Source: a virus. Taken from it: a stretch of 24,699 nt of DNA. Positions 1-24,699 of the stretch are shown here, piece after piece. The stretch spans positions 1-24,699 of IMG/VR virus record IMGVR_UViG_3300045988_176129, one strand, 5' to 3'. The notes under the pieces are model-generated. The model saw only the letters and a program-made list of their open reading frames with translations, was not told the origin of the DNA and ran no database searches. The translations under genes were made by a program, and so were the position numbers. How positions within the stretch are numbered: position 1 is the stretch's first letter; every line of letters begins with the position of its first letter.

Positions 1-612
1 AGGAAGGGTATATCCAGTTTCTGGATAAATTTGAGACACAGTCATCATATCTACCAAACCGACTCCTGCACCATTAGCATCAATTACTATTATTTTAGCT
101 CTATACTTATAATATAATTTCTTTATTTTAATAGCCTGAGTTTCAAAATGCTCAGCATCAATAGTATAAAGATTTACTAAACTTTTTATTGAAGTTCCTT
201 GCGGTTGTGGTGTTACCTTGATTACACATATCTCAGTTTTATCTCCCTTTCGACCAACATCAACCCCAAGAACATAATAAGCAGTTTTTCCACTTCTTCC
301 GCTATACTCATACTCAGGTTGACTTAGAACTCTATGTTTATCAAACTTTTCTGCTGAGAAAAAGGCATTTTCAGAATCTCCACTCCATTCAGACTCATAC
401 TCCCTAGCAAAACTAGCATCATTGTATGTACCATCTAATTTTAACTCTTCTATAAAACTACGTTGGAGAAGTTTTTCTTTAACTGGGATTCTCCATGTAC
501 CGCCCATAACAATAGCTTCAGAAGGCTCAATAATCTGCTGAATAAGCAACTGAATAAGTTTAGCATATGCAAAACTGTTTTTCCAGCCTGCTGTTGTTCC
601 TTTGTATTCCAT
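1..612 (-). CDS. terL: terminase large subunit, 3' exon (nuclease domain), partial: C-terminus lies beyond window start
   Basis: Minus-strand ORF open from ~624 to position 1 (MEYKGTTAGW...YYVLGVDVGRKGD...IVIDANGAGVG), RNase-H-like terminase nuclease motifs. Continues the ATPase exon at 1731-2378. Exact 5' exon boundary (612-627) uncertain. Confidence 0.65.
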   Translation of the reverse strand, partial: MEYKGTTAGWKNSFAYAKLIQLLIQQIIEPSEAIVMGGTWRIPVKEKLLQRSFIEELKLDGTYNDASFAREYESEWSGDSENAFFSAEKFDKHRVLSQPEYEYSGRSGKTAYYVLGVDVGRKGDKTEICVIKVTPQPQGTSIKSLVNLYTIDAEHFETQAIKIKKLYYKYRAKIIVIDANGAGVGLVDMMTVSQIYPETGYTLP

Positions 613-1730
613 GTGATTCGCTAAGTCACATGCGTTCTCTTATGAACTGCTATATATTTCTATATAGAGTAGACTATATCTTCACCCTAAGATTAGGGGC
701 CCACCACTTCCACAACCATCGCTTGTTGTGTACTCTCTTTCGAGATAGTCGTTGAACCTTCCTTTTATAAAAGGCTTGGCTGCTGATTACCTTCAACATT
801 ACTTGTAAGGCTTCCCAGCAATTCAATGGGTTTTCTGCTATTGATTACTCAATAGTGATGCTAATACACTTTTTTGTTCATCAGTTAAATTTTGATAAGA
901 TAAATAATAATCTTTATAACTTTGATTTTTTCTAATGCATTCTAATGTATTTCTACTTTTTACTCCTACAAAATTTGCCATTTCATTAAGTGGAATAATC
1001 TTGTTTTCATAATTATATAAAATTAAATGCACTTGCTGCTCAGTTAAATGTCTTTTAGACTTTATTATTGTAGAATAAGCTTTCTTTTCAATAAGATTTT
1101 GACTTTCACAAAAAATTTTATATATCTCTTGCTTTTCTTCTATTGAAAGCTTTTCATATTCTTCTTTATATTGGGAGTGATTTTCTCCTCTTTTTATTCT
1201 ACTAATAGTTGTCCTAGATACATCATATATATCTGATAATACTTGTCCAGGTCTTGACATAAACTCAAGAACAGCTAATATATTAAAAATATCTGTTTGG
1301 GTTAATTTTGAGCCTCCATTACTAGCTCCAAAATTTCCACCCTCATTTTGATTATAACCATTTCTATAACTATCATATTTTTTTATATAATATTTTTCTT
1401 TTTCTCCAATTTCCTTTTCAGTGCAATCCCCTGAAAATTCTATTGTAAAATCAAAGTTCTCAAAACCATAAATATTATACTCTTTTTGAAGAAAATGATT
1501 ATCGTGAGTGCCTCTTCTTAAATCCCCAAAATGACGACATCTTCTTCTAATTATATTATTAGTTAATCCTATATAAATTTTATGATTTATCTTATTTTCA
1601 ATTTTGTATATATAATATTGCATAATATCATCCTTTCTATTCTTTTTGATATTATACTTAAAAATAAAATACAAAAAATTGTAACGTTTTGACCAAAAAA
1701 ATTAACATATATTTGACTTTTATTTACTCT
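613..1730 (-). mobile_element. candidate group I intron carrying a GIY-YIG homing endonuclease ORF, inserted between the terminase ATPase and nuclease domains
   Basis: TerL reading frame is broken by ~1.1 kb. The HEG has its own RBS and start. About 225 nt (613-837) and ~70-110 nt (1624-1730) of non-coding flank could form the ribozyme core. Boundaries are approximate. Confidence 0.5.
838..1623 (-). CDS. GIY-YIG family homing endonuclease (I-TevI-like) with C-terminal DNA-binding region
   Basis: N-terminus MQYYIYKIENKINHKIYIGLTNN...RRRCRHF is a textbook GIY-X10-YIG motif. ATG at 1623 is preceded by AAAGGATGA SD. The six-frame track extends to a TTG at 1674. Confidence 0.85.
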   Translation of the reverse strand: MQYYIYKIENKINHKIYIGLTNNIIRRRCRHFGDLRRGTHDNHFLQKEYNIYGFENFDFTIEFSGDCTEKEIGEKEKYYIKKYDSYRNGYNQNEGGNFGASNGGSKLTQTDIFNILAVLEFMSRPGQVLSDIYDVSRTTISRIKRGENHSQYKEEYEKLSIEEKQEIYKIFCESQNLIEKKAYSTIIKSKRHLTEQQVHLILYNYENKIIPLNEMANFVGVKSRNTLECIRKNQSYKDYYLSYQNLTDEQKSVLASLLSNQ

Positions 1731-2378
1731 CTCTTCATCTATTCTTTCCCCACCTGGCAGCTTCCTAGATACATTCATCGTAGGAATAATTACCTCATTC
1801 AATAAGGTTTCATCTATTAAGATAACCTCTTCCATAAGTCCACCAGTAGCACGCTTACCACGAGAATTTTGACTTGCCGCAATAATATCAAGTTTACTTT
1901 CATTTTTAAATTTATATTCAACTTCATTCTTAGATGCTTTTGAAGCACCTCTACTCCAGTCAATTTCATTTTTAAGACCAGGAATAAGCTTGCATAATTC
2001 TTCTGCCTTTTCTCTTGCGATTCCCGCAGCTTGCTCTTTTCCGCCGGTAGTTACGAATAAATGGCTTCCAGGATACAGTATACAACGAAGCATTAGAATT
2101 AAAACTGACAGAAAGCTCTTACTATAAGCTCTTGGAAACGTAGCATACGCATATCTATGTCGCATTACACCACGTAAAAATACTCTTTGATAAAAGAAAA
2201 GATGGAAATTTTCAGGGTTATCCCCACAAAGAAAATCTACAAACATATCTGGATATTCTCGCCAATAAGCTACATATTTTCTTAAAGTAGGAATTTGTGC
2301 TTTAATTCTTTCTTCAGATAAACCAACTTTTTTACCACCAAAAGAAAGGGAGAGTTCCATTAGTTCTTGTAATGCCAA
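1731..2378 (-). CDS. terL: terminase large subunit, 5' exon (ATPase domain)
   Basis: Deviant Walker A PRAYSKS and Walker B VILIDE typical of TerL. Start is TTG at 2378 with AAGGGAG SD and overlaps the upstream stop; an alternative ATG lies at 2360. Homology ends near ...GGERIDEE (~1731). The ORF stays open to 1587 but that stretch is intronic. Confidence 0.65.
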
Positions 2379-2379
2379 A

Positions 2380-3561
2380 TTATCTTTCTCCCTTCATAAT
2401 TTTATCATCCTCTTCTTTTTGAGATTCTATCTCATTATAAAATTCAGCATGATCCTCATTCTCCAAAATTAATTCTTCATCCTCATCTAATTCATTGTTT
2501 TCTTGCTCATTCATCTCTTTCTGAATCTGTATCTTTTTAATAGAATCTTCTATCTGTTGTCCAAAACCTAAATCTTGGGTAACTAATTTATATAAATAAT
2601 TTTCCATATCCTTTAAAGTTAAATCTACTATATCTTGTGGAACATCTGCTAAGGTTGGTGGGATAAAACCTCCATCTCTTTCACACATAGCAACCAACTC
2701 ACCAACAGAATCTACAAAATTATTTTTATCTTCTTTATTCTGAGCCGCGGTAAATTTTGCTGTCTTTCTAAGAGTTTCAGCAACTTTAACTAGCTTTTGA
2801 AATCCTTCAATATCTCCATTATCAATAGCCTGATTAGCTTTAAGATTAGTTTTACATAAGAATATCAAAGTATTCATAGTATCAGCATCTTGAATATCAA
2901 AAGAATGCATCATCTCTTGATAATCCTTTTCTAACAATAGCCATTCATTAGGGGTGTATAATCTTCCCCATTTTAATGCTAATGCTTTCTTATCATCCTC
3001 TGTTAAATCTGCCGCGGGGTTCACTTCTTCTTCAGATATAAAATTACCTTCATTATACATATTAGAAGAACCTACCGCATCTGCGGATGCCCCATACTTA
3101 TAAGCATCATTTTGAGACTCAGCACTCATCCAGGTTTTATATTCAGCCTCAGAAATCTTTCCAGCTTCATAATCCGCCTTTATTTGAGCTTCATATTGTT
3201 CTCTTTCCGCCTGAATTTTTAGCTTATTATCCAAATATTCTTTTTGTAATTTTTCTGTATCATCCCAGTTATACTCTTTCCATTGTCCAAGTCGCATCTT
3301 AGAGAAATATTTACCAATAACAGACATGCCATTCATCTTTACTGGATCTTTTGCAAAAGCCTTATCTCTTAATGTATTCCACTCTTGTTCAATATAAGGG
3401 AAATTGGCCTCTTTGAGAATCCATATAAAAGTCTCAGGTTTAAAATTATCTATATGCATGGTAAGACATTTTTTACAAAGCGTAAAATAGGTTTTATCTT
3501 TCTTTTGATAGAATTGTGTTTCTACCATCTTCTTACCACATTTTTCACATATTCTGTCCAT
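2380..3561 (-). CDS. zinc-ribbon (CxxC...CxxC) acidic coiled-coil protein; possible terminase small subunit / packaging accessory protein
   Basis: 393-aa ORF with AAAGGAGGTG SD and N-terminal CEKCGKK...CKKC ribbon. Lies immediately upstream of and overlapping terL. The TerS assignment is positional only. Confidence 0.6.
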   Translation of the reverse strand: MDRICEKCGKKMVETQFYQKKDKTYFTLCKKCLTMHIDNFKPETFIWILKEANFPYIEQEWNTLRDKAFAKDPVKMNGMSVIGKYFSKMRLGQWKEYNWDDTEKLQKEYLDNKLKIQAEREQYEAQIKADYEAGKISEAEYKTWMSAESQNDAYKYGASADAVGSSNMYNEGNFISEEEVNPAADLTEDDKKALALKWGRLYTPNEWLLLEKDYQEMMHSFDIQDADTMNTLIFLCKTNLKANQAIDNGDIEGFQKLVKVAETLRKTAKFTAAQNKEDKNNFVDSVGELVAMCERDGGFIPPTLADVPQDIVDLTLKDMENYLYKLVTQDLGFGQQIEDSIKKIQIQKEMNEQENNELDEDEELILENEDHAEFYNEIESQKEEDDKIMKGER

Positions 3562-3620
3562 ATTTTCACCTCCTTTATATAGATAATTATTTATATAGCA
3601 TTAAATAAAATTATTTTGCC

Positions 3621-4709
3621 CTATTTTTTATTCCTGCATTCCTTACAAATAGAATACCATCCATCTTTACTTCCTTTATTAGTAGAAAAGAAAAGCTTGT
3701 GAGCTAACTTTATTTCTCCACAGCGAGAACAGCGCTTCCATTTTCCATATTCTTTTTCTGTATAATACCAATTTAAAAAATCTTTTTGTGCTTGTAATGC
3801 AATAATTTTTGGGATTTTATTTCTCCAGAGACTAGATAAATATTCCATAGAATGTTTAACTCCATGGTCTACTTCTAGCTGTTTTTGAATTTCAAGATTT
3901 GACTTACCATCAATTTTGTATATAACTAAATCATAATATAAAGGATATTTTTCTTTTAATGAACTTTCAACTAAATTATCTAAATCTTCTAATAAATACC
4001 AAGAGTCTCCCCAAAATCCGCCCCATGAATCTTCTTTTAATTTAGAATAATTACACAATAGGGCAGAAATATGTTCCCAATTAAAAAATGAAATTAGCCC
4101 ATCTGAATGCGGCATACCTTCCGCATCTATACTAAGCTTTTCCCCAAAATCAATCTTTCTAAAAGATTTAATTACATTTAAACAATACATTGGTGGTTTT
4201 ATTTCATTTCTAATAACATATTGTTCTTTATACATTTCTATTAACTGTTGTTTTAATAAATATTTTTTCTTTCCTGTTTCTCTTGATATCTGCTCTTTTA
4301 CTTTATCTATAGCTTCTTTTTTTGCCCTTAGTTCAGGCATTTCTTCATAGTCTCTTGGGGTGATTTTCATTTTTGGAGTAAGAATAATATTTTTATTTTC
4401 ACTATCGGTCATCATATTAAATAACCCATCTTCCCCATTTTCAAGTTTAGAAACTAATCCTTGATAAGATGTTTCATGCTTGTTTATTGTGACTAATCTA
4501 TTGTCTGTCATTAAGTCCTTTTCTTTTTTTCTCTCTTCTCTGTCTGCCAAAAGAATATAGTCACTTAATATTGTTAAATATCTAGGTGTAAGTTTCACGG
4601 GATCGATTTCCGCGCATATTTTTTTTACTAATTCAACTCTTTCTACAGAATTAAGAGAGTAATCTAATTTAAATTCCTTTTGTTGATTATCAACATTATT
4701 TTCTTCCAT
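3621..4709 (-). CDS. hypothetical protein with C-terminal zinc ribbon (CSRCG...CKEC)
   Basis: 362-aa ORF with AAGGAG SD. First gene after the minus-strand promoter at 4759-4788. Confidence 0.65.
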   Translation of the reverse strand: MEENNVDNQQKEFKLDYSLNSVERVELVKKICAEIDPVKLTPRYLTILSDYILLADREERKKEKDLMTDNRLVTINKHETSYQGLVSKLENGEDGLFNMMTDSENKNIILTPKMKITPRDYEEMPELRAKKEAIDKVKEQISRETGKKKYLLKQQLIEMYKEQYVIRNEIKPPMYCLNVIKSFRKIDFGEKLSIDAEGMPHSDGLISFFNWEHISALLCNYSKLKEDSWGGFWGDSWYLLEDLDNLVESSLKEKYPLYYDLVIYKIDGKSNLEIQKQLEVDHGVKHSMEYLSSLWRNKIPKIIALQAQKDFLNWYYTEKEYGKWKRCSRCGEIKLAHKLFFSTNKGSKDGWYSICKECRNKK

Positions 4710-4758
4710 GCTTTACTCCTTAAATTCTTTTTGGATAGTTTTATCTATCTCTATATTT

Positions 4759-4788
4759 AGTATAGCAAAAATTTTTTAGTTTGTCAAA
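4759..4788 (-). promoter_or_regulatory. sigma-70-type promoter (minus strand) for the 4709->1 operon
   Basis: rc TTGACA (4783-88), 18-nt spacer, rc TATACT (4759-64). Confidence 0.5.
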
Positions 4789-4812
4789 TTTTTTTGGTCA
4801 AAAGTGTTAAGA

Positions 4813-4841
4813 TTGACAAATAAAATATTTTTTGTTATAAT
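4813..4841 (+). promoter_or_regulatory. sigma-70-type promoter for the 4867-7622 operon
   Basis: TTGACA 4813-18, 17-nt spacer, TATAAT 4836-41, then AAAGGAG SD and ATG 4867. Confidence 0.6.
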
Positions 4842-4866
4842 TTATATATAGAATAAAGGAGAAAAT

Positions 4867-5184
4867 ATGAGAATATTGATTGTGGGATTTCAAGAGTATG
4901 AGACTCTTGATAAGATGATGCAAAAGCTAATAGAAAATGGGCAATGTTATATCTTTACTGTATTGTGCGGCGGTTGTGAATATAGTGAAGAAAAGAGTCT
5001 AGCTGAACAGTGGGCGATAAATAATGGCGCACCCATTGAATATGTATATGAAAAAGATGTGGATAAGCTTGTCGATAAAATAACGAAATCCGCCGATTAC
5101 CTAGTCGCGCAATCAGGCTCATATTTTTCAGATTGGATTATTAGAAAGATGAAATACATAGAAAAACACGGAAGCGTGATTTAA
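4867..5184 (+). CDS. SLOG/DUF2493-like (YspA-like Rossmann) protein
   Basis: MRILIVGFQEY...CYIFTVLCGG...AEQWAINNGAPIEY matches the DUF2493 pattern (vlvcGgRdf...vvhGGa.GAD.lA..WA...g.p). Assigned by recollection, not a search. Confidence 0.55.
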   Translation: MRILIVGFQEYETLDKMMQKLIENGQCYIFTVLCGGCEYSEEKSLAEQWAINNGAPIEYVYEKDVDKLVDKITKSADYLVAQSGSYFSDWIIRKMKYIEKHGSVI

Positions 5185-5193
5185 GGAGGGAAT

Positions 5194-5472
5194 ATGTTTC
5201 AAATAATAGCTACAATTATAGTAGGATATCTTATATTGGTTGCTTGTCAGTTAGCATATCTCATTTCTGCAAAAGAAGAAGATACTTTATTTGATACTTA
5301 TAAACATGTTTTTAGTTTTAAAATTTTATATAAAGAAACAAATTTAAATGAGTTAGGAGTAATATTATATCTTTTAATACAGATAATATTGTTCCTTCCA
5401 GCTGCAGCCGCATATTTTATTTATTGGTTATGTCATAAAAAGGAGAGGTTAAATGGTTTATCAAGGAAGTAA
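5194..5472 (+). CDS. small membrane protein (2 TM)
   Basis: GGAGGG SD; hydrophobic segments. Confidence 0.55.
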   Translation: MFQIIATIIVGYLILVACQLAYLISAKEEDTLFDTYKHVFSFKILYKETNLNELGVILYLLIQIILFLPAAAAYFIYWLCHKKERLNGLSRK

Positions 5473-6175
5473 AAATAGATTAACAAAATATATTGTTCCA
5501 ATAATACAAAAGGAAATAGATGAAAATAATATAACTACGTATATAGAGCCTTTTGTTGGAGGAGCTAATGTTATTGATAAAATTAGCTGTGAAAATAGGA
5601 TTGGCTCTGATATTAATGAAGAGCTAATCTCATTATTGAGATATATTCAAAAGGATAATAATATTTCTATTGCTCCGTCAGAATGTAGTTTTGAGCATTA
5701 TGCGGAAGTTAGAGAAGCTAGAAAGTTAAAAACCGAGAAATTTTCTAAGGAATATACTGCTTTAATTGGCTTTTGTGCAAGTTATGGCGGACGCTATTTT
5801 GATGGTGGATATGGTAGAGATGCTAAAGGTGGTAGAAGTATCTATGCAGAAAGATTAAAAAATTTAAAAGAACAAGCGCCGCATTTAGATGGAATAGAAT
5901 TTAAAAGCGGAGACTATCGGCAGTATGAAAGCACGAAATTCGCATTATTTTATATGGATCCACCATATAAGGGAACTAAACAATATTCTACCAAGTTTAT
6001 AAATTATGATGAATTTTATGATTTTTGTAGGAATTTAAGTAAAAACAATATTGTTTTAATTAGTGAATATAATATGCCGCCTGATTTTAAATGTATTTGG
6101 GAGAAAGAAAGAACTGTAAAGCAAGATGTGAATAAGAAAGGAATGAAAGCAACAGAAAAGTTGTTTATGATATAA
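5453..6175 (+). CDS. dam: DNA N6-adenine methyltransferase, Dam/D12 class
   Basis: YQGSKNRL N-terminus, motif I EPFVGGANV (FxGxG), catalytic DPPY tetrad at 5947-5958. GGAGAGG SD. Overlaps the upstream ORF by 20 nt. Confidence 0.85.
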   Translation: MVYQGSKNRLTKYIVPIIQKEIDENNITTYIEPFVGGANVIDKISCENRIGSDINEELISLLRYIQKDNNISIAPSECSFEHYAEVREARKLKTEKFSKEYTALIGFCASYGGRYFDGGYGRDAKGGRSIYAERLKNLKEQAPHLDGIEFKSGDYRQYESTKFALFYMDPPYKGTKQYSTKFINYDEFYDFCRNLSKNNIVLISEYNMPPDFKCIWEKERTVKQDVNKKGMKATEKLFMI

Positions 6176-6176
6176 T

Positions 6177-6368
6177 ATGTTATTAGATATTACAGACAAA
6201 GAATTAATTCATTATTTAAATTTAATAGATAATAAAGGCATAGAAAAAGATTTGTGTCATTGGAAACGTGATATTAAAAAAAGAATAAAAAAAGGATATA
6301 TAGAAAATAAGCATGATGAATTAGTCTATTGGTGTATAGGAATTTCCGATGGTTGGATAAAATATTAA
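6177..6368 (+). CDS. hypothetical protein (63 aa)
   Basis: ATG 1 nt after the dam stop, possible translational coupling; weak SD. Confidence 0.45.
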   Translation: MLLDITDKELIHYLNLIDNKGIEKDLCHWKRDIKKRIKKGYIENKHDELVYWCIGISDGWIKY

Positions 6369-6381
6369 GGGGGTTGCCGCA

Positions 6382-6669
6382 ATGAAGAAGATTATAATTA
6401 TGTTAGGAATAATAATGTGTTTTAGTTTAACTGGATGCACCAATACTCAAGAAGGACTAAAGGATTATAATATCCATTCTCATTTAATATCAATAGATGG
6501 AGAGAATGATTTATACTATTATTCTACTACACATATTATATATGTAGTATTTAATGAAGGTAGTAACTATCGCGGGTATGGATATATGGCGCCTTATTAT
6601 TCAGAGAATGGAAAATTGTGTGTATATGATGTTCAAAAGAAAGAGATAATAGAATTGGAGGATAAGTAG
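6382..6669 (+). CDS. putative lipoprotein
   Basis: Signal peptide MKKIIIMLGIIMCFSLTGC with lipobox LTG|C; GGGGG SD. Confidence 0.65.
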   Translation: MKKIIIMLGIIMCFSLTGCTNTQEGLKDYNIHSHLISIDGENDLYYYSTTHIIYVVFNEGSNYRGYGYMAPYYSENGKLCVYDVQKKEIIELEDK

Positions 6670-6670
6670 A

Positions 6671-6838
6671 ATGGAATATTTAAACGCGGCAGACATGAAG
6701 AAGGGCTATTATGGTATAACGGTTGAAATGCTACCTATCCTTGTTAAGGAACTTAAAAATATGGGATATGAAATAACATTTAAGTCAGATAAATTAGAGA
6801 GAAGTGGAAGTGGAATAATAATAAGTTGGAGGAAATAA
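6671..6838 (+). CDS. hypothetical small protein (55 aa)
   Basis: GGAGGA SD 8 nt upstream. Starts 2 nt after the previous stop. Not in the ORF track (<60 aa). Confidence 0.5.
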   Translation: MEYLNAADMKKGYYGITVEMLPILVKELKNMGYEITFKSDKLERSGSGIIISWRK

Positions 6839-6840
6839 AA

Positions 6841-7062
6841 ATGTTTACAGTTACTTTTCCGCTTGATATAGGAACAGAAGTTGAATTGAGTGATGGTAGC
6901 CGCGGTACGGTTGCCGCATATGGAAGCGTAAGGGGAGAAAATAATTTTAGTGTTTGGGTATCTGGAATAGGAGAGTTGTGGTGCGGAGAATATATTTTAG
7001 GAACTGAGGAAGATAGAAACGACCCTAATAAAAAGTTCTATTGTTTTGAAATAAAGGAGTAA
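6841..7062 (+). CDS. hypothetical protein (73 aa)
   Basis: GGAGGA SD 8 nt before ATG 6841. The track start 6826 sits inside the SD. Confidence 0.6.
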   Translation: MFTVTFPLDIGTEVELSDGSRGTVAAYGSVRGENNFSVWVSGIGELWCGEYILGTEEDRNDPNKKFYCFEIKE

Positions 7063-7065
7063 AGT

Positions 7066-7338
7066 ATGCTCAGGGAAATGGTGGAAGAAGAAATAAGAGA
7101 GTATAAGAAAAAGAAAAAAGAGTTTTATGACAATCCTTTACATTGGAATAATAATATGCGGAGGAGGCATGGCTTACCTGTATTAAGAGGTAAAGTAAAT
7201 AAATATCGTTTAAAGAGATGCTCTGGTTTTCATCCTACCGCAGAACTTTTTTATTTATTCGATGATGTTGTTTCAAAAGAAGTAGAGAGAAATTTAGAAA
7301 ACTATTTTAATTTTTTTGCGGAAATAAAGGAGATATAA
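7066..7338 (+). CDS. hypothetical basic protein (90 aa)
   Basis: AAAGGAG SD; tightly packed in operon. Confidence 0.6.
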   Translation: MLREMVEEEIREYKKKKKEFYDNPLHWNNNMRRRHGLPVLRGKVNKYRLKRCSGFHPTAELFYLFDDVVSKEVERNLENYFNFFAEIKEI

Positions 7339-7340
7339 TA

Positions 7341-7622
7341 ATGGTAAAAATAGATACATCATATGGAAAATTTTCTGTTGAAAAATCAGATGGAAATATA
7401 ATAAAAGCTAAAGATATACATGAATTAATAGACATATTACTTCCAGAATCAACAGACAATCCCACGACACAAGTTGTTACATATGTAAGTGATGAGGATG
7501 CGCTTGCTGACGCAACTGATTTAACTGTATTGGCGGCATTATGTTGTTGGGGCAATCGGTTATATAAAGGAGATAACATTAAATTGACAATAACTGCGGA
7601 ATATTGTCCTGAAGATAAATGA
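7341..7622 (+). CDS. hypothetical acidic protein (93 aa)
   Basis: AAAGGAGA SD; last gene before the 1.1-kb non-coding region. Confidence 0.6.
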   Translation: MVKIDTSYGKFSVEKSDGNIIKAKDIHELIDILLPESTDNPTTQVVTYVSDEDALADATDLTVLAALCCWGNRLYKGDNIKLTITAEYCPEDK

Positions 7623-8010
7623 TTGGGGTATTAGATTGAAAATTAATTTGGAATGTATATTTTTTCCGTCTTTGTGAATTGAAAAATGATTTGGAATGTT
7701 GGTGTGGGTGCTAAACCCCTTTTCTCAGATTTAATTTTTAAAAATCCCGAAACTATACCCCCGCCTTAATATTTTTGCAACAGAGAAAAAATTCTCTGAG
7801 TATATTGCTAGTTAGGTGAAAAAATTTTGCGAGCACTGTCTGTAGCACCGACCTATCGAAGCGTTGTGAGATCATTTATTAGGCGGGCAAAGAAGATATA
7901 AAGAAGAGTTATATCAAAGATAATAAGAGATATAAAGAAATAATTTTTATATCATTTTTCTTTTGATTACATAATGCGTCGTCTCGGTGACAACGGAGCC
8001 GAGCCGATTT

Positions 8011-8160
8011 TACGTTAGTAGTTAGGCTTAACTAATTTTAGTTGCATACGGCTAACTCTAGTTAGTTCTGACTAACTCCTGTTAGGCTGAACTAACTCAG
8101 GTTCGTCTTAGCTAACCTTGGTTAGACTGAACTAACTTCTGTTAATCACCGCTAACCTCT
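8011..8160. repeat. tandem array of ~7 degenerate ~20-21-bp direct repeats (GTTAGGCTGAACTAACTCnn)
   Basis: Visible periodicity: agttaggcttaactaatttt / agttgcatacggctaactct / agttagttctgactaactcct / gttaggctgaactaactcag / gttcgtcttagctaaccttg / gttagactgaactaacttct / gttaatcaccgctaacctct. Confidence 0.65.
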
Positions 8161-8180
8161 GGGGTGGGCGGGTGGGGGAG
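8161..8180 (+). other. G-quadruplex-type G-tract (GGGGTGGGCGGGTGGGGG), copy 1 of 5
   Basis: Four or more G3-5 runs with 1-nt loops in a 30% GC background. Same relative position as the tracts at 9469, 10669, 11381 and 12786. Confidence 0.6.
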
Positions 8181-8190
8181 GCTTGGGATA

Positions 8191-8219
8191 ATTATACCAC
8201 AAATCTATCTTTTTGTCAA
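8191..8219 (-). promoter_or_regulatory. leftward extended -10 sigma-70 promoter, cassette copy 1
   Basis: rc TTGACA (8214-19), 17-nt spacer, rc TGGTATAAT (8191-99). Confidence 0.5.
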
Positions 8220-8267
8220 GTAGTAATTTTTCACAAAAATAAAAAATTTTTTTGTGCATTTTGCCTA

Positions 8268-8296
8268 TTGACATGGGCGCATTTTTGTGCTATAAT
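8268..8296 (+). promoter_or_regulatory. sigma-70 promoter with no downstream ORF (putative ~450-nt ncRNA 8303-8750)
   Basis: TTGACA 8268-73, 17-nt spacer, TGcTATAAT 8291-96. No SD/ORF before the terminator at ~8715-8752. Confidence 0.5.
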
Positions 8297-8316
8297 TAAA
8301 ATGATATTAAAATGAT

Positions 8317-8351
8317 ACTTTAGCACGTTAAAGTGTCATCACTGCAAAGCG
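8317..8351. repeat. conserved ~35-nt hairpin element (ACTTTAG-CACG-TTAAAGT + GTYATCACTGNRAAGCG), copy a
   Basis: Family also at 8527-8562, 8607-8640, 8683-8703, 9421-9456, 10628-10663, 12725-12760 and 20699-20733. The stem covaries through G-U pairs. Confidence 0.6.
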
Positions 8352-8375
8352 AAAGACTAAGTTAAAATCCGTTTA

Positions 8376-8405
8376 ATTATACCACACAGTCGTATGGTTT
8401 GTCAA
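8376..8405 (-). promoter_or_regulatory. leftward sigma-70 promoter, cassette copy 2 (faces the plus promoter at 8268 across element a)
   Basis: rc TTGACA (8400-05), 18-nt spacer, rc TATAAT (8376-81). Confidence 0.45.
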
Positions 8406-8430
8406 TAGTAAAATGCAAAAAAAATTGCAC

Positions 8431-8462
8431 AAATTTTAATTTCCCATTTTGTGCAATCTGCA
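8431..8462. promoter_or_regulatory. operator-like inverted repeat TTGCACAA-N16-TTGTGCAA
   Basis: Perfect 8-bp arms. A member of the TGCACAA motif family enriched in intergenic DNA. Confidence 0.45.
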
Positions 8463-8479
8463 CAACGAACAAGTGTTTG

Positions 8480-8690
8480 GTTAGCCTTAACTAACTGTCC
8501 AAACAAACGTTCGGTTAGGCAAGACTAACTTTAGTGCGTTAAAGTGCTATCACTTTGCAGTGAACGTGTGGTCGGTTAGGTAAGACTAACTCAAGTTAGG
8601 AGAGGCTAACTTTAGCACACTAAAGTGATGCAGTAGCAAAGAGTTAGTTAAGACTAATTTAAGTTAGTTCAGACTAACATTAACACTTTA
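8480..8690. repeat. second cluster of GTTAG..GACTAACT iteron-like repeats interleaved with three copies of the 35-nt element
   Basis: ggttagccttaactaact / cggttaggcaagactaact / cggttaggtaagactaactc / agttagttaagactaatt / agttagttcagactaac. Confidence 0.55.
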
Positions 8691-8714
8691 ATGTGTTAAA
8701 GTGTTAATACAAAA

Positions 8715-8752
8715 GAGTAGCACAAAGAACACCTGTTCTCTGTGCTTTTTTC
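8715..8752. terminator. bidirectional rho-independent terminator
   Basis: Hairpin GCACAAAGAACACC/TGTTCTCTGTGC followed by TTTTTTCTTTTAT on plus; T-rich on minus as well. Confidence 0.5.
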
Positions 8753-8754
8753 TT

Positions 8755-8880
8755 TTATTTGTTCAATGATTCAATAATCGTAAAACCTGCCATTTCCGCA
8801 TGTCTTATTTCTTCTGTTGTCATTTCTGTTTTTCCTATTGTGCTATTGTTTAATTTTACTATTACTTTTCTCATGGCCAT
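8755..8880 (-). CDS. hypothetical small protein (41 aa) on minus strand inside the early region
   Basis: AAGGAAAGG SD plus its own minus promoter (8910-8938). MAMRKVIVKLNNSTIGKTEMTTEEIRHAEMAGFTIIESLNK. Not in the track (<60 aa). Confidence 0.4.
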   Translation of the reverse strand: MAMRKVIVKLNNSTIGKTEMTTEEIRHAEMAGFTIIESLNK

Positions 8881-8909
8881 CACCAATTCCTTTCCTTATC
8901 TTTATACTA

Positions 8910-8938
8910 ATAATACATCAAAGCCAAACAAAAGTCAA
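8910..8938 (-). promoter_or_regulatory. sigma-70 promoter (minus) for the 8880->8755 gene
   Basis: rc TTGACT (8933-38), 17-nt spacer, rc TATTAT (8910-15). Divergent from the plus promoter at 8981. Confidence 0.45.
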
Positions 8939-8980
8939 TAGTTTTTTACAAAAAAAATAAAAAATATTTTTAAAAAAGTA

Positions 8981-9009
8981 TTGACAAATTGTTAGTTATC
9001 TGGTATTAT
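8981..9009 (+). promoter_or_regulatory. sigma-70 promoter
   Basis: TTGACA 8981-86, 17-nt spacer, TATTAT 9004-09. Confidence 0.5.
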
Positions 9010-9047
9010 TAGATTACAAGGTAAGGAAAGAGAGGAAAGAAACAAAA

Positions 9048-9119
9048 GTGGAGGAACTTATTCAGTGGCAAAGAGAGTTAGGTATTAGTGAGGAACAGAT
9101 AAAAATTAACATGAGGTGA
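9048..9119 (+). CDS. possible GTG-initiated micro-ORF (23 aa, MEELIQWQRELGISEEQIKINMR)
   Basis: Only ORF downstream of promoter 8981. SD AGAGAGG is 11-12 nt from the GTG, which is weak. Confidence 0.2.
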   Translation: MEELIQWQRELGISEEQIKINMR

Positions 9120-9157
9120 TAATTCAATACTAGATGATGAAATAATAAAAATAAGTG

Positions 9158-9186
9158 TTGACAAATGAAGTATTAGATGTTATAAT
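9158..9186 (+). promoter_or_regulatory. sigma-70 promoter
   Basis: TTGACA 9158-63, 17-nt spacer, TATAAT 9181-86. Confidence 0.55.
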
Positions 9187-9239
9187 AAATATATAATAAA
9201 GGAAAGGAAACCCCACCAAAGGGGTAAAGGTAAAAGATT

Positions 9240-9377
9240 ATGAAAACACCAAAAACAAGAGGATTTTATGAGTTCAAAGATGGTACAGTGGTTTGGTTTG
9301 CTGGATTAAGTGCTAGTGAGCAGAGAAAAGAGATTGCTAAGCATGGCGCAATCATAAAGTTTACACATACTAACTAA
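9240..9377 (+). CDS. hypothetical small protein (45 aa)
   Basis: Leader AAAGGAAAGG-hairpin(CCCC/GGGG)-AAAGGTAAAAGATT-ATG. MKTPKTRGFYEFKDGTVVWFAGLSASEQRKEIAKHGAIIKFTHTN. Followed by a terminator. Confidence 0.5.
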   Translation: MKTPKTRGFYEFKDGTVVWFAGLSASEQRKEIAKHGAIIKFTHTN

Positions 9378-9380
9378 AAA

Positions 9381-9410
9381 TGGGGGCGGTCGCTAAACCG
9401 CTCCTTTTAT
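9381..9410. terminator. rho-independent terminator (bidirectional)
   Basis: GGGGCGG-tcgctaaa-CCGCTCC with a G-U pair, then TTTTAT. The minus strand also has ATTTTTAG after the stem. Confidence 0.55.
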
Positions 9411-9468
9411 CTACCCTTGCCGCTTTAGCACGTTGAAGTGTTATCGCTTCACAGCGTCGCACCCCAGT

Positions 9469-9488
9469 ATTGGGCGGGTGGGTGGGTT
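9469..9488 (+). other. G-quadruplex-type G-tract (GGGCGGGTGGGTGGG), copy 2
   Basis: Preceded by a CCCC-agtatt-GGG mini-hairpin. Confidence 0.55.
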
Positions 9489-9497
9489 ATATATAAT

Positions 9498-9526
9498 ATT
9501 ATACCACATTTTCGTCCAGTTGTCAA
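9498..9526 (-). promoter_or_regulatory. leftward extended -10 promoter, cassette copy 3
   Basis: rc TTGACA (9521-26), 17-nt spacer, rc TGGTATAAT (9498-9506). Confidence 0.5.
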
Positions 9527-9649
9527 GAGTAAAAATTCACAAAAGTAAAGAAAATTTTTTGTAACTATTGCACATTGACTTCTAATGTCAATGGCAAAAA
9601 TAGCCAAAGATCTGCCGCACATTTTATGCAACTTTTTTATCAAAAATAG

Positions 9650-9678
9650 TTGACATGTAATAATTCTTTTGTTATAAT
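9650..9678 (+). promoter_or_regulatory. sigma-70 promoter
   Basis: TTGACA 9650-55, 17-nt spacer, TATAAT 9673-78. Leader GTATACATAAGATAAAGGAAA is shared with promoter 10858. Confidence 0.55.
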
Positions 9679-9720
9679 GTATACATAAGATAAAGGAAAA
9701 AGAAAGAGAGGTAAAAAATT

Positions 9721-9939
9721 ATGGAATACAGAACAATTACAGCAGAGGATTTATACAACGCATTAGTAGAGGTTTGCGGAGTATCTGAGGAATTTATCAG
9801 TGGGGCAGTTGCCGTTGGTGGATTCACGAAGGAAACAATGCATGATGTAGCCTATTATAAAAGCGGTTATCAAACCGTTGAGGATTGGGTTGACGCTATT
9901 ACCGATGAATTTTTAGAAGAGTTAGAAAAGGAGGACTAA
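9721..9939 (+). CDS. hypothetical acidic protein (72 aa)
   Basis: AGAGAGGTAA SD. Confidence 0.6.
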   Translation: MEYRTITAEDLYNALVEVCGVSEEFISGAVAVGGFTKETMHDVAYYKSGYQTVEDWVDAITDEFLEELEKED

Positions 9940-9943
9940 TACA

Positions 9944-10111
9944 ATGCCTAAATTAAGAGATGAAACATTAAGAGAACAGCTCATGCTTACATTGATTAAA
10001 AAGCGTGGACATGAGGACAGAGAGGTTATCCAGTTTTGCAATCTTTGCGAACTTAAAGAATTAAGCGATAAAACAATAAGAGATATTTTTGATAGGTTGA
10101 TAAAAGAATAG
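9944..10111 (+). CDS. hypothetical small protein (55 aa)
   Basis: GGAGGA SD 9929-34. Not in the track. Confidence 0.5.
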   Translation: MPKLRDETLREQLMLTLIKKRGHEDREVIQFCNLCELKELSDKTIRDIFDRLIKE

Positions 10112-10123
10112 GAGGTATCTATA

Positions 10124-10279
10124 ATGAATGATAAAGAGACATTAAAAGATATTTTTTCAAAAGCAAAAATTGAAATCCTCACCGAAGAAGAGGATTATTT
10201 AGAGATAGCAACAAGGGGTTACAATATTGTTAGCCTTACTTTTGATAAAGATGGAAAATTAACTAAAATTTTTGCTTGA
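10124..10279 (+). CDS. hypothetical small protein (51 aa)
   Basis: GGAGG SD 10111-15. Stop overlaps the -35 of the next promoter. Confidence 0.5.
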   Translation: MNDKETLKDIFSKAKIEILTEEEDYLEIATRGYNIVSLTFDKDGKLTKIFA

Positions 10280-10304
10280 CATTTTATCTCTACTAATGTA
10301 TAAT
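10276..10304 (+). promoter_or_regulatory. sigma-70 promoter
   Basis: TTGACA 10276-81, 17-nt spacer, TATAAT 10299-304. Confidence 0.5.
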
Positions 10305-10339
10305 TAAAGTATCAAAAGAAAAGAGAAGGTACAAAAGTT

Positions 10340-10579
10340 ATGAGAGATTTTTTTAATATTAAGGATGACTACTACAGATTTGAAATCTATGACCTTACTG
10401 CAATTTTAACAATTTTAAATGTTGTGTTCGTGCTCATGGGTTATTGGTGGGCGCCGATATTTGGACTTGTAAACTGTGCAATTTGTTTAACAATGAATGT
10501 TATTAACAGGTTGCACATAAACGCCTATCTTACTCAGGTCGCGTTAATAATTTTAAATGTTTACTTTTTAACCTTGTAG
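10340..10579 (+). CDS. small membrane protein (79 aa, 2 TM)
   Basis: AGAGAAGGTA SD; hydrophobic. Confidence 0.6.
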   Translation: MRDFFNIKDDYYRFEIYDLTAILTILNVVFVLMGYWWAPIFGLVNCAICLTMNVINRLHINAYLTQVALIILNVYFLTL

Positions 10580-10586
10580 TAAAGGG

Positions 10587-10620
10587 GCGGATGCTAATAT
10601 TTTAGCATCTGCTTTTTTTG
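10587..10620 (+). terminator. rho-independent terminator
   Basis: GCGGATGCTAA-tatt-TTAGCATCTGC then TTTTTTTG. Confidence 0.6.
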
Positions 10621-10668
10621 TTTGTTACACTTTAACACGTTAAAGCGTAATCACTGAGAAGCGCAGAA

Positions 10669-10698
10669 GGGGTCCGACTTAGGGTGGTAGGGTGGGTA
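10669..10698 (+). other. G-quadruplex-type G-tract (GGGGtccgacttaGGGTGGTAGGGTGGG), copy 3
   Basis: Same cassette position. Confidence 0.5.
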
Positions 10699-10705
10699 TA
10701 GATAT

Positions 10706-10735
10706 ATTATAACACATTTCTTGCCCAGTTGTCAA
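10706..10735 (-). promoter_or_regulatory. leftward extended -10 promoter, cassette copy 4
   Basis: rc TTGACA (10730-35), 18-nt spacer, rc TGTTATAAT (10706-14). Confidence 0.45.
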
Positions 10736-10857
10736 TAGTTAAAATTCACAAAAATGATTAAATTTTTTGTTACTATTGACTATTGACAAAAAATTACAAT
10801 GTGCAATAGTAACAAAAAACTTAATGCTAATTTATTCAACTTTTTTCTACTTTTTTA

Positions 10858-10886
10858 TTGACTTTTAACGCTTAAAGCCTTATAAT
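10858..10886 (+). promoter_or_regulatory. sigma-70 promoter
   Basis: TTGACT 10858-63, 17-nt spacer, TATAAT 10881-86. Confidence 0.55.
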
Positions 10887-10939
10887 GTATACATAAGATA
10901 AAGGAAAGGAAATCCAATAAGGATTAAAGGTAAAGAATT

Positions 10940-11284
10940 ATGAGAACAGCAAAGGTGATATTTATTTCAGAAGAAGAGAAAAGCATGATTGACAGATTAA
11001 AAAAGGCATATATGGCAACTGATTCAGGTAAAAAGAAAAACGCTAGAATCGGAGTTGTTCTCACTGAGATGTGGTATGAGGATAGTCTCAGTTTCGAGGA
11101 TTTCCAAATAGATGAAATAGACTGGAATATGATAGACGATATATTAACAGCTTATGAAGATGAGCCATTAAGAGATAATGAAGGTTATATCTTTGATAAA
11201 GAAGATATGCTGGATGCATTGGCGGACTTTGACCCGTTAGCAGATTCTAAAATATACCATGATTATAAAATTATGATAATGTAA
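10940..11284 (+). CDS. hypothetical acidic protein (114 aa)
   Basis: Leader AAAGGAAAGG-hairpin(AATCC/GGATT)-AAAGGTAAAGAATT-ATG. Confidence 0.6.
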   Translation: MRTAKVIFISEEEKSMIDRLKKAYMATDSGKKKNARIGVVLTEMWYEDSLSFEDFQIDEIDWNMIDDILTAYEDEPLRDNEGYIFDKEDMLDALADFDPLADSKIYHDYKIMIM

Positions 11285-11288
11285 GAAA

Positions 11289-11320
11289 AAAGGCAAGCAC
11301 TTTTTATGCTTGCCTTTATT
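11289..11320 (+). terminator. rho-independent terminator
   Basis: AGGCAAGC-actttttat-GCTTGCCT then TTATTAT. Confidence 0.55.
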
Positions 11321-11380
11321 ATAGCTTAAAAGTTAGTTGTAACTAACTAAGATTAGACTCGACTAACTCCGGTCTTCTCC
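11321..11380. repeat. third short cluster of GTTAG/ACTAACT iteron-like repeats
   Basis: aagttagttgtaactaactaagattagactcgactaactcc. Confidence 0.45.
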
Positions 11381-11408
11381 GGGGTGGGTGGGAGGGGGAG
11401 GGTGGAGG
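11381..11408 (+). other. G-quadruplex-type G-tract (GGGGTGGGTGGGAGGGGGAGGGTGGAGG), copy 4
   Basis: Same cassette position. The leftward -10 here is degenerate (TTAGCA). Confidence 0.55.
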
Positions 11409-11564
11409 ATAAGTTTAGCACAAATCAGCTTTTTTGTCAATTGGTAAAAATTCACAAAAGTAAAGGAAAATTTTTAGTATTATTGACTATTGTATCTTTT
11501 TGTCAATGTGCAATAGTAACAAAATTTTAAACTTTAATTTGTGCATTTTTTTTCTTCAAAACAC

Positions 11565-11592
11565 TTGCAATTTATAACCAAAGTGATATAAT
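11565..11592 (+). promoter_or_regulatory. sigma-70 promoter
   Basis: TTGCAA 11565-70, 16-nt spacer, TATAAT 11587-92. Confidence 0.5.
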
Positions 11593-11616
11593 AAATAATG
11601 TAAGGAGGCGATAACA

Positions 11617-11730
11617 ATGATAGTAATAATCAATGATACAAAGTTTGGTTTAATGCTAGTTGACTCTGAGACTGGTGAGATATTAGCTGAGGGCAAACAG
11701 GAAATAATAAATTTTATAAAAAGTTGTTGA
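11617..11730 (+). CDS. hypothetical micro-protein (37 aa)
   Basis: AAGGAGG SD. MIVIINDTKFGLMLVDSETGEILAEGKQEIINFIKSC. Confidence 0.4.
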   Translation: MIVIINDTKFGLMLVDSETGEILAEGKQEIINFIKSC

Positions 11731-11755
11731 CAAATAAAGCACAAAGTGATATAAT
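11727..11755 (+). promoter_or_regulatory. sigma-70 promoter
   Basis: TTGACA 11727-32, 17-nt spacer, TATAAT 11750-55. Confidence 0.55.
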
Positions 11756-11809
11756 AAATACAAGATAAAGGAAAGGGAATCCAAAAAAAGGATTTAAAGG
11801 TAAAAAGAT

Positions 11810-11980
11810 ATGAGAAAAATAGTAGTAAAAACAAATGGACAGATAATAATGACAATAGCAACTAGCGGCGTTGCTAAAATAATTCAGATGAACGATACAA
11901 CTTATAGATATACAGATATATGGGGCGATAGTAAGACATTCAAAGTTAGGAAAGGCTCTGAAGTAACTTTGGAAGATTAA
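11810..11980 (+). CDS. hypothetical small protein (56 aa)
   Basis: Leader with AATCC-A7-GGATT hairpin and AAAGGTAAAAAGAT-ATG. Confidence 0.5.
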   Translation: MRKIVVKTNGQIIMTIATSGVAKIIQMNDTTYRYTDIWGDSKTFKVRKGSEVTLED

Positions 11981-12033
11981 AATATATAATTAAGGGGCGG
12001 TTAGTTGATACCGCCCAGGAAGAGGGACATTGT

Positions 12034-12174
12034 ATGACAAAGCAGGAAATACTAGACTATATGGACGATTTTAAGGATGAATATGGAAGCTCATTTACAG
12101 ATTCAAATTTTGAGATAAGCAATATTATAGAAGAAGCATTAGACCTGTATTTTGATACAATAAAGGAGGCATAA
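12034..12174 (+). CDS. hypothetical small acidic protein (46 aa)
   Basis: GGAAGAGGG SD. Preceded by a GGGCGGT/ACCGCCC hairpin that lacks a T-tract. Confidence 0.45.
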   Translation: MTKQEILDYMDDFKDEYGSSFTDSNFEISNIIEEALDLYFDTIKEA

Positions 12175-12175
12175 T

Positions 12176-12298
12176 ATGAGCGCATTTGAGATTAAAAGAG
12201 ATTTAGAGGATGTATATGGCATCCGTCTTTGGGATGGACAGTGTTTGTGGTTTGGTAGTAGAGAAGAAAGAGATATTGCATTCTTGTTAATGCAGTAA
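12176..12298 (+). CDS. hypothetical small protein (40 aa)
   Basis: AAAGGAGG SD 12162-69. Confidence 0.45.
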   Translation: MSAFEIKRDLEDVYGIRLWDGQCLWFGSREERDIAFLLMQ

Positions 12299-12308
12299 GG
12301 AGGATAAT

Positions 12309-12488
12309 ATGGATATAGATGGATTATTATTTTTAGGAAAACCAGAAGATTATGCTATAAATATATTAAGAGAACATCATAGCTATTTCATGCTAGAATC
12401 TCATGGGGATAGCTTTGATTATATCTATTGGGATAAATACAGGTTTGTTTTTATCAATAAAATCTGTACAAAGGTAACATTAAAATAA
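12309..12488 (+). CDS. hypothetical small protein (59 aa)
   Basis: AAGGAGGA SD 12297-304. Confidence 0.5.
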   Translation: MDIDGLLFLGKPEDYAINILREHHSYFMLESHGDSFDYIYWDKYRFVFINKICTKVTLK

Positions 12489-12504
12489 TAAAGGAGCAAT
12501 GAAT

Positions 12505-12681
12505 ATGAAGATTAAAAAAGAAATAGTCATGACTCAAAAAGAGTATGACATGCTTAAAAAGTTAGAAGTCATATTTGAGAATAGCCCTATGTATGATGAC
12601 TGCTCTTTTGGTGATTTTATTTACTCTATAGTAGAAGGAAGCTGCACTGAAAATTATGGTTATGATTTAATAATAGAATAA
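12505..12681 (+). CDS. hypothetical small protein (58 aa)
   Basis: AAGGAG SD 12491-96. The ATG at 12499 is too close to the SD, so 12505 is preferred. Confidence 0.55.
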   Translation: MKIKKEIVMTQKEYDMLKKLEVIFENSPMYDDCSFGDFIYSIVEGSCTENYGYDLIIE

Positions 12682-12686
12682 AATGC

Positions 12687-12716
12687 GGGCGGAGAGACAT
12701 TCTCCGCCTTTTATCT
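12687..12716. terminator. rho-independent terminator
   Basis: GGCGGAGAG-acat-TCTCCGCC then TTTTAT. Confidence 0.6.
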
Positions 12717-12785
12717 GCGGTTATCACTTCACCACGCTAAAGTGTTATTACTGTGAAGCGTGAAGCCTCGACCTTACCCCACTTT

Positions 12786-12801
12786 GGGGTGGGTGGGTGG
12801 G
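12786..12801 (+). other. G-quadruplex-type G-tract (GGGGTGGGTGGGTGGG), copy 5
   Basis: Canonical (G3N1)4. Preceded by CCCC-acttt-GGGG. Confidence 0.6.
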
Positions 12802-12809
12802 CTTAAAAT

Positions 12810-12838
12810 TATTATACCACAGATTACTGTCTTTGTCA
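12810..12838 (-). promoter_or_regulatory. leftward extended -10 promoter, cassette copy 6
   Basis: rc TTGACA (12833-38), 17-nt spacer, rc TGGTATAAT (12810-18). Confidence 0.5.
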
Positions 12839-12886
12839 ATAGATAAATTATCCTAAAATTAAAAAATTTTTTGTGCAATATTTTAC

Positions 12887-12915
12887 TTGACTTTTAATGT
12901 ATTATCACTTATAAT
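12887..12915 (+). promoter_or_regulatory. sigma-70 promoter (first of a tandem pair)
   Basis: TTGACT 12887-92, 17-nt spacer, TATAAT 12910-15. Confidence 0.5.
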
Positions 12916-12919
12916 AAAT

Positions 12920-13020
12920 ATAGAAATTAAAGATAAGACCCCTACAAAGTAGACAAGGTGGGTTAGCTTTTATAACTGGCTTGCTTTGTTGAAAGTAGGG
13001 GCGCATAATGAAAAAATAAG
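12920..13020 (+). ncRNA. candidate structured leader / small RNA between tandem promoters
   Basis: Nested helices CCCCTAC...GTAGGGG, CAAAG...CTTTG and CAAGG...CTTG. No ORF. Confidence 0.25.
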
Positions 13021-13023
13021 TGT

Positions 13024-13052
13024 TGACAAAAGAAAATGAATATGATATAATA
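13024..13052 (+). promoter_or_regulatory. sigma-70 promoter
   Basis: TTGACA 13024-29, 17-nt spacer, TATAAT 13047-52. Confidence 0.55.
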
Positions 13053-13086
13053 AATACATAATAAAGGAAAAGAGAGGTAATAAAGT

Positions 13087-13548
13087 ATGAGAGAGTTTGA
13101 AAAAGTATTGGTATTTGATATGGATGGCACAATAGCTAATCTATATGGAGTAAATAATTGGCTTGAGTCATTGAGAGCGTATGACCCCAGCCCTTATGAA
13201 AAGGCAATGCCCCTATATGACATGGATATGCTTAATTCTATATTACATATCATAAAATCTAAGGGTTGGCATATTGTAGTTACAAGCTGGCTTTCAAAGG
13301 AATCCACCCCTATATATGATAAGGCAGTCCGCAAAGCTAAAAGAGATTGGTTAAAAGAATGGGGCGTCCCATATGATGAAATACATCTTGTAAAGTATGG
13401 AACACCAAAGCATAGAGTAACAAGGTATCCTTTTCAGGTGTTAGTTGATGATAACGCAGATGTGCGGAGTGCATGGCATGGACGCACAATAGATGCAAAC
13501 AAAGATATTATAAACGAACTTATAAAAATAGTTATGGATGAATTTTAG
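13087..13548 (+). CDS. HAD-superfamily hydrolase, 5'(3')-deoxyribonucleotidase-like
   Basis: HAD motif I VFDMDGTIA at the N-terminus. Overall resemblance to the NT5C-type dNMP nucleotidases common in large phages. Confidence 0.6.
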   Translation: MREFEKVLVFDMDGTIANLYGVNNWLESLRAYDPSPYEKAMPLYDMDMLNSILHIIKSKGWHIVVTSWLSKESTPIYDKAVRKAKRDWLKEWGVPYDEIHLVKYGTPKHRVTRYPFQVLVDDNADVRSAWHGRTIDANKDIINELIKIVMDEF

Positions 13549-13597
13549 GCGGAGGGGCATATATGGCCCGCCCCCCAATTAAAAAGGAGGAATATAT

Positions 13598-13915
13598 ATG
13601 AATTTAGAGGATTTTGTAGCAAGTGAATTAAGAAAAACTAAATTTTATGATAAAGATAATAACATGTTTCATCCCTGCGTTTCATTGTTTATAGAAAAAG
13701 ACGCATATATAGAAATGTATATAGAGGATATGATTTCTGTTTTTGTAGGACAGTATGCTTCTAAAAAGCATAAACAGAGTGATTATAAAGTATCTACAGA
13801 GCATGTGTCCGATTCTCCTGGGTTAGATAAATATATAACTTTTATATCATATGCAGAATATGATGGAGAAAAAGTTAATATTGAAGCATTTACTATTGAT
13901 TCTTACTGTTGCTAG
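13598..13915 (+). CDS. hypothetical protein (105 aa)
   Basis: AAAGGAGG SD. Preceded by a GC-rich hairpin at 13549-13585 without a T-tract. Confidence 0.6.
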   Translation: MNLEDFVASELRKTKFYDKDNNMFHPCVSLFIEKDAYIEMYIEDMISVFVGQYASKKHKQSDYKVSTEHVSDSPGLDKYITFISYAEYDGEKVNIEAFTIDSYCC

Positions 13916-13925
13916 GAGGCTATAT

Positions 13926-14150
13926 ATGATGAAAAATTTAAAAACTATATCAATAATTACAATAGTGGTGACAGAAATAATTCACTTTATCCTTGCTATT
14001 GCTTTTGTTGGTATTATGGTAATATTAACTAAATACAGTTTTTCATGGAAAACTGTTATATGTATCTATTTCGTAATAGACTGGATAAAAGGTTTACAGT
14101 ATAGTTATGAGTTATTACGAGTTGGGTTTATTGTTGGCAGGTTTAAATGA
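13926..14150 (+). CDS. small membrane protein (74 aa, 2 TM)
   Basis: AGGAGG SD 13911-16. The track's 13851 start is an upstream in-frame extension. Confidence 0.55.
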   Translation: MMKNLKTISIITIVVTEIIHFILAIAFVGIMVILTKYSFSWKTVICIYFVIDWIKGLQYSYELLRVGFIVGRFK

Positions 14151-14158
14151 AAAAACAC

Positions 14159-14187
14159 TTGACAAATAAAATATAATATGATATGAT
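14159..14187 (+). promoter_or_regulatory. sigma-70 promoter
   Basis: TTGACA 14159-64, 17-nt spacer, TATGAT 14182-87. Confidence 0.5.
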
Positions 14188-14219
14188 AGATATATCAAAT
14201 GAAAGAGAGGTATAATAAT

Positions 14220-14444
14220 ATGAAGATTACAGAAACTAAAAAAGCAACAATAGAAGTTACAGATGAGGAATATCGCACTATTCAGACTTTCTGTAAATGG
14301 TTAAATGATAACTTATGTTGTGAAGATGTATCCTGTGCAGTGCAAGTGTTTGGAGAAGAAGAGCTTCTTATTTTTGAAGGTATATCTCCAACAATGAACA
14401 ATGTTGATATAGAGATTAAAATAAAAAATTTTAATATATCATAA
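14220..14444 (+). CDS. hypothetical protein (74 aa)
   Basis: AGAGAGGTA SD. The track start 14199 has no SD. Confidence 0.55.
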   Translation: MKITETKKATIEVTDEEYRTIQTFCKWLNDNLCCEDVSCAVQVFGEEELLIFEGISPTMNNVDIEIKIKNFNIS

Positions 14445-14475
14445 TAAATATATCAAATGAAAGGAAATAGTGTAT

Positions 14476-14634
14476 ATGACTAAAAATGAATTTATGGATA
14501 GTATTTTAAAAGAGATTGGCTCTTATTATGATGAATGTGAAAATAGTATTTTAAAGGAGATTGAAGAAAATGAGGTTATAGAGACTGCTAGAGATTTTCC
14601 ACGGTCATACATAAATTCTGATGAAAATTTGTAA
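14476..14634 (+). CDS. hypothetical small acidic protein (52 aa)
   Basis: AAAGGAAA SD. Not in the track. Confidence 0.45.
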   Translation: MTKNEFMDSILKEIGSYYDECENSILKEIEENEVIETARDFPRSYINSDENL

Positions 14635-14646
14635 AGCATAAAAATT

Positions 14647-14695
14647 ATGCACAAAAAGCCTGAGGTAGAAAATATCTCAGGCTTTTTGTGCATTT
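14647..14695. terminator. bidirectional terminator / large perfect palindrome
   Basis: TGCACAAAAAGCCTGAGG-tagaaaatat-CCTCAGGCTTTTTGTGCA. Arms carry the TGCACAA motif. T-rich flanks on both strands. Confidence 0.55.
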
Positions 14696-14758
14696 TGACG
14701 AAAAATAGAATCGGCATTTTGCACAAAAGCGTAAATGAAAATTTGTATGAATTGCCTA

Positions 14759-14787
14759 TTGACAAGCACCCCTGTATGTGATATAAT
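14759..14787 (+). promoter_or_regulatory. sigma-70 promoter firing into a GC hairpin
   Basis: TTGACA 14759-64, 17-nt spacer, TATAAT 14782-87. Confidence 0.5.
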
Positions 14788-14790
14788 TGG

Positions 14791-14819
14791 GCGGCGCGTG
14801 CCCTGCCCTTACGCGCCGC
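14791..14819. other. perfect 9-bp GC hairpin (GCGGCGCGT-gccctgccctt-ACGCGCCGC) between convergent promoters
   Basis: Both facing promoters would start transcription inside or adjacent to it. Confidence 0.55.
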
Positions 14820-14822
14820 AAT

Positions 14823-14852
14823 ATTATACCATAGTCCCCTATGGTTTGTCAA
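14823..14852 (-). promoter_or_regulatory. leftward extended -10 promoter, cassette copy 7
   Basis: rc TTGACA (14847-52), 18-nt spacer, rc TGGTATAAT (14823-31). Confidence 0.5.
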
Positions 14853-15067
14853 GACTAATTTTTAAAAAAATTGCACAAATTTTGCGATTCCCGAAAGACT
14901 TTTATTGTGCAAAATGACGAATTTTAACTTTGTGAAATCTGCACAAAACCCGCCCCGCATTTTTAGTTATTTTGCCATATTGTATTTTACCCTCTAATGT
15001 GATATTATAATACTTGTAAGGAAGAGAAAAACAAAAGCAAGCAACCTTAAAGAAAATAAAAAAAGTG

Positions 15068-15096
15068 CTTGACATTCTACTTCCTAGGGTGTATAA
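15068..15096 (+). promoter_or_regulatory. sigma-70 promoter
   Basis: TTGACA 15068-73, 17-nt spacer, TATAAT 15091-96. Confidence 0.55.
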
Positions 15097-15131
15097 TAAA
15101 TACATAATAAAGAAAAGAGAGGTACAACAAC

Positions 15132-16094
15132 ATGAAAAGAAAGTATTATTTAACATTAGACACAGAGACAGCTACAATGCCATTTGTAAAGTATATGGAT
15201 TTAAGTCCAAAGGCAAGACAACAGGTGGCAATAGCAAAGCCCCTTGTATATGATATAGGATGGTGTATCACTACAACTCAGGGAGATGTTATAAAAAAGG
15301 TAAACTATCTTATACAGGAAACATTCTTTGTTCCACAGGTATTTAATACCGCCTATTATAAGAATAAGCGACCTATTTATATGGAGCTTCTTAAAAAAGG
15401 CGAGATTGAAGTTAGAAACTGGAATAATGCTATAGAAGAACTGATAGCCGACCTTGATTTTTGTGATATGGCATGCGCATATAACGCATGTTTTGATTAC
15501 AAGAAGGCTATCCCGTTTACAGAACGTTATATTAAAGCATTATATAGCGACTACTATAATGAATGGGAAGATATGCAGAGAAAATCTGCTGAAAGGATCG
15601 CTGAAGGTGTTGATGAAAGCGAAAATCCAGAATATCTTGACCCTATTTTCCAGATTAGAGGATATGAGTTTCCTATATTGGATTTATGGGGCATGGCTTG
15701 TAAAAGACTTATAAATGTTAATAGATATAAGAAATTCTGTTATGAGAATAACTTGTTTACTAATTCAGCGATGTATTTTAAAACAAGTGCTGAGACAAGT
15801 TTTCAGTATCTCATGGATAATGTGGATTTTATCGAAGACCATACCGCATTATCAGACGCACTTATTGAGAGTGCAATTCTTACAAAGGGATTAAAAAAGG
15901 GTAAAGTTGAGCCAGATATTACAGCTTTCCCTTTTAGGGAGTTAGGTTATACATATTGCAATTGCCCTAAAAAGTATATCCCAAATGTGGCAAGTGCCTT
16001 TGAAGAATACTTAAATAAAAATAGCAATCATCCATCTAACGCATGGTGGACAAGAATTGAAAGTATTTATGAGGGGCTTATGGCTTACTTATAA
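15132..16094 (+). CDS. DEDDh-family 3'-5' exonuclease (DnaQ/RNase T-like)
   Basis: Exo I LTLDTETAT, Exo II AYNACFDYKKA, Exo III HTALSDALIESAIL. AGAGAGGTAC SD. Confidence 0.8.
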   Translation: MKRKYYLTLDTETATMPFVKYMDLSPKARQQVAIAKPLVYDIGWCITTTQGDVIKKVNYLIQETFFVPQVFNTAYYKNKRPIYMELLKKGEIEVRNWNNAIEELIADLDFCDMACAYNACFDYKKAIPFTERYIKALYSDYYNEWEDMQRKSAERIAEGVDESENPEYLDPIFQIRGYEFPILDLWGMACKRLINVNRYKKFCYENNLFTNSAMYFKTSAETSFQYLMDNVDFIEDHTALSDALIESAILTKGLKKGKVEPDITAFPFRELGYTYCNCPKKYIPNVASAFEEYLNKNSNHPSNAWWTRIESIYEGLMAYL

Positions 16095-16152
16095 AATATA
16101 TGGGCGGTGGCTATGGGAAACTTAAAACCATAGTCGCCCCTAAAAATAATAG

Positions 16153-16181
16153 TTGACATGTAAACAATAATTTGGTATAAT
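16153..16181 (+). promoter_or_regulatory. sigma-70 promoter
   Basis: TTGACA 16153-58, 17-nt spacer, TGGTATAAT 16173-81. Confidence 0.55.
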
Positions 16182-16211
16182 GATTATAGAAAATAAAGGA
16201 GGACATAAAAC

Positions 16212-16373
16212 ATGGAAGAAGAAAAGAAAATATACGCAGTTCTACAAGATGGTGAATGTCAGGGAATTTATCTCAATCTTACAGAAAAGGAATATAATCT
16301 TATTTATAAAATATTTTCTATGACAGGCATTCATACGATAGACTTAATAGAAATAGAAATAAGAGAATTTTAA
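16212..16373 (+). CDS. hypothetical small protein (53 aa)
   Basis: AAAGGAGGA SD 16196-204. Confidence 0.5.
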   Translation: MEEEKKIYAVLQDGECQGIYLNLTEKEYNLIYKIFSMTGIHTIDLIEIEIREF

Positions 16374-16381
16374 AAAAGATG

Positions 16382-16410
16382 TTGACATATTATAAGAAAT
16401 ATGTTAATAT
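16382..16410 (+). promoter_or_regulatory. sigma-70 promoter
   Basis: TTGACA 16382-87, 17-nt spacer, TAATAT 16405-10. Confidence 0.45.
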
Positions 16411-16459
16411 ATAAGAGTAGTAAATAACACATAACAAAAAAAAGAAAGGTGGAATTAGT

Positions 16460-16843
16460 ATGACACAGAGAGAAATGTTTAACGCAATGGTAAAGGTAGT
16501 AAATGAGGCTTCAGTAGATACTATTGAGGAGGTAGGATTTTCAAAAGATGAACTTCTTGAGGGCATCAATGCTAGAATAGAGGCTCTTGATAAGAAAAAT
16601 AGTTCATCTTCTAGCAAGCCTACAAAAAAGCAGTTAGAAAACGAAGGTATCTATAATAATATTATAGAGATTATGTCTGATAATGCATCTCGTACTGTTA
16701 GACAGATAACAGACATTTACAATTCAACTTTTGATGCAGATTTGTCAACCAATAGAGTCCAGCCACAGGTAACAAAGGCGGTAAAGAATGGAATTTTTAA
16801 CAGAACTGTTGTGAAAGGTGTCGTATATTTTGTAAGCAAGTAA
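16460..16843 (+). CDS. hypothetical protein, paralog A of the 18083 gene
   Basis: MTQREMFNAMVKV...ARIEALDKK...ENEGIY...QVTKAVKNG...VVKGVVYF is alignable along its length with 18083-18526. Confidence 0.7.
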   Translation: MTQREMFNAMVKVVNEASVDTIEEVGFSKDELLEGINARIEALDKKNSSSSSKPTKKQLENEGIYNNIIEIMSDNASRTVRQITDIYNSTFDADLSTNRVQPQVTKAVKNGIFNRTVVKGVVYFVSK

Positions 16844-16848
16844 TGAAA

Positions 16849-16882
16849 GTGGGGCAAGGGATTGAAAAAATCCTTTGCTCCA
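16849..16882 (+). terminator. 12-bp hairpin with two G-U pairs (GGGGCAAGGGAT-tgaaaaa-ATCCTTTGCTCC), terminator-like
   Basis: No clean T-tract after it, so termination may be partial. Confidence 0.35.
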
Positions 16883-16909
16883 TGAATAAAAATTTAATTG
16901 AGAATCCGC

Positions 16910-16938
16910 TTGACATTGCTTTATTCTTTTGATATAAT
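16910..16938 (+). promoter_or_regulatory. sigma-70 promoter
   Basis: TTGACA 16910-15, 17-nt spacer, TATAAT 16933-38. Confidence 0.55.
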
Positions 16939-16972
16939 AGAGTTATGAAAAAGAGATAAGGAGGTTGTAAAA

Positions 16973-17113
16973 ATGAGCAACAAAGAATATTTTGCATACA
17001 TGGACAAATGGCTTGAGAAAAAGCGCAAAGAATTACAGCCCCCTAAAGTTACGGCGGTTAAAAAGAAGAGAAAAAGGTGGATAAAAAATGAAAGCAATAG
17101 TAATAAGAATTGA
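16973..17113 (+). CDS. possible small basic protein (46 aa, KKKRKRW-rich) overlapping the next gene by 26 nt
   Basis: Strong AAGGAGG SD 16958-64, 8 nt before the ATG. Confidence 0.4.
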   Translation: MSNKEYFAYMDKWLEKKRKELQPPKVTAVKKKRKRWIKNESNSNKN

Positions 17114-17345
17114 TGATGAATATCTTCCCGCAGTCGCAAAAGATTATAAGGCAGCCATTCGGTTTTTAATTGATAAAGGATGGATAGACGAAGAAACAGA
17201 AATTTGGATTGACGAAGAAGATAAATACATAACAATACAGGAGGCAGGTATTAGACTAGAAGATATTAAAAACTATAATAGAGATACTTTTGAAAAATAC
17301 TTTGGATATGATTATGAACTAGTTGACAGAGAACTTGTAGAATAA
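17088..17345 (+). CDS. hypothetical acidic protein (85 aa)
   Basis: GGTGGA SD. Followed by a terminator. Confidence 0.6.
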   Translation: MKAIVIRIDDEYLPAVAKDYKAAIRFLIDKGWIDEETEIWIDEEDKYITIQEAGIRLEDIKNYNRDTFEKYFGYDYELVDRELVE

Positions 17346-17351
17346 AAGTCA

Positions 17352-17388
17352 ATTGGCAAGATGCACAAAATCTTGCCAATTTTTTTAT
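17352..17388. terminator. bidirectional rho-independent terminator with TGCACAA in the loop
   Basis: ATTGGCAAGA-tgcacaaa-TCTTGCCAAT then TTTTTTTAT. The minus strand also has a T-rich flank. Confidence 0.6.
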
Positions 17389-17424
17389 GCATTTTTTTAT
17401 AAAAAAAGACTTGACATTCTGATT

Positions 17425-17457
17425 TGGCGGCGCGCTGACGCTCTTATAGCGCCGCCA
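17425..17457. other. 9-bp GC hairpin (TGGCGGCGC...GCGCCGCCA) just downstream of the leftward promoter
   Basis: Same architecture as 14791-14819. Confidence 0.5.
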
Positions 17458-17458
17458 A

Positions 17459-17488
17459 ATTATACCATACCCTCGTATGGTTTGTCAA
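17459..17488 (-). promoter_or_regulatory. leftward extended -10 promoter, cassette copy 8
   Basis: rc TTGACA (17483-88), 18-nt spacer, rc TGGTATAAT (17459-67). Confidence 0.5.
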
Positions 17489-17618
17489 GACATAAAATAC
17501 AAAAAACTTGCACAAATTTCATAATCCCGAAAGGCTAAATTTCTCTCTATTGCACAAAAGTAAAAATTCTTTGTGCAACATGCACAAAGATTCACTCTCT
17601 CGCCCCCATTTTTTATAC

Positions 17619-17647
17619 TTGCATTTTATAAAAATTTTTGATATAAT
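17619..17647 (+). promoter_or_regulatory. sigma-70 promoter (1 of 4 tandem)
   Basis: TTGCAT 17619-24, 17-nt spacer, TATAAT 17642-47. Confidence 0.45.
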
Positions 17648-17706
17648 TGTATTAAAGATAAGGGATAGAAAATATCTCAAGTCTTAAAAATCTCATAAAA
17701 AAGTTA

Positions 17707-17735
17707 TTGACATGAATAAATATTTATGTTATAAT
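17707..17735 (+). promoter_or_regulatory. sigma-70 promoter (2 of 4 tandem)
   Basis: TTGACA 17707-12, 17-nt spacer, TATAAT 17730-35. Confidence 0.55.
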
Positions 17736-17795
17736 AAAACAAAAGTGAGATTTCAATAAGGACTTAAAAAAATCAATAAGATTTTAAAAAAGTCC

Positions 17796-17824
17796 TTGAC
17801 AAAAAACCAAAAGTATGATATACT
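17796..17824 (+). promoter_or_regulatory. sigma-70 promoter (3 of 4 tandem)
   Basis: TTGACA 17796-801, 17-nt spacer, TATACT 17819-24. Confidence 0.5.
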
Positions 17825-17854
17825 TAATACATAATAAGGAAGGAGGTAAGAAAC

Positions 17855-17875
17855 ATGAGGTCACCGCCTAGATAA
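17855..17875 (+). CDS. 6-codon mini-ORF MRSPPR behind a perfect AGGAGGT SD
   Basis: AAGGAAGGAGGTAAGAAAC-ATG-AGG-TCA-CCG-CCT-AGA-TAA. Possible leader peptide (Pro-Pro stall motif) or decoy. Confidence 0.3.
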   Translation: MRSPPR

Positions 17876-17887
17876 AATAAAAAAAGT

Positions 17888-17916
17888 GTTGACAAAAATT
17901 TAAAAATATGATATAA
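17888..17916 (+). promoter_or_regulatory. sigma-70 promoter (4 of 4 tandem)
   Basis: TTGACA 17888-93, 17-nt spacer, TATAAT 17911-16. Confidence 0.55.
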
Positions 17917-17929
17917 TAAAAATGTAAAA

Positions 17930-18030
17930 AAGATAAGGCTTAAGGCTTCAAAAATGATTTCGACCCTGTGCCTATTCAAACAGGGCTGAATAAGAGGTTT
18001 GAGGTTCAACCCCTTCGCCTTACCAAAAAA
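17930..18030 (+). ncRNA. structured ~100-nt 5' leader with a T-arm-like hairpin and duplicated GGGCTGAAT motif
   Basis: Hairpins CCCTGT-gcctattcaa-ACAGGG and GAGG-TTCAACC-CCTT, ending in ...GCCTTACCA. Not a canonical tRNA by hand folding. Confidence 0.25.
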
Positions 18031-18082
18031 TGTGGGCTGAATGATAACAATAAATTTTAAACATTGAAAGGATGGATGTATT

Positions 18083-18526
18083 ATGACACAGAGAGAGATG
18101 TATAACACAATTAAGAACATTATCACAGGTATTTCAACAGAGGACTTCGAGGCACTTGCCCCAGAGTTTTCAAGAGAAGAGATTGTTGAGGGTATTGATG
18201 CTAGAATTGAGGCACTCAATAAGAAGTCAACAGGTTCAAAGAAGCCTACAAAGACTCAGATTGAGAACGAGGGCATATATGCTAATATTCTTGCGTTTAT
18301 GGCGGATGGTGCGGCTCGTACTAACAAAGCTATTACTGATACCTATAATCTTCTGTATAACACAGAGTATTCTACAAACAAGATTCAGGCTCAGGTAACT
18401 AAGGCTGTCAAGGGTGGCGCGCTTAACAGGGCAGTAGTAAAGGGTGTCGTATATTTCACCATAAATGCTACTCCTACCGCCACAGATGACTCAGCAGAAG
18501 ATATTGTTGATGATGTAGAAGAGTAA
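18083..18526 (+). CDS. hypothetical protein, paralog B of the 16460 gene, with an extra acidic C-terminal tail
   Basis: MTQREMYNTIKNI...ARIEALNKK...ENEGIY...QVTKAVKGG...VVKGVVYF. AAAGGATGGA SD. Confidence 0.7.
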   Translation: MTQREMYNTIKNIITGISTEDFEALAPEFSREEIVEGIDARIEALNKKSTGSKKPTKTQIENEGIYANILAFMADGAARTNKAITDTYNLLYNTEYSTNKIQAQVTKAVKGGALNRAVVKGVVYFTINATPTATDDSAEDIVDDVEE

Positions 18527-18576
18527 TTTTTAATATAGTATAAGGGTGTGAGGGCAACTCCCCTCCGCCCGGAATA

Positions 18577-18653
18577 GCAAGGTTATAAAAATTCGTTTTT
18601 ATAGTGGTTATAATTTTATAATTATAAAAAAGGTTCGACTCCTTTACCTTGCA
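18577..18653 (+). ncRNA. tRNA-like element (possible degenerate or atypical phage tRNA)
   Basis: Perfect 7-bp acceptor stem GCAAGGT/ACCTTGC. Canonical T-arm AAAGG-TTCGACT-CCTTT (G53 T54 T55 C56 R57 A58 ... C61). D arm TAAA/TTTA. The anticodon arm is AT-rich and non-canonical: best fit is an 8-nt loop, and the D-loop has no GG. Confidence 0.3.
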
Positions 18654-18685
18654 TTTAACTAGTTTACTTTTGGATTTCCTTAAAT

Positions 18686-18711
18686 GGGGCGGTCAATACC
18701 TTCACCGCCCC
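18686..18711 (+). other. 8-bp GC hairpin GGGGCGGT-caataccttc-ACCGCCCC without a T-tract
   Basis: Upstream of promoter 18732. Possible processing or partial-termination site. Confidence 0.35.
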
Positions 18712-18731
18712 GCACACCTTAAAAATAGGTG

Positions 18732-18760
18732 TTGACAAATTGAGGTATAGGGTGTATAAT
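18732..18760 (+). promoter_or_regulatory. sigma-70 promoter
   Basis: TTGACA 18732-37, 17-nt spacer, TATAAT 18755-60. Confidence 0.55.
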
Positions 18761-18791
18761 AAGGTATAATCAAAAAAGGATGGTGGTAGTT

Positions 18792-19211
18792 ATGAAAATA
18801 ACAACAACAAAAGGTAAAAGTGTTAATGTAAAAGATAGCGTTATTCAGAAATACATGAACGACTTCTCTCTTACAAAAGAGGACGCTATTCAGATGTATC
18901 TTGAGGATGAAGGCTTCGAGGATAACGAGGATGTAGAAGAAATGACTACAAAAGCCAAAGAAAATAAAGCAGTTATGCATGGCGAGAGTGCTGACAAAGA
19001 CGAACGCAAAGTCACCAACAAGAAACAGTCTAAGCCTAAGACAGTGAAAATCTCAGATACAAAAAAAGAACTTTTTAGTAAAATATCACAGTTTTTGACC
19101 GAAACTTTTGGTGAAAATGCTGAAGTTCTTAAAGAAAATAAGCTGATACAGGTTAAAATTGGTGAAGATATGTTCAAAATAGACATAATTCAGCAGAGAA
19201 AACCAAAGTAA
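18792..19211 (+). CDS. hypothetical charged protein (139 aa)
   Basis: AAAGGATGG SD with 9-nt spacing to ATG 18792. The track start 18780 abuts the SD. Confidence 0.6.
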   Translation: MKITTTKGKSVNVKDSVIQKYMNDFSLTKEDAIQMYLEDEGFEDNEDVEEMTTKAKENKAVMHGESADKDERKVTNKKQSKPKTVKISDTKKELFSKISQFLTETFGENAEVLKENKLIQVKIGEDMFKIDIIQQRKPK

Positions 19212-19243
19212 TTTGGTAAAATTTAACAAATGACCTCTCTTTT

Positions 19244-19287
19244 GAGCGAGTTTTTAGTAAAAAATGCTAAAAATTCGCTCTTTTTTT
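19244..19287 (+). terminator. rho-independent terminator
   Basis: GAGCGAG-25-nt loop-CTCGCTC then TTTTTTT. Confidence 0.45.
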
Positions 19288-19302
19288 GTGCAATTTTTAT
19301 AC

Positions 19303-19331
19303 TTGACAAGAGATAAAAGATATGGTATAAT
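19303..19331 (+). promoter_or_regulatory. sigma-70 promoter firing directly into a GC hairpin plus T-tract
   Basis: TTGACA 19303-08, 17-nt spacer, TGGTATAAT 19323-31. Then GCGGGGCGC...GCGCCCCCGC (19334-62) followed by TTTTAAAAA. Confidence 0.5.
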
Positions 19332-19423
19332 GGGCGGGGCGCGATAGACCGGGCGCCCCCGCTTTTAAAAATCAAGTGTAATTTTGAACAAAAATAAAAT
19401 AATTTTTTGTTTATTTTGTCTAT

Positions 19424-19451
19424 TGATAAAATCCTAAAACATTGTTATAAT
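19424..19451 (+). promoter_or_regulatory. sigma-70 promoter
   Basis: TTGATA 19424-29, 16-nt spacer, TATAAT 19446-51. Confidence 0.45.
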
Positions 19452-19486
19452 GTATTTACAAAGTTAAGGAAAGAGAGGTAACTAAA

Positions 19487-19741
19487 ATGAAAGTATCAAG
19501 AAAAATGAAAGTGCCAAGAAATGAAATGATTAAAATCAGAAAAAATCTTCTCAGACAGATGGATGATTATCTGCGGTCAAGCGTTGATGAAAACATTATC
19601 ATTGATATTTGGTTTGCTGTTGGTCTTGAGGATGGATGGGATAATAATATTTTAACAGAGTATGCAAGTGATGAAGATTTATGGCTGTCTTGCGTTAATG
19701 CTTTTAAAGCCTGTTGTGAAAGAGAAAATATTTTAAAATAA
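19487..19741 (+). CDS. hypothetical protein (84 aa)
   Basis: AGAGAGGTAA SD. Confidence 0.6.
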   Translation: MKVSRKMKVPRNEMIKIRKNLLRQMDDYLRSSVDENIIIDIWFAVGLEDGWDNNILTEYASDEDLWLSCVNAFKACCERENILK

Positions 19742-19747
19742 TGTTTC

Positions 19748-19776
19748 TTGACAAATAGTTGACCATATGGTATAAT
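19748..19776 (+). promoter_or_regulatory. sigma-70 promoter
   Basis: TTGACA 19748-53, 17-nt spacer, TGGTATAAT 19768-76. Confidence 0.55.
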
Positions 19777-19805
19777 AAATATATAAAGAAAGAGAGGTAA
19801 TTGAA

Positions 19806-20144
19806 ATGAAAGATTTTATTATTATGGCAATCGTTATGACAATAGTAGTTGGAGCGCTTTTATCATTTATAATTGTAAATATTTTCGCAGAAAATAGTAA
19901 GTCTATATTAAAAAAGATTATTACTGTAATAATTGCTATTGCTATTGGATGTGGAATAAGTGGATTATTCGCACTGGAAAGAAGGGGTGATGAAGTAGCA
20001 TGGAACAATGGTTATTGTACAGAATGTGAACATCCTTATAGATTCGCTAATACAGAGTATCACAGAAATGCGGGAACTACTTATATTTGGGTTTGTGATA
20101 ATTGTGGAAAAATAATTGAATTGCATAGTAAATATTCAAAATAA
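19806..20144 (+). CDS. membrane protein (2 TM) with C-terminal zinc ribbon (CTEC...CDNC)
   Basis: AGAGAGGTAA SD. Hydrophobic N-terminal half and a Cys4 ribbon. Confidence 0.65.
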   Translation: MKDFIIMAIVMTIVVGALLSFIIVNIFAENSKSILKKIITVIIAIAIGCGISGLFALERRGDEVAWNNGYCTECEHPYRFANTEYHRNAGTTYIWVCDNCGKIIELHSKYSK

Positions 20145-20163
20145 AAAGGAGGAATAAGATATA

Positions 20164-20469
20164 ATGAATATTGAAAATAAAATAAGCGGTTGGAAAATTA
20201 CAGGTTTTGAAACAAAGCCGATTTTTGATAGTCAAATTCTTTCTCTTGAGGAGTGCATGAAAACAATCAAAAAACAGGAAACAATGAATTTTATCCTTGA
20301 TACATTCCGTTTTATTAAAGGAATGAAAGAAGGCGACTGGTTCGCTCTTATTGACCGTGATACGATTATGAAAATTTCTATTATGGAAACAAATTCAAAA
20401 GAAGAAGAACAACTAAAAGAGTATTTTGGCGAAAACTGGATTGAAAATTATTTACGGTTTAATCATTAA
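20164..20469 (+). CDS. hypothetical protein (101 aa)
   Basis: AAGGAGGAA SD. Confidence 0.6.
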   Translation: MNIENKISGWKITGFETKPIFDSQILSLEECMKTIKKQETMNFILDTFRFIKGMKEGDWFALIDRDTIMKISIMETNSKEEEQLKEYFGENWIENYLRFNH

Positions 20470-20483
20470 AGATTGCGGAGAAT

Positions 20484-20516
20484 GATAGAAGAGTAAAATC
20501 TTCTATCATTTTTTTG
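20484..20516 (+). terminator. rho-independent terminator ending the plus-strand early block
   Basis: GATAGAAGA-gtaaaa-TCTTCTATC then ATTTTTTT. Confidence 0.6.
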
Positions 20517-20526
20517 CATTTACCTA

Positions 20527-20555
20527 TTGACAAAAGCAAGAAAGTATGCTAAAAT
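20527..20555 (+). promoter_or_regulatory. sigma-70 promoter firing into a GC hairpin (no ORF)
   Basis: TTGACA 20527-32, 17-nt spacer, TAAAAT 20550-55. Hairpin CGGGCC...GGCCCG at 20558-84. Confidence 0.45.
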
Positions 20556-20586
20556 GTCGGGCCGCGCACGTAGGAGCAGGCCCGCA

Positions 20587-20615
20587 ATTATACCACAAAT
20601 TACACTTCAAGTCAA
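20587..20615 (-). promoter_or_regulatory. leftward extended -10 promoter, cassette copy 9
   Basis: rc TTGACT (20610-15), 17-nt spacer, rc TGGTATAAT (20587-95). Confidence 0.45.
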
Positions 20616-20739
20616 GTTTTTTTCAAAATAAAAATGCACAAATTTTTTGCTATTTTCCCGAAAGTCTTTGTGCAATTTGTACAATGTGATGCGGTAGCAC
20701 TTTAACGCGGTGAAGTGTAACAGTATGAAGTGATAAAGG

Positions 20740-20930
20740 AGCGGAGTCCCCGATAAAAGGTTCTATATGGCTTGGCTTTTGGTTGAAAGGGTTTTGCCTT
20801 ATATGGCTTGGAAAAATGTTGAAAGGCTTATTTGATTGCTGCGCAATCAAAACGCTGAAGATTTGGGGCAAGCCCCAAATCTTATAGATAGTATATATAT
20901 GGGATAGATTTATGTTGAAAGGAGGAGGAG
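20740..20930. repeat. cluster of direct and inverted repeats
   Basis: TATATGGCTTGG...GTTGAAAGG occurs twice plus a third partial copy. Palindromes TTGATTGC-tgc-GCAATCAA and AAGATTTGGGG-caa-GCCCCAAATCTT. Confidence 0.5.
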
Positions 20931-21039
20931 AAAAAGAAGTCTTTTTTTATATTATAACATATATTATATATTATTTCAAATAAGATATACGGAAGACGAA
21001 ATACGAAGAACGGGTAAGGTTAGGCCGGTGGCCACCTCT

Positions 21040-21150
21040 ATCCCTCATTTACATGGTTGGCATCCCTCATTCACATGATTTTATATGATTTACATAATTT
21101 TATCCACTATCCACATAATAACTCTTACCTCTTATCCATTTATATAAATT
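21040..21150. promoter_or_regulatory. DnaA-box-like motifs plus short direct repeats in an AT-rich stretch; candidate origin or regulatory region
   Basis: TTATCCACT (21100-08) and CTATCCACA (21107-15) each match 8/9 of the consensus TTATCCACA. TTATCCATT at 21131-39. CCCTCATTYACATG is repeated twice. Confidence 0.35.
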
Positions 21151-21170
21151 ATCTCTCATATACAAAACAA

Positions 21171-21196
21171 AAGGATATAGTGTTACCTATATCCTT
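21171..21196 (-). terminator. terminator for the minus-strand gene 22005->21187
   Basis: AAGGATATAG-tgttac-CTATATCCTT overlapping the stop. The minus-strand flank is TTGTTTTGT. Confidence 0.45.
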
Positions 21197-22005
21197 AAAC
21201 TATCTACCAATTCTTTTATTGCCCCTAATTGACTTTCAATATTATTTAACTTCTCATCATAAAATAATTCTCTTCTTTGCGGAACTACATCAAACTTATA
21301 AGGGGTTGTTACCCCACCCACATTATATCTAGGTTTAAAATATTCTATAAATATCTTCTCTATATGTGCTAATTCATATCTACTAACACTTTCACTTTCA
21401 AATATAACTCTAAAAGAGATATTTTCTAACCCTATTTCATGCAGCTCTTTATACATAATATTAAAAATACCTTCTTTTATTTTATCTACATGTTCCTTAA
21501 TTCTTATAGTAATAGGTCTACAAGTCATTCCTACATATAACAAATCTTCTCCACAATAAATACCATAAATATATCCTTTATTCTTCCCATCTTCTATCTT
21601 CCCTGCATACATGCCCATCTCAATCTCTACTTCTTCTATATGTGATCTAAGCTCTTCTAAACCATCTCCATATGGAACCAAATGAGCCAACATTTTATAT
21701 ACATGCCCAATTATCATTCCATATTTTCCTCTGGGCACTATCCCCAAAGCCTTAGACAAAAGAATAGGACCAAAAGCCAATAACCAATCTCTAATGTCAT
21801 CCATTCCCTCTTTATAAACAACCTCTTTATTAGAATAATAACCAAAAGCATTCCTTAAATCTACAAAACACTTTTCTTCTTCAAAGCGGAAATGAGTGAA
21901 TCCGTACTCCTCTTGATGTTCATATAAATACTTATATACCGGAATAATATACTCCTTATTTAATATTCCACACTTACCAAAATTTACTGTTTCTACTTCT
22001 TGCAT
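21187..22005 (-). CDS. GIY-YIG domain protein with the nuclease motif in the central/C-terminal half
   Basis: KGYIYGIYCGEDLLYVGMTCRPITIRIKEHV matches GIY-X10-YVG...R...E. The N-terminal 140 aa are unrecognised. Confidence 0.55.
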   Translation of the reverse strand: MQEVETVNFGKCGILNKEYIIPVYKYLYEHQEEYGFTHFRFEEEKCFVDLRNAFGYYSNKEVVYKEGMDDIRDWLLAFGPILLSKALGIVPRGKYGMIIGHVYKMLAHLVPYGDGLEELRSHIEEVEIEMGMYAGKIEDGKNKGYIYGIYCGEDLLYVGMTCRPITIRIKEHVDKIKEGIFNIMYKELHEIGLENISFRVIFESESVSRYELAHIEKIFIEYFKPRYNVGGVTTPYKFDVVPQRRELFYDEKLNNIESQLGAIKELVDSLRI

Positions 22006-22083
22006 CTTATAATCTCCTTTAAAATTATTGTCGGTTTTTCTAAGAAAAATTTTTCGTGAATTGGAGAAGCGAAGCTTCGTAAA

Positions 22084-22363
22084 TTCCGAAAATTTTTCGG
22101 AATATATATATAGAAAAATAAACTGAAAGATTTTCTGAGGATTTTCCGAAGAATTTATTTAATTTTCCGAATTTTTTCTGAAAATTCATTAGATTCTTCG
22201 GAAAAATACTTAATTTTCCGAAATTTTTCTGAAAAAAATTCATTTAATTTTCCGAATTTTTTCTTAATAATTTTCCGAAAAATTTTAATACCCCTATTAA
22301 AATTTAAAAGCCCCTATTTGAACTTTTTCCGGAAATTTTTCTTTTTCAAAAGAATTTTCCGAA
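22084..22363. repeat. array of about 10 TTCCGAA/TTCTGAA-centred palindromes resembling CodY boxes (AATTTTCWGAAAATT)
   Basis: Examples: AATTTTCCGAATTTT, TTTTTTCTGAAAATT (13/15), AATTTTCCGAAATTT (13/15), AATTCCGAAAATTTTTCGGAA, TTTTTCCGGAAATTTTT. Spacing ~22-35 bp. Lies in the 290-bp gap upstream of the 22005 gene start and runs into the 3' end of the next ORF. Confidence 0.6.
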
Positions 22364-22731
22364 TACTCCCCCCTATTTTTCCAACCTGGCTGTTCATAAA
22401 TAGCCTTCTTTTTTTTCTCATCCCAGCCATTTAATTTTGCGATAGTAGGCGCATTATACCCCTCCCCCGCCATTTTCTTTATTATTTCTTGTTCTTCTTC
22501 TGTAAAAATACCAGGTCTTCCAACTTTCTTATATTTTTTATTCATATTATCTATTTGACTTTTGATAGAATTAAAATACCCTTGAACATATCTACTATCA
22601 GTAAGAGCAACTTCTTCCCCATATAAAGCATAAATATTAATTCTATAATTTAATTCTGCAAACTCTTCTACTTTCATGGTATCTTTTACATCATCAAGCC
22701 ATTTTTTTTGTATAGGAAAACTATTTGACAT
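22297..22731 (-). CDS. hypothetical protein with Hin/resolvase-type C-terminal HTH (GRPGIFTEEEQEIIKKMAGEGYNAPTIAKLNGW)
   Basis: 144-aa ORF. Confidence 0.55.
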   Translation of the reverse strand: MSNSFPIQKKWLDDVKDTMKVEEFAELNYRINIYALYGEEVALTDSRYVQGYFNSIKSQIDNMNKKYKKVGRPGIFTEEEQEIIKKMAGEGYNAPTIAKLNGWDEKKKKAIYEQPGWKNRGEYSENSFEKEKFPEKVQIGAFKF

Positions 22732-22733
22732 AA

Positions 22734-22922
22734 TTACTCCTTTCCACGAATCCTCTTAAAATCTTCGTTAAAAGTTTCATCATTTTCAAATATCCACATA
22801 ATTTTATCTTTATAACGCGGATTATCTTGTGTCATAAAAATACTATGTCCCATCCGCACTAATTCCATAGCATAATCAAGCTTATAAATCATTATATACT
22901 TTGGTTCTGTTCTGTTCTGCAC
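22734..22922 (-). CDS. hypothetical protein (62 aa, GTG start)
   Basis: AAGGAG SD 9 nt before the GTG at 22922. Confidence 0.45.
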   Translation of the reverse strand: MQNRTEPKYIMIYKLDYAMELVRMGHSIFMTQDNPRYKDKIMWIFENDETFNEDFKRIRGKE

Positions 22923-22928
22923 TTGCGT

Positions 22929-23087
22929 TTACTCCTTATATTTTATTTCATAATTTGCGGACTTGCCATATCCAATCTTCGTAATAGCAATGCCCTTTTT
23001 TGCGTAAGTCTCTTGTGTTCGTTTAAAGTTTTGTTTAATTGTACTTTCTTTTATTTTTAATTCTTTTGCTAACTCACTAAGAGTCAA
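22929..23087 (-). CDS. small HTH DNA-binding protein (52 aa, TTG start), Xis/AlpA-like regulator
   Basis: GGAGGTG SD 7 nt before the TTG. (M)TLSELAKELKIKESTIKQNFKRTQETYAKKGIAITKIGYGKSANYEIKYKE. Not in the track. Confidence 0.4.
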   Translation of the reverse strand: MTLSELAKELKIKESTIKQNFKRTQETYAKKGIAITKIGYGKSANYEIKYKE

Positions 23088-23132
23088 AATATTTCACCTC
23101 CTTATTACTTACATTATAATATAAAAATTACT

Positions 23133-23151
23133 TTAAACAAATTGTTTAAAC
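23133..23151. promoter_or_regulatory. perfect palindrome TTTAAACAA-A-TTGTTTAAA overlapping the putative -35 of the HTH gene promoter
   Basis: Minus strand reads TTGTTT-16 nt-TATAAT and then GGAGGTG-TTG. An autoregulatory operator is plausible. Confidence 0.35.
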
Positions 23152-23156
23152 TTGAC

Positions 23157-23190
23157 CAAAAAAAATAAGGGGCAAGCCCCTCAAAGAAAC
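23157..23190 (-). terminator. rho-independent terminator for the minus gene 23623->23228
   Basis: Minus strand reads GAGGGGCTTGCCCCTTA then TTTTTTTTGG. Confidence 0.55.
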
Positions 23191-23227
23191 CTACCCCCTA
23201 ATCATTACTAGATCCATTAATCAACCC

Positions 23228-23623
23228 TCATATAATAAATACCGCCCAAGTTAAAATAACCTGTGAAATATGAATCAACTGATCTTGGATAAGATTAATT
23301 ATTTTTTTATTTGCCTTACTATCATCCACTATGCAATGAATTGCCCAATTAAAACAAAACATAAATAAATATATCTTATATGCTAACTCATTTGAATTAA
23401 AGTATAGATAAATTGTTGGAATCAACATAATCATAAAAGTCCAACTAAAAGCATGTTCACACAAAGCCATAATATAATCATTCTTATATAACTCATCTGG
23501 GGTATTACTTTCCCACCATGACTTTTGTTTAGCAGAAGCCAACCATCCCTGCAAATAATAGTCATCCACAATATGACAAAATAACATGCCTAGTAATAAA
23601 ATTATTTTTAAATACATAAGCAT
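23228..23623 (-). CDS. integral membrane protein (4 TM) with duplicated H(I/C)VDD motif
   Basis: 131-aa hydrophobic ORF. HIVDDYY and HCIVDD each sit at a helix end. Confidence 0.6.
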   Translation of the reverse strand: MLMYLKIILLLGMLFCHIVDDYYLQGWLASAKQKSWWESNTPDELYKNDYIMALCEHAFSWTFMIMLIPTIYLYFNSNELAYKIYLFMFCFNWAIHCIVDDSKANKKIINLIQDQLIHISQVILTWAVFII

Positions 23624-23629
23624 TACACC

Positions 23630-23980
23630 CTAACGTTCTATTATACCAGCTTTTCTTCTTTTTCCTCTTTTTATAACGCAGAATCCATGAATAGGCTCAA
23701 TTCCATATGAAGCTTCATCAACTTTCTTAATATCAGGCAACTCCGATTCAAAACCTCTAAAAGCTATCTTTTTATATGAAGGAGCTTTACCAGGGAAAAA
23801 ACCATCATTCCACATATCTAAATACTCATTCAAAGTTTTCTCTTTTAATAAAGAATAATATCTGCTATAATAACGTTCTCCGGGTTGATAACTCTCATAA
23901 ACTTTCATATCCATCACTACATAATAATCATCATCATAAATAATAACATCTCCAATACGCGGAATATACTTCTCCCCCAT
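23630..23980 (-). CDS. hypothetical protein (116 aa)
   Basis: ORF tightly packed with its neighbours. Confidence 0.55.
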   Translation of the reverse strand: MGEKYIPRIGDVIIYDDDYYVVMDMKVYESYQPGERYYSRYYSLLKEKTLNEYLDMWNDGFFPGKAPSYKKIAFRGFESELPDIKKVDEASYGIEPIHGFCVIKRGKRRKAGIIER

Positions 23981-23982
23981 AT

Positions 23983-24249
23983 CTACATCTCCTTTATTTC
24001 TTCCTTAATCTCCGCCTGCCGCCTTTCAATTACTTCAAGCATTGCCGCCTTTAACTCTTTCTCTGTTGTTTTATCAAGAGAATAAAATGATATTGTATCA
24101 AAATATTTAAACCAATCCTCACGATTATTAAAGCCTATTCTTTTTTTAAACATCTGACAGTTAGAAGAATATATTATCTTTCGCATTTTTTCTAACTTAT
24201 TATATGAATCCCACAATTTATTCACTTCACCTATTGCTTCTATCTTCAT
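23983..24249 (-). CDS. hypothetical protein (88 aa)
   Basis: GGAGATG SD. Overlaps the upstream ORF by 4 nt. Confidence 0.55.
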   Translation of the reverse strand: MKIEAIGEVNKLWDSYNKLEKMRKIIYSSNCQMFKKRIGFNNREDWFKYFDTISFYSLDKTTEKELKAAMLEVIERRQAEIKEEIKEM

Positions 24250-24614
24250 CTAAGCTCAACCTCTCCAAATTCCTTAGTATCATCTCTAAATACCTTATAT
24301 CCACAATACTTTGCTAAAATCCCTACTCCAGTATTAAACTCATCAAGAGACTCCTTATTCATAAAAATATAAGGGTCATATCCTTCCTCTGTCTTAAACT
24401 GATTAATCTTTTTATCTAATTTTCTTGTATCTAATCCTTTCCTTGTTATTGAAAAAATCTTCTTCATTTCTTTATTTTCCTCCACTTCATAAAACATTAA
24501 GCCTACATTATTACCTTTATAACCCTCTATCTCTTCACACAACTTATAGCGGCCGCCCCGCTCTATTTCTTCTACCATATTAGACACATTATCCTTAGGC
24601 ACAATAATAAACAT
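24246..24614 (-). CDS. hypothetical protein (122 aa)
   Basis: ORF with an AAAGGGGTG SD region. Confidence 0.55.
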   Translation of the reverse strand: MFIIVPKDNVSNMVEEIERGGRYKLCEEIEGYKGNNVGLMFYEVEENKEMKKIFSITRKGLDTRKLDKKINQFKTEEGYDPYIFMNKESLDEFNTGVGILAKYCGYKVFRDDTKEFGEVELR

Positions 24615-24699
24615 AACTTACACCCCTTTTAAAGAATTTCTTCACTATCCTCGCGATTCAACCCATTCAATAACTCATCTATATCAACCATATCAGCTT

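What the first reader, a model, noticed from the sequence alone, without database searches (positions are those of the whole stretch)
613..1745. Terminase large subunit split by a ~1.1-kb insertion encoding a GIY-YIG homing endonuclease (probable group I intron)
The TerL ATPase domain (Walker A PRAYSKS, Walker B VILIDE) ends near 1731. The nuclease domain resumes near 612-624. Between them lie a complete I-TevI-like GIY-YIG ORF with its own SD and start, plus ~225 and ~100 nt of non-coding flank, which is the usual size of a group I ribozyme core with the HEG in a peripheral loop. Insertion sits exactly at the interdomain linker. Intron-invaded packaging genes are rare compared with invaded polymerase or nrd genes. 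The linker position may be a tolerated homing target.
Basis: partly seen in the sequence, partly recalled or inferred. Interest (0 to 1): 0.6.

Follow-up and report, generated by a model that had tools for sequence, protein, structure and literature searches.

The report
Mobile group I intron in terminase
A phage DNA-packaging gene (terminase large subunit) is interrupted by a 1,106-base self-splicing group I intron carrying its own GIY-YIG homing endonuclease gene; this is a real but well-known kind of selfish element, here with the endonuclease gene looped out of the first helix of the ribozyme.

Summary
On the minus strand, TerL exon 1 (2378..1705) and exon 2 (598..1, running off the window) are separated by a 1,106-nt group I intron (1704..599). 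Rfam RF00028 scores 94.7 bits (E 1.6e-23). The joined exons read ...NKSQIYV|TTAGWKNSFAY and match natural intron-less alleles without a gap (98% aa identity, pig gut). The intron holds a 261-aa I-TevI-like GIY-YIG endonuclease (1623..838).

Eighteen distinct same-site relatives support a full IA-type fold: 94% of cells are paired and 54 of 81 pairs show compensatory changes. They also show that the internal guide sequence lies inside the last codons of the endonuclease ORF, so the ORF sits in the P1 loop and its stop codon lies in P2.

- The insertion is not at the interdomain linker. It is immediately before the ATPase coupling motif (T4 gp17 TTT 285-287), about 115 aa before the nuclease domain.
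- Walker B is probably GGLMEE, not VILIDE.
- Intron-invaded terminases are well documented in Herelleviridae.

Verdict: new member of a known kind, of modest interest.

The parts
1705..2378 (-). TerL exon 1. It holds the ATPase N-terminal part: Walker A PRAYSKS and probable Walker B GGLMEE. It ends ...AAU AAA AGU CAA AUA UAU GU, in codon phase 2.
   Evidence: PHROG_2 terminase large subunit E 2.2e-22 on the spliced protein. hhalign to T4 gp17 aligns Walker A and Walker B. Aligns to intron-less TerL alleles.
599..1704 (-). Group I intron, 1,106 nt, IA-type. 5' splice site after U1705; terminal (omega) G at 599.
   Evidence: Rfam RF00028 94.7 bits, E 1.6e-23. Boundaries fixed by intron-less alleles L001 and L155 reading ATATATGTAAC / ATATATATTAC across the junction. 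Exon-1 U and terminal G are invariant in all relatives.
1702..1708 (-). P1 5' strand: exon AUGU (1708..1705) plus intron UAA (1704..1702). U1705 forms the U.G wobble pair.
   Evidence: Covariation with 864..858: 5 of 7 pairs change on both sides and the U.G pair is kept in 18/18.
1682..1700 (-). Conserved intron leader (UUUUUUGGUCAAAACGUUA). It is a tentative P1 extension pairing with the HEG 3' coding region: 1700..1694 with 876..870, and 1685..1682 with 887..884.
   Evidence: Two-strand MFE recovers P1 plus the U-run/A-run helix in 16/16 relatives tested, with z about -1 to -5. The register of the distal helix varies, so this part is inferred.
1622..1655 (-). Hairpin AUAAUAUCA...UGAUAUUAU. 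It encloses the HEG Shine-Dalgarno sequence (1635..1631) in its loop and pairs the first two bases of the AUG.
   Evidence: RNAfold -9.6 kcal/mol, z -2.9. Equivalent stems built from different sequences occur in most relatives. [quoted passage not shown]
838..1623 (-). Homing endonuclease gene, 261 aa. It has an I-TevI-like GIY-YIG catalytic domain (aa 2-93), a flexible linker (aa 92-105) and an all-helical C-terminal region with two HTH-like modules.
   Evidence: Pfam PF01541 E 6.9e-10. PDB 1MK0/1LN0 (I-TevI) E 1.1e-10, with equivalents of R27, E75 and N90 present. AF2 model pLDDT 83.6; Foldseek to 1MK0 gives TM 0.85. 413 homologous clusters in metagenomes.
858..864 (-). Internal guide sequence UUAGCAU (G861 pairs with U1705). 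It lies inside HEG codons Leu-Ala-Ser.
   Evidence: Exon/IGS co-variation: AUGU/GCAU, ACGU/GCGU, ACAU/GUGU, UCAU/GUGA, UCGU/GCGA.
838..855 (-). P2 hairpin CUAUUGA-GUAA-UCAAUAG with a GNRA loop. The HEG stop codon UAG (840..838) forms its 3' end.
   Evidence: 5 of 7 pairs covary and 97.6% of cells are paired.
610..830 (-). Ribozyme core and 3' extensions. P3 830-824/706-700; P4 820-815/786-781; P5 811-807/793-789; P6 780-778/758-756; P6a 774-770/765-761; P7 750-746/676-672; P7.1 745-742/737-734; P7.2 730-725/716-711; P8 698-694/689-685; P9 667-661/656-650; P9.1 647-644/637-634; P9.2 632-626/616-610.
   Evidence: Coordinates. Covariation per helix, e.g. P7.2 6/6, P9.2 7/7 and P7.1 4/4 pairs compensatory. 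P7 is invariant.
1..598 (-). TerL exon 2. It starts A ACA ACA GCA GGC = (V)TTAG, which is the ATPase C-motif, and continues into the nuclease domain (GVDVGRKGD...). It is cut by the window edge.
   Evidence: Pfam Terminase_6C at residues 116-189 of the 612-start translation, E 3.8e-4, below the cutoff. Alignment to P0001/P0002.

Best explanation

Splicing. After transcription the RNA folds. The last four exon-1 bases plus the first three intron bases (AUGU|UAA) pair over about 840 nt with the guide sequence UUAGCAU to form P1. An exogenous guanosine attacks after U1705, and the freed exon-1 3'-OH then attacks after G599. This joins GU+A into a Val codon and restores ...QIYVTTAGW..., the strand and coupling motif of the packaging ATPase. 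The fold is shown by covariation; the chemistry is inferred.

Layout of the endonuclease gene. The intron's GIY-YIG gene occupies the loop of P1. Its last codons encode the guide sequence and P2, and its stop codon is in P2. A ribosome finishing the endonuclease must therefore unwind P1 and P2, so on any one RNA molecule translation of the endonuclease and splicing are expected to exclude each other (inferred). A hairpin that buries the start codon and encloses the Shine-Dalgarno sequence probably keeps endonuclease translation low on full-length pre-mRNA, as for T4 I-TevI (inferred).

Mobility. In a mixed infection the endonuclease would cut intron-less terL alleles near this highly conserved motif. 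Double-strand-break repair from the intron-bearing copy would then copy the intron in, which is homing. This is inferred from the family and from the patchy distribution.
For: - Group I identity: Rfam RF00028 94.7 bits, E 1.6e-23. Relatives score 80-100 bits.
- Junction: the spliced protein is 68% identical without a gap across the junction to the TerL of MT836163.1. It is 98% identical to the natural intron-less protein P0001, and the DNA of that allele reads ATATATGTAAC across the join.
- Fold: on 18 distinct same-site introns, 94.2% of cells are paired against 34-44% when partners are slid. 54 of 81 pairs have changes on both sides, and 0/500 shuffles reach the observed values for four of the five whole-structure measures (percentage paired, pairs and cells with a change on both sides, covariation score); the count of further pair types did not stand out (129/500). 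P1 has 5 of 7 covarying pairs and an invariant U.G (raw P1 table).
- Endonuclease: Pfam GIY-YIG. I-TevI catalytic domain by sequence, with catalytic residues kept, and by fold, TM 0.85.
- Patchy distribution: 78 of the 80 closest IMG/VR TerL loci have no insertion here. All 26 close HEG relatives sit at this exact TerL site, in TerLs whose 128-aa exon-2 segment is only 51-84% identical to the window's.
- RBS/AUG hairpin, with the T4 precedent (PMC2988022).
- Terminase introns are known to splice in related phages (PMC11878797).
Against: - No RNA data: splicing, self-splicing without protein help, and endonuclease activity are all untested.
- P10 is at best 2 bp, and P7 is invariant, so it is uninformative.
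- The window's copy has lost the in-frame stop codon that 11 of 18 relatives keep 13 codons into the intron. Ribosomes leaving exon 1 could therefore run 39 codons into the intron, which may lower splicing efficiency.
- HEG and TerL divergences are only loosely incongruent, so recent horizontal homing is suggested rather than proven.
- No cleavage-site motif could be identified.
Confidence: 0.9

Rival explanations
1. It is a free-standing homing endonuclease gene that splits terL into two separately translated polypeptides, with no splicing.
For: In this window an in-frame AUG (612..610) precedes exon 2 and exon 1 has its own start. Split or fractured genes flanking HEGs exist in phages (PMC2677866 lists such arrangements).
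Against: A complete group I core sits between the HEG and exon 2 and is under strong structural selection. P1 covaries with the exon-1 sequence. The in-frame start is present in only 5 of 18 relatives, and several have in-frame stops just before the junction. The cut would fall inside a beta-strand and motif of the ATPase core, which is not a domain boundary.
Confidence: 0.02
2. It is a decayed intron that no longer splices, so terL in this phage is a pseudogene or an assembly of a defective genome.
For: The conserved in-frame stop 13 codons into the intron has been lost in the window copy. One relative (L076/L090) has a 1-nt insertion just after the 3' splice site.
Against: Every helix of the consensus fold is intact in the window copy. 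The Rfam score is as high as in relatives. Both exons are open and 98% identical in protein to an intron-less allele. The HEG keeps its catalytic residues.
Confidence: 0.04
3. It is a genuine intron, but splicing in vivo depends on a protein helper or on ribosome position. The helper could be a host chaperone or a maturase activity of the endonuclease. The RNA would not self-splice on its own.
For: P1 must form across about 840 nt and P10 is weak. Some Bastillevirinae introns, including the phiAGATE terL intron, spliced in infected cells but not in vitro (PMC11878797). Ribosomes act as chaperones for T4 introns (PMC3984707).
Against: The core is a canonical IA fold very similar to self-splicing Twort-, T4- and SPO1-type introns. 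A closing stem (the P1 extension) is predicted to bring the ends together.
Confidence: 0.15

Closest known systems
Phage T4 td intron with I-TevI (group IA2 intron plus GIY-YIG homing endonuclease)
   Same: - IA-type core with P7.1/P7.2.
- An intron-encoded GIY-YIG enzyme whose catalytic domain aligns to I-TevI (E 1e-10, TM 0.85).
- An RBS/start-sequestering hairpin upstream of the ORF (PMC2988022).
- Insertion in a conserved motif of a nucleotide/DNA-metabolism enzyme.
   Different: - The host gene is terL, not td.
- The ORF is in the P1 loop rather than P6 (the T4 location is from my own knowledge). The guide sequence and P2 lie inside the ORF's 3' end.
- The C-terminal DNA-binding region is all-helical with two HTH-like modules. 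It has no zinc finger and no detectable match to the I-TevI DNA-binding domain.
- No operator-like copy of the homing site was found upstream of the ORF.
Group I introns in terminase large-subunit genes of Herelleviridae (Twort-like and Bastille-like phages; SIOphi, phiAGATE) and of Lactobacillus phage LL-H
   Same: The same host gene and the same kind of element. The ICTV profile calls the herellevirus TerL 'intron-invaded' (PMC7414437). SIOphi and phiAGATE terL introns were shown to splice (PMC11878797). The intron core here has blastn similarity to introns of Staphylococcus and Bacillus myophages.
   Different: The terL introns found in the 52 Bastillevirinae genomes surveyed carry VSR-like endonuclease genes (PHROG family labelled 'HNH endonuclease'), and GIY-YIG enzymes there sit in nrd or thyA genes (PMC11878797). 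Here a GIY-YIG enzyme sits in terL. LL-H (Mikkonen & Alatossava 1995) is cited from memory and was not compared.
Enterococcus phages VRE9_1/VRE9_2 (PP680567/8) and EF1 (MF001358)
   Same: VRE9_1/2 carry the only cultured-phage homologue of this endonuclease (49.6% identity, annotated 'homing endonuclease'). It lies inside a related group I intron (95 bits) in terL, with the guide sequence at the homologous Ala-Ser codons. EF1 has an ORF-less intron with a very similar core and 3' tail.
   Different: The insertion sites differ. VRE9 is 5 nt downstream (ACGU|CG) and EF1 is 13 nt downstream (GGU|UUU) of the window's site. The VRE9 ORF runs on into P3-P5. In those records TerL is annotated only as fragments or hypothetical proteins.
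Physarum PpLSU3 intron with I-PpoI
   Same: From my own knowledge, not checked here: this is another group I intron whose endonuclease ORF lies in the P1 loop, upstream of the guide sequence.
   Different: It is a eukaryotic nuclear rDNA intron with a His-Cys box enzyme, and there is no coupling with bacterial-type translation of a host protein gene.

Membership tests
Group I intron (Rfam RF00028) | Covariance-model score above the curated gathering threshold | tested here: met
   94.7 bits against 50, E 1.6e-23, full model 1-253.
Group I intron (Rfam RF00028) | Conserved core helices P3-P9 supported by compensatory changes | tested here: met
   94.2% of cells paired and 54 of 81 pairs compensatory; slid controls give 34-44%. 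P7 itself is invariant and therefore uninformative.
Group I intron (Rfam RF00028) | P1 formed by the exon-1 end and an internal guide sequence, with a U.G wobble at the 5' splice site | tested here: met
   U1705.G861. U.G in 18/18 relatives and 5 of 7 P1 pairs covary with the exon sequence.
Group I intron (Rfam RF00028) | Terminal (omega) G at the 3' splice site, giving an in-frame exon join | tested here: met
   G599. G is at this position in all relatives. The join reproduces intron-less alleles exactly.
Group I intron (Rfam RF00028) | P10 pairing between exon 2 and the guide sequence | tested here: not met
   At most 2 A-U pairs and no consistent pairing across relatives (read by eye from the sequences; no separate P10 scan was run). 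P10 is dispensable in many introns, so this does not exclude membership.
Group I intron (Rfam RF00028) | Guanosine-dependent self-splicing | not testable with these tools
   Needs in-vitro transcription and splicing, or RT-PCR.
Subgroup IA (T4/Twort-like phage introns) | Extra helices P7.1 and P7.2 between P7 and P3' | tested here: met
   P7.1 has 4/4 and P7.2 has 6/6 pairs with compensatory changes.
GIY-YIG homing endonuclease, I-TevI-like | GIY-YIG catalytic domain with the conserved Tyr, Tyr, Arg, Glu and Asn | tested here: met
   Pfam PF01541 39.5 bits against 22.6. Alignment to 1MK0/1LN0 keeps the R27, E75 and N90 equivalents. Foldseek TM 0.85, rmsd 2.4 A.
GIY-YIG homing endonuclease, I-TevI-like | I-TevI-type linker and DNA-binding domain (zinc finger, minor-groove helix, HTH) | tested here: not met
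   No sequence or fold match beyond residue 93. The C-terminal half is 11 helices with only weak, sub-threshold HTH hits.
GIY-YIG homing endonuclease, I-TevI-like | Site-specific cleavage of the intron-less allele and intron homing | not testable with these tools
   Only indirect support: presence/absence polymorphism among near-identical alleles and one fixed site in diverged TerLs.
Terminase large subunit | N-terminal ASCE ATPase (Walker A, Walker B, C-motif) plus a C-terminal RNase H-like nuclease | tested here: met
   PHROG_2 E 2.2e-22 over residues 45-408. hhalign to T4 gp17 aligns Walker A and B, though weakly (E 0.0027, probability 11%). The C-motif lines up with SKIIITTTPNG only in a simple global pairwise alignment and by eye, because hhalign stops at residue 188. 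Terminase_6C scores 20.9 bits, just under its 22.6 cutoff. The homologue in Enterococcus phage H1 is annotated TerL.
Free-standing HEG / fractured gene | The endonuclease gene lies between two independently translated gene halves, with no ribozyme | tested here: not met
   The HEG lies within intron boundaries defined by P1 and the terminal G. The start codon for the second half is not conserved.

The most novel reading that the evidence does not exclude
The ribozyme's target-recognition element (the guide sequence), P2 and a P1-closing stem are written into the 3' coding sequence of the endonuclease. This would have two consequences. First, a ribosome completing the endonuclease must melt P1 and P2, giving a built-in either/or switch between making the nuclease and making terminase mRNA. 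Second, retargeting the ribozyme needs only Ala/Val codon changes in the endonuclease (GCA, GCG, GUG), which track the terL allele. Together with related introns 5 and 13 nt away in Enterococcus phages and an unidentified ~258-nt insertion 30 nt away, this would make the ATPase coupling motif of TerL a hot spot where one intron lineage repeatedly re-targets neighbouring positions.
Probability: 0.35. Interest if true: 0.5.

Novelty: new member of a known kind. Interest (0 to 1): 0.3.

Why it matters
The practical value is mostly for annotation.
- TerL is the standard marker for classifying tailed phages. Here gene callers produce two fragments plus a 'hypothetical' nuclease, as in the GenBank records of VRE9_1 and EF1.
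- This intron-endonuclease family is abundant in gut and rumen viromes: 413 protein clusters, always at one terL site.

The biological points are modest.
- It adds a clear, covariation-supported example of a phage group I intron whose endonuclease ORF sits in the P1 loop and encodes the guide sequence and P2.
- It pinpoints the ATPase coupling motif, not a linker, as the homing target. This fits the rule that homing endonucleases target the most conserved and functionally critical sequences.
- The endonuclease pairs an I-TevI-type nuclease domain with a different, tandem-helical DNA-binding region, which could interest nuclease engineers.

Tried and rejected
1. Rfam's own P1/P2 and 3' end. The model aligned P1 to a hairpin inside the ORF (911..870) and ended at G650. 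This was rejected because an in-frame UAA follows 650 and because covariation places P1 at 1708-1702/864-858 and the end at G599.
2. Candidate guide sequences in the 5' leader (GUAUAA, GUAUUU). They are not conserved in L076 and other relatives.
3. TerL against PDB by sequence and by profile. No meaningful hits.
4. AlphaFold model of TerL from a shallow alignment. Mean pLDDT was 35, which is unusable, so no fold-level mapping of the insertion site was possible. The mapping rests on hhalign and motif alignment to T4 gp17.
5. A sigma-70 promoter in the leader. Promoter-like sites were not enriched (14 against 10.1 expected) and none lay in 1704..1640.
6. The T4 late-promoter motif TATAAATA. 7 found against 7.5 expected in the window.
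7. An I-TevI-style operator, i.e. a copy of the homing site upstream of the ORF. The best match was 13-14 of 20, not better than shuffles.
8. A conserved read-through peptide (NFFGQNVTKICA*) fused to exon 1. Variation in the leader is 3-periodic: entropy 0.20/0.36/0.71 by codon position, and 89 synonymous differences against 14 and 34 in the other frames. However, relatives with a shifted frame keep the nucleotides. The leader is also predicted to pair with HEG coding sequence, whose wobble positions could imprint the same periodicity. This remains an open minor question.
9. P10. No convincing pairing was found.
10. The distal P1 extension (GUUA/UAAC). The register varies between relatives, so it is kept only as tentative.
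Full report
**What is there**

All features lie on the minus strand. An ORF starting at TTG 2378 encodes the N-terminal part of a terminase large subunit. It runs into AT-rich sequence after ...NKSQIYV. A second reading frame from about 612 to the window edge continues the same protein family. Between them lies a 261-aa ORF (ATG 1623..838) preceded by AAGGA. It matches Pfam GIY-YIG at E 6.9e-10 and PHROG homing-endonuclease families.

A scan of the whole window against Rfam gives a single hit. It is RF00028, group I intron, at 911..650 on the minus strand, with 94.7 bits against a gathering score of 50 and E 1.6e-23.

**Exact boundaries**

An intron-less homologue from human faeces (MT836163.1, locus L001) encodes one 591-aa TerL reading ...NKSQIYITTAGWKNSFAY....

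Joining window 1705 to 598 gives ...NKSQIYVTTAGWKNSFAY.... This aligns over 424 aa at 68% identity, with its only gap about 170 residues upstream of the join.

At DNA level, U at -1 and a terminal G allow only one solution. Exon 1 ends ...AUAUAUGU (1705). The intron is UAAUUUU...CAAAGG (1704..599, 1,106 nt). Exon 2 starts AACAACAGC (598).

A protein search then found P0001, a natural uninterrupted TerL from pig-gut metagenomes. It is 98% identical, and its DNA (93% identical) reads ATATATGTAAC across the join.

The Rfam alignment stops at G650, but an in-frame UAA follows that position. The real 3' end lies after two further hairpins, P9.1 and P9.2.

**Relatives and distribution**

- Of the 80 closest TerL loci in IMG/VR, 78 have no insertion here. 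One (L076) has the same intron plus endonuclease gene. One (L005) has an unrelated 258-nt insertion 30 nt downstream.
- Searching with the endonuclease found 26 loci with full-length relatives (52-84% identity). Every one lies at this same terL position (23 with both exon flanks in the retrieved locus, 3 with only one), and their 128-aa exon-2 segments are 51-84% identical to the window's.
- In the large protein collection the endonuclease family has 413 clusters, about 260 aa each, all with PF01541.
- Presence/absence among near-identical alleles, together with a fixed site across diverged hosts, is the classic signature of a homing element.

**RNA structure**

I removed the ORF from 18 distinct same-site introns, aligned them (A1) and scored a hand-built model.

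- 94.2% of cells form standard pairs, against 34-44% when partners are slid by 1-3 columns.
- 54 of 81 pairs show changes on both sides.
- None of 500 shuffles reaches the observed values on four of the five whole-structure measures; the count of further pair types did not stand out (129/500).

The fold has P1, P2 (GNRA loop), P3-P9, P7.1, P7.2, P9.1 and P9.2. This is an IA-type phage intron.

The most informative result concerns P1. The guide sequence is not near the 5' end. It lies about 840 nt downstream, in the last codons of the endonuclease (UUAGCAU, 864..858, encoding Leu-Ala-Ser). It covaries with the exon:

| Exon 1 end | Guide sequence |
|---|---|
| AUGU | GCAU |
| ACGU | GCGU |
| ACAU | GUGU |
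| UCAU | GUGA |
| UCGU | GCGA |

Intron position +1 also switches from U-A to A-U, and the U.G wobble is kept in 18/18.

The ORF is therefore looped out of P1. P2 (855..838) follows immediately and contains the endonuclease stop codon. ORFs that overlap core elements are a known arrangement (PMC3984707, figure 2 legend).

**The 5' leader**

The first 30 or so intron bases (UAAYUUUUUUGGNCAAAAYGUUAY) are strikingly conserved.

- Their variation is 3-periodic in the exon-1 frame, and 11 of 18 relatives end that frame at codon 13.
- Relatives with a shifted frame nevertheless keep the nucleotides.
- Two-strand folding pairs the U-run with the CAAAAAA of the Glu-Gln-Lys codons upstream of the guide sequence in all 16 relatives tested. 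It often also pairs GUUAY with RUAAC further out.

I read this as an extension of P1 that closes the ORF loop. The support is moderate (z about -1 to -5, variable register).

Just upstream of the ORF, a hairpin (1655-1647/1630-1622) holds the Shine-Dalgarno sequence in its loop and pairs the start codon. Stems with different sequences but the same layout recur in relatives. [quoted passage not shown]

I found no sigma-70-like promoter, no enrichment of the T4 late motif, and no operator-like copy of the homing site.

**The endonuclease**

- Residues 3-93 align to the I-TevI catalytic domain (PDB 1MK0/1LN0, E 1.1e-10) with the R27, E75 and N90 equivalents present.
- An AlphaFold model (pLDDT 83.6) superposes on 1MK0 at TM 0.85.
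- Residues 92-105 are a low-confidence linker.
- Residues 109-259 form 11 helices with two HTH-like repeats. This part has only weak sub-threshold Pfam HTH hits and no significant structural match. It does not resemble the zinc-finger/HTH DNA-binding domain of I-TevI.

**Where in TerL the intron sits**

A profile of the family aligned to T4 gp17 puts PRAYSKS on Walker A (SRQLGKT) and RGKRATGGLMEE on RGNSFAMIYIDE, the Walker B motif with its catalytic Glu. The score is weak (E 0.0027, probability 11%), but the motif spacing is identical and the residues are invariant in the family.

The junction SQIYV|TTAGWKNSFAY lines up with T4 SKIII|TTTPNGLNHFY. The TTT (285-287) is the ATPase C or coupling motif; the motif identity is from my knowledge of the T4 literature, and the sequence itself is.

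The nuclease domain (GVDVG..., Terminase_6C) starts about 115 residues later. The insertion is thus inside the ATPase core at a highly conserved motif, not at the interdomain linker. A structure model of TerL to confirm this failed (pLDDT 35).

**Neighbouring sites**

- Enterococcus phages VRE9_1/2 carry the only cultured-phage homologue of this endonuclease (49.6% identity). It sits in a related intron 5 nt downstream.
- Phage EF1 has an ORF-less intron with a very similar core 13 nt downstream, a second intron after IIP|MMNV, and an HNH gene.
- L106 has three group I introns in terL.

This stretch of terL is an insertion hot spot.

**Comparison with the literature and verdict**

Terminase introns are established. 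The ICTV Herelleviridae profile lists TerL as intron-invaded (PMC7414437). In Bastillevirinae, 5 of 52 TerL genes carry introns that splice in vitro or in vivo (PMC11878797). Reviews name terminases among the typical phage targets (PMC3984707).

The finding is therefore a correct call of a new member of a known kind. Its specific points of interest are a GIY-YIG enzyme with a non-TevI DNA-binding half, the ORF-in-P1 layout with the guide sequence and P2 inside coding sequence, and the targeting of the ATPase coupling motif. Interest is scored 0.3.

Noticed in passing
L101 / L102 (IMGVR_UViG_3300001483_000014, 3300021255_000109), TerL exon 1 just before the intron: The conserved Gln codon of NKSQI is TAG (AAC AAA AGT TAG ATA TTC GT) in an otherwise intact TerL. 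This suggests a phage that reads TAG as Gln (stop-codon recoding).
   Followed up: no
L076 = L090 (IMGVR_UViG_3300031853_005497), first codons of exon 2: A one-base insertion (ACA ACA GCT C GGC TGG) shifts the frame right after the 3' splice site. It could be a sequencing error or a decaying terL.
   Followed up: no
window 1587..1704 (-): The window's intron has lost the in-frame stop that 11 of 18 relatives keep 13 codons into the intron (...CA*). Here the exon-1 frame stays open for 39 codons and overlaps the endonuclease start.
   Followed up: partly
window 1665..1704 (-) and relatives: Variation in the conserved intron leader is 3-periodic in the exon-1 frame (entropy 0.20/0.36/0.71 by codon position). 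It is not settled whether this reflects a translated 12-aa tail or pairing with endonuclease coding sequence.
   Followed up: partly
L003 (Enterococcus phage EF1 MF001358), L106, L086/L097/L098, L005: terL in this clade is multiply invaded. EF1 has two group I introns plus an HNH gene, and L106 has three group I introns. L086, L097 and L098 have a roughly 1-kb insertion, and L093 and L107 one of roughly 250 nt, after ...IIP|TMNV with no Rfam hit in the loci scanned. L005 has a 258-nt insertion 30 nt downstream of this site, also with no Rfam hit at the gathering score.
   Followed up: partly
window 2380..3561 (-): The 393-aa gene abutting the TerL start (its stop TAA is next to the TTG start) has an N-terminal CxxC...CxxC zinc-ribbon and an acidic tail. 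It belongs to PHROG 3314 (unknown function) and is conserved upstream of terL in L001 and in Enterococcus phages. By position it is a candidate small terminase or packaging partner.
   Followed up: no
window 3621..4709 (-): A 362-aa protein matches PHROG 5767 'sigma factor' (E 4.9e-43). Its C-terminal CxxC...CxxC end gives weak hits to endonuclease VII / HNH families.
   Followed up: no
window 4800..24699: The rest of the window is packed with small ORFs (mostly 90-150 aa) on both strands, with no tRNA genes. It looks like an early or accessory gene region. The window is 31.6% G+C and the intron 27.8%.
   Followed up: no
window 650..911 (-): The Rfam alignment forces P1 onto a hairpin inside the endonuclease ORF and ends the intron 51 nt early. 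Automated intron boundaries from RF00028 would be wrong at both ends for this family.
   Followed up: yes

Follow-up and report, generated by a model that had tools for sequence, protein, structure and literature searches.

The gene-free 1.1-kb stretch at positions 7623-8754 of a large gut phage carries two arrays of a short palindrome, a third array lies further along the same DNA, and the palindrome is also found in pairs on bacterial iron-uptake promoters. The explanation that we tentatively favor is that the arrays are tandem expansions of the operator of a host DtxR-family iron-dependent repressor, which would serve either as a sink or as an iron-coupled landing pad. Since the same palindrome is paired on the feoAB promoter beside an iron-repressor gene, the phage probably recruits or soaks up the iron sensor of its host. 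What is established is the motif with its symmetry and 20-bp register, how widely phages carry it, and where it is located at bacterial feoA and DtxR-like genes; we infer that a DtxR-like protein binds it, that the phage copies are bound too, and all the effects downstream.

The whole stretch of DNA analyzed (the window) has 24,699 nucleotides. The original prediction that 7623-8754 holds no credible ORF stands, as no ORF of at least 60 aa was detected there. Recoding had to be considered because the relative phAss-1 uses code 15; however, neither TAG nor TGA recoding adds an ORF to this region, where the stop-to-stop frames do not exceed 74 codons. Named phages gave no near or distant DNA match to the region, short promoter-like pieces excepted. 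The features identified are listed below, with the strand where a feature has one.

7623-8010, left segment, ORF-free, with an AT-rich stretch at ~7880-7965 and two ATTTGGAATGT repeats
8021-8156, array 1, seven Box A units starting at 8021, 8041, 8061, 8081, 8101, 8121 and 8141
8160-8181, + strand, G-rich tract of the G3N1G3N1G3N1G3 type, deleted in the close relatives L061 and L063
8191-8219, - strand, consensus leftward promoter (TTGACA-17-TATAAT with TG) facing the G/C tract and array 1, deleted in L061 and L063
8221-8262, spacer between the divergent promoters, containing TTCACAAAAA...TTTTTGTGCA and repeat families D4, D5, D7 and D11
8268-8296, + strand, consensus rightward promoter, start of a proposed 450-nt transcript, absent from L061 and L063
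8318-8333, 8529-8544, 8610-8625 and 8686-8701, Box B palindromes of the CTTTAG-N4-CTAAAG type, from a repeat search
8376-8405, - strand, consensus leftward promoter, convergent with the + promoter and retained by all close relatives
8425-8456, inverted repeat TTGCACAA-N16-TTGTGCAA, read from the sequence and kept in L061 and L063
8480-8678, array 2, six Box A units starting at 8480, 8514, 8575, 8595, 8643 and 8663, with interleaved Box B
8715-8752, hairpin terminator with a 12-bp stem, ending the + transcript and the 43-aa gene
8755-8886, - strand, 43-aa ORF with its own promoter at 8938-8910
11332-11367, array 3, two Box A units flanked by a terminator and a G tract

The left segment shares 94.3% identity with L061, found no counterpart in more distant loci, and contains neither Box A nor Box B. 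The 43-aa ORF corresponds to a 41-aa gene call in relatives and differs from that of L061 in 5 of its 43 residues; it has neither a Pfam nor a PHROG match. The structural module of the phage is SPbeta-like, with YonG_N and YonD_N Pfam matches among neighboring genes. The window encodes a 5'-deoxyribonucleotidase-like HAD protein (PHROG 2643, 8e-7) and a 320-aa protein, matching no Pfam family and only a function-unassigned PHROG, which from our own motif reading we take to be a possible exonuclease.

Box A is the palindrome GTTAG-N6-CTAAC, present in 13 copies in 7623-8754 and in 2 further copies at 11332-11367. Allowing up to one mismatch, the window contains 16 matches, when 0.66 are expected, and none of 100 shuffles reached this number. 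The tandem ~20-bp iterons that had been reported do exist, as seven units with an exact 20-bp period, but the unit is a symmetric palindrome of 16-18 bp (a-GTTAG-tynnra-CTAAC-t) and not a directional 20-mer; those at 8041, 8101 and 8141 are degenerate. The second iteron cluster (8480-8690) was recovered in the form of six Box A units, but not as a plain series, since Box B palindromes are interleaved with them, and the third short cluster (11321-80) consists of Box A units at 11332 and 11352. Between array 1 and its counterpart in L061, identity is 96.7% in the half-sites, 79% in the 4-nt linkers and 33% in the N6 spacers. The comparison of repeat number among related genomes, which had been recommended, revealed that array 2 of relatives has lost units in register and has gained one via a 21-bp insertion. 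This contrast between half-sites and spacers, together with the in-register gain and loss of units between close relatives, points to selection acting on the half-sites and not on the spacers.

The two-unit Box A pattern was found in 53 viral contigs with GC contents of 22-56%, in every case outside ORFs and in runs of up to 35 units. The consensus derived from 195 distinct in-register units of these loci is symmetric, with half-site positions conserved at 81-97%, and the 22 units with a double mismatch comprise 4 mirrored and 18 non-mirrored cases. Symmetric conserved half-sites with so few mirrored double mismatches suggest a dimer that reads the sequence of duplex DNA rather than an RNA stem. 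Some relatives scatter lone Box A sites in nearly every intergenic spacer, and another has 7 arrays in about 7 kb. In many relatives the clusters sit after the terminator of one early gene and before the promoter of the next, and in six the arrays lie 1-5 kb past the terminase block. Box A arrays are absent from SPbeta and from phAss-1, which has one Box A site.

We did not find any protein universally adjoining the arrays. Their commonest neighbors are the HAD nucleotidase (19 loci), a sigma-like 362-aa protein (11), the 320-aa protein (11) and a group of winged-helix paralogs (7). A nuclease-like family of ~150 aa, located 42-240 bp from arrays in 10 loci and without a Pfam or PDB family match, was discarded as a candidate because it is absent from the window. 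The two winged-helix proteins encoded in the window could bind Box A instead of the host repressor.

The same doublet, with N6 within each unit and an N4 linker, occurs in more than 120 bacterial contigs of many phyla, including Clostridia, Melainabacteria, Treponema, Actinomycetota and Succinivibrionaceae, when about one occurrence would be expected by chance according to our own arithmetic from the size of that collection. Faecalitalea cylindroides ATCC 27803 and Clostridium sp. OM02-18AC are represented among these loci, while a few of the loci labeled bacterial are phage contigs binned into MAGs. In bacteria, 12-40 bp separate the doublet from the downstream feoA, and the -35 hexamer is on the other side of the doublet; a TTGAC is present no more than 30 nt upstream in about two thirds of the feoA-linked cases. 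According to Pfam, the neighboring genes encode FeoA (PF04023, 1.4e-20), FeoB (PF02421, 1e-53) and a DtxR-family repressor (PF01325 plus PF02742). Among 120 bacterial loci, FeoA was found in 33, FeoB in 32 and a DtxR-like gene in 25, with at least one of them in 54, so that only about half of these loci have Feo or DtxR genes within 8 kb. The doublet is also present 58-127 bp upstream of DtxR-like genes, an autoregulatory position. By this gene neighborhood, a DtxR-like protein is the putative binder of the doublet. No homologue of FeoA, FeoB or DtxR is encoded in the window or in the examined DNA of the 53 phage loci, and the phage copies of Box A are therefore orphan operators.

The palindrome is thus placed on metal-uptake promoters and at DtxR-family genes, as would be expected of a DtxR operator, but it is not the canonical 19-bp DtxR/IdeR box, which is TTAGGTTAGSCTAACCTAA (PMC1382209). 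Both contain the half-site letters GTTAG/CTAAC, and the spacing is N6 in Box A and N1 in the canonical box. Box A would be a distinct operator type within the DtxR family, and we have found no description of the doublet operator in the literature.

The tox operator of corynephage beta is a phage-borne site bound by the DtxR of the host, and the Box A arrays, for which we propose a host repressor of the same family, would resemble it in both respects. However, the tox operator consists of one site, which overlaps a promoter and represses one gene, whereas here there are 15 sites in three arrays off the promoter cores, spaced by N6 within and N4 between units, and a regulated cargo gene is not evident by the arrays. 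It is also known that many high-affinity sites on replicating DNA lower the amount of free regulator and derepress its regulon, as datA does with DnaA and as exploited, through multicopy Fur boxes, in the Fur titration assay. The datA locus of E. coli is chromosomal and the Fur titration assay is a laboratory construct, whereas the proposed sink would be phage-borne and natural. We know of no natural phage array of metalloregulator operators, nor did we find one in the literature.

The arrays flank a cluster of promoters. The original prediction had noticed an excellent plus promoter at 8268-96 and two leftward promoters, and all three proved to be perfect sigma-70-type promoters (+ 8268-8296, - 8219-8191 and - 8405-8376), each with a 12/12 match and a TG extension. 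The inferred start sites of the convergent pair, 8268-8296 (+) and 8376-8405 (-), are ~66 bp apart. An arrangement like that of the rightward promoter exists in the distant relative L010. In L061 and L063 a ~200-bp deletion has removed the plus promoter, the G tract, one leftward promoter and the first Box B, and both arrays are still present; a leftward promoter facing array 1 persists even in these variants. The spacer between the divergent promoters is found again in the window's other intergenic modules and shares 80-84% identity over 63 nt with several distant loci. The G4 tract announced for this region is indeed there (GGGTGGGCGGGTGGG at 8162-8176, with a chance expectation of 0), and the window has five G tracts, every one on the + strand. 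The proposed TTGCACAA-N16-TTGTGCAA operator is also present, and elements resembling it were seen in L010, L024 and L043. As for the strong bidirectional terminator, its 12-pair stem was located at 8719-8746, but the scan calls it on the minus strand only, the T run of the plus strand being recognized by eye.

Of the 323 exact phage Box A sites, none falls in the interval from ~50 bp downstream to 17 bp upstream of a strong promoter's -35 hexamer, counted from the first base of that hexamer, and no single fixed distance between palindrome and promoter was found across loci. A strong promoter fires away from the array within 250 bp in 50 of 98 arrays, and a promoter fires into the array in 33 of 98. 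That the sites never cover promoter cores and vary freely in number argues for a high-avidity sink as the main effect. In some relatives, L034 among them, Box A precedes the -35 hexamers of several early promoters at a constant distance of 9-11 bp, which looks more regulatory than a passive sink.

If the host repressor is the binder, its iron-loaded dimers would line up along a single face of the DNA, each taking 20 bp, and would fill the arrays flanking the hub of very strong early promoters. With the multiplication of the phage genome, these arrays would pull the repressor from the host chromosome, and iron uptake would be derepressed; a secondary or alternative effect might be that the hub acquires a roadblock or landing pad that depends on iron. 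Non-coding phage DNA could then rewire the metal homeostasis of the host through its copy number alone, without the involvement of any phage protein, which would tie phage infection to the iron supply of the gut. This would define a new class of "cis-acting" takeover devices and would offer a testable function for the repeat-rich non-coding gaps of many large phages. For uncultured bacteria of many lineages, the doublet predicts an operator and its regulon, i.e., feoAB under a DtxR-like repressor, and the operator type carried by a phage might aid host prediction.

Other host regulators may be addressed in the same way. Perfect palindromes of the Rex and cre types are present in the equivalent gap of a relative, the Enterococcus phage EF1, whereas no such sites were found in the window, and their presence in EF1 suggests a lineage habit of gathering sites for host regulators. 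In L038 (4 boxes), L028 (4) and L002 (2), clusters of perfect DnaA boxes accompany arrays at distances of 39-136 bp, and judging from both kinds of sites the lineage seems to collect binding sites for host factors. A bolder and rather doubtful generalization is that a large clade of phages from gut, rumen and environment uses expandable arrays of host transcription factor operators as sponges, of the DtxR type here and for DnaA, Rex and cre in relatives. Replicating arrays would strip the regulator from the host chromosome and turn on ferrous iron uptake or other regulons to the benefit of the phage. Such sponges would be the natural counterpart of the laboratory Fur titration and would take over the host without a protein.

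A binding-site array for a DNA-binding early protein had been one of the roles initially considered; of those roles the array alone agrees with the evidence, but the bound protein is more likely a host metal-dependent repressor, judging from the bacterial context. It is unlikely that the arrays are operators of a dimeric phage regulator switching early cassettes off or on, e.g., one of the winged-helix paralogs encoded at 16460-16843 and 18083-18526, although in 7 loci these are part of a conserved early cluster close to arrays and a structure model of one of them has a confident winged-helix domain (mean pLDDT 82.8). SPbeta, related to this phage via its YonG/YonD-type structural genes, also repeats a short intergenic element in early-gene promoter regions: SPBRE is found at about 10 early promoters and is bound by MrpR (PMC10516654), which acts through it as master repressor. 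The position of Box A clusters between early-gene terminators and the next promoters, the outward promoters close to half of the arrays and the Box A sites upstream of -35 hexamers in L034 would suit such a regulator. Moreover, MepR, a MarR-family winged-helix protein, recognizes GTTAG-N4-CTAAC (PMC3936728), showing that these half-sites can be read by this fold with an N4 spacer; it is the only site with the motif that we found in the literature, a precedent but a different site. However, a phage regulator leaves the identical doublet on the feoA promoters of unrelated phyla unexplained, and the conservation of the motif across phages of 22-56% GC is more easily explained by a conserved host factor. 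Sequence searches against Pfam, PHROG and PDB gave no match for the paralog, Foldseek returned only weak fold matches for its model and none at E <= 0.001, and no homologue of the family was found in GenBank phages. SPBRE (ATACAAAAAATATGTAT type) has a sequence unlike Box A, is a single copy per promoter bound by a phage protein of the tyrosine-recombinase fold, with tandem arrays unreported, and no MrpR-like gene appeared in the 24.7 kb examined of a genome of ~140 kb. Still less probable is an iteron-type replication origin, in which an initiator would occupy the phased repeats, the DNA at 7880-7965 would melt and leftward transcription would activate or prime replication. The layout is classical, with seven phased 20-bp repeats by AT-rich DNA and two repeat clusters around a promoter hub, and it shares these traits with the origins of P1 (oriR/incA), F and R6K and with centromeres such as pSK41 parC and the omega-binding repeats of pSM19035; the DnaA boxes of some relatives and the persistence of a promoter facing array 1 point in the same direction. 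In contrast to those systems, the units here are palindromic, no initiator or partition gene is adjacent, and the relatives disperse their sites through most spacers, with several arrays in a few kilobases and very long runs, instead of concentrating them at one or a few loci. No DnaA box was found near the arrays of the window, the extremes of the cumulative GC skew (~4.7 kb and ~21 kb) coincide with flips of gene orientation away from 7623-8754, and the Box A doublet is a promoter operator in bacteria. The origin initially suggested is consequently not borne out.

A packaging or injection-stop signal had been raised because of the supposed proximity of the terminase block, which in fact is 2.9 kb away with nine small + strand genes between, and a pac site or a T5-like injection-stop region near a genome end now appears highly improbable. 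In T5, the first-injected DNA has at its edge an untranslated region of 1.2 kb that contains palindromes, nine tandem repeats and DnaA boxes, and these boxes have been proposed as binding sites of a host protein (bioRxiv 10.1101/866236). This Repeat Region 3 resembles ours as a palindrome- and repeat-rich stretch among early genes, and the HAD nucleotidase-like protein and the possible 320-aa exonuclease, the latter from motif reading only, recall T5 pre-early genes; the two regions are unrelated in sequence and hosts, we see no terminal repeat or fixed end, and the stop mechanism of T5 is only a proposal. The pac site of SPbeta was likewise placed in a non-coding gap that heads the late cluster (PMC8270828), and we found no comparable repeats in that gap. 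By our own count, the largest array is no more than 7 kb from a contig end in 9 of the 23 contigs with at least 50 kb, but the overall bias of arrays toward contig ends is weak and not significant (KS p = 0.087). The two long scaffolds of the phage have their breaks at differing places, 33 kb and 12 kb away from the region, so that no fixed end is visible; a unique pac site cannot be reconciled with so many dispersed sites, and phAss-1, opened at its PhageTerm end, has a single Box A. Hardly more credible is an RNA product, be it a structured transcript of 450 nt (8303-8750) or tandem hairpins transcribed leftward. Consensus promoters do face all three arrays, the terminator closes the + transcript, the promoter-to-array layout is repeated in L010 and L038 as well as in the third of arrays that receive a promoter, and the fold score is z = -8.1. 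However, such a score is expected of any palindrome-rich DNA, the half-sites are conserved in sequence and show little covariation, and many relatives keep their arrays in spacers after terminators and before promoters. In L038 the G/C tract is on the opposite strand relative to transcription, and neither Rfam (gathering and E-value modes) nor a tRNA search gave a match in the region. The long ncRNA of the original prediction is not the conserved element, because close relatives lost the plus promoter and the G tract and kept the arrays. Finally, it is improbable that the region lacks a dedicated function and consists of two or three piled-up intergenic cassettes of the standard kind (terminator, palindromes, GC tract and divergent promoters), left after small early genes were lost via repeat recombination. 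This would explain the length of the gap but neither the selection on Box A nor the match to a bacterial operator, and six relatives have arrays at 1-5 kb past the terminase block; the pile-up could coexist with the host-operator reading but is no substitute for it. The cassette module does recur in the window at about 9420, 10620, 11380 and 12720, the deletions of close relatives have their endpoints inside repeats, and in L010 the cassette is inverted relative to the terminase block.

In the ORF-free region at 7623-8754 of the window (24.7 kb, GC content of 31.6%), no ORF reaches 60 aa before the 43-aa leftward ORF at the right border. Because the relative phAss-1 decodes TAG as an amino acid, this gap was also re-read taking either TAG or TGA as sense; the longest frame had at most 74 codons. 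The lack of a credible ORF pointed out in the original prediction is thus confirmed, as are the tandem repeat clusters, the promoters, the G tract and the terminator. The description of the repeats holds with two corrections, i.e., the repeat is the palindrome GTTAG-N6-CTAAC (Box A), and the second cluster is interleaved with another palindrome, CTTTAG-N4-CTAAAG (Box B, often CACTTTAGCGCGCTAAAGTG). Allowing at most one mismatch, Box A has 16 matches in the window versus 0.66 expected, 14 of them inside three clusters (arrays 1-3). The features are:

650-911, 838-1674 and 1587-2378, minus strand: large terminase gene split by a group I intron, left end of the window
2380-4709, minus strand: two more leftward genes beside the terminase
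4867-7622, plus strand: nine small genes between the leftward block and the gap
8021-8156: array 1, seven Box A units in exact 20-bp register, including a degenerate unit at 8041
8162 (8162-8176), 9472, 10682, 11382 and 12787, all plus strand: five G3N1G3N1G3N1G3 tracts (none expected by chance)
8219-8191, minus strand: sigma-70 consensus promoter, 12/12, TG extension
8268-8296, plus strand: sigma-70 consensus promoter, 12/12, TG extension
8405-8376, minus strand: sigma-70 consensus promoter, 12/12, TG extension
8318, 8529, 8610, 8686, 9423, 10630 and ~12722: Box B
8480-8678: array 2, six Box A units interleaved with Box B
8719-8746, minus strand by scan: hairpin terminator with a 12-bp stem; the plus-strand T run was read from the sequence
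8755-8886, minus strand: 43-aa ORF, right border of the gap
11332-11367: array 3, two Box A units

The terminase intron belongs to group I (Rfam RF00028, 94.7 bits), and the ORF inside it is, according to the contig look-up, a GIY-YIG protein (PF01541); in the close relative L058 the terminase is uninterrupted (581 aa). The head of the terminase block encodes a 362-aa protein (3621-4709, minus strand) with a match to PHROG 5767 "sigma factor" (5e-43) and a zinc-ribbon or HNH-like C-terminal tail. One of the small genes between this block and the gap (5453-6175, plus strand) encodes a D12-class N6-adenine DNA methyltransferase (PF02086, 1.5e-20).

The arrangement seen in the gap recurs in the window at about 9420, 10620, 11380, and 12720, in the order terminator, Box B or Box A, G tract, consensus leftward promoter, TTCACAAAAA...TTTTTGTG spacer, and rightward promoter elements; thus, the gap looks like several standard modules without intervening genes. 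Transcription from a consensus leftward promoter would start just ahead of each of the five G tracts, so that each module is predicted to yield a C-rich RNA about 100 nt long that stops at the upstream gene's terminator. At 8268-8405, two perfect consensus promoters converge, with inferred starts about 66 bp apart and Box B in the overlap, a layout that would cause transcriptional interference or produce a pair of sense and antisense RNAs. Box B accompanies Box A in many phage loci, with tandem runs in L028 (4083-4520), and its half-site resembles the KorB operator, TTTAGCSGCTAAA.

The close relatives L061 and L063 are 94% identical to the window in the left segment, but their repeats are strongly divergent. 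Identity in array 1 is 96.7% for the half-sites and 79% for the 4-nt linkers, but no more than 33% for the N6 spacers. Through a deletion of about 200 bp, both relatives have lost the seventh unit of array 1, the G tract at 8162, the minus-strand 8219 and plus-strand 8268 promoters, and the first Box B. They retain both arrays, the minus-strand 8405 promoter, the TTGCACAA-N16-TTGTGCAA element, the terminator, and the small ORF. This pattern argues that the half-sites of Box A are under selection and that the 450-nt transcript, proposed in the original prediction to start at the 8268 promoter, is dispensable. In array 2, units have been lost in register and one 21-bp unit has been gained.

Scanning IMG/VR for two adjacent Box A units yielded 53 loci with GC contents from 22% to 56%; the longest arrays have 35 units (L038), 19 units (L029 and L023), and 18 units (L010). 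All arrays of at least three units lie outside ORFs of 70 aa or more. Six loci have the terminase block in common, with arrays 1-5 kb past it. L010 shares the internal layout of the window (array, Box B, TTGTGCAA elements, promoter, Box B, and its 18-unit array), inverted relative to the flanking genes. In L023, L034, L028, and L004, Box A occupies almost all early-region spacers, between the terminator of a small gene and the next promoter, reaching 54 sites in 14 kb of L023. Strong promoters within 250 bp fire away from 50 of 98 arrays and into 33 of 98. Counted from the first base of the -35 hexamer of strong promoters, the stretch from 17 bp upstream to about 50 bp downstream contains none of 323 exact sites. 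The 195 distinct in-register units yield a symmetric consensus, a-GTTAG-tynnra-CTAAC-t, in which the half-site positions are 81-97% conserved, and the 22 double-mismatch units have their changes mostly at non-mirrored positions (18 versus 4 mirrored). This fits a homodimer reading duplex DNA and not an RNA helix.

The two-unit pattern was also scanned against one genome per bacterial species (596 Gb), where at least 120 loci carry the doublet, against about one match expected by chance (20 fixed bases in 596 Gb, our own arithmetic from the stated collection size). The matches listed, the majority of them exact, include Clostridia, Christensenellales, Melainabacteria, Treponema, Succinivibrionaceae, Fibrobacter, and high-GC Actinomycetota, among others. 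Typically, a TTGACA hexamer precedes the bacterial doublet and a small gene begins after it; this gene encodes FeoA (PF04023, 1.4e-20) and is followed by FeoB (PF02421, 1e-53), and a DtxR-family repressor gene (PF01325 and PF02742) is often close. Among the 120 matches listed, FeoA is found within 8 kb in 33, FeoB in 32, the repressor in 25, and any of the three in 54; the doublet is mostly 12-40 bp from feoA and 58-127 bp from the repressor gene. This gene neighbourhood suggests that a DtxR-family iron-dependent repressor controlling ferrous iron uptake has Box A as its operator. None of the three proteins is encoded in the sequence searched around the phage arrays. The canonical DtxR box is TTAGGTTAGSCTAACCTAA (PMC1382209); it has letters in common with Box A but a different spacing, and thus Box A would be a separate operator type, of which no description was found in the literature.

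Binding of the host repressor is, tentatively, the most likely reading of the arrays, which would be tandem expansions of a DtxR-type operator in its native 20-bp register. Within it a sink is favoured, because the phage sites stay clear of promoter cores, unlike the bacterial doublet with its place after the -35 hexamer and before the start of feoA, because the number of units is free to vary, because position and orientation relative to promoters differ among phages, and because constraint is limited to the half-sites. A replicating genome (15 sites here, the 54 of L023) would present thousands of sites per cell, and the laboratory Fur titration assay relies on extra operators derepressing a metal regulon. 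The alternative is an iron-dependent roadblock: arrays 1 and 3 lie about 28 and 38 bp downstream of leftward-promoter starts inferred from hexamer positions and sequence. In L034, Box A stands at a fixed 9-11 bp upstream of the -35 hexamer of several promoters, which keeps a regulatory role open.

The arrays could still be operators of a phage-encoded regulator. The structural genes of the window are SPbeta-like, and SPbeta offers a precedent in a repeated promoter element bound by MrpR (PMC10516654); a MarR protein reads GTTAG-N4-CTAAC (PMC3936728), and a conserved early cluster of the window includes genes for two winged-helix paralogs. This explanation leaves the feoA doublets unaccounted for. 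The paralogs (16460-16843 and 18083-18526, plus strand), with a confidently predicted C-terminal winged helix (mean pLDDT 82.8), had no homologues among GenBank phages; around them are a 320-aa protein (15132-16094), a 143-aa protein (18780-19211), and a HAD 5'-deoxyribonucleotidase-like protein (13087-13548).

The other roles raised in the original prediction fare worse. A replication origin agrees with the local layout and the DnaA boxes of relatives, but it is contradicted by the GC skew, the multiplicity of sites, and the lack of an adjacent initiator gene in the window. A packaging or injection-stop signal is at odds with the dispersed sites, and no end signal is seen in the scaffold ends or array positions: the 140,464-bp ENA scaffold containing the window and a 136,749-bp relative, 98.8% identical across the region, end 33 kb and 12 kb from it, so the assemblies give no fixed genome end. 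A function of the RNA product is contradicted by the promoter deletion in L061 and L063 and by the lack of covariation.

A phage-borne DtxR operator at the tox gene and the titration of regulators by extra binding sites are both known. What appears to be new, as we have not seen it described, is an expandable, phased operator array for a host metalloregulator, outside promoter cores, across a wide phage clade; if confirmed, such a sponge would be a new mechanism.

A family of ~150-aa proteins with a conserved E...GD...QxK pattern (L038 4978-5421, L023 5328-5846, L003 8426-8899, and 10 others) adjoins Box A arrays at 42-240 bp in 10 viral loci. The window has no member of this family, which gave no convincing Pfam or PDB match and, by our reading, may be nuclease-like. 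SPbeta (NC_001884) has an unannotated 1.7-kb ORF-free gap of fairly high GC between yonK and yonN (59153-60834), near the terminase block, in which Box A was not found.

Sites for other host factors were found in relatives. Three of them have perfect DnaA boxes (TTATCCACA) no farther than about 140 bp from Box A sites, namely L038 (four after the 35-unit array, 4865-4909), L028 (four, 6504-6555), and L002 (two, 4345-4365); no such cluster was found near the arrays of the window. Enterococcus phage EF1 (MF001358), with a YonG-like gene in common (34% identity), shows a non-coding gap of 1 kb in the corresponding position (14044-15200), where Box A was not found. This gap contains TTGTGAA-N4-TTCACAA, the consensus Rex box, twice perfect and once with one mismatch, and two perfect copies of TGTAAGCGCTTACA, an optimal CcpA cre site; both recur in another cluster at a distance of 6 kb (8295-8897). 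Neither site was found in the window. Together with the DnaA boxes, these sites suggest that the phage lineage stocks its non-coding hubs with host-regulator operators. EF1 also carries ATAACA-NN-TGTTAT repeats.

What the first reader, a model, noticed from the sequence alone, without database searches (positions are those of the whole stretch)
8150..20620. Recurrent intergenic cassette with leftward extended -10 promoters predicted to make short antisense or non-coding RNAs
Nine positions carry rc TTGACA-17/18-TGGTATAAT on the minus strand, although every protein gene in this block is on the plus strand. They are 8191-8219, 8376-8405, 9498-9526, 10706-35, 12810-38, 14823-52, 17459-88 and 20587-615, plus a degenerate copy near 11412-40. 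Each points back at the terminator of the upstream plus-strand gene. That terminator has T-rich flanks on both strands, so predicted leftward transcripts are ~80-170 nt. Examples are 9490->9380, 17452->17350 and 14815->14640. These RNAs would begin with a C-rich tract or GC hairpin and include the conserved 35-nt element. No ORF or SD follows these promoters, so they are not mRNAs. One minus promoter (8910-38) does drive a 41-aa ORF, showing the strand is used. The regular placement (terminator, 35-nt element, G-tract or GC hairpin, leftward promoter, operator-like box, rightward promoter, gene) looks like a duplicated regulatory module. Possible roles are insulation of early operons from read-through by convergent transcription, or a family of cis-antisense regulators.
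Basis: seen in the sequence. Interest (0 to 1): 0.75.

Follow-up and report, generated by a model that had tools for sequence, protein, structure and literature searches.

The report
Backward-facing promoters between phage early genes
Between the early genes of an uncultured ~140-kb gut phage sit nine near-perfect host-type promoters that point backwards at the preceding gene's terminator; related phages keep the same promoter-plus-GC-structure module, so the promoters are real, but what they do is only inferred.

Summary
Seven perfect and two weaker TTGACA-17/18-TGnTATAAT promoters lie on the minus strand inside a plus-strand block of small early genes; about 0.05 such matches are expected by chance. 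No ribosome-binding-site-preceded ORF follows any of them.

The sites belong to a repeated module: intrinsic terminator, GC-rich structure, leftward promoter, palindrome TGCACAAA-N14-TTTGTGCA, rightward promoter(s), gene. In this lineage the GC-rich structure is either a hairpin or a plus-strand G-quadruplex motif.

The module recurs in about 20 related metagenomic phage genomes, with up to 10 copies per locus, and weakly in Enterococcus phage H1. Cassettes retrieved through the palindrome alone still show a -35, a 17-bp spacer, TG and a -10, with tolerated variants such as TACAAT. The hairpins co-vary.

Predicted leftward RNAs are short and non-coding (median about 97 nt), and their sequence is not conserved between cassettes. 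Terminators next to leftward promoters are not specially bidirectional.

Best reading, inferred: a composite barrier between early transcription units that acts in cis by convergent transcription, rather than a family of trans-acting small RNAs. It is a new variant of known kinds (lambda OOP, face-to-face promoters, T4 PeSL cassettes). No expression data exist.

The parts
8191..8219 (-). Leftward promoter TTGACA-17-TGGTATAAT. Predicted start about 8184. It runs over the G-tract and the GTTAG-N6-CTAAC array, with no terminator within 220 nt.
8376..8405 (-). Leftward promoter with an 18-bp partly palindromic spacer. It runs over a 35-nt element and then head-on into plus promoter 8268-8296.
9498..9526 (-). 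Leftward promoter. The predicted RNA spans about 9491 to 9376 (about 115 nt) and ends at the terminator 9382-9405 read leftward.
10706..10735 (-). Leftward promoter (TGTTATAAT, 18-bp spacer). The leftward reading of terminator 10581-10618 has a poor U-run.
11412..11440 (-). Degenerate copy (TTGACA-17-TAAACT, 10/12). A good leftward terminator lies at 11289-11317.
12811..12839 (-). Leftward promoter. The predicted RNA spans about 12804 to 12678 (about 125 nt).
14823..14852 (-). Leftward promoter with an 18-bp palindromic spacer (ACCATAG-N4-CTATGGT), face to face with plus promoter 14759-14787. The predicted RNA ends at about 14640.
17459..17488 (-). Leftward promoter with an 18-bp palindromic spacer. 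The predicted RNA spans about 17452 to 17343 (about 110 nt).
20587..20615 (-). Leftward promoter (TTGACT -35, 11/12), face to face with plus promoter 20527-20555.
8161..8178 (+). G-quadruplex motif GGGGTGGGCGGGTGGGGG, just downstream of the 8191 start site on its template strand.
9472..9486 (+). G-quadruplex motif GGGCGGGTGGGTGGG.
10681..10695 (+). Near-motif GGGTGGTAGGGTGGG.
11381..11398 (+). G-quadruplex motif GGGGTGGGTGGGAGGGGG.
12786..12801 (+). G-quadruplex motif GGGGTGGGTGGGTGGG. A loop base differs in sister contig L001 while the G-runs are kept.
14791..14819 (.). GC hairpin lying between the two -10 boxes of the face-to-face pair.
17424..17458 (.). GC hairpin abutting the -10 of the 17459 promoter.
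20558..20584 (.). GC hairpin between plus promoter 20527-20555 and leftward promoter 20587-20615.
9382..9405 (+). Intrinsic terminator of gene 9240-9377, usable in both directions.
12687..12709 (+). Intrinsic terminator of gene 12499-12681, listed on both strands.
14648..14694 (+). Long terminator hairpin extended by TGCACAAAAAG/CTTTTTGTGCA arms, with U-runs on both sides.
17351..17381 (+). Bidirectional terminator of gene 17088-17345.
8423..8455 (.). Palindrome TGCACAAA-N14-TTTGTGCA upstream of the -35 of the leftward promoter. Further copies lie near 14872-14912, 17509-17588 and 20635-20674. A degenerate A/T-rich form lies at 8223-8258, 9529-9563, 10737-10770, 11444-11478 and 12842-12877.
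8268..8296 (+). Rightward consensus promoter placed divergently to 8191 (48 nt between the -35 boxes). It would make an ORF-less RNA of about 450 nt ending at terminator 8719-8746.
14759..14787 (+). Rightward consensus promoter face to face with 14823. The predicted start sites are about 20 bp apart.
9422..9456 (+). 35-nt element (family D7). Other copies: 8317-8351, 8528-8562, 8609-8643, 8685-8719, 10629-10663, 12726-12760 and a diverged one near 20697. It contains a conserved short palindrome CACTTTA..TAAAGTG, with no real covariation.
8910..8938 (-). Weaker leftward promoter (10/12) that drives the one real minus-strand gene of the block, the 41-aa ORF 8755-8880.

Best explanation
The nine sites are genuine host sigma-A (sigma-70 type) promoters with an extended -10. 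They belong to a repeated intergenic module in the early-gene block of a clade of roughly 100-190-kb phages of Firmicute-type hosts.

Reading rightward, each module has:
1. the intrinsic terminator of the preceding operon;
2. a GC-rich structure-forming element: a co-varying hairpin without a U-run, or in this lineage a plus-strand G-quadruplex tract;
3. the leftward promoter;
4. a conserved palindrome, TGCACAAA-N14-TTTGTGCA, with centre TATCCC(G/A)AAA;
5. one or two rightward promoters and the next gene.

The leftward promoter fires into the short gap back towards the terminator. It makes a non-coding transcript that is often about 60-170 nt long and starts with the GC structure.

Proposed mechanism (inferred, not shown): the module is a directional barrier between successive early transcription units. 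Polymerases that read through the terminator would meet a second hairpin, or a G-rich non-template strand, and then head-on polymerases from a very strong promoter. This would shield the regulated rightward promoters downstream from read-through. Any leftward transcripts that pass the terminator would run antisense into the 3' end of the upstream operon. On this view the act of transcription matters more than the RNA sequence.

Shown by computation: the promoters, the module, its conservation, the hairpin covariation and the absence of coding potential. Inferred: that the promoters fire, where the RNAs end, and the barrier function. The confidence given (0.45) is for the whole statement including the barrier function; that the sites are real promoters I would put at about 0.85.
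For: - **Promoter quality and chance.** 23 perfect matches against 0.05 expected, seven of them leftward, all seven with TG.
- **Conservation.** Anti-oriented TG-extended consensus promoters occur inside the same plus-strand early block in about 20 related genomes whose exonuclease-like protein is about 55-64% identical to the window's. There are up to 10 per locus (L014/L015) and five in L103. Two weaker ones occur in cultured Enterococcus phage H1.
- **Non-circular test.** Retrieval through the palindrome alone recovers -35, 17/18-bp spacer, TG and -10, with only tolerated -10 variants.
- **GC structure.** The 55 nt after anti-oriented promoters fold with a median of -13.2 kcal/mol, against -4.5 after co-oriented ones. 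42% against 4% reach -15 kcal/mol or below (p = 1e-13).
- **Hairpin covariation.** Among paralogous cassettes, 8 of 10 hairpin pairs show compensatory double changes and only 1 of 80 cells is broken.
- **Hairpin independent of the leftward promoter.** Hairpin and palindrome persist where the leftward promoter is missing (L075, L057, L074, L079, L080, L009). The hairpin is therefore a barrier or structural element in its own right.
- **G-tract orientation.** All five G-tracts are on the plus strand, which is the non-template strand for rightward read-through. From my own knowledge of published in-vitro work, not checked here, this is the orientation in which G-rich DNA blocks transcription.
- **No coding potential**, and no Rfam family.
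- **No shared RNA sequence.** Transcribed sequences differ between cassettes, which argues against a shared trans-acting seed.
- **RNA length.** Median distance to the first leftward terminator-like site is 97 nt; 42 of 51 have one within 400 nt.
Against: - No RNA data exist, so promoter activity and RNA ends are predictions.
- The rightward terminators already look strong (for example 14648-14694), so extra insulation is not obviously needed.
- In the well-studied face-to-face promoter pair of coliphage 186 (my own knowledge), elongating polymerases tend to displace promoter-bound ones, so a head-on promoter attenuates rather than blocks.
- Terminators next to leftward promoters are not enriched for bidirectionality, so nothing shows selection for a defined short RNA.
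- The hairpins show no strand asymmetry (29 against 26 G.U pairs), so the strand or molecule on which the structure acts is unknown.
- Two of the nine promoters (8191, 8376) sit in a long ORF-less, repeat-rich region and face no gene.
- About 5 of roughly 12 operon boundaries I counted by eye in the block lack a leftward promoter.
Confidence: 0.45

Rival explanations
1. The leftward transcripts are the functional product: abundant, stable small RNAs. A GC hairpin within a few nucleotides of the 5' end and a terminator hairpin at the 3' end would protect them from exonucleases. They would act by base pairing on read-through or 3' ends of the upstream mRNA (lambda OOP-like, RNase III dependent), or as decoys.
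For: In most relatives the hairpin begins 7-11 nt after the -10, that is at about +1 to +5 of the RNA. From my own knowledge of Bacillus RNA decay, this is the geometry needed for 5'-end protection. Many predicted RNAs are compact two-hairpin molecules of 60-130 nt. Four window RNAs carry the antisense of the 35-nt element, whose sense copies are clustered in the ORF-less RNA predicted from promoter 8268.
Against: There is no conserved single-stranded sequence between cassettes. The hairpin persists without the promoter. In the three hairpin-type cassettes of the window, the hairpin starts 1-4 nt after the -10, so part of its 5' arm lies upstream of the likely start site. There is no enrichment of leftward terminators. 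If the RNAs are terminated, overlap with the upstream coding region is nil or a few bases.
Confidence: 0.22
2. Divergent-promoter coupling: the leftward promoter exists to help its rightward neighbour. It would do so by generating negative supercoiling in the A/T-rich palindrome region between them on an injected linear genome, or by sharing a regulator or UP-like element bound at the palindrome. The leftward RNA would be a by-product.
For: The arrangement is fixed and back to back: 47-48 nt lie between the -35 boxes at 8219/8268 and 12839/12887. The distance from the -35 to the palindrome is conserved in relatives. TGCACAAA occurs 19 times against 0.97 expected, almost only in these spacers. 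The rightward promoters next to the palindrome often have weak -35 boxes, as activator-dependent promoters do.
Against: Many rightward promoters in the block are already perfect consensus and need no help. The palindrome and rightward promoter exist without the leftward promoter in several clades. This idea does not explain the GC structure or the face-to-face pairs.
Confidence: 0.15
3. Regulated silencing of early genes. The short leftward RNAs would be the terminated, idle state, as with the lambda PR' 6S RNA. Later in infection a phage factor would let leftward transcription pass the terminators and run antisense through each early operon, shutting it off.
For: A strong constitutive-looking promoter lies at the 3' end of 7 of roughly 12 early operons counted by eye. 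Leftward terminators are of very uneven strength. The phage encodes a sigma-like protein.
Against: No antiterminator or recognisable nut/put/qut-like conserved element was found. Hairpin loops are not conserved. The idea is purely by analogy.
Confidence: 0.1
4. The sites are by-products of duplication and shuffling of a regulatory cassette: leftward promoters that hitch-hike with the useful parts and have no function of their own.
For: The cassettes are clearly paralogous. Gene replacements between the window and its 98% sister contig are bounded by promoter/5'UTR and terminator sequences. Degenerate or deleted copies exist (11412; relic at 19340-19378; L009).
Against: The hexamers, TG and spacing stay near-perfect across genomes whose proteins are only about 55-64% identical, while spacers and flanks diverge, and changes fall on tolerated positions. 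That is the signature of purifying selection on promoter function.
Confidence: 0.08

Closest known systems
Lambda OOP RNA (77-nt antisense RNA from promoter pO; own knowledge, Krinke and Wulff 1987)
   Same: A short non-coding RNA from a host-type promoter that points against an early rightward operon. It ends at an intrinsic terminator and lies at the 3' end of the upstream gene.
   Different: OOP is a single copy and overlaps about 55 nt of the cII coding region, which is how it works. Here there are 8-10 copies per genome, and the predicted RNAs stop at or before the stop codon. Each carries a GC hairpin or C-tract, and the sequence is not conserved.
Face-to-face promoter pairs: coliphage 186 pR/pL and P22 Pant/Psar (own knowledge; the modelling paper PMC5001618 appeared in the search list but was not read)
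   Same: Convergent promoters a few tens of bp apart whose polymerases interfere. The window has such pairs at 14759/14823 and 20527/20587.
   Different: The known pairs are single genetic switches that control a lysis/lysogeny or immunity decision. Here the pairs are a minority form of a multi-copy module in a block of early genes, with a GC hairpin between the two -10 boxes and start sites only about 20 bp apart.
PeSL cassettes of T4-type phages (PMC2839356, PMC4122927; titles and abstracts seen)
   Same: Repeated intergenic promoter-plus-stem-loop motifs flank small variable early genes, and gene gain, loss and replacement occur at them. The window and its sister contig differ by replacements bounded by such motifs.
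   Different: As I understand them (not read in full), PeSLs are co-oriented promoter-terminator composites. They have no opposing promoter, no palindromic operator-like box and no G-quadruplex tract, and they belong to Gram-negative myoviruses.
Collision-enforced termination at convergent units, and engineered antisense promoters at gene 3' ends (own knowledge: Ju et al. 2019; Brophy and Voigt 2016)
   Same: A promoter placed downstream of, and against, a transcription unit, separated from it by a terminator usable from both sides.
   Different: Those cases involve convergent genes or synthetic constructs. Here the opposing unit encodes nothing, and it is a conserved, multiplied natural element.

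Membership tests
Sigma-A / sigma-70 extended -10 promoter | -35 TTGACA, 17±1 bp spacer, TG at -15/-14, -10 TATAAT | tested here: met
   Seven sites match 12/12 with TG, one matches 11/12 and one 10/12.
Sigma-A / sigma-70 extended -10 promoter | Constraint pattern across relatives fits a promoter: hexamers and spacing kept, spacer sequence free, changes only at tolerated positions | tested here: met
   In the palindrome-anchored set, 27/32 have a -10 of at least 5/6, the spacer is 17 or 18 bp, the variants are TACAAT and TATACT, and TG is present in 25/27.
Sigma-A / sigma-70 extended -10 promoter | Transcription starts 6-8 nt downstream of the -10 in vivo or in vitro | not testable with these tools
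   No RNA data are available.
Cis-antisense RNA of the lambda OOP type | Short RNA from a promoter opposing an early operon, ended by an intrinsic terminator | tested here: inconclusive
   A good leftward terminator exists for 5 of 9 window sites. In relatives the median is 97 nt, but there is no enrichment of bidirectional terminators.
Cis-antisense RNA of the lambda OOP type | Extensive overlap with the coding region of the upstream gene | tested here: not met
   If terminated, the RNAs end at the terminator just after the stop codon (for example 9376-9491 against the gene end at 9377).
Trans-acting small RNA family | Conserved sequence or structure shared by the copies beyond a generic hairpin | tested here: not met
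   The transcribed parts differ between cassettes. There is no Rfam match. The 35-nt element occurs in only four and shows no real covariation.
PeSL-like mobile regulatory cassette | Repeated promoter/stem-loop motifs at the borders of gene insertions, deletions or replacements between close relatives | tested here: met
   Breaks between the window and L001 fall at 9204-9366, 14439-14659 and 19481-19779, at promoter/5'UTR and terminator motifs.
PeSL-like mobile regulatory cassette | Promoter co-oriented with the flanking genes; homology to T4-type motifs | tested here: not met
   The elements in question point against the genes. The phage is unrelated to T4-type phages; its nearest cultured relatives are Enterococcus H1/EF1 and the Lactococcus 949 group.
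G-quadruplex-forming sequence | Four runs of at least 3 G separated by loops of 1-7 nt | tested here: met
   Four exact motifs with 1-nt loops, all on the plus strand, against 0.024 expected. Also present in relatives L001, L103 and L110.
G-quadruplex-forming sequence | Actual folding into a quadruplex in DNA or RNA | not testable with these tools
   This needs biophysics (circular dichroism, K+-dependent polymerase stop).
Bidirectional intrinsic terminator | GC-rich hairpin flanked by an A-run upstream and a T-run downstream | tested here: inconclusive
   Clear at 14648-14694, 17351-17381, 11289-11317 and 12687-12709, weaker at 9382-9405, and poor at 10581-10618 and 20481-20510. There is no class-wide enrichment.

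The most novel reading that the evidence does not exclude
The module is a previously undescribed composite, directional transcription insulator. It would consist of a canonical terminator, a U-less GC hairpin or a non-template-strand G-quadruplex, a head-on super-consensus promoter and a palindromic operator. It has multiplied as a portable unit through the early regions of a large family of uncultured gut phages. Its leftward products would be a new class of very abundant, 5'-hairpin-capped phage non-coding RNAs.
Probability: 0.2. Interest if true: 0.75.

Novelty: new variant of a known kind. Interest (0 to 1): 0.6.

Why it matters
If the leftward promoters fire as predicted, this phage group spends eight to ten of its strongest promoters per genome on transcripts that encode nothing. 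It places them, with a structure-forming GC element, at the boundary of each early gene cassette.

That would be a natural, evolved solution to insulating tandem transcription units. It would interest people working on phage gene regulation and on synthetic-biology parts for Gram-positive hosts.

It would also be a rare case in which G-quadruplex motifs and hairpins occupy the same functional slot in an AT-rich bacterial virus. The clade is abundant in gut metagenomes: its exonuclease-like marker protein has more than 2,300 relatives in the protein collection. Cultured distant relatives exist (Enterococcus phages H1, EF1, VRE9), so the question is directly testable.

Tried and rejected
- **Searches that found nothing.** Megablast of the region against 50,697 phage records gave no match. 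A single-protein scan of IMG/VR found no relatives; an alignment-based scan then gave 80 loci. ARAGORN found no tRNA.
- **Rfam.** At gathering and at permissive thresholds, only the group I intron passes. The Thr/L20-leader hits are just terminators, and the GP20-a hit (27.7 bits against a 47.2 cut-off) rests on the promoter and hairpin of 19292-19398.
- **Plus-strand protein-binding boxes instead of promoters.** Rejected by the palindrome-anchored analysis.
- **Small peptides encoded by the leftward RNAs.** Rejected; there are no SD-preceded ORFs.
- **Which strand the hairpin serves.** G.U counts (29 against 26) and energies (p = 0.06) were inconclusive.
- **Selection for short leftward RNAs through bidirectional terminators.** No enrichment was found.
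- **35-nt element as a structured RNA.** It is only a conserved short palindrome; two of its ten predicted pairs show a double change but are broken in three of seven copies, so there is no real covariation. It is more likely a protein site.
- **G-tract as a simple replacement for the hairpin.** Weakened by L103, where the two co-occur.
- **Exact G-tract-plus-promoter pattern.** Absent from IMG/VR. Of 24 metagenome hits, only two are relatives.
- **Overlapping bidirectional -10 symmetry.** Considered and rejected: the divergent promoters here are 47 bp or more apart, with a palindrome between them.
- **CRISPR-repeat or ToxI mimicry by the repeats.** Considered and rejected: the copies are degenerate and the hairpins differ in sequence.
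- **Literature.** Five searches found no description of this module.

Full report
**What the window is.** The window is part of an uncultured phage of a host with sigma-A-type promoters.
- It has 30-35% G+C and no near match among 50,697 deposited phage genomes.
- Minus-strand genes occupy 838-4709: a GIY-YIG homing endonuclease beside a group I intron, a terminase-like protein and a sigma-like protein.
- A plus-strand block of small genes occupies 4867-20469, and minus-strand genes resume at 21187.
- The same DNA is found in two public assemblies, at 100% and 98% identity.
- A 320-aa exonuclease-like protein inside the block has more than 2,300 relatives in metagenomes.
- Related contigs range from about 14 to 190 kb; the longest, about 100-190 kb, look like near-complete genomes and share the gene layout.
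- The nearest cultured relatives, at about 26-34% protein identity, are Enterococcus phages H1/EF1/VRE9. Weaker hits fall in the Lactococcus 949 group. H1 has the same arrangement of a terminase-side minus block followed by a plus block of small genes.

**The observation.** All nine sites are present on the minus strand.
- Seven match TTGACA-17/18-TGnTATAAT perfectly, 20587 has TTGACT, and 11412 is degenerate.
- The window has 23 perfect TTGACA-N16-19-TATAAT matches against 0.05 expected, so chance is excluded.
- Eight of the nine are identical in the 98% sister contig.
- No Shine-Dalgarno-preceded ORF of 10 aa or more lies within 250 nt downstream of any of them.
- The only real minus-strand gene in the block is the 41-aa ORF behind the weaker promoter at 8910-8938.

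- Two promoters (8191, 8376) face no gene. They lie in the ORF-less stretch 7623-8760.
- The 35-nt element lies in only four of the predicted transcripts.
- Leftward terminators are convincing for five sites, weak for two and absent for one.

**Anatomy.** Two cassette forms exist.
- *Form A* (8191, 9498, 10706, 11412, 12811): terminator, 35-nt element or GTTAG-N6-CTAAC repeats, a plus-strand G-tract, the leftward promoter, an A/T-rich degenerate palindrome, then rightward promoters.
- *Form B* (14823, 17459, 20587): a GC hairpin directly abuts the -10. Two of the three are face to face with a rightward promoter, with predicted start sites only about 20 bp apart. The palindrome TGCACAAA-N-TTTGTGCA follows.
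- Four of the five G-tracts are canonical quadruplex motifs with one-nucleotide loops, against 0.024 expected. All five are on the plus strand.
- TGCACAAA occurs 19 times against 0.97 expected.

**Comparative evidence.** I scanned 80 IMG/VR loci and several metagenome contigs.
- Anti-oriented, TG-extended consensus promoters lie inside the plus-strand early block of about 20 related genomes. There are up to ten per locus in L014/L015 and five in L103. Two weaker ones occur in Enterococcus phage H1.
- They are almost always followed at once by a GC hairpin. The 55 nt downstream fold with a median of -13.2 kcal/mol against -4.5 for co-oriented promoters. 42% against 4% reach -15 kcal/mol (p = 1e-13).
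- The hairpin usually starts 7-11 nt after the -10.
- Hairpin sequences differ but pairing is kept. In eight paralogous cassettes, 8 of 10 pairs show compensatory double changes and only 1 of 80 cells is broken. A second clade has a conserved first hairpin and a co-varying second one.

**Are they promoters or something else?** To avoid circularity I collected cassettes through the palindrome alone and then examined what lies to its left.
- 32 of 49 had a -35-like box.
- 27 of those 32 had a -10 of at least 5/6, at a spacer of 17 bp (23 cases) or 18 bp (4 cases).
- 25 of the 27 had TG.
- The only variant -10 hexamers were TACAAT and TATACT, which keep the positions that matter most for a -10.
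- Spacer sequences are otherwise free.

This is the constraint pattern of a promoter, not of a fixed protein-binding box.

**What limits the short small-RNA picture.**
- Predicted leftward transcripts are short: 42 of 51 have a leftward terminator-like site within 400 nt, with a median of 97 nt.
- However, terminators followed by a leftward promoter are no more bidirectional than other terminators in the same blocks.
- The transcribed sequence is not conserved between cassettes.
- No Rfam family matches.
- The hairpins show no strand bias in G.U pairs (29 against 26).
- Hairpin and palindrome persist in clades and cassettes where the leftward promoter is deleted, so the hairpin is not merely a 5' cap for the leftward RNA.

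**Most likely mechanism (inferred).** Three things lie between the end of one early operon and the regulated promoters of the next:
1. a GC hairpin without a U-run, or a G-tract placed on the non-template strand for rightward transcription;
2. a very strong opposing promoter;
3. an operator-like palindrome.

Together they read best as a directional barrier that keeps read-through out of the next unit, acting in cis through convergent transcription. Leaky leftward transcripts may also run antisense into the 3' end of the upstream operon.

I put about 0.45 on this. The rivals are:
- stable regulatory or decoy RNAs (0.22);
- supercoiling or regulator coupling with the divergent rightward promoter (0.15);
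- regulated late antisense silencing (0.10);
- hitch-hiking without function (0.08).

**Comparison with known systems.**
- The nearest single-copy analogue is lambda OOP, but the defining overlap with the upstream coding region is not met.
- Face-to-face pairs recall coliphage 186 pR/pL and P22 Pant/Psar, which are single switches.
- As repeated promoter/stem-loop cassettes at the borders of gene replacements, the elements behave like T4 PeSLs (PMC2839356, PMC4122927). Unlike PeSLs, they carry an opposing promoter, a palindrome and, in this lineage, G-quadruplex motifs.
- I found no paper that describes the module.

**Verdict.** The feature is real, non-random and conserved. The promoter interpretation is well supported, and the function is unresolved. 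It is a new variant of known kinds, of moderate to good interest, and testable in cultured Enterococcus phage relatives.

Noticed in passing
window 650-911 (-) and 838-2378 (-): A group I intron (Rfam 94.7 bits) carries or abuts a GIY-YIG homing-endonuclease ORF (838-1674), next to a terminase-large-like ORF (1587-2378). The terminase gene is probably split by the intron.
   Followed up: partly
window 7623-8760: A 1.1-kb ORF-less region holds 12 of the window's 16 GTTAG-N6-CTAAC palindromes (0.66 expected), in 20-bp register at 8021-8156 and 8480-8678. It also holds four copies of the 35-nt element. Promoter 8268-8296 would make an ORF-less RNA of about 450 nt ending at 8719-8746. The same motifs occur in relatives (L006, L012, L014, L028). 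It looks like an array of protein-binding sites (origin, partition or packaging site?).
   Followed up: partly
window 8161-8178, 9472-9486, 11381-11398, 12786-12801 (+); near-motif 10681-10695: One-nucleotide-loop G-quadruplex motifs in a 31% G+C genome, all on the plus strand. They are also present in the close sister contig L001 and in two related metagenome contigs (L103, L110). In L103 the motif coexists with a GC hairpin.
   Followed up: yes
window 8423-8455, 14872-14912, 17509-17588, 20635-20674; relatives L003-L091: The palindrome TGCACAAA-N14-TTTGTGCA has a deeply conserved centre TATCCC(G/A)AAA. The centre is kept even in Enterococcus phage H1, where the arms differ. It could be an operator for an unknown regulator, or a promoter element for the phage sigma-like protein.
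   Followed up: partly
window 8376-8405, 14823-14852, 17459-17488; L006 4186 and L016-L021: The 18-bp spacers of these leftward promoters are themselves palindromes (ACCATAN-N4-NTATGGT) whose inner positions co-vary. The right arm overlaps the TG extension and the start of the -10.
   Followed up: no
window 19303-19365: A perfect rightward promoter is followed immediately by a GC hairpin and TTTT, giving a transcription unit of about 35 nt. Beside it lies a relic of a deleted leftward promoter (19340-19378). Similar promoter-then-terminator mini-units occur in relatives (for example L015 near 8400).
   Followed up: no
window 18577-18653 (+): A tRNA-like fragment with only an acceptor stem and T arm (Rfam tRNA 27.9 bits, cut-off 29). 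ARAGORN does not call it.
   Followed up: no
window 9204-9366, 14439-14659, 19481-19779, 21095-23629 against L001: The 98%-identical sister contig differs by whole-gene replacements or deletions. Their borders fall in the repeated promoter/5'UTR and terminator motifs, which is cassette shuffling of the PeSL kind.
   Followed up: partly
window 9190-9240, 10890-10940, 11760-11810: A conserved 5' leader 'ATAAAGGAAAGG, small hairpin, AAAGGTAAA' lies in front of several early genes. A longer conserved leader-like sequence (12930-13000, 17930-18060, 20740-20880, with recurring GTTGAAAG) also appears in L015 and L068.
   Followed up: no
IMG/VR loci L013, L014, L024, L026, L033, L041, L051, L054, L056, L065, L072, L075, L078, L087: Many long contigs end within about 8 kb downstream of the exonuclease-like gene (two end within 40 bp of it). 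This corresponds roughly to the strand switch at about 20.7-21.2 kb of the window. It may be a physical genome end or terminal repeat, or an assembly break at repeats.
   Followed up: no
window 11995-12016, 13549-13575, 16100-16135, 18690-18712: GC hairpins of the form GGGGCGGT...ACCGCCCC without a following T-run punctuate other gene boundaries, often just upstream of a rightward promoter. U-less hairpins seem to be a general punctuation mark in this phage.
   Followed up: no

Follow-up and report, generated by a model that had tools for sequence, protein, structure and literature searches.

Systems with comparable elements

Repeated units that combine a stem-loop with a host-type early promoter were reportedly described by Arbiol et al. 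(2010) in T4-type phages, as PeSL (promoter-early stem-loop) cassettes. These units flank small early genes in hyperplastic regions; their promoter is co-directional with the genes and they carry no G/C tract. The window analysed here (the whole stretch of 24,699 nucleotides, belonging to a 140-kb SPbeta-like gut phage with YonG, YonD and YonB homologues) also contains repeated units of stem-loop and host-type promoter, but its promoter points backwards and the structure is placed at the start site. Lambda OOP, SPbeta SR4/bsrG and SR6/yonT are short RNAs made from a convergent promoter, and they overlap a phage mRNA at its 3' end; each comes from one locus only, has defined targets and depends on RNase III. 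A short RNA from a convergent promoter over the 3' end of early mRNA is predicted here as well, although the unit recurs at every cassette and its C-tract or hairpin leader falls outside the overlap.

In SPbeta the master repressor MrpR binds the SPbeta repeated element (SPBRE), a site of 15 bp found in promoter regions (PMC10516654). The element of the window is likewise short and recurs between genes at early operons, in the same broad phage group, but the SPBRE counterparts are likely the palindromes (CACTTTAA-N4-TTAAAGTG and GTTAG-N-CTAAC) and not the C/G tract. RsaE, RNAIII and LhrC1-5 expose UCCC in separate loops, which pair with defined G-rich ribosome-binding sites (PMC2790875, PMC4132741). 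The predicted phage RNAs share with them the short non-coding character, an own promoter, redundant unpaired C triplets, the 5' hairpin often present in related members and the multicopy arrangement (five LhrC copies). In contrast, the very 5' end of the phage RNAs has four CCC units in tandem, 1 nt apart, the spacers are not conserved, and neither a target nor a conserved fold was found for these RNAs.

In the Neisseria gonorrhoeae pilE G4, a 16-nt G3N1-2 motif (GGGTGGGTTGGGTGGG) has an adjacent sRNA promoter; pairing of the RNA with the C-rich strand releases the G strand, and inversion of the unit abolishes function (PMC3547852). In the phage a dedicated sigma-70-type promoter also adjoins the motif, and a non-coding transcript is predicted to start at it. 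However, all 43 phage tracts have C on the RNA-like strand, which makes the G strand the template, unlike in pilE; phage genomes have five to eight copies, and a link to recombination is only hypothetical for them. The last comparison is with T5 N25, an early phage promoter close to consensus and served by the RNA polymerase of the host, on which pyrimidine-rich start regions cut productive synthesis about 10-fold, the defect of the 'anti' variant being relieved by supercoiled templates only (PMC12464699). The gene-driving promoters of the window begin purine-rich (AUAAUAAAGGAAAGG-type), like native N25, whereas the leftward ones begin pyrimidine-rich, like 'anti'. The latter is a laboratory construct, while the pyrimidine-rich start seen here is conserved in nature and consists of an almost pure C tract with a strict CCCN repeat; an effect on transcription would follow by analogy, and the host polymerase may differ.

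Tracts, promoters and hairpins in the window

Five G-tracts were located in the window, all on the plus strand, four with the canonical (G3N1)3G3 motif and a fifth that is weaker, with no comparable G-cluster on the minus strand of the window. The pattern GGGNGGGNGGG gave 8 matches, against 0.03 expected from dinucleotide shuffles, and no further tract of this kind was present in 38.4 kb of the same contig (the window, L018 and L098). The five G-rich tracts proposed in the initial annotation are thus real and non-random, and are confined to these sites over that length; the tract placed at 9469–9488 is slightly narrower (9472–9486). The G4 competence that it ascribed to them is borne out on paper, since ViennaRNA with G-quadruplex terms predicts a three-layer G4 for four of the tracts and only a two-layer one at 10669–10696.

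Each G-tract adjoins a leftward consensus sigma-70-type (sigma-A/sigma-70) promoter, and the C residues lie on the RNA-like strand of that promoter; both the leftward -10 elements and the C-rich leftward RNA noted previously were found, with four promoters scoring 12/12 and one 10/12. Tract 1 (8161–8187) has a core at 8161–8178 (GGGGTGGGCGGGTGGGGG) and an extra GGG at 8185–8187, and is the complement of the leader AAGCCUCCCCCACCCGCCCACCCC; in its promoter (8191–8219, minus strand, TTGACA-17-TGTGGTATAAT, 12/12, extended -10), 12 nt separate the end of the -10 from the main C runs. Tract 2 (9472–9486, GGGCGGGTGGGTGGG, complement CCCACCCACCCGCCC) is separated by 11 nt from the -10 of a 12/12, extended -10 promoter (9498–9526, minus strand). 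The weak tract 3 (10669–10696, GGGG-9 nt-GGGTGGTAGGGTGGG) is degenerate, with three tight G3 runs plus GG and the fourth G run 9 nt off, and is accompanied by a 12/12, extended -10 promoter with a spacer of 18 (10706–10735, minus strand). Five G runs form tract 4 (11381–11405, GGGGTGGGTGGGAGGGGGAGGGTGG, complement of CCACCCUCCCCCUCCCACCCACCCC), whose promoter (11412–11440, minus strand, TTGACA-17-TAAACT, with TG) is the 10/12 one. Finally, tract 5 (12786–12801, GGGGTGGGTGGGTGGG) lies at a gap of 9 nt from a 12/12, extended -10 promoter (12811–12839, minus strand).

A plus-gene terminator had been proposed before every tract, and is present for four of the five. The terminators of the preceding plus cassettes at 9382–9405 (on the leftward strand, a hairpin followed by CCCCATTTTT) and 10581–10618 (with a weak T-run on the leftward strand) precede tracts 2 and 3, a bidirectional terminator (11289–11317) lies between the plus gene 10940–11284 and tract 4, and a terminator listed for both strands (12687–12709) precedes tract 5. 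The 8161 tract is instead preceded by an array of GTTAG-N6/7-CTAAC inverted repeats with a 20-bp period (8012–8157), downstream of it on the transcript of the first leftward promoter, and its nearest plus-strand ORF is 540 nt away. An operator-like 20-bp palindrome of the CACTTTAA-N4-TTAAAGTG family (9421–9440) is placed between tract 2 and its terminator, and further palindromes occur at 10628–10647 (CACTTTAACACGTTAAAGCG) and 12725–12744 (CACTTCACCACGCTAAAGTG). Termination signals for the leftward direction are imperfect: the scan accepts three of the window's five, and a strict scan accepts 10 of the 43 units found in the survey below.

Other boundaries of the window carry a GC hairpin at the matching position, as the initial annotation had pointed out. 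Two of these hairpins are flanked by face-to-face promoters, at 14791–14819 (consensus promoters 14759–14787, plus, and 14852–14823, minus) and at 20558–20584 (promoters 20527–20555, plus, and 20615–20587, minus), while the third (17423–17459) immediately follows the leftward promoter 17488–17459. With start sites taken from promoter geometry, the purine fraction of the start region averages 0.77 at the gene-driving plus promoters and is 0.30–0.35 at the tract-bearing leftward ones (plus vs minus promoters of the window, Mann-Whitney p = 1e-5). The five window copies are paralogous boundary modules with promoter spacers and flanks in common; they do not represent five independent events, and the case for selection rests on conservation in diverged relatives.

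Conservation of the module in related phages

About 0.9 Mb of related loci were surveyed, in which 43 distinct (CCCN)3CCC or tight C-run tracts were found. All 43 start 8–13 nt past the -10 of a TTGACA-16/18-TATAAT promoter (0–2 mismatches) and have C on its RNA-like strand; only three loose C clusters without a linked promoter occurred in the same loci. Conversely, three or more tight C runs come next on the RNA-like strand in 34 out of 507 distinct near-consensus promoters, and G runs in no case. Four C3 runs are present in 31 of the tracts, at least four in 32 and only three in 11, and 113 of 119 spacers between runs are 1 nt long, with A (76), G (25) or T (12) on the C strand. Among seven sequences whose flanks are almost identical, none of 12 run positions varies, as opposed to all three spacer positions (Fisher p = 0.002). 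The module is found in L021, L033/L034 and L063 (six copies), whose sigma-like protein is 96%, 66% and 54% identical, and it persists there while flanks and palindromes have diverged. Genomes hold five to eight tract units, each with its own strong promoter. In the predicted minimum-energy RNA folds the C-tract is unpaired at the 5' end of most units, and in several subtypes a short helix encloses it as a loop; no conserved secondary structure or covariation was found in the body of the leftward RNA.

The tract is replaced by GC hairpins family-wide too, roughly 40 of them, and at sites with two facing promoters a palindromic element serves both directions. The first paired base lies mostly 7–9 nt past the -10, at the presumed start site (22 of 50 hairpin-classed units, which include some tract units). 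These hairpins are near-perfect palindromes with AT-rich flanks, loops of 7–13 nt and compensatory changes (L001 2201 vs L003 3046). The initial annotation asked whether relatives always hold either a G4 or a GC hairpin at this position; at the orthologous boundary of L021 and L027, a single lineage, a 20-nt CU-rich tract without G3 runs or G4 potential stands instead of the C-tract and starts further from the -10.

Possible roles of the tract

Starting 8–13 nt past the leftward -10, the tract would correspond to roughly +3 to +18, the initial transcribed region. Our best explanation, a tentative one, is that a G-free, pyrimidine-rich start region sets the behaviour of RNA polymerase and the RNA 5' end at these antisense promoters. 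Each G-tract is the template strand of a (CCCN)3CCC tract, placed where an early-gene cassette ends and a consensus promoter points leftward, against the early genes. The same tract would form the first 15–25 nt (5' leader) of a short non-coding transcript, which would cross the operator-like palindrome or the GTTAG/CTAAC array and run into the terminator of the preceding cassette. In this scenario the almost purely pyrimidine, G-free start on an over-consensus promoter would substitute for the +1 GC stem-loop of other boundaries, and G4 folding of the plus strand would be possible yet not needed. In its favour are the coupling of tract and promoter, the conserved runs beside free spacers, the hairpins and the CU-rich tract at equivalent positions, the low purine fraction of the tract-bearing start regions, the N25 findings and the C-tract predicted as unpaired. 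Against this explanation, four C3 runs with 1-nt spacers are a G4 optimum that plain pyrimidine richness does not predict, the RNA body has no conserved fold, the leftward terminators are imperfect, and the CU-rich replacement is confined to one lineage and begins at a greater distance from the -10. The underlying escape rule is that of E. coli RNA polymerase and may not be that of the host.

A parallel G4 formed by the plus strand between +3 and +18 relative to the leftward promoter, replaced by a cruciform in the hairpin class, could block or trap host RNA polymerase in a supercoil-dependent manner, as insulator, RNA polymerase sink or timer. We regard this as rather unlikely. The (G3N1)3G3 pattern is the most G4-prone known, three-layer folds are predicted for four window tracts, the element is tied to the start site, runs are kept with free spacers and mostly number at least four, and the palindromic hairpins with their AT-rich flanks and compensatory changes suit a cruciform. 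However, no more than three C3 runs are present in 11 of the 43 tracts, and a CU-rich tract occupies the place of the C-tract at an orthologous site. Being the template, the G strand is not freed by transcription from the adjacent promoter but left paired, the opposite of pilE, and in subtypes S1 and S2 a complementary C run a few nucleotides from the tract would compete with G4 folding. The hairpins begin at about +1, as expected of RNA 5' stem-loops, and their loops are poor for cruciform extrusion.

An action on rightward read-through from the early cassettes, in which an RNA G4, or a non-template G4 with an R-loop, would stall or terminate polymerases, is weaker than either of these readings and improbable. 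All copies have G in the sense orientation with respect to the early genes, four of five tracts come after plus terminators, R-loops are favoured when a C-rich template gives G-rich RNA, mitochondrial CSBII provides a precedent for termination that depends on a G4, and hairpins at the same position could act likewise. The roadblock or termination enhancer proposed initially is nevertheless not supported, as all 43 tracts keep their spacing to the leftward -10, which read-through leaves unexplained, and four tracts already have a canonical terminator upstream. Only one tract (9472) is followed by T-rich sequence (at least 5 T in 8 nt), the RNA from the adjacent promoter is C-rich, the 8161 tract is remote from any plus ORF, facing promoters share a palindrome that serves both directions, and both the three-run tracts and the CU-rich replacement speak against a G4 requirement. 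A packaging or replication signal, also suggested at first, is unlikely because the element recurs five to eight times within the early region.

Host takeover by trans-acting multicopy sRNAs, whose C triplets would pair as C-rich boxes with G-rich ribosome-binding sites of host mRNAs, in the way of RsaE, RNAIII and LhrC1-5, is distinctly improbable. The copy number and strong promoters, the C-tract predicted as unpaired or enclosed as a loop, and the combination of unpaired UCCC, 5' hairpins and multicopy genes typical of low-GC Gram-positive sRNAs (PMC2790875, PMC4132741) favour it. Spacer letters, however, differ between near-identical copies, so that no contiguous seed is conserved; pairing of the leaders to the phage's own ribosome-binding sites was not above that of shuffled leaders, the RNA body lacks a conserved structure, and the strict 1-nt spacing is left unexplained.

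It is very unlikely that a boundary G4 or cruciform starts the exchange of early cassettes between co-infecting relatives, in the manner of the pilE G4 or the T4-type PeSL. Mosaicism of the early regions is strong (one and the same 45-aa gene has different neighbours in L088–L097), the tracts coincide exactly with the cassette boundaries, lineages that bear them are patchily distributed in the family and a promoter adjoins the G4 as in pilE, but its relative orientation is the reverse of that in pilE, where inversion abolishes function, and any repeated boundary sequence supports homologous exchange without a G4. The chance is as slim for a sequence-specific protein site in double- or single-stranded DNA, either a Chi-like protector of entering linear DNA or a regulator site: GGGTGGG is present in all five window tracts on one strand only, and Chi sites are G-rich and orientation-dependent, but the variable spacer letters leave no fixed 7-8-mer conserved, the spacing to the -10 is unexplained and no copies occur beyond the promoter context in 38 kb of genome or in relatives. 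Least probable of all is a tract with no function of its own, hitch-hiking in a boundary module spread and homogenised by recombination, which fits the paralogy of the window copies but not the persistence of the run structure in L063 and L033 despite diverged flanks, discriminators and palindromes, nor the invariance of the runs beside variable spacer positions.

The tract module is conserved in a large family of gut phages and appears to be undescribed so far. Returning to the pyrimidine-rich start region, it is in this role that selection is proposed to act on the tract. By analogy with N25 'anti', the tract would make the leftward promoters escape-limited and supercoiling-dependent, RNA polymerase would dwell head-on at the end of the cassette, and the transcripts that escape would carry an unpaired C-rich 5' end and be antisense to the 3' end of early mRNA.

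G-tracts and boundary elements of the early region

The window (24.7 kb, 31.6% GC) is part of a 140,464-bp human-gut metagenome contig and encodes homologues of SPbeta YonG, YonD and YonB. A terminase-large-subunit-like gene is split by a group I intron (650–911, minus strand; RF00028, 94.7 bits in the Rfam scan) and a GIY-YIG homing endonuclease ORF (838–1674, minus strand). From about 4.8 to 20.6 kb the plus strand is occupied by numerous small genes in cassettes, and near-perfect TTGACA-17-TATAAT promoters drive each cassette; this early region is highly mosaic, with whole cassettes as the units. The minus strand encodes a sigma-like protein (phrog_5767, 3621–4709) with 5249 metagenome homologues (E < 1e-20), many of them on contigs of 140–150 kb, which therefore point to a large phage family, abundant in human gut and rumen metagenomes. 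Residues 316–362, at the C-terminus of this protein, match endonuclease VII and HNH-type zinc-finger profiles. Relatives were retrieved via the sigma-like protein and via small early proteins, giving a set of loci (L numbers hereafter) that totals about 0.9 Mb. A 45-aa early protein (9240–9377) occurs on at least 98 blocks in the collection searched, its neighbouring genes differing between L088–L097 and the window.

Four plus-strand tracts, at 8161–8178, 9472–9486, 11381–11398 (extending to 11405) and 12786–12801, are canonical (G3+N1)3G3+ motifs, so four of the five tracts of the window fit the usual intramolecular G4 motif (≥4 runs of ≥3 G, short loops). The fifth, at 10669–10696 on the same strand, is weaker and reaches a four-run G4 motif only via a 9-nt loop. 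For the four canonical tracts the energy model of ViennaRNA, G-quadruplex terms included, predicts G4s of three layers, and for 10669–10696 one of two. The initial annotation regarded the tracts as non-random and restricted to these sites, and both claims are borne out over the sequence covered: GGGNGGGNGGG occurs eight times against 0.03 expected from shuffles, and 38.4 kb of the same contig hold no further tract. The leftward promoters beside the tracts and the three GC hairpins also lie where they had been placed, whereas the plus-strand terminators said to precede all tracts are present at four of the five and missing at the remaining one. The five copies are paralogous boundary modules and therefore not five independent events.

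Each boundary also carries a 20-bp palindrome, CACTTTAA-N4-TTAAAGTG followed by ATCACTGNGAAGCG, found at 8316, 8527, 8608, 8684, 9421, 10628, 12725 and 20698 and clustered at 8300–8700. No strand bias was seen in these palindromes (G-U pairs 133 vs 112, in a noisy motif), so they are probably DNA sites, comparable to SPBRE and MrpR. SPBRE, which is bound by MrpR (PMC10516654), is the nearest repeated element in the group and shares with the window elements its repetition at early-operon boundaries; among these, its counterpart is more likely to be the palindromes. At the equivalent sites of the related locus L063 (5680–8330) TCGAAC-N4-GTTCGA stands in place of CACTTTAA-N4-TTAAAGTG, which suggests a swap of operator specificity. 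Inverted-repeat arrays of GTTAG-N6/7-CTAAC with a 20-bp period occupy 8012–8157 (seven units), 8480–8680 and 11330–11369, and their half-sites are conserved in the distant relatives L014, L021, L033, L063 and L091. These arrays look like the iterons or operators of a dimeric DNA-binding protein and possibly mark an origin, a partition site or a master regulatory region. TTGTGCA/TGCACAA motifs occur in AT-rich stretches between divergent promoters. In several leaders of plus-strand genes (9205–9235, 10900–10935 and 11770–11805) two polypurine blocks flank a small hairpin, such as AAUCC-loop-GGAUU or CCCCACC-AAA-GGGG, just ahead of the start codon. At 19303–19366, and in L014 at 5843–5920, a GC hairpin and then a T run come right after a consensus promoter, which gives a transcription unit of only about 35–45 nt that holds no gene.

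Coupling to the backward promoter and conservation

[quoted passage not shown] The roughly 0.9 Mb of related loci contain 46 distinct clusters of tight C runs. Of these, 43 are (CCCN)n tracts, and a promoter with 0–2 mismatches is present at all 43, its -10 ending 8–13 nt upstream (modes 9 and 11 nt). When the 507 distinct near-consensus promoters are taken instead, at least three tight C runs come next on the RNA-like strand in 34 cases and G runs in none. A good promoter on the opposite side, pointing towards the tract, is present for only four of the 43. Given its location beyond the backward promoter, the tract would span positions +3 to +18, approximately, of a transcription unit that runs leftward. 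Leftward-competent terminators were found in three of the five window units and, by a strict scan, in 10 of the 43.

Runs of exactly three C make up 142 of the 162 runs in the 43 tracts, and spacers of one nucleotide 113 of 119 (A 76, G 25, T 12). Four runs are present in 31 tracts, three in 11 and five in one, so that at least four runs occur in 32 of 43 family-wide. Among seven sequences with nearly identical flanks, variation is seen at none of 12 run positions versus all three spacer positions (p = 0.002). The module is kept in the close relatives L021 and L086–L097, in L033/L034, with a sigma-like protein 66% identical, and in L063, where this protein is 54% identical and the module has six copies. 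In the latter the discriminator, the flanks and the adjoining palindrome have all changed with respect to the window; the order of terminator, palindrome, tract and backward promoter is unchanged. The pattern is sharp and conserved, its function inferred.

An Rfam scan of the whole window (E up to 1) returned nothing at the tracts, only the group I intron and weak chance matches, and no tRNA or tmRNA was found in the window. Megablast against deposited phages gave no match, and sensitive blastn only 80-nt promoter-like matches to the terminal repeats of Staphylococcus phages. Pattern scans of IMG/VR for a G-tract plus a -10 retrieved only unrelated loci or poly-C runs and no such module in unrelated viruses; the tract module is not general among IMG/VR viruses. 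We found no description of this module; the known kinds to which it comes nearest are start-region control, promoter-adjacent G4 motifs and C-rich leaders.

Elements that replace the tract

The initial annotation suggested that a stable structure, either G-tract or GC hairpin, is what is selected at this position. Tracts and hairpins are both found there in relatives. At the boundary orthologous to 8161–8219, L021 and L027 have 20 nt of CU-rich sequence whose opposite strand lacks G3 runs. A GC-rich, near-perfect hairpin follows the same kind of backward promoter in roughly 40 cases (L001, L003, L014, L031 and other related loci, together with three boundaries of the window). Its sequence is not conserved, and pairing is maintained through compensatory changes. 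The first paired base lies most often 7–9 nt past the -10 (22 of 50), that is at the presumed start site, the placement expected of an RNA 5'-end stem-loop. No bias for a functional strand of these hairpins was seen in folding energy (16 vs 24) or G-U asymmetry (18 vs 17).

Where promoters stand face to face, 35 bp apart, the intervening element is a palindrome able to serve both. Such facing consensus promoters surround a GC hairpin at 14759–14852 and 20527–20615, and in L031 at 371–475 and 3921–4025. Their -10 boxes are only about 35–48 bp apart and two polymerases cannot sit on both promoters together, so that the pair may be a transcriptional interference switch. The motif TCCCGAAAG is found at 14886, 17526 and 20648, about 35–50 bp upstream of the -35 of three hairpin-type leftward promoters.

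Possible roles of the tract

Our best, still tentative reading is that the element serves the backward transcript as its start region and 5' leader; its tie to the leftward start site, its strict strand preference and its exchange for +1 hairpins or a CU tract all favour this. Over their first 20 nt the tract-bearing backward promoters have a purine fraction of 0.30–0.35, versus a mean of 0.77 for the gene-driving plus-strand promoters. The former combine near-consensus -35 and -10 boxes with a pyrimidine-rich non-template strand at +3 to +20, the N25anti type of sequence. At T5 N25 promoters, pyrimidine-rich start regions cut productive synthesis about 10-fold and escape becomes supercoiling-dependent (PMC12464699). 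By analogy with this effect the backward promoters would be escape-limited and highly occupied, standing head-on at each cassette end. Transcripts that escape would carry a C-rich 5' end, predicted to be unpaired, and would overlap the 3' end of the early mRNA in antisense; in minimum-energy folds computed in silico the C-tract is unpaired in most units. Four runs of three separated by single nucleotides are not what the start-region reading predicts, and both the imperfect leftward terminators and the lack of a conserved fold in the RNA body count against it. The gene-driving early promoters (4800–20600) share purine-rich starts of the types AUAAUAAAGGAAAGG and AAGGAAAGAGAGG, which are similar both to the start region of T5 N25 and to the polypurine stabilisers at the 5' ends of Bacillus phage mRNAs.

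The motif itself is best accounted for by a G4 formed in the template-strand DNA that locks the backward promoter, a role that we consider unlikely: the fourth run is absent in a quarter of the tracts, and a CU tract takes the place of the C-tract at one orthologous site. An adjoining dedicated promoter is common to pilE and the tracts (43 of 43, near-consensus, 8–13 nt away), but the orientation is the reverse of that in pilE, the one proven promoter-plus-G4 system, where the RNA anneals to the C-rich strand and so frees the G strand (PMC3547852); in the tracts the G strand is the template. Likewise unlikely is the broader proposal of a non-B DNA switch throughout this very large family of gut and rumen phages of about 140 kb, in which a template-strand G4, or a cruciform at sister sites, exactly at the start of over-consensus antisense promoters would lock host RNA polymerase at every early-cassette boundary as a supercoil-sensing trap, insulator or timer and might seed cassette exchange. 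The G4 reading is easily tested since the sequence is of the classic (GGGT)4 type; if true, the tracts would be a clear example of a G4 that a bacterial virus places at a set distance from a promoter.

The initial annotation had proposed a G4 that blocks rightward read-through or enhances its termination. A read-through block agrees with the strand rule but appears improbable, as it leaves the spacing to the backward -10 unaccounted for and canonical terminators already lie upstream. It also disagrees with the absence of a U tract 3' of the structure at four of the five tracts: only the tract at 9472 is followed by at least five T in 8 nt, and the others by AGGCTTGG, TATAGATA, AGGATAAG and CTTAAAAT. 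Still less probable is a trans-acting sRNA with a C-rich box, which would fit the known biology of low-GC Gram-positive bacteria (PMC2790875, PMC4132741). The tract units share with RsaE/LhrC-type sRNAs an own promoter and a C-rich motif predicted to be unpaired, but not their conserved structure with covariation: RNAalifold on 14 units gave no conserved fold of note in the leftward RNA body (-3.6 kcal/mol, 10 weak pairs). The spacers vary, and no targeting of the phage's own ribosome-binding sites is seen: against 32 of them the leaders' duplex energies do not improve on those of shuffled leaders. Each of three other roles is very improbable: a recombination hot spot, protein binding and pure hitch-hiking.

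Three further candidates were rejected. Mimicry of the anti-Shine-Dalgarno sequence was discarded, CCUCC being found only in T-spacer tracts and pairing with phage ribosome-binding sites being no better than for shuffled leaders. A replication primer or origin was dismissed because 5 kb hold 5–8 copies and because R-loops are disfavoured when the RNA is C-rich and its template G-rich. For a Rho-loading site 15 nt are short, and the hairpin class is a misfit.

If the start-region reading is true, these phages can tune host RNA polymerase at antisense promoters via the first 15 transcribed nucleotides, and nature would have its own version of the laboratory 'anti' start regions, with one at every early cassette. 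The combination of a consensus promoter, 8–13 nt and (CCCN)3CCC is a sharp, searchable signature under either reading, and offers a way into the organisation and insulation of the mosaic early genes in these phages.

Follow-up and report, generated by a model that had tools for sequence, protein, structure and literature searches.

Promoters and boxes of the window

The window, by which we mean the whole 24,699-nucleotide stretch of viral DNA analysed (IMG/VR record IMGVR_UViG_3300045988_176129), comes from an uncultured gut or rumen phage, and the boxes described here fall in its early region. Features are listed by position and strand; box A is TTGTGCA, box B is TTYGGGA, gaps are distances in nt upstream of the -35, and class II denotes perfect sigma-A promoters with consensus -35 and -10 elements and a TG extension.

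5773-5779, minus: sole coding heptamer, inside a Dam-like methyltransferase gene
8191-8219, minus: class II P-8219; variant box TTGTGAA 8230-8236, gap 10; C-rich transcript start (CCCACCC)
8252-8258, plus: box A, gap 9 to P+8268; in reverse orientation it also serves the divergent P-8219, at a gap of 32
8268-8296, plus: class II P+8268, TTGACA-N17-TATAAT with TG extension; no downstream ORF; P-8405 opposite, facing
8376-8465, minus: class II P-8405 (promoter 8376-8405) with a three-box array, proximal box 8426-8432 (gap 20) and dyad TTGTGCA-ATC-TGCACAA 8449-8465 (gaps 43 and 53)
9498-9542, minus: class II P-9526; variant box TTGTGAA 9536-9542, gap 9
10706-10751, minus: class II P-10735; variant box TTGTGAA 10745-10751, gap 9
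11412-11457, minus: weaker P-11440 (10/12 consensus positions); variant box TTGTGAA 11451-11457, gap 10
11539-11592, plus: P+11565, TTGCAA-N16-TATAAT; box A 11539-11545, gap 19
12811-12915: divergent pair P-12839 (12811-12839) and P+12887 (12887-12915) with common box A 12871-12877, gap 9 to P+12887 and, in reverse orientation, gap 31 to P-12839; box-B-like TTTTAGGAT next to P-12839
14648-14692, unstranded: palindrome with 17-bp arms, bidirectional terminator; outer arms TGCACAA and TTGTGCA
14720-14787, plus: P+14759 (14759-14787); reverse-oriented box 14720-14726, 32 nt upstream; degenerate TTGTATG at the proximal box position; transcribes directly into a GC hairpin; P-14852 opposite, facing
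14823-14946, minus: class II P-14852 (promoter 14823-14852); proximal box 14872-14878, gap 19; box B TTCGGGAA 14888-14895; reverse box 14905-14911, gap 52; degenerate dyad TTGTGAA-ATC-TGCACAA 14930-14946
16460-16843, plus: early protein of 127 aa with a C-terminal winged helix; a candidate regulator that the data do not link to the box
17351-17381, unstranded: bidirectional terminator hairpin, TGCACAA 17362-17368 in its loop
17459-17587, minus: class II P-17488 (promoter 17459-17488); proximal box 17509-17515, gap 20; box B 17524-17531; box 17551-17557; dyad TTGTGCA-ACA-TGCACAA 17571-17587
18083-18526, plus: paralog of the 16460-16843 protein, 56% identity
19286-19365, plus: P+19303 (19303-19331); box A 19286-19292, gap 10; product a short GC hairpin and then a T-run; no directly attached ORF
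20527-20684: facing promoters P+20527 (20527-20555) and P-20615 (20587-20615) with a GC-rich segment between; upstream of P-20615, proximal box 20635-20641 (gap 19), box B 20655-20662 and degenerate dyad TTGTGCA-ATT-TGTACAA 20668-20684

Searching the window for TGCACAA and its complement TTGTGCA gave 21 exact sites against 2.94 ± 1.69 expected from dinucleotide-preserving shuffles of the window, and 0 of 100 shuffles reached 21. These counts bear out the enrichment proposed in a first-pass annotation of this DNA. The annotation had also reported at least 20 occurrences, all non-coding; the number holds, but one site (5773) is coding. With coding and non-coding DNA divided by heuristic gene calls (RBS and ORF length), 20 sites fall in the non-coding DNA, which makes up 28% of the window (binomial P = 1.7e-10). 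The coding heptamer is taken as a chance match outside the system. Over the whole window, no 7-mers are more over-represented than GCACAAA and TGCACAA; the -35 word TTGACAA ranks behind them. The boxes are spread over at least nine intergenic regions and 12 kb, at least 6 kb from the terminase gene, and most lie between divergent promoters.

Several placements given earlier could be refined. The pair TTGCACAA-N16-TTGTGCAA is present at 8425-8456, about 6 nt from its first assignment (8431-62), and a second TTGCACAA...TTGTGCAA pair was recovered at 14871-14912 (annotated as 14869-14914), as were the large palindrome, whose outer arms around the bidirectional terminator are formed by the motif, and the copy in the terminator loop at 17362-17368. 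Boxes of the ATTGCACATTG/CAATGTGCAAT type (9567, 10797, 11504) are real, as one-mismatch variants within longer inverted repeats. The segment 17509-17590, credited with three sites, holds four exact ones. Sites at 11539, 12871 and 19286 do not overlap -10 regions as had been reported, and neither does that at 8252; the distances from their ends to a downstream -35 are 19, 9, 10 and 9 nt, respectively. The site placed at 8280-90 is merely TTGTGCT, the TG-extended -10 of P+8268.

Promoter class and box geometry

The first-pass annotation had the motif controlling the early promoters. The box is, however, absent from about 15 class I promoters, those driving the small early genes of the window, and instead marks a distinct set of promoters, most of whose transcripts are non-coding and antisense in orientation. 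Class II transcripts in the window are GC- or C-rich, hairpin-forming and ORF-less, and mostly run antisense to early genes; three class II promoters face a forward promoter. The mean folding energy of the first 50 nt is -11.6 kcal/mol for class II versus -2.8 kcal/mol for class I. In a set of promoters chosen independently of the motif, the box was found on 13 of 32 with a GC-rich initial transcript versus 6 of the 122 others (Fisher, 1.6e-6). Across the clade, 47 of 74 class II promoters lack an ORF within 160 nt, and the exact box is missing at about half of the relatives' GC-start promoters. As the box lies upstream of the -35 and not on the -10, simple steric repression of "early promoters" is unlikely, and as class II promoters already possess consensus -35, -10 and TG elements, it is not evident that they require an activator.

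At class II promoters, 9-10 nt separate the end of box A from the -35 downstream of it, or 19-20 nt where the box is shifted away by one helical turn. Eight window boxes have gaps of 9, 9, 10, 19, 19, 19, 20 and 20 nt, seven reverse-oriented copies lie 31-52 nt from a -35, and TTGTGAA is the variant box at four promoters. When the window was pooled with 38 related loci (397 near-consensus promoters), the end of TTGTGCA was 9/10 nt from the downstream -35 at 31 places and 19/20 nt from it at 20, and the opposite orientation peaked at 42/43, 31/32 and 52/53 nt. Additional copies, frequently arranged as the dyad TTGTGCA-N3-TGCACAA, are found whole helical turns upstream (about -81 and -91), and inverted pairs are spaced 13, 23 or 33 nt from start to start. 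Box B is oriented and lies about 33 nt upstream of the -35 (about -70), with 30 of 38 occurrences at 32-36 nt in a single orientation. The fixed distance of the box upstream of a strong promoter class suggests a putative docking site for a transcription regulator.

Recurrence in phages and chromosomes

The same layout was found again across a large clade of IMG/VR phage contigs. The pattern of box plus promoter occurs in at least 120 IMG/VR loci, many with several matches, versus 49 and 23 loci with a single match each for two control heptamers of the same composition; at this position the real box is at least 2.5-5 times more frequent than they are. The box is common to all of 47 non-redundant promoters of diverged relatives, with different flanks; box and -35 distance are kept although the sigma-like protein is only 53-61% identical to that of the window, and the box is invariant over phages of 29-46% GC. 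One clade member, L008, is almost without boxes, and the Faecalibacterium phage Mushu shows no box enrichment. Among fetched fragments, the dyad also appears at similar promoter distances in contig groups with no detectable protein in common with the window, in one group upstream of terS promoters (33 or 41-42 nt to a -35, distances of the promoter type) and in another within the inverted terminal repeats of a PolB phage.

In chromosomes, the box lies at the same gap before conserved promoters, where it is kept and the spacer has diverged, with extra half-sites 23-43 nt upstream. The matches, among those listed, mostly precede strong housekeeping genes (such as rplU, acpP, ylxM-ffh, purA, a tRNA and T-box-like leaders), and their number is within the range of chance, since those 682 kb contain 42 further perfect promoters; other promoters of the chromosomal loci examined are without the box. 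The Enterococcus relative VRE9_4 carries six perfect cre palindromes (TGWAANCGNTNWCA) in its equivalent early region, two of them at about -78 from promoters that also bear a half-site beside the -35; the six palindromes of the Enterococcus relatives make 12 strand-matches versus 0.08 expected. No cre site was found in the window, whose box differs from that of CcpA in being unrelated in sequence and of odd (7-3-7) symmetry.

A probable dimeric regulator and its possible origin

Judged from sequence, we consider it fairly probable that TTGTGCA is the operator half-site of a sequence-specific, probably dimeric, DNA-binding transcription regulator, which fits the dyad form, the strict distance and orientation to the -35, the 10-bp-phased copies and the invariance of the box amid varying flanks. 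On the same grounds the dimeric regulator of the first-pass annotation fits the evidence; the early-to-middle switch that it named would be a hypothetical role. The proteins would form an array on one face of the DNA that touches RNA polymerase from upstream, possibly at the alpha C-terminal domain or sigma region 4. Such a regulator might tune the class II promoters, and also nearby early operons by way of convergent or antisense transcription, either by activation or by repression through over-stabilised polymerase, as with phi29 p4.

For a host factor (Clostridia/Oscillospirales) as the binder the chances seem not far short of even, and a phage early protein is a more tentative candidate, the balance running from a slight lean to the host to about equal. 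A host binder is favoured by the invariance of the box in phages whose winged-helix proteins vary in the recognition helix, by the dyads in protein-unrelated contig groups, by the chromosomal promoters with the box at the same gap, and by the cre palindromes that stand in its place in Enterococcus relatives.

Phi29 is regulated by p4 and by host Spo0A, whose "0A boxes" (TGTCGAA) lie near early and late promoters; p4, which binds an inverted repeat unrelated to TTGTGCA, contacts RNA polymerase from upstream and can repress strong promoters by over-stabilisation. The box system resembles that of this Firmicute phage in its short boxes upstream of strong sigma-A promoters, in the proposed upstream contact with polymerase, in a lytic phage reading a host master regulator (host origin here being only a candidate) and, in the PolB-type contig L054, in boxes near genome ends. 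It differs in that its boxed promoters are mostly non-coding and antisense; TGTCGAA has 0 matches in the window, and no p4 homolog was seen. CRP/FNR and Rex bind TGTGA-N6-TCACA and TTGTGAA-N4-TTCACAA, respectively, at class I and class II activator positions. The half-site is similar, with the TTGTGAA variant at four window promoters, as are the dyad symmetry and the fixed, helically phased promoter positions; however, the window dyad is one bp shorter (TTGTG-N7-CACAA rather than N8), has C and not A in its core, and a lone half-site can abut the -35. Phages of alphaproteobacteria are reported to carry CtrA boxes (PMC9437464), and GIL01 to carry LexA boxes (PMC4551915); by displaying a conserved host regulator's operator at their promoters, such phages tie their programme to host physiology. 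The window likewise has phage promoters with a putative host-regulator operator, its host origin a candidate only, but is far richer in sites per genome than those phages and carries them on non-coding antisense promoters.

Were the binder a phage early protein, such as the winged-helix paralogs at 16460-16843 and 18083-18526, it would be made from box-less class I promoters and would toggle class II as a temporal switch. The search for a phage-encoded HTH regulator suggested by the first-pass annotation did yield this winged-helix (wHTH) family, present in several copies per locus throughout the clade. The modelled fold is a predicted winged helix (pLDDT >93 over residues 60-127) matching RosR, BlaI/MecI, PadR and ArsR-type regulators; members weakly match HTH_24, MarR, PadR and TrmB, and 20 boxes per 12 kb is typical of phage-encoded regulators. 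A member is encoded in 45 of 107 box-bearing IMG/VR loci versus 0 of 72 control loci, a co-occurrence confounded with clade membership. The recognition-helix region, however, differs strongly among box-rich phages, reading STNRVQPQVTK in the window and SNQRVSALVRQ in most, with the box unchanged, and L008 has three consensus-type copies and essentially no boxes. Fragments of the unrelated dyad-bearing groups yielded no member of the family, and a Pfam scan of about 30 window ORFs, all but the smallest, gave no further HTH.

It is improbable that there is no separate regulator and that host RNA polymerase, or a subunit constitutively associated with it, reads the box directly as a UP-element-like booster of very strong promoters. 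At -51 to -45, or a helical turn beyond, the box falls in the UP-element zone, the helical-turn tolerance is that known for the alpha C-terminal domain, and the chromosomal matches mostly precede strong housekeeping genes, but the specific G/C core and dyad form are unlike A/T-tract subsites, the box is missing from about 15 class I promoters of this phage that are just as perfect and from other promoters in the host loci, and copies up to about -100 and box B are left unexplained. Even less credible is enrichment through duplicated intergenic cassettes or through replication or packaging boxes (iterons, cosB-like terminase sites): paralogy among the intergenic modules is plain to see, one contig group has dyads immediately upstream of terS, PolB phages have them in terminal repeats, and many box-bearing loci are at contig ends, yet box and -35 distance outlast the divergence of the flanks, the control heptamers are rarer at that position, the boxes are dispersed far from the terminase gene, and even the terS-group dyads keep their distances to a -35.

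Least plausible is an RNA- or DNA-structure element with inverted copies as hairpin stems or loops (terminators, processing sites, kissing loops), since, although the copies at 14648/14686 lengthen a terminator stem, that at 17362 sits in a terminator loop and inverted pairs could form 7-8-bp stems transcribed by read-through from facing promoters, eight window sites are single boxes of fixed -35 distance and orientation, most boxes lie between divergent promoters, arm covariation is never seen and the sequence is invariant in relatives, spacing shifts in 10-bp steps, and there is no Rfam match. For the three window sites within terminator hairpins, an RNA or DNA-structure role may apply.

Box A and two classes of early promoter

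The most over-represented 7-mer of the window, which is part of a phage genome, is TGCACAA/TTGTGCA (box A). The enrichment reported in the first-pass annotation was confirmed, with 21 occurrences against 2.94 ± 1.69 in shuffled sequences, and the observation of the box itself is solid. When the window was divided with our own heuristic gene calls, 20 of the 21 sites fell in the noncoding 28% (P = 1.7e-10), leaving one coding site as an exception to the earlier statement that all are noncoding. The inverted pairs, the sites in terminator arms, and the site in a terminator loop that had been described are all present, with corrections of a few bases to some coordinates, and 17509-17590 holds four sites rather than three. 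One-mismatch variants of the box are not generally enriched, with the exception of TTCACAA (6 noncoding sites). An Rfam search at relaxed threshold gave no match at the motif, a full-text literature search for the heptamers returned primer-type matches only, and a scan of IMG/VR with a strict module pattern containing CCCGAAAG, which was overly strict, returned 0 matches.

The early-type region (8.2-20.7 kb) contains small genes on the forward strand, together with about 22 promoters that match TTGACA-N17-TATAAT perfectly. Promoters were assigned to sigma-70/sigma-A on the basis of TTGACA, a spacer of 16-18 nt, and TATAAT. Those of class I, which drive the small genes, have (a)agTG ahead of them and run into an A-rich leader that contains a ribosome-binding site. 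Those of class II carry the box and mostly an extended -10 element (TGTGGTATAAT). Among the predicted sigma-A promoters with the box or its TTGTGAA variant, 12 match the consensus at 11-12 of 12 positions and are mostly TG-extended; the fit is weaker for P+11565 and P-11440 (named by strand and position), at 10 of 12 positions each. The initial class II RNA is GC-rich or C-rich, with a mean folding energy over the first 50 nt of -11.6 kcal/mol versus -2.8 kcal/mol for class I. The overlap of sites with -10 regions proposed in the first-pass annotation was incorrect, as the boxes are found upstream of the -35 element, and its proposal that the box controls the early promoters does not hold for the drivers of the small genes, 0 of which carry it.

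Within the window, class II promoters have no attached ORF, and nine lie on the minus strand, opposed to the direction of all early genes. Minus- and plus-strand promoters face each other at 8268/8405, 14759/14852, and 20527/20615. In two of these consensus pairs (14759-14852 and 20527-20615), the partners have between them a GC-rich hairpin about 30 nt long, both strands of which are therefore predicted to be transcribed; the partners of the third pair, 8268/8405, are about 80 nt apart with a structured segment between them. Directly downstream of minus-strand class II promoters lie G-runs of the GGGTGGGTGGG type:

8163-8182, G-run
9476-9490, G-run
10686-10700, G-run
11382-11408, G-run
12787-12801, G-run

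On the basis of these runs, noncoding RNAs of about 110 nt are predicted to begin CCCACCCACCC; each would contain the conserved hairpin TTAGCAC...GTG and stop at one of the bidirectional terminators that belong to upstream operons. The noncoding RNAs of class II promoters as a whole are predicted to span about 40-170 nt. Across the clade, no ORF lies within 160 nt of 47 of the 74 class II promoters, and the remainder drive ordinary early genes, which argues that the box is a feature of the promoter and not of the noncoding RNA. A search downstream of class II promoters for an autoregulated regulator gene found none. Two promoter classes can be told apart in the early region of the clade, and conserved antisense noncoding transcription is pointed to as part of the early programme.

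Geometry and conservation of the box

The distance from TTGTGCA to the start of the -35 element in the window is 9, 9, 10, 19, 19, 19, 20, or 20 nt (n = 8), and four further minus-strand promoters have the TTGTGAA variant at 9-10 nt. Copies in reverse orientation (n = 7) lie 31-52 nt upstream, and a cluster at 17551-17587 is 62, 82, and 92 nt from P-17488 by our arithmetic from the coordinates. Exact dyads, TTGTGCA-N3-TGCACAA, are found at 8449-8465 and 17571-17587 and also in relatives, and degenerate ones at 14930-14946 and 20668-20684. In the window and 38 related loci together, 31 boxes end 9/10 nt and 20 boxes 19/20 nt upstream of the -35 element, and reverse copies peak at 42/43, 31/32, and 52/53 nt. 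Inverted pairs are spaced, start to start, by 10 nt (the tight dyad), 13, 23, or 33 nt. A second oriented box, box B (TT[CT][GA]GGA), is located 32-36 nt upstream of the -35 element in 30 of its 38 occurrences and is usually accompanied by box A. Inverted repeats of 12 nt, TTGTTACTATTG and CAATAGTAACAA, surround a one-mismatch variant of box A, ATGTGCA (CAATGTGCAAT), and may be a second operator type, that of the B-type intergenic modules:

9567-9594, inverted repeats in a B-type intergenic module
10767-10815, inverted repeats in a B-type intergenic module
11484-11522, inverted repeats in a B-type intergenic module

The same module of box and promoter is present in loci retrieved through the sigma-like protein (53-61% identity), and the box is common to all 47 non-redundant examples while their flanks differ. 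In a set not selected by motif, with promoters classed solely by the GC content of the initial transcript, the box was found at 13 of 32 GC-rich starts versus 6 of 122 others (Fisher 1.6e-6), and two tight dyads have the form TTGTG-N7-CACAA. A search of IMG/VR for the box with a perfect promoter resulted in at least 120 loci, many with 2-4 matches, versus 49 and 23 loci, with single matches throughout, for two control heptamers of the same composition. The early region of one clade member, L008 (about 2800-9200, minus strand), is almost without the TTGTGCA box; nearly all of its early promoters have AATGTAA a few bases past the -10 element (31 versus 9.4 expected), perhaps an operator particular to this lineage. 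Another relative, L014, is strongly enriched in ACTAACT (24 versus 2.8 expected).

The box thus has the dyad symmetry, fixed position and orientation, conservation with diverged flanks, and specificity relative to control words of a dimeric operator. Taken together, its dyad form, its strict orientation, its phasing on a single face of the DNA, and its conservation indicate a protein site at the DNA level that is coupled to RNA polymerase. The copy adjacent to the -35 element would, in our reading of the sequence, be a full 17-bp site with a degenerate promoter-side half (TTGTGCA-nnn-TGCCTA-TTGACA). A dimer would then have its centre close to -43, where class II activators bind, or a helical turn farther upstream, with additional dimers about three turns upstream. 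Since class II promoters point against the early operons or are antisense to them, their control would also modulate early gene output. Box A, box B, and their distances form a precise cis-regulatory grammar for an uncultured but very abundant clade of phages (90-200 kb) from gut and rumen, for which the finding provides a useful regulatory map.

Candidate binding factors

That a host factor binds the box is a reading to which we give nearly even chances. The dyad occurs at promoter-type distances in contig groups that, in the fragments fetched, share no detectable protein with the window; it lies upstream of terS promoters in one group and in the inverted terminal repeats of a PolB phage. As the scan of IMG/VR for dyads was set to N3, other spacings may exist there. 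A 13-kb PolB-type phage contig (L054) has two dyads in each inverted terminal repeat (22-103 and 12977-13058), and three tandem dyads (251-363 of L125) lie just upstream of a terS-terL-portal operon. A chromosomal scan for the box with a perfect promoter gave at least 120 loci, a number within the chance range. Among the matches listed, 102 of 120 were from Clostridia and 49 of those 102 from Oscillospirales taxa, by a hand count from locus names, and the boxes were mostly ahead of housekeeping genes. Orthologous chromosomal promoters retain the box with a diverged spacer, and extra half-sites cluster 23-43 nt upstream. One chromosomal match, at nrdD (L227), is really an NrdR box. Besides the chance-level number of loci, two results count against a host binder: the other promoters in 90 chromosomal loci have no box, and the cultured Faecalibacterium phage Mushu has 1 site versus 3 expected. 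Should a host factor prove to be the binder, the box would define an uncharacterised Oscillospirales regulon and would be a further example of phages that follow the physiology of their host.

We propose only tentatively, and with some doubt, that this factor is an uncharacterised, highly conserved global regulator of Oscillospirales/Clostridia whose site occupies the same promoter slot in at least three phage groups (with no protein detectably shared in the fragments fetched). The box in this clade would control the antisense noncoding promoters through which the early operons are gated, and in related Enterococcus phages the corresponding slot would be taken by cre/CcpA sites; phage promoter architecture would then include a conserved 'host-state sensor' position. 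The cre/CcpA operator TGWAANCGNTNWCA has a single one-mismatch match in the window versus 1.44 expected and was found solely in the Enterococcus relative. The early region of that relative, Enterococcus phage VRE9_4 (L018), has six palindromes that fit the cre consensus perfectly (TGTAAGCGCTTACA and similar; 0.08 strand-matches expected):

8019, cre palindrome
13486, cre palindrome
14085, cre palindrome
15060, cre palindrome
16516, cre palindrome
17003, cre palindrome

Two of the six occupy a comparable upstream slot, and the palindromes show that this phage lineage is able to use the operator of a host regulator. Some overlap mini-ORF-like ATG...TAG strings with GGAGG ahead.

We consider a phage-encoded binder somewhat less likely than a host factor; the box would in that case mark the sites of the early switch. 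The first-pass annotation proposed a dimeric HTH regulator encoded by phage or host. Two early proteins of the window, encoded at 16460-16843 and 18083-18526, are paralogs, and their C-terminal domain is predicted, with pLDDT above 93, to be a canonical winged helix resembling RosR, BlaI/MecI, PadR, and ArsR-type regulators. Members of this family match winged-helix Pfam families weakly, and the family has several copies throughout the clade, being present at 45 of 107 box-bearing loci versus 0 of 72 control loci. Its recognition-helix region, however, varies widely among box-rich phages in which the box is invariant, and L008 has three copies of the family and almost no boxes. The recognition helix does not track the box, and the family is therefore treated as an unsupported candidate. 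A Pfam search of about 30 window ORFs found no HTH, and no regulator gene was found beside the dyads in the chromosomal loci and unrelated contig groups.

It is very improbable that the box is an element intrinsic to RNA polymerase, for while its position fits the -40 to -60 zone of UP elements, those are A/T tracts general to strong promoters, the box has a G/C core, and class I and other host promoters lack it.

Recognition by a phage sigma factor was rejected, as no consistent second element follows the box at promoter spacing and the box is absent from the vicinity of the sigma and late genes. Sites for replication (iterons) or for terminase (cosB/pac) would cluster at one origin or beside terS; the boxes are spread over at least nine intergenic regions (8.2-20.7 kb), and the terminase gene is at 1-2378. 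Hairpins that are GC-rich and followed by a T-run contain just three of the 21 sites (14648, 14686, and 17362), which rejects the box as an intrinsic terminator. A restriction-modification link via TGCA fails because TGCA is not avoided (84 versus 90 expected). The Spo0A 0A box, TGTCGAA, which differs from the box by a CG to GC swap, has 0 matches in the window, the dyad is one bp shorter than the spacing of CRP/FNR (TGTGA-N6-TCACA) or Rex (TTGTGAA-N4-TTCACAA) sites, and inspection of the sequence gave no match to the NrdR or DnaA box. The arrangement can be likened to the upstream operators of phi29 p4/Spo0A and class I/II activators and to CtrA or LexA boxes in phages, but the box matches none of these in sequence or spacing.

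Gene content and other elements of the window

The large-terminase gene (1-2378) is split by a group I intron with a GIY-YIG homing endonuclease, and a sigma-like protein and a Dam-like methyltransferase are also encoded:

1-649 and 1587-2378, terminase exon pieces
650-911, minus strand, group I intron (Rfam, 94.7 bits), with the GIY-YIG ORF at 838-1674, also minus strand
5453-6175, plus strand, D12-class (Dam-like) adenine methyltransferase gene

GATC is strongly depleted across the window (10 observed versus 56 expected), and GGCC, GTAC, and CCGG are also low. A megablast search with 8000-16000 found no match among deposited phages. Among deposited phage records, the closest is a 12-kb fecal sequence, 'Bacteriophage sp.', which carries no annotation and has a sigma-like protein 60% identical to that of the window, and a 140-kb metagenomic contig encodes a protein identical to one in the window. 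The named relatives, Enterococcus phages EF1/H1/VRE9, Brevibacillus phage Sundance, and Geobacillus virus E3, are all distant.

The sole plausible minus-strand protein gene of the early region (8755-8880, 41 aa) has its own promoter (8938-8910) and its own terminator (8746-8719). A winged-helix paralog gene is flanked by two tRNA-like elements (17940-18024 and 18577-18653) whose acceptor stem and T arm (GGTTCGACTCC) are good, and one of them has a CCA end; ARAGORN finds both only at relaxed thresholds. A 20-bp unit, CTAACTCCGGTTAGACTGAA, is present in 4.3 tandem copies at 8052-8137, each unit being a small inverted repeat, and dispersed copies lie at 8480-8680 and 11320-11370.

What the first reader, a model, noticed from the sequence alone, without database searches (positions are those of the whole stretch)
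8317..20733. Family of conserved ~35-nt hairpin elements with compensatory base changes
Eight copies are at 8317, 8527, 8607, 8683, 9421, 10628, 12725 and 20699. All share ACTTTAG-CACG-TTAAAGT followed by GTYATCACTGNRAAGCG. The stem is maintained through substitutions that keep pairing, for example CTTTAG/TTGAAG with a G-U pair, CTTTAAC/GTTAAAG, and CACTTTA/TGAAGTG. That pattern points to selection for RNA structure rather than DNA sequence. Five copies lie between a plus-gene terminator and a G-tract, so they would be transcribed by the leftward promoters. One copy (8317) lies between face-to-face promoters. Three copies are embedded in the iteron cluster at 8480-8690. The element could be the functional core of the putative small RNAs, or a binding site for an RNA- or DNA-binding phage protein.
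Basis: seen in the sequence. Interest (0 to 1): 0.65.

Follow-up and report, generated by a model that had tools for sequence, protein, structure and literature searches.

The report
Host histidine-repressor binding sites on phage
The eight "hairpins" are not RNA structures but near-perfect copies of the DNA site bound by HisR, the bacterial histidine repressor. Several unrelated gut phages carry such sites in clusters, which suggests they recruit or soak up this host nutrient sensor.

Summary
Eight copies sit at the stated positions, against 0.04 expected by chance. The RNA-hairpin reading does not hold:
- No stem pair shows a compensatory double change.
- Covariation is no better than in shuffles.
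- G·T and A·C mismatches are equally common.
- Predicted folds differ between copies, and Rfam has no match.

The 20-bp core (CACTTTAGCACGTTAAAGTG) equals the published operator consensus of HisR, cacTTTAnnnnnnTAAAgtg. HisR is a TrpR-family, histidine-dependent repressor of Firmicutes and Actinobacteria. A matrix built only from 104 published HisR sites scores the eight copies at 22.0-24.9 bits; native sites have a median of 16.8 and a maximum of 24.7.

Extra half-sites lie at +8, +16, +24 and +32 bp, the tandem register of this protein family. The same 18-mer occurs:
- in promoters of amino-acid genes in gut bacteria;
- about 55 nt from both ends of small phi29-like phages;
- in dense arrays in related SPβ-like phages, up to 22 sites in 1.7 kb.

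No phage examined encodes a HisR homolog. Most likely the host's histidine-loaded HisR binds these sites, which would gate short noncoding transcription units and titrate the repressor. Binding itself is inferred, not shown.

The parts
8316..8335 (.). HisR-type box 1 (TACTTTAGCACGTTAAAGTG). It lies between face-to-face promoters, at about +14..+33 of the rightward promoter.
   Evidence: 24.9 bits with the matrix built from published HisR sites; promoters
8527..8546 (.). HisR-type box 2 (AACTTTAGTGCGTTAAAGTG). It abuts the iteron at 8514-8529.
   Evidence: (23.2 bits)
8608..8627 (.). HisR-type box 3 (AACTTTAGCACACTAAAGTG). It abuts the iteron at 8595-8610.
   Evidence: (23.9 bits)
8684..8703 (.). 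HisR-type box 4 (CACTTTAATGTGTTAAAGTG). A shifted weak site overlaps it at 8676.
   Evidence: 23.3 bits
9421..9440 (.). HisR-type box 5 (CGCTTTAGCACGTTGAAGTG). It lies between terminator 9382-9405 and the G-tract and leftward promoter.
   Evidence: 22.0 bits
10628..10647 (.). HisR-type box 6 (CACTTTAACACGTTAAAGCG). It lies between terminator 10581-10618 and the G-tract and leftward promoter.
   Evidence: 22.2 bits
12725..12744 (.). HisR-type box 7 (CACTTCACCACGCTAAAGTG). It lies between terminator 12687-12709 and the G-tract and leftward promoter.
   Evidence: 24.8 bits
20698..20717 (.). HisR-type box 8 (CACTTTAACGCGGTGAAGTG on the + strand). Its roughly 70-nt surroundings are about 76% identical to the terminal repeats of small phi29-like phages.
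   Evidence: 22.4 bits
8344..8351 (+). Extra in-phase half-site GCAAAGCG, 16 bp after the right arm of box 1. Equivalent sites are at 10656-10663 and 12753-12760, with a weak one at 9449-9456.
   Evidence: read from the sequence; 8-bp register of extra half-sites across phage boxes
8268..8296 (+). Consensus sigma-70-type promoter. It would transcribe through boxes 1-4 and the iteron array as far as terminator 8719-8746, giving a noncoding unit of about 450 nt.
   Evidence: 12/12, TG-extended -10; the unit is inferred, and no ORF is called there
8376..8405 (-). Leftward consensus promoter facing box 1.
9498..9526 (-). Leftward consensus promoter; box 5 is centred at about +60 of its transcript.
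10706..10735 (-). Leftward consensus promoter; box 6 is centred at about +60.
12811..12839 (-). Leftward consensus promoter; box 7 is centred at about +70.
8480..8678 (.). Array of GTTAG-N6-CTAAC iterons interleaved with boxes 2-4. The binder is unknown. The same pairing of iterons with boxes is seen in related phages L022 and L087.

Best explanation
Each element is a double-stranded DNA operator of the HisR type. HisR (YerC) is a small TrpR-family repressor that binds the 20-bp palindrome cacTTTAnnnnnnTAAAgtg when loaded with L-histidine. In the four longest copies the "35-nt element" is this palindrome plus one more half-site in the family's 8-bp register.

The phage encodes no HisR in the 42 kb examined, so the proposed binder is the host's HisR.

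Proposed working (inferred):
- In histidine-replete cells, HisR·His occupies the eight very strong sites.
- Four of them lie inside a roughly 450-nt noncoding unit driven by the promoter at 8268-8296, with the first site at about +14..+33.
- Three lie at +60 to +70 inside the short leftward units, each made of promoter, C-rich leader, box and terminator.
- Bound repressor would occlude or roadblock these transcripts, tying this regulatory and iteron region to the cell's histidine status.
- As the phage genome replicates, the sites necessarily also titrate HisR away from the host his operon and histidine transporter.

Shown here: the sequence identity with HisR operators, their strength, their 8-bp register, their recurrence in unrelated phages and in host promoters, and the absence of RNA-type covariation.

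Inferred: actual HisR binding in infected cells, and which consequence (roadblock, origin control or titration) is the one selected for.
For: - The published HisR consensus for Firmicutes, Actinobacteria and Synergistetes is cacTTTAnnnnnnTAAAgtg. It was validated in vitro with Ruminococcus gnavus HisR and requires L-histidine (PMC9413887).
- Published site lists contain near-identical sequences, for example cactttagtgtgctaaagta and cagtttagcacgttaaagcg.
- A matrix built only from 104 published sites scores the eight window elements at 22.0-24.9 bits. Native sites have a median of 16.8 and a maximum of 24.7. Markov shuffles give 0.83 hits at or above 11.5 bits.
- The exact 18-mer in bacterial genomes lies in or just after sigma-70 promoters of amino-acid ABC binding proteins, serC, aroB, ilvH and agcS. 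One example is TTGACTTTAGCACGTTAAAGTTATATAAT.
- A hisR homolog lies about 2.4 kb from the box in host locus L086.
- Extra half-sites occur almost only at +8, +16, +23/24 and +32 from an arm. Direct 8-bp repeats of CTAAAGTG occur in L021. This fits the 8-bp half-site spacing described for the TrpR family (PMC9413887).
- The central 6 bp keeps a purine/pyrimidine alternation, as in native HisR sites.
- There is no RNA signal.
- Strong boxes recur in unrelated phages: about 55 nt from both ends of protein-primed phages of roughly 16.5 kb, in the terminal repeats of L021 and L075, and as arrays in L060, L016, L025, L022, L101, L111 and L087.
- No HisR/TrpR homolog was found in the window, in any phage locus, or in the complete small phage genomes.
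Against: - Binding was not tested, and the host is unknown, so the presence of hisR in the host is unverified.
- Only about 42 kb of the 140-kb phage genome could be read. A phage-encoded binder elsewhere is not excluded.
- In the SPβ-like phages the boxes are tightly interleaved with GTTAG-N6-CTAAC iterons whose binder is unknown. This could point to a phage-specific nucleoprotein structure rather than simple repression.
- In the small phages the boxes lie about 170 nt upstream of the first promoter-like site. Promoter occlusion cannot be their role there.
- Several host hits (serC, aroB, ilvH, agcS, galM) are not in the published HisR regulon. A paralogous TrpR-family factor with the same specificity is possible.
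- L087 was binned with Erysipelotrichaceae, an order reported to have lost HisR. The bin may simply be wrong.
Confidence: 0.6

Rival explanations
1. Decoy or sponge as the primary function. The super-consensus boxes exist mainly to sequester HisR·His as phage DNA amplifies. This would derepress host histidine biosynthesis and uptake to feed phage protein synthesis, and position relative to phage promoters would be incidental.
For: - The boxes are stronger than nearly all native sites.
- They occur in dense arrays, with 22 sites at or above 16.8 bits in 1.7 kb of L087 and 11 in 6.2 kb of L060.
- They occur in unrelated phages at positions with no common promoter relationship, such as terminal repeats of small phages.
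- Extra in-phase half-sites would increase occupancy.
Against: - There is no expression or titration data.
- It is unclear why histidine alone would be targeted.
- Interleaving with a second iteron type, and placement inside promoter-to-terminator units conserved between the window and L087, suggest a local function.
- Some related SPβ-like phages and SPβ itself lack boxes entirely.
Confidence: 0.2
2. The boxes are bound by a phage-encoded protein. It could be a diverged HTH protein or an MrpR-like master repressor encoded outside the window, and the match to the HisR consensus would come from mimicry or chance.
For: - SPβ-like phages use a repeated operator (SPBRE) bound by the phage repressor MrpR (PMC10516654).
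- The boxes co-occur with phage-specific iterons.
- Only 42 of 140 kb of this genome was examined.
Against: - The same motif occurs in complete small phi29-like genomes that share no protein with the window and encode no TrpR-like protein.
- The motif is identical to host operators, including the central alternation and the 8-bp register.
- SPβ itself has no such box.
Confidence: 0.1
3. Structured RNA hairpin. The element would fold in the leftward small RNAs or the rightward noncoding RNA and be recognised as RNA.
For: - All copies lie in regions predicted to be transcribed.
- The palindrome can fold, for example in the 10583-10700(-) transcript, z = -4.75.
- On the + strand, boxes 1-4 all give stems of 7-8 bp with G·U pairs.
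Against: - No double compensatory change is seen, and covariation equals the shuffles.
- Across 86 distinct phage boxes, G·T and A·C mismatches number 27 and 31 outside the pair at box positions 8 and 13, so there is no strand preference.
- Copy 9422 pairs only on the + strand and 12726 only on the - strand, although both sit in the same context.
- Minimum-energy folds differ between copies.
- Half-sites also occur as direct repeats.
- In hosts the motif overlaps the -35/-10 spacer, so it is not fully transcribed.
- Rfam has no hit.
Confidence: 0.05
4. Origin or terminus architecture. HisR, or a cruciform or single-strand hairpin of the palindrome, would act at replication origins: the terminal repeats of protein-primed phages and the iteron region at 7600-8750 here. 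This would couple replication initiation to histidine status.
For: - The boxes lie about 55-100 nt from both genome ends in the small phages.
- In the window and in L022 and L087 they cluster with iteron arrays typical of origins.
- A precedent from established knowledge is the set of Spo0A and Spo0J sites near the ends of phi29 (from memory, not checked here).
Against: - No origin has been mapped, and the iteron function is unknown.
- Four of the eight window boxes (9421, 10628, 12725, 20698) lie far from the iteron cluster.
Confidence: 0.05

Closest known systems
HisR (YerC, TrpR family) operators of Firmicutes and Actinobacteria (Ashniev et al. 2022, PMC9413887)
   Same: They share the 20-bp palindrome consensus, the alternating purine/pyrimidine centre and the 8-bp tandem register. 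The window boxes score at the top of the range of native sites.
   Different: Native sites are one per promoter, upstream of his biosynthesis genes, the hisXYZ transporter and hisR. Here there are eight per 12 kb of phage DNA, not next to any his gene, partly in arrays and at phage genome ends. The paper's main text does not contain the word 'phage'.
Host-regulator sites on phage phi29: Spo0A boxes and Spo0J/parS sites near the genome ends (from memory, not checked here)
   Same: A lytic phage carries multiple binding sites for a host physiological regulator near its origins and early promoters, so phage development follows host state. The small phages found here are phi29-like: they have a protein-primed type B polymerase, terminal repeats and a weak Phi29_SSB hit.
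   Different: The regulator differs, being an amino-acid repressor rather than a sporulation regulator. The logic is also opposite: HisR binds when the nutrient is plentiful. In phi29 the binding was shown experimentally, whereas here it is inferred.
Stoperators of cluster A mycobacteriophages (L5 gp71) (from memory)
   Same: Many copies of one repressor site are scattered in short intergenic spaces downstream of promoters, where bound repressor blocks elongation.
   Different: Stoperators are asymmetric, oriented with transcription and bound by the phage's own repressor. The boxes here are palindromic and match a host repressor.
SPBRE elements bound by MrpR in Bacillus phage SPβ (PMC10516654)
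   Same: It is a repeated operator at about 10 intergenic sites in the early regions of an SPβ-type genome. The window phage is SPβ-like, with YonG_N, YonD_N, YonB and YomW domains.
   Different: SPBRE is a 15-bp motif in promoter regions, bound by a phage-encoded recombinase-fold repressor. SPβ has no HisR-type box at or above 14 bits in 134 kb.

Membership tests
HisR (TrpR-family) operator | 20-bp palindrome matching cacTTTAnnnnnnTAAAgtg | tested here: met
   All eight copies match.
HisR (TrpR-family) operator | Score within the range of curated HisR sites under a matrix built independently of the window | tested here: met
   The copies score 22.0-24.9 bits. The 104 published sites have a median of 16.8 and a maximum of 24.7. 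Shuffles give 0.83 hits at or above 11.5 bits.
HisR (TrpR-family) operator | Tandem binding register of 8 bp between half-sites | tested here: met
   Extra T[AG]AAG half-sites occur at +8, +16, +23/24 and +32 and almost nowhere else up to +22. L021 has direct 8-bp repeats.
HisR (TrpR-family) operator | Location in promoter regions of his biosynthesis or transport genes, or of hisR | tested here: not met
   No his gene lies in the 42 kb read. The boxes sit in phage intergenic spacers. The same 18-mer does lie in host promoters of amino-acid genes.
HisR (TrpR-family) operator | Histidine-dependent binding by HisR protein | not testable with these tools
   This needs EMSA, fluorescence polarisation or ChIP.
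HisR (TrpR-family) operator | Cognate hisR gene present in the same cell | not testable with these tools
   The host is unknown. No hisR was found in the window or phage loci. hisR was found in host loci L086 and L081 that carry the box.
Structured RNA element (cis-regulatory hairpin or sRNA core) | Covariation that preserves pairing | tested here: not met
   0 of 8 pairs show double changes, and the score equals the shuffles, 320/500. The broader set of 86 boxes shows G·T roughly equal to A·C.
Structured RNA element (cis-regulatory hairpin or sRNA core) | Consistent strand and consistent fold among copies | tested here: not met
   Minimum-energy structures differ, and copies favour opposite strands (sequence).
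Structured RNA element (cis-regulatory hairpin or sRNA core) | Match to a curated RNA family | tested here: not met
   Rfam gathering and E-value scans gave no relevant hit.
SPBRE/MrpR operator of SPβ | 15-bp SPBRE motif in early promoter regions, bound by phage MrpR | tested here: inconclusive
   The SPBRE sequence is not given in the text read. SPβ lacks HisR-type boxes. No MrpR homolog was sought beyond Pfam scans of the window.
Mycobacteriophage stoperators | Asymmetric site, oriented with transcription, bound by the phage's own repressor | tested here: not met
   The sites are palindromic, and no phage repressor was identified.

The most novel reading that the evidence does not exclude
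Several unrelated lineages of gut phages have independently acquired arrays of super-consensus operators for the host histidine repressor. The lineages are SPβ-like phages of about 140 kb and phi29-like phages of 12-17 kb. The arrays would act either as a transcription-factor sponge that derepresses host histidine supply during infection, or as a histidine checkpoint at replication origins and genome ends. Either way, phage non-coding DNA would be reprogramming or sensing host amino-acid metabolism without any auxiliary metabolic gene.
Probability: 0.3. Interest if true: 0.8.

Novelty: new variant of a known kind. Interest (0 to 1): 0.55.

Why it matters
If host HisR really binds these sites, phages would be reading or manipulating an amino-acid repressor circuit through DNA sites alone. 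Gene-centred annotation cannot see this strategy.

The case is directly testable. The protein is known and purifiable, its corepressor (L-histidine) is known, and the sites are defined to the base.

The result also warns against a common misreading. A palindromic operator that tolerates transitions in its half-sites can look like an RNA hairpin with "compensatory" changes.

Finally, it gives a cheap way to link uncultured gut phages to hosts, since a host would be expected to encode HisR with this specificity.

Tried and rejected
- Rfam at gathering and permissive thresholds gave nothing relevant.
- A search of cultured and deposited phage genomes found no close relative of the region. Only promoter-like matches to Staphylococcus Kayvirus terminal regions turned up. 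The terminal-repeat 69-mer of the small phages found only one unannotated faecal contig.
- A literal full-text search of papers for the motif string gave only irrelevant primer hits.
- Identities considered from memory and rejected on sequence or spacing: parS/Spo0J, CIRCE/HrcA, CodY, cre/CcpA, sigma-54 promoter, LytTR direct repeats, MetJ boxes and Chi sites.
The exact 18-mer was used instead. Its 21 hits are close to the rough expectation of about 17 for 596 Gb, so the count alone is not evidence. The consistent promoter context and gene functions are.
- A phage-encoded HisR was sought with Pfam on concatenated window ORFs. It was also sought with a local HMM, built from three solved YerC/HisR proteins, against six-frame translations of all loci, and with Pfam on the small-phage ORFs. 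All were negative.
- SPβ of Bacillus subtilis has no HisR box, so it cannot serve as an experimental model.
- Comparison with the 99%-identical sister contig L120 was uninformative. Six boxes are identical, and the seventh sits in a recombinant module.
- Rex/CRP-like palindromes seen in relative L111 are absent from the window.

Full report
**1. The observation**

Dinucleotide-preserving shuffles expect 0.04. A repeat search recovers six of them as a 35-nt family (family D8). Some details need correction.
- The 3' extension GTYATCACTGNRAAGCG is clear in only four copies.
- Three copies, not five, lie between a plus-strand terminator and a G-tract.
- The copy at 20699 is upstream of its neighbouring leftward promoter.
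- All eight are intergenic according to the gene calls of the source contig.

**2. The setting**

The window is part of a 140,464-bp metagenomic contig, ENA ERZ28658470 scaffold_66. Its structural proteins carry SPβ-prophage domains (YonG_N, YonD_N, YonB, YomW), so this is an SPβ-like phage. The record names, and the origin of related sequences, point to gut or rumen samples; this is an inference.

The region 4.8-20.5 kb is a run of small plus-strand genes, each with a perfect TTGACA-17-TATAAT promoter. It also holds five perfect leftward promoters with a TG-extended -10 (8219, 8405, 9526, 10735, 12839). Three of these leftward units read promoter, C-rich leader, element, bidirectional terminator.

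The 1.1-kb gene-free stretch at 7623-8754 holds two arrays of GTTAG-N6-CTAAC iterons: 16 matches against 0.66 expected. Four of the eight elements lie in this stretch.

**3. Test of the RNA-hairpin idea**

On the alignment of the eight copies, the 8-bp stem is 89% paired. However, four pairs never vary and four vary on one side only. None changes on both sides. The covariation score (0.129) equals the shuffled mean (0.130), and 320 of 500 shuffles reach it.

On 86 distinct boxes collected from all phage loci, both non-compensated intermediates occur at the variable pairs. At the pair formed by box positions 6 and 15, the counts are T-A 65, C·A 9, T·G 6 and C-G 4. Outside the conserved G/T asymmetry at positions 8 and 13, G·T and A·C mismatches number 27 and 31. 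No strand is therefore favoured.

Copies in the same context disagree on strand. Copy 9422 pairs fully only on the plus strand and 12726 only on the minus strand. Minimum-energy folds of the three leftward transcripts use the element in three different ways. Rfam has no relevant match.

**4. The clue from other sequences**

The exact 18-mer occurs in 79 stretches of IMG/VR. Most belong to contigs of about 16.5 kb that carry it roughly 55 nt from both ends in inverted orientation, that is, inside inverted terminal repeats. These genomes encode a protein-primed type B DNA polymerase and a packaging ATPase and share no protein with the window.
- Other terminal-repeat contigs carry it in tandem (L075, 24-bp spacing).
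- L021 has CACTTTAACGTGCTAAAGTGCTAAAGTGCTAAAGTG, in which the half-site CTAAAGTG is repeated directly every 8 bp and no hairpin is possible.
- Large-phage contigs L016, L025 and L060, and the window's relative L022, have clusters.

In bacterial genomes the 18-mer has 21 hits. That is close to the rough chance expectation of about 17 for 596 Gb, but the hits are anything but random.
- At least two-thirds lie in or just after sigma-70 promoters of gut or rumen Clostridia and of Adlercreutzia (67% G+C).
- Examples are TTGACTTTAGCACGTTAAAGTTATATAAT in L081 and L099.
- The genes downstream are amino-acid ABC binding proteins, serC, aroB, ilvH and agcS.

A motif that overlaps the -35/-10 spacer is a DNA operator, not an RNA element.

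**5. Identification**

The 8-bp phasing suggested a TrpR-like protein. The literature confirms it. Ashniev et al. 2022 (PMC9413887) report that HisR (YerC; TrpR family, under 100 aa) of Firmicutes, Actinobacteria and Synergistetes recognises the common consensus cacTTTAnnnnnnTAAAgtg. They also showed that R. gnavus HisR binds its hisX site only with L-histidine.

Their site tables contain sequences nearly identical to the phage elements. I built a weight matrix from 104 of their sites only. The eight window elements score 22.0-24.9 bits, against a native median of 16.8 and maximum of 24.7. Apart from a shifted overlap at 8676, nothing else in the window passes 11.5 bits, where Markov shuffles give 0.83 hits.

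Around strong boxes in all phage loci, extra T[AG]AAG half-sites occur at +8 (29), +16 (8), +23/24 (135) and +32 (7), and essentially nowhere else up to +22. The count at +23/24 is inflated by near-identical small-phage repeats. This explains the "second half" of the 35-nt element: in copies 8317, 10629 and 12726 it ends in an in-phase half-site, RAAGCG at +16.

A local HMM built from three solved YerC/HisR proteins finds hisR in host loci L086 and L081, which carry the box. It finds nothing in the window or in any phage locus. Pfam scans of the window ORFs and of the small-phage ORFs are also negative.

**6. Distribution among phages**

At the native-median threshold:
- The sister contig L120 keeps the boxes. 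It is 99% identical to the window, and six boxes are unchanged.
- The extra 17 kb flanking the window has none.
- Relatives L022, L101 and L111 have six each, L103 three, L060 eleven in 6.2 kb and L087 twenty-two in 1.7 kb.
- More distant relatives L106, L108 and L114 have none.
- SPβ of B. subtilis has none at or above 14 bits in 134 kb.

In L087 the boxes alternate with GTTAG…CTAAC iterons. They lie inside promoter-to-terminator noncoding units. This mirrors the window unit from promoter 8268-8296 through boxes 1-4 to terminator 8719-8746.

**7. Mechanism**

Shown: these are HisR-type operators of unusually high quality. They recur in unrelated phages and are not RNA-constrained.

Inferred: the host's HisR·His binds them. 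In the window the geometry fits repression or roadblock.
- Box 1 lies at about +14..+33 of a consensus promoter.
- Boxes 5-7 lie at +60..+70 of leftward promoters.

In the small phages the boxes sit near the termini, about 170 nt from the first promoter-like site. That fits an origin, end or decoy role better. Titration of a low-abundance autoregulated repressor by replicating phage DNA is an unavoidable side effect and may be the selected function; the dense arrays argue for this. I cannot separate these consequences computationally.

**8. Comparison and novelty**

The elements are new members of the HisR-operator family by sequence, score and register, but not by genomic context. Phage use of host-regulator sites is known in kind. 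Examples from memory are LexA boxes and the Spo0A and parS sites of phi29. Repeated operators are known in SPβ (SPBRE/MrpR) and in mycobacteriophages (stoperators).

I did not find a description of arrays of operators for an amino-acid repressor on phage DNA, placed at genome ends and in early regulatory spacers of unrelated phages. The HisR paper's main text does not contain the word 'phage', and a search for HisR together with phage terms found nothing relevant.

**9. Verdict**

The sequence observation stands. The RNA interpretation is rejected. The alternative "protein-binding site" is right, with a host repressor as the likely binder. Interest is moderate to good because the hypothesis is specific and cheaply testable. 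The functional consequence remains open.

Noticed in passing
window 650-911 (-), 838-1674 (-), 1587-2378 (-): A group I intron (Rfam RF00028, 94.7 bits) and a GIY-YIG homing endonuclease ORF interrupt the terminase large-subunit gene. The 99%-identical sister contig L120 has an intact 581-aa terminase without the insertion.
   Followed up: partly
window 14757-14850, 17411-17490, 20527-20617 (and 8268-8405): Pairs of perfect consensus promoters face each other 60-110 bp apart, with a G+C-rich hairpin between them (for example GGCGGCGCG…CGCGCCGC). In the fourth pair a HisR box takes the place of the hairpin. Convergent transcription over so short a distance is unexplained.
   Followed up: no
window 8160-8185, 9470-9490, 10680-10700, 11380-11410, 12783-12802: G-tracts such as GGGCGGGTGGGTGGG, which are G-quadruplex-type motifs with 1-nt loops, sit on the + strand just downstream of each leftward promoter. 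The leftward RNAs therefore start with a C-rich leader (CCCACCCACCC).
   Followed up: no
window 8021-8156, 8480-8678, 11332-11367: GTTAG-N6-CTAAC iterons occur at a 20-bp period (16 matches against 0.66 expected). In 8480-8678 their right arm overlaps the first bases of a HisR box (CTAAC|TTTAG). The same pairing is seen in L022 and L087. L111 has TGTTA-N6-TAACA next to each box instead. The binder is unknown.
   Followed up: partly
L087 4340-6060: There are 22 HisR-type boxes at or above 16.8 bits within 1.7 kb of noncoding DNA. They alternate with GTTAG…CTAAC iterons and lie downstream of two TTGACA-17-TAGAAT/TAAAAT promoters. The contig is binned with Erysipelotrichaceae but carries homologs of window phage proteins.
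   Followed up: partly
L001-L079 (e.g. L013 1-120; L021 1-360; L075 both ends): This is a family of linear phi29-like genomes of 12-17 kb, mostly from one metagenome (3300045988). Their inverted terminal repeats carry 2-4 HisR-type boxes about 55-100 nt from each end. Window 20666-20738 is about 76% identical to these repeats.
   Followed up: partly
L111 2920-3160: Palindromes TGTGAAAAATTTCACA (Rex/CRP-like, TGTGA-N6-TCACA) occur near the HisR-box cluster of a related phage. They are absent from the window.
   Followed up: partly
window 8410-8470, 14640-14700, 14860-14950, 17500-17590, 20630-20690; L022 2700-4500: The motif TTGCACAAA…TTTGTGCAA recurs as inverted repeats with variable spacing, often forming the stems of terminator-like hairpins. 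There is also a conserved 71-nt block at 8375, 14822 and 17458 (family D13).
   Followed up: no
window 16460-16843 and 18083-18526: Two paralogous ORFs (127 and 147 aa, about 70% DNA identity over 94 nt at their 3' ends) lie within the early region.
   Followed up: no
window 8755-8880 (-): A 41-aa minus-strand ORF with its own promoter-like site and ribosome-binding site sits just right of the box and iteron cluster. It is called as a gene in the source contig (L121 4682-4807). It has no family match.
   Followed up: no
L081, L082, L084, L088/L090, L091/094/097/100, L099: The exact HisR-type 18-mer lies in promoters of serC, aroB, agcS, ilvH and galM in gut and rumen genomes. These genes are not in the published HisR regulon. 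This suggests a wider regulon or a paralogous TrpR-family factor.
   Followed up: partly

Follow-up and report, generated by a model that had tools for sequence, protein, structure and literature searches.

Facing consensus promoters around a GC-only hairpin form a recurring non-coding cassette in the early regions of gut Firmicute phages, with a putative role at transcription-unit boundaries

The 24,699-nt stretch of viral DNA analysed here (IMG/VR record IMGVR_UViG_3300045988_176129, positions 1 to 24,699; hereafter the window) carries an apparently undescribed non-coding element, of which many gut Firmicute phages have copies in their early regions. In this element a gene-direction promoter, P_L, and an antisense promoter, P_R, face each other across a short GC-only hairpin. 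The cassette is conserved and phage-specific, and its functional role is putative. Our best explanation, to which we give a probability of about 0.35, is that it is a boundary cassette between early transcription units, whose mutually exclusive promoters would produce either a hairpin-capped antisense RNA or a rightward read-on transcript and would interfere with each other; the figure is no higher because activity, start sites and effects are all deduced from sequence. A survey of the literature on facing promoters with hairpins, SPO1 early promoters, Herelleviridae non-coding RNAs and the phage phAss-1 yielded no description of the cassette.

The window has a G+C content of about 31% and the appearance of an early region, of host-takeover type, in a lytic SPO1-like phage. 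At its left end lies a terminase large-subunit-like gene, split by a group I intron (650-911, minus strand) with a GIY-YIG endonuclease ORF inside it; this terminase distantly resembles those of Enterococcus and Geobacillus SPO1-like phages. The region from about 4.8 to 21 kb is filled with small ORFs, dozens in number and directed rightward, nearly all without a Pfam match, and the GC skew tracks gene orientation. Perfect promoters of the form TTGACA-N17/18-TATAAT number 23 against 0.07 expected, a count reached by none of 100 shuffled sequences; 22 of them lie within 8-20 kb among ORFs of 50-150 aa, the remaining one at 4813. The promoter families are highly repetitive, and the leader that follows the gene promoters is polypurine, like the SP82 stabiliser (family D1). 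No close DNA relative of the window was found among isolated phages. With the product of ORF 15132-16094 as query, an exact-protein look-up in public metagenome assemblies recovered only the source contig and a 98%-identical variant (L004), and a protein-guided search of viral contigs gave no relatives. The metagenomes of origin are Logan SRR17032147 and ERR1137517. At about 98% identity, L004 is too close for covariation analysis; it differs from the window in gene-sized blocks (9206-9366, 14426-14659, 19490-19779 and 21049-23629), of which 14426-14659, the sole block inspected at base level, ends at a conserved terminator.

At 14759-14852, all the elements named in the original prediction are present. 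P_L occupies 14759-14787 on the plus strand (TTGACA 14759-14764, a 17-bp spacer with TG at 14779-80 forming TGa, and TATAAT 14782-14787), and P_R occupies 14852-14823 on the minus strand (reverse-complement TTGACA 14852-14847, an 18-bp spacer, TGg, and reverse-complement TATAAT 14828-14823); each matches the consensus at 12/12 positions and has a TGn extended -10 box. The L004 variant has TTGATA as the -35 box of P_L. An inverted repeat, ACCATAG/CTATGGT (14828-14845), lies within the P_R spacer, and a search with this spacer hit three unrelated contigs and was uninformative. Between the promoters, a GC-only hairpin with a stem of 9-10 bp is present on both strands at 14791-14819 (arms GCGGCGCGT, 14791-14799, and ACGCGCCGC, 14811-14819; 11-nt loop), the plus-strand and minus-strand folding energies being -19.1 and -17.6 kcal/mol. 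The 35 bp separating the two -10 boxes are 74% G+C, as counted from the sequence. Taken alone, the window hairpins have modest fold z-scores (-1.3 to -3.5), since a GC-rich 30-mer will always fold, and their significance rests on position and recurrence.

The hairpin stands only 1-3 nt from both -10 boxes. With starts placed 7 +/- 1 nt past the -10 box, transcription is predicted to begin at about 14794 (plus) and 14816 (minus), some 22 bp apart, and the two predicted transcripts would overlap by about 22 nt at their 5' ends. Both RNAs would thus begin inside the stem and retain 6-7 of its 9-10 pairs (over the window, predicted starts inside the stem leave 5-7 pairs); the idea that each transcript opens with the same hairpin is borne out for the hairpin itself and not for a whole stem at the 5' ends. 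A bound polymerase covers about -55 to +20. With starts this close, one promoter would be occupied at a time and each transcript would cross the other promoter; on this geometry and textbook footprints, the predicted exclusion of simultaneous occupancy appears sound, and given that exclusion an interference switch is a reasonable reading. No Shine-Dalgarno sequence and no credible ORF start was found in 14788-14822, and the ORFs that span it (14526-14852, minus; 14735-14917, plus) start upstream of the predicted RNA starts. Past the hairpin, the plus strand continues with AATATTATA and the minus strand with CCAATTATA; neither forms a U-tract (T counts of 4 and 3 in 9 nt), and 28 of 30 two-promoter cassettes elsewhere likewise have no T-run after the hairpin. 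The very short capped-hairpin RNAs that had been proposed are therefore not expected from intact cassettes.

About 100 bp upstream of the main-site hairpin, the preceding unit ends in a bidirectional terminator at 14653-14688 (A5, GCCTGAG 14658-64, an 11-nt loop, CTCAGGC 14676-82, T5), which is also the sole helix retained in the centroid fold of 14650-14817 (minus). The leftward P_R RNA is predicted to run from 14816 to 14653, about 165 nt. Folding of the whole predicted RNAs gave nothing apart from terminal hairpins, and Rfam and tRNA scans returned nothing in the cassette region. On the other side, no terminator-like site was found between 14852 and ORF 15132-16094 (plus strand, 320 aa, without a Pfam match), so that P_L probably reads into this ORF and adds to its transcription; the claim that neither promoter drives a protein gene is not supported on this point. 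The next perfect promoter (15069-15097, plus) lies directly ahead of the same ORF. A palindrome formed by TGCACAAATTT...AAATTTGTGCA was considered as a terminator-like site and is better read as the upstream elements of the divergent P_R and next gene promoter. A terminator oriented with the transcript lies within 180 nt in 44% of 73 P_R units, compared with 9% of random control positions, and the predicted RNA length has its mode at 107-110 nt. About half of the units have no terminator in their own direction, and the P_R RNAs share no conserved body except the complement of P_L.

As had been anticipated, the design recurs within the window, and it was found far outside it as well. At 20527-20615, both facing promoters match the consensus at 11/12 positions (plus, 20527-55, with TAAAAT; minus, 20587-615, with TTGACT) around a hairpin at 20558-84. 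A wider pair at 8268-8405, both 12/12 (plus, 8268-8296; minus, 8376-8405), has 79 nt between the -10 boxes and an AT-rich 35-nt repeat element in place of the GC hairpin. The partial copy at 17411-17488 is a decayed cassette, with a relic of the plus -35 box (17411-16), an intact minus promoter (17459-88) and the hairpin TGGCGGCGC...GCGCCGCCA at 17425-57; its leftward RNA, about 105 nt from 17453 to 17345, is predicted to end at a terminator at 17351-81. The arrangement at 19303-19366, noted as a plus promoter ahead of a hairpin and T-tract, was confirmed in the sequence, with a 12/12 match (19303-31), a GC hairpin at about 19333-62 and TTTT (family D10). This site is a deletion derivative of the promoter-embedded terminator type: the facing promoter is gone, a remnant of its -35 region (aaaaatcaagt) is left, and loss of the P_R -10 region has brought TTTTGTGTCAA up to the stem. 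Unlike the main-site hairpin, that at 19333-66 is followed directly by the U-tract typical of intrinsic terminators (TTTT). The same type of derivative occurs in contigs L094, L276, L293 and L302 and in phAss-1, and T-run-bearing derivatives also include L010 and L055.

IMG/VR was scanned for face-to-face pairs of perfect promoters separated by 20-50 bp, and at least 119 viral contigs were found to carry such pairs, against a rough chance expectation of about one or fewer. With the GC hairpin defined by at least 55% G+C and a folding energy of -13 kcal/mol or better, it was present in 26 of 95 distinct viral facing pairs, on 24 contigs, and in 0 of 116 distinct facing pairs of bacterial genomes, both among the matches listed (Fisher p = 1e-10). 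The bacterial pairs among those matches came mostly from MAGs of Ruminococcus, Oscillospiraceae and other Clostridia. Pairs of consensus promoters that face each other are thus frequent in Clostridia, and, as the bacterial pairs lack the GC hairpin, the hairpin-bearing version is phage-specific within the sample. Genomes with hairpin cassettes span 28-48% G+C, and several of the viral contigs have a terminase region whose nucleotide sequence is 65-75% identical to that of the window. The sole isolated or named relative, and the one hit of a more distant search with the cassette, is phAss-1 (OQ749652), which carries the cassette and has a G+C content of 44.5% against 31% in the window; when a 336-nt window cassette was used as query against it, the cassette was the only nucleotide match returned. 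phAss-1 was described as a TAG-recoding gut phage with a predicted Clostridia host, in a paper that makes no mention of promoters, repeats or hairpins (PMC10607447).

Across the family, the elements follow a common order in the gene direction: the terminator of the upstream unit, TTTTTGTGCATTTTGCCTA, P_L (TTGACA-N17-TGnTATAAT), a gap of 3-4 nt (mostly NGG), a GC-only hairpin whose stem measures 7-16 bp and whose loop measures 3-13 nt, (G)AAATTTCC and P_R, beyond which come AAAAAATGCACAAATTT ... TCCCGAAATTTGTGCA and the next gene promoter. The stems differ among cassettes and the pairing is kept. Over 32 distinct cassettes, the hairpin stands mostly 3-4 nt from the -10 box of P_L and 7-9 nt from that of P_R, and the leader on the P_R side reads (G)GAAATTTC. 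In most relatives, the P_R RNA is predicted to start 1-3 nt ahead of the hairpin and to carry it whole, and the P_L RNA to start in the 5' arm and hence to be made without the full hairpin. Given this asymmetry of spacing, only the antisense RNA would have the whole hairpin at its 5' end. The window cassettes, with the hairpin 1-3 nt from both -10 boxes, are atypical in this respect.

Since stems vary in length and fold-selected arms make pair counts circular, statistics anchored on the leader and on proteins were preferred. When the first 50 nt after 583 distinct perfect promoters in the collected DNA were folded, an energy of -14 kcal/mol or better was obtained for 92% of the 48 promoters with a GGAAATTY-type leader and for 3% of those with an AT-rich leader; the leader motif thus predicts the hairpin without circularity. 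In a set of 17 relatives retrieved via a neighbouring protein rather than by pattern, together with the window, a GC hairpin follows 21 of 58 antisense promoters compared with 4 of 102 gene-direction promoters (odds ratio 14, p = 1e-7). This enrichment identifies the conserved core as a consensus promoter in antisense orientation, followed by a short AT leader and then a GC hairpin, to which the facing promoter is often added. A further search, anchored on one hairpin type with promoters not required, gave 50 distinct sites, with P_L matching at 11/12 or better in 34 and P_R at 10/12 or better in 23. Both promoters, one or neither were all seen at these sites, indicating that the facing arrangement is dispensable at many of them. 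Individual relatives show how the parts vary: L064 and L122 have the 30-bp hairpin segment in exactly opposite orientations, L091 has lost the hairpin loop and retains two perfect promoters, and L064 carries four perfect promoters in about 270 bp with no credible gene between them.

As a boundary cassette, the element would mark the border between early transcription units of a lytic SPO1-like gut Firmicute phage, its two face-to-face sigma-A promoters being bound by one polymerase at a time. P_R would yield a short non-coding RNA (about 165 nt at the main site) that begins with the GC hairpin, runs back over P_L and ends at 14653-14688, and that would be discrete wherever the upstream terminator works bidirectionally. 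In Firmicutes, a stem-loop at the very 5' end shields an RNA from 5'-end-dependent decay, and the 5' hairpin may protect the P_R RNA in this way; SPO1 early promoters likewise have small leader hairpins downstream. P_L would start within the 5' arm, so its RNA would escape most of the hairpin and cross P_R toward ORF 15132-16094. Interference between the two promoters, through occlusion, head-on collision and complementary 5' ends, would then set the amount of transcription that enters the downstream unit. In the window phage the argument from a 5' cap is weaker, because the hairpin lies so close to both -10 boxes that neither predicted RNA has the full stem. Counting against the boundary-cassette reading as a whole are the roughly one half of P_R units without a terminator in their own direction, the want of a conserved P_R RNA body, the dispensability of the facing arrangement, the loop loss beside perfect promoters in L091, and an overlap that, unlike that of classic antisense switches, contains no regulated start codon.

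By analogy, the cassette would work most like the facing pairs IS10 pIN/pOUT, P22 Pant/Psar and 186 pR/pL, and it departs from them in what defines them, as neither a regulated start codon nor an operator lies in its overlap. In IS10/Tn10 and P22, as here, promoters face each other at short range with a 5' overlap of a few tens of nucleotides, and the short antisense RNA is dominated by a stable stem-loop; the overlap in those systems spans the ribosome-binding site and start codon of one regulated gene. The cassette, unlike them, has no ORF start in the overlap, has two full-consensus promoters, is present in many copies per genome and leaves its stem sequence free to vary. Coliphage 186 pR-pL and P2 Pe-Pc are likewise facing phage promoters, at which occlusion or 'sitting duck' collision sets the transcription choice. 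These are single lysis-lysogeny switches of temperate phages with repressor operators, whereas the cassette is repeated in the early region of an apparently lytic SPO1-like phage, and has a GC hairpin between promoters whose predicted starts are separated by just some 22 bp.

The early RNAs of SPO1 and SP82 resemble the cassette in having, no more than about 10 nt past a strong sigma-A promoter, a small GC hairpin or polypurine tract at the RNA 5' end, and the SP82 early RNA leader is a 5' stabiliser in Bacillus. On predicted starts, most relatives of the cassette would have the hairpin at about +1 to +3 of the P_R RNA. SPO1 leaders belong to coding mRNAs made from single promoters, whereas the cassette hairpin would head antisense RNAs that contain no ORF, and a second promoter encloses it from the other side. 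The cassette also resembles the promoter-early stem-loop (PeSL) elements of T4-type phages in its composition, its copy number and its setting, the likeness extending neither to the position and role of the stem-loop nor to the facing promoters. PeSLs combine a near-perfect TTGACA-N17-TATAAT promoter, AT-rich upstream sequence and a GC-rich stem-loop, and are associated with insertions and deletions between close relatives; each stem-loop has one promoter, terminates upstream transcription and is oriented with the genes (PMC2839356, PMC4122927). PeSLs, too, occur in many copies in gene-dense regions of small ORFs without assigned function. The cassette hairpin, in contrast, lies downstream of its promoters, usually has no U-tract and is tied mainly to antisense promoters, often with a second promoter facing the first, and the hosts are Firmicutes rather than the Gram-negative hosts of PeSL.

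It is possible, although we regard it as doubtful, that the cassette acts as an insulator, in which the hairpin and a polymerase parked on or firing from the opposing promoter would block read-through between early units, and P_L would restart inside the hairpin and make an RNA immune to it. The location of the cassettes, directly past the upstream-unit terminator and ahead of the next gene promoter, fits such a role, as does the predicted P_L start within the 5' arm; deletion derivatives with a T-run at the hairpin (19303-66; L276, L293, L302, L305 and L307) are true promoter-embedded terminators, and PeSL stem-loops of T4-type phages were shown to be terminators or attenuators (PMC2839356). 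Insulation is harder to reconcile with the lack of a T-run in 28 of 30 two-promoter cassettes and with the canonical terminator already upstream at 14653-88, and footprint geometry suggests that an incoming polymerase would meet the promoter-bound one before transcribing the hairpin. That the hairpins are ordinary terminators of neighbouring genes, lying near promoters by chance, is hardly credible. They are intergenic and GC-rich, and a few derivatives do have T-runs (19363-66; L010, L055), but there is none at 14820-28 or on the opposite strand, the A5-stem-T5 terminator at 14653-14688 is a separate element 100 bp upstream, and both -10 boxes abut the stem in a geometry that is fixed in 32 cassettes. 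The simple-terminator reading, which the original prediction had held open, was thus rejected for hairpins without T-runs. Another view, which we consider unlikely, takes the facing pairs as one neutral arrangement left by frequent, PeSL-like recombination of useful promoter and hairpin units. The mixture of both, either or neither promoter at hairpin-anchored sites speaks for it, together with the inverted segment of L064/L122, the deleted loop of L091, the gene-sized blocks that separate the window from L004 (the inspected one ending at a conserved terminator) and the highly repetitive promoter families. A by-product of shuffling would not be expected to keep tight asymmetric spacing (3-4 versus 7-9 nt) across genomes of 28-48% G+C, or two promoters still perfect in many diverged copies, and the GC-hairpin form is not found in the 116 bacterial facing pairs among the matches listed.

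Improbable, too, is a host-takeover device that would act through promoters and GC-rich obstacles instead of genes, either by local capture and recycling of polymerase or by a flood of decoy RNA. Polymerase might be held at slow-escaping full-consensus sigma-A promoters, often in facing pairs, with a GC hairpin immediately after them; other leftward units of the window carry a G3N1G3N1G3 run on the template strand, which could serve as the obstacle. Alternatively, stable RNAs with a 5'-triphosphate GC hairpin or a C-rich sequence might decoy host RNases, ribosome-binding sites or immune sensors. The polymerase sink of the original prediction, by which the promoters would capture or recycle host sigma-A holoenzyme on phage DNA and the RNAs would be junk, is quite unlikely. 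All affinity elements are maximal (upstream TTTGTGCATTTT, -35, TG, -10 and GG past the -10), four perfect promoters stand in about 270 bp of L064 with no credible gene between, the promoters of L091 have outlasted the loss of the hairpin loop, and the P_R RNAs lack a conserved body. A sink, however, would not require the pairing of the hairpin to be maintained and does not account for the link between hairpin and antisense orientation, and some 30 promoters on one infecting genome could hardly titrate thousands of polymerases. It is very unlikely that the product is an abundant hairpin RNA, made from both strands, that mimics a CRISPR repeat or a substrate of a host RNase or immune sensor. Strong promoters, a small structured product and a phage-specific cassette in several copies, each with a different stem, would suit such a decoy, but loops of 9-13 nt on GC-only stems of 7-16 bp do not look like typical CRISPR repeats, the leader is the only conserved sequence, and the loop may be inverted or deleted. 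We give very little weight, finally, to an element acting at the DNA level (a cruciform, replication origin or processing site), where the promoters would merely open the DNA. The palindrome is perfect, its outer pairs in the window lie upstream of both predicted RNA starts, and the exact inversion between relatives shows that it is active as DNA; against this, cruciform extrusion is disfavoured by loops as long as 9-13 nt, each genome has several copies, neither an iteron nor an initiator context was identified, and the GC skew merely follows gene orientation.

Hardly any work has addressed the early regions of large lytic phages that infect gut Clostridia, and the cassette is among the most conserved nucleotide features of these regions; it offers a sequence signature by which this phage clade and its early regions can be spotted in metagenomes. 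Because it is short, repeated, phage-specific and built from parts of known biochemistry, its logic is directly testable on a 200-bp template. Should the two promoters toggle, nature would have supplied a compact interference switch, open to reuse in Firmicute synthetic biology; should the product instead be the promoters themselves or the hairpin RNAs, the cassette would represent a novel kind of non-protein takeover function.

A further motif, TGCACAAA, accompanies the cassettes, also in other phages. The window contains 19 copies against 0.97 expected, nearly all adjoining cassettes, and five of them surround the main one (14648-55, plus; 14685-92, minus; 14720-27, plus; 14872-79, plus; 14940-47, plus). 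It could be an upstream element common to this promoter class, or a regulator site.

The facing promoters that flank the hairpin of the cassette were unchanged in all three of the related phages compared (3/3), even where the hairpin itself differed. A 30-bp hairpin segment is exactly inverted between the retrieved contigs L064 (6504-6541) and L122 (7027-7064), and the hairpin loop is deleted in the third phage, L091 (7328-7352). Comparison of the window with L004, a 98%-identical variant, revealed whole gene-sized replacements or deletions in blocks at 9206-9366, 14426-14659, 19490-19779 and 21049-23629, and a conserved terminator forms the end of the one block inspected. These gene-sized differences suggest cassette exchange, resembling that described for the promoter-early stem-loop (PeSL) cassettes of T4-type phages.

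The gene-direction promoters of repeat family D1 (9147-9210, 11716-11779, 13012-13075, 15058-15121 and others) share a conserved leader, TATAAT-AAATAYATAATAAAGGAAAGG. It forms a polypurine tract close to the 5' end of the RNA, and in this it resembles the Bacillus SP82 5' stabiliser. Two antisense promoters of the window each carry a 7-bp inverted repeat within the 18-bp spacer (ACCATAG..CTATGGT at 14828-14845 and ACCATAC..GTATGGT at 17464-17481); in other phages, the spacer of the antisense promoter P_R is conserved as AAATTGCTGGCGGGGTG instead.

Quadruplex-like G3N1G3N1G3-type runs occur five times on the plus strand of the window (8162-8180, 9472-9486, 10682-10696, 11382-11406 and 12787-12801), compared to 0.43 expected, and all of them (5/5) sit downstream of leftward consensus promoters (8219, 9526, 10735, 11440 and 12839, respectively), at a distance of 10-30 nt. 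Antisense RNAs from these five promoters would be predicted to start with CCCACCCACCC-type C-rich leaders, which are similar to the anti-Shine-Dalgarno sequence. These promoters and their G-rich runs make up a second type of leftward non-coding unit.

Small GTTAG-N6-CTAAC hairpins are arrayed with a 20-bp period at 8018-8151, 8470-8680 and 11330-11373, as well as in the contigs L140 and L127; TRF reported 4.3 copies of period 20 at 8052-8137. The arrays lie downstream of non-coding promoters within the 1.1-kb gene-free stretch at 7620-8760; in relatives, this motif is found after antisense promoters. A 35-nt repeat family (ACTTTAGCACGTTAAAGTGTCATCACTG...), containing an ACTTTA/TAAAGT inverted repeat, has seven intergenic copies of 35 nt each (8317, 8528, 8609, 8685, 9422, 10629 and 12726), and a similar stretch read by eye at about 20697 is possibly a further copy.

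MAGs of Ruminococcus, Oscillospiraceae and other Clostridia (L144-L263, from the facing-promoter pattern scan) abound in perfect facing promoter pairs of the sigma-70 type, and these pairs often enclose small palindromes that are AT-rich and operator-like, such as ACATAACGNNGTTATGT. This bacterial element is different from the phage cassette, and may be a switch belonging to prophages or to other mobile elements.

Elsewhere in the window, a terminase large-subunit-like gene (region 1-2400) is split by a group I intron (650-911, minus strand; 94.7 bits to Rfam RF00028), which carries an ORF for a GIY-YIG homing endonuclease (838-1674, minus strand). The ORFs at 16460-16843 and 18083-18526, neither of which matched Pfam, both start with MTQREM and have very similar N-terminal sequences, and are possibly paralogues. 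A D12-class N6-adenine DNA methyltransferase is encoded at 5453-6175.
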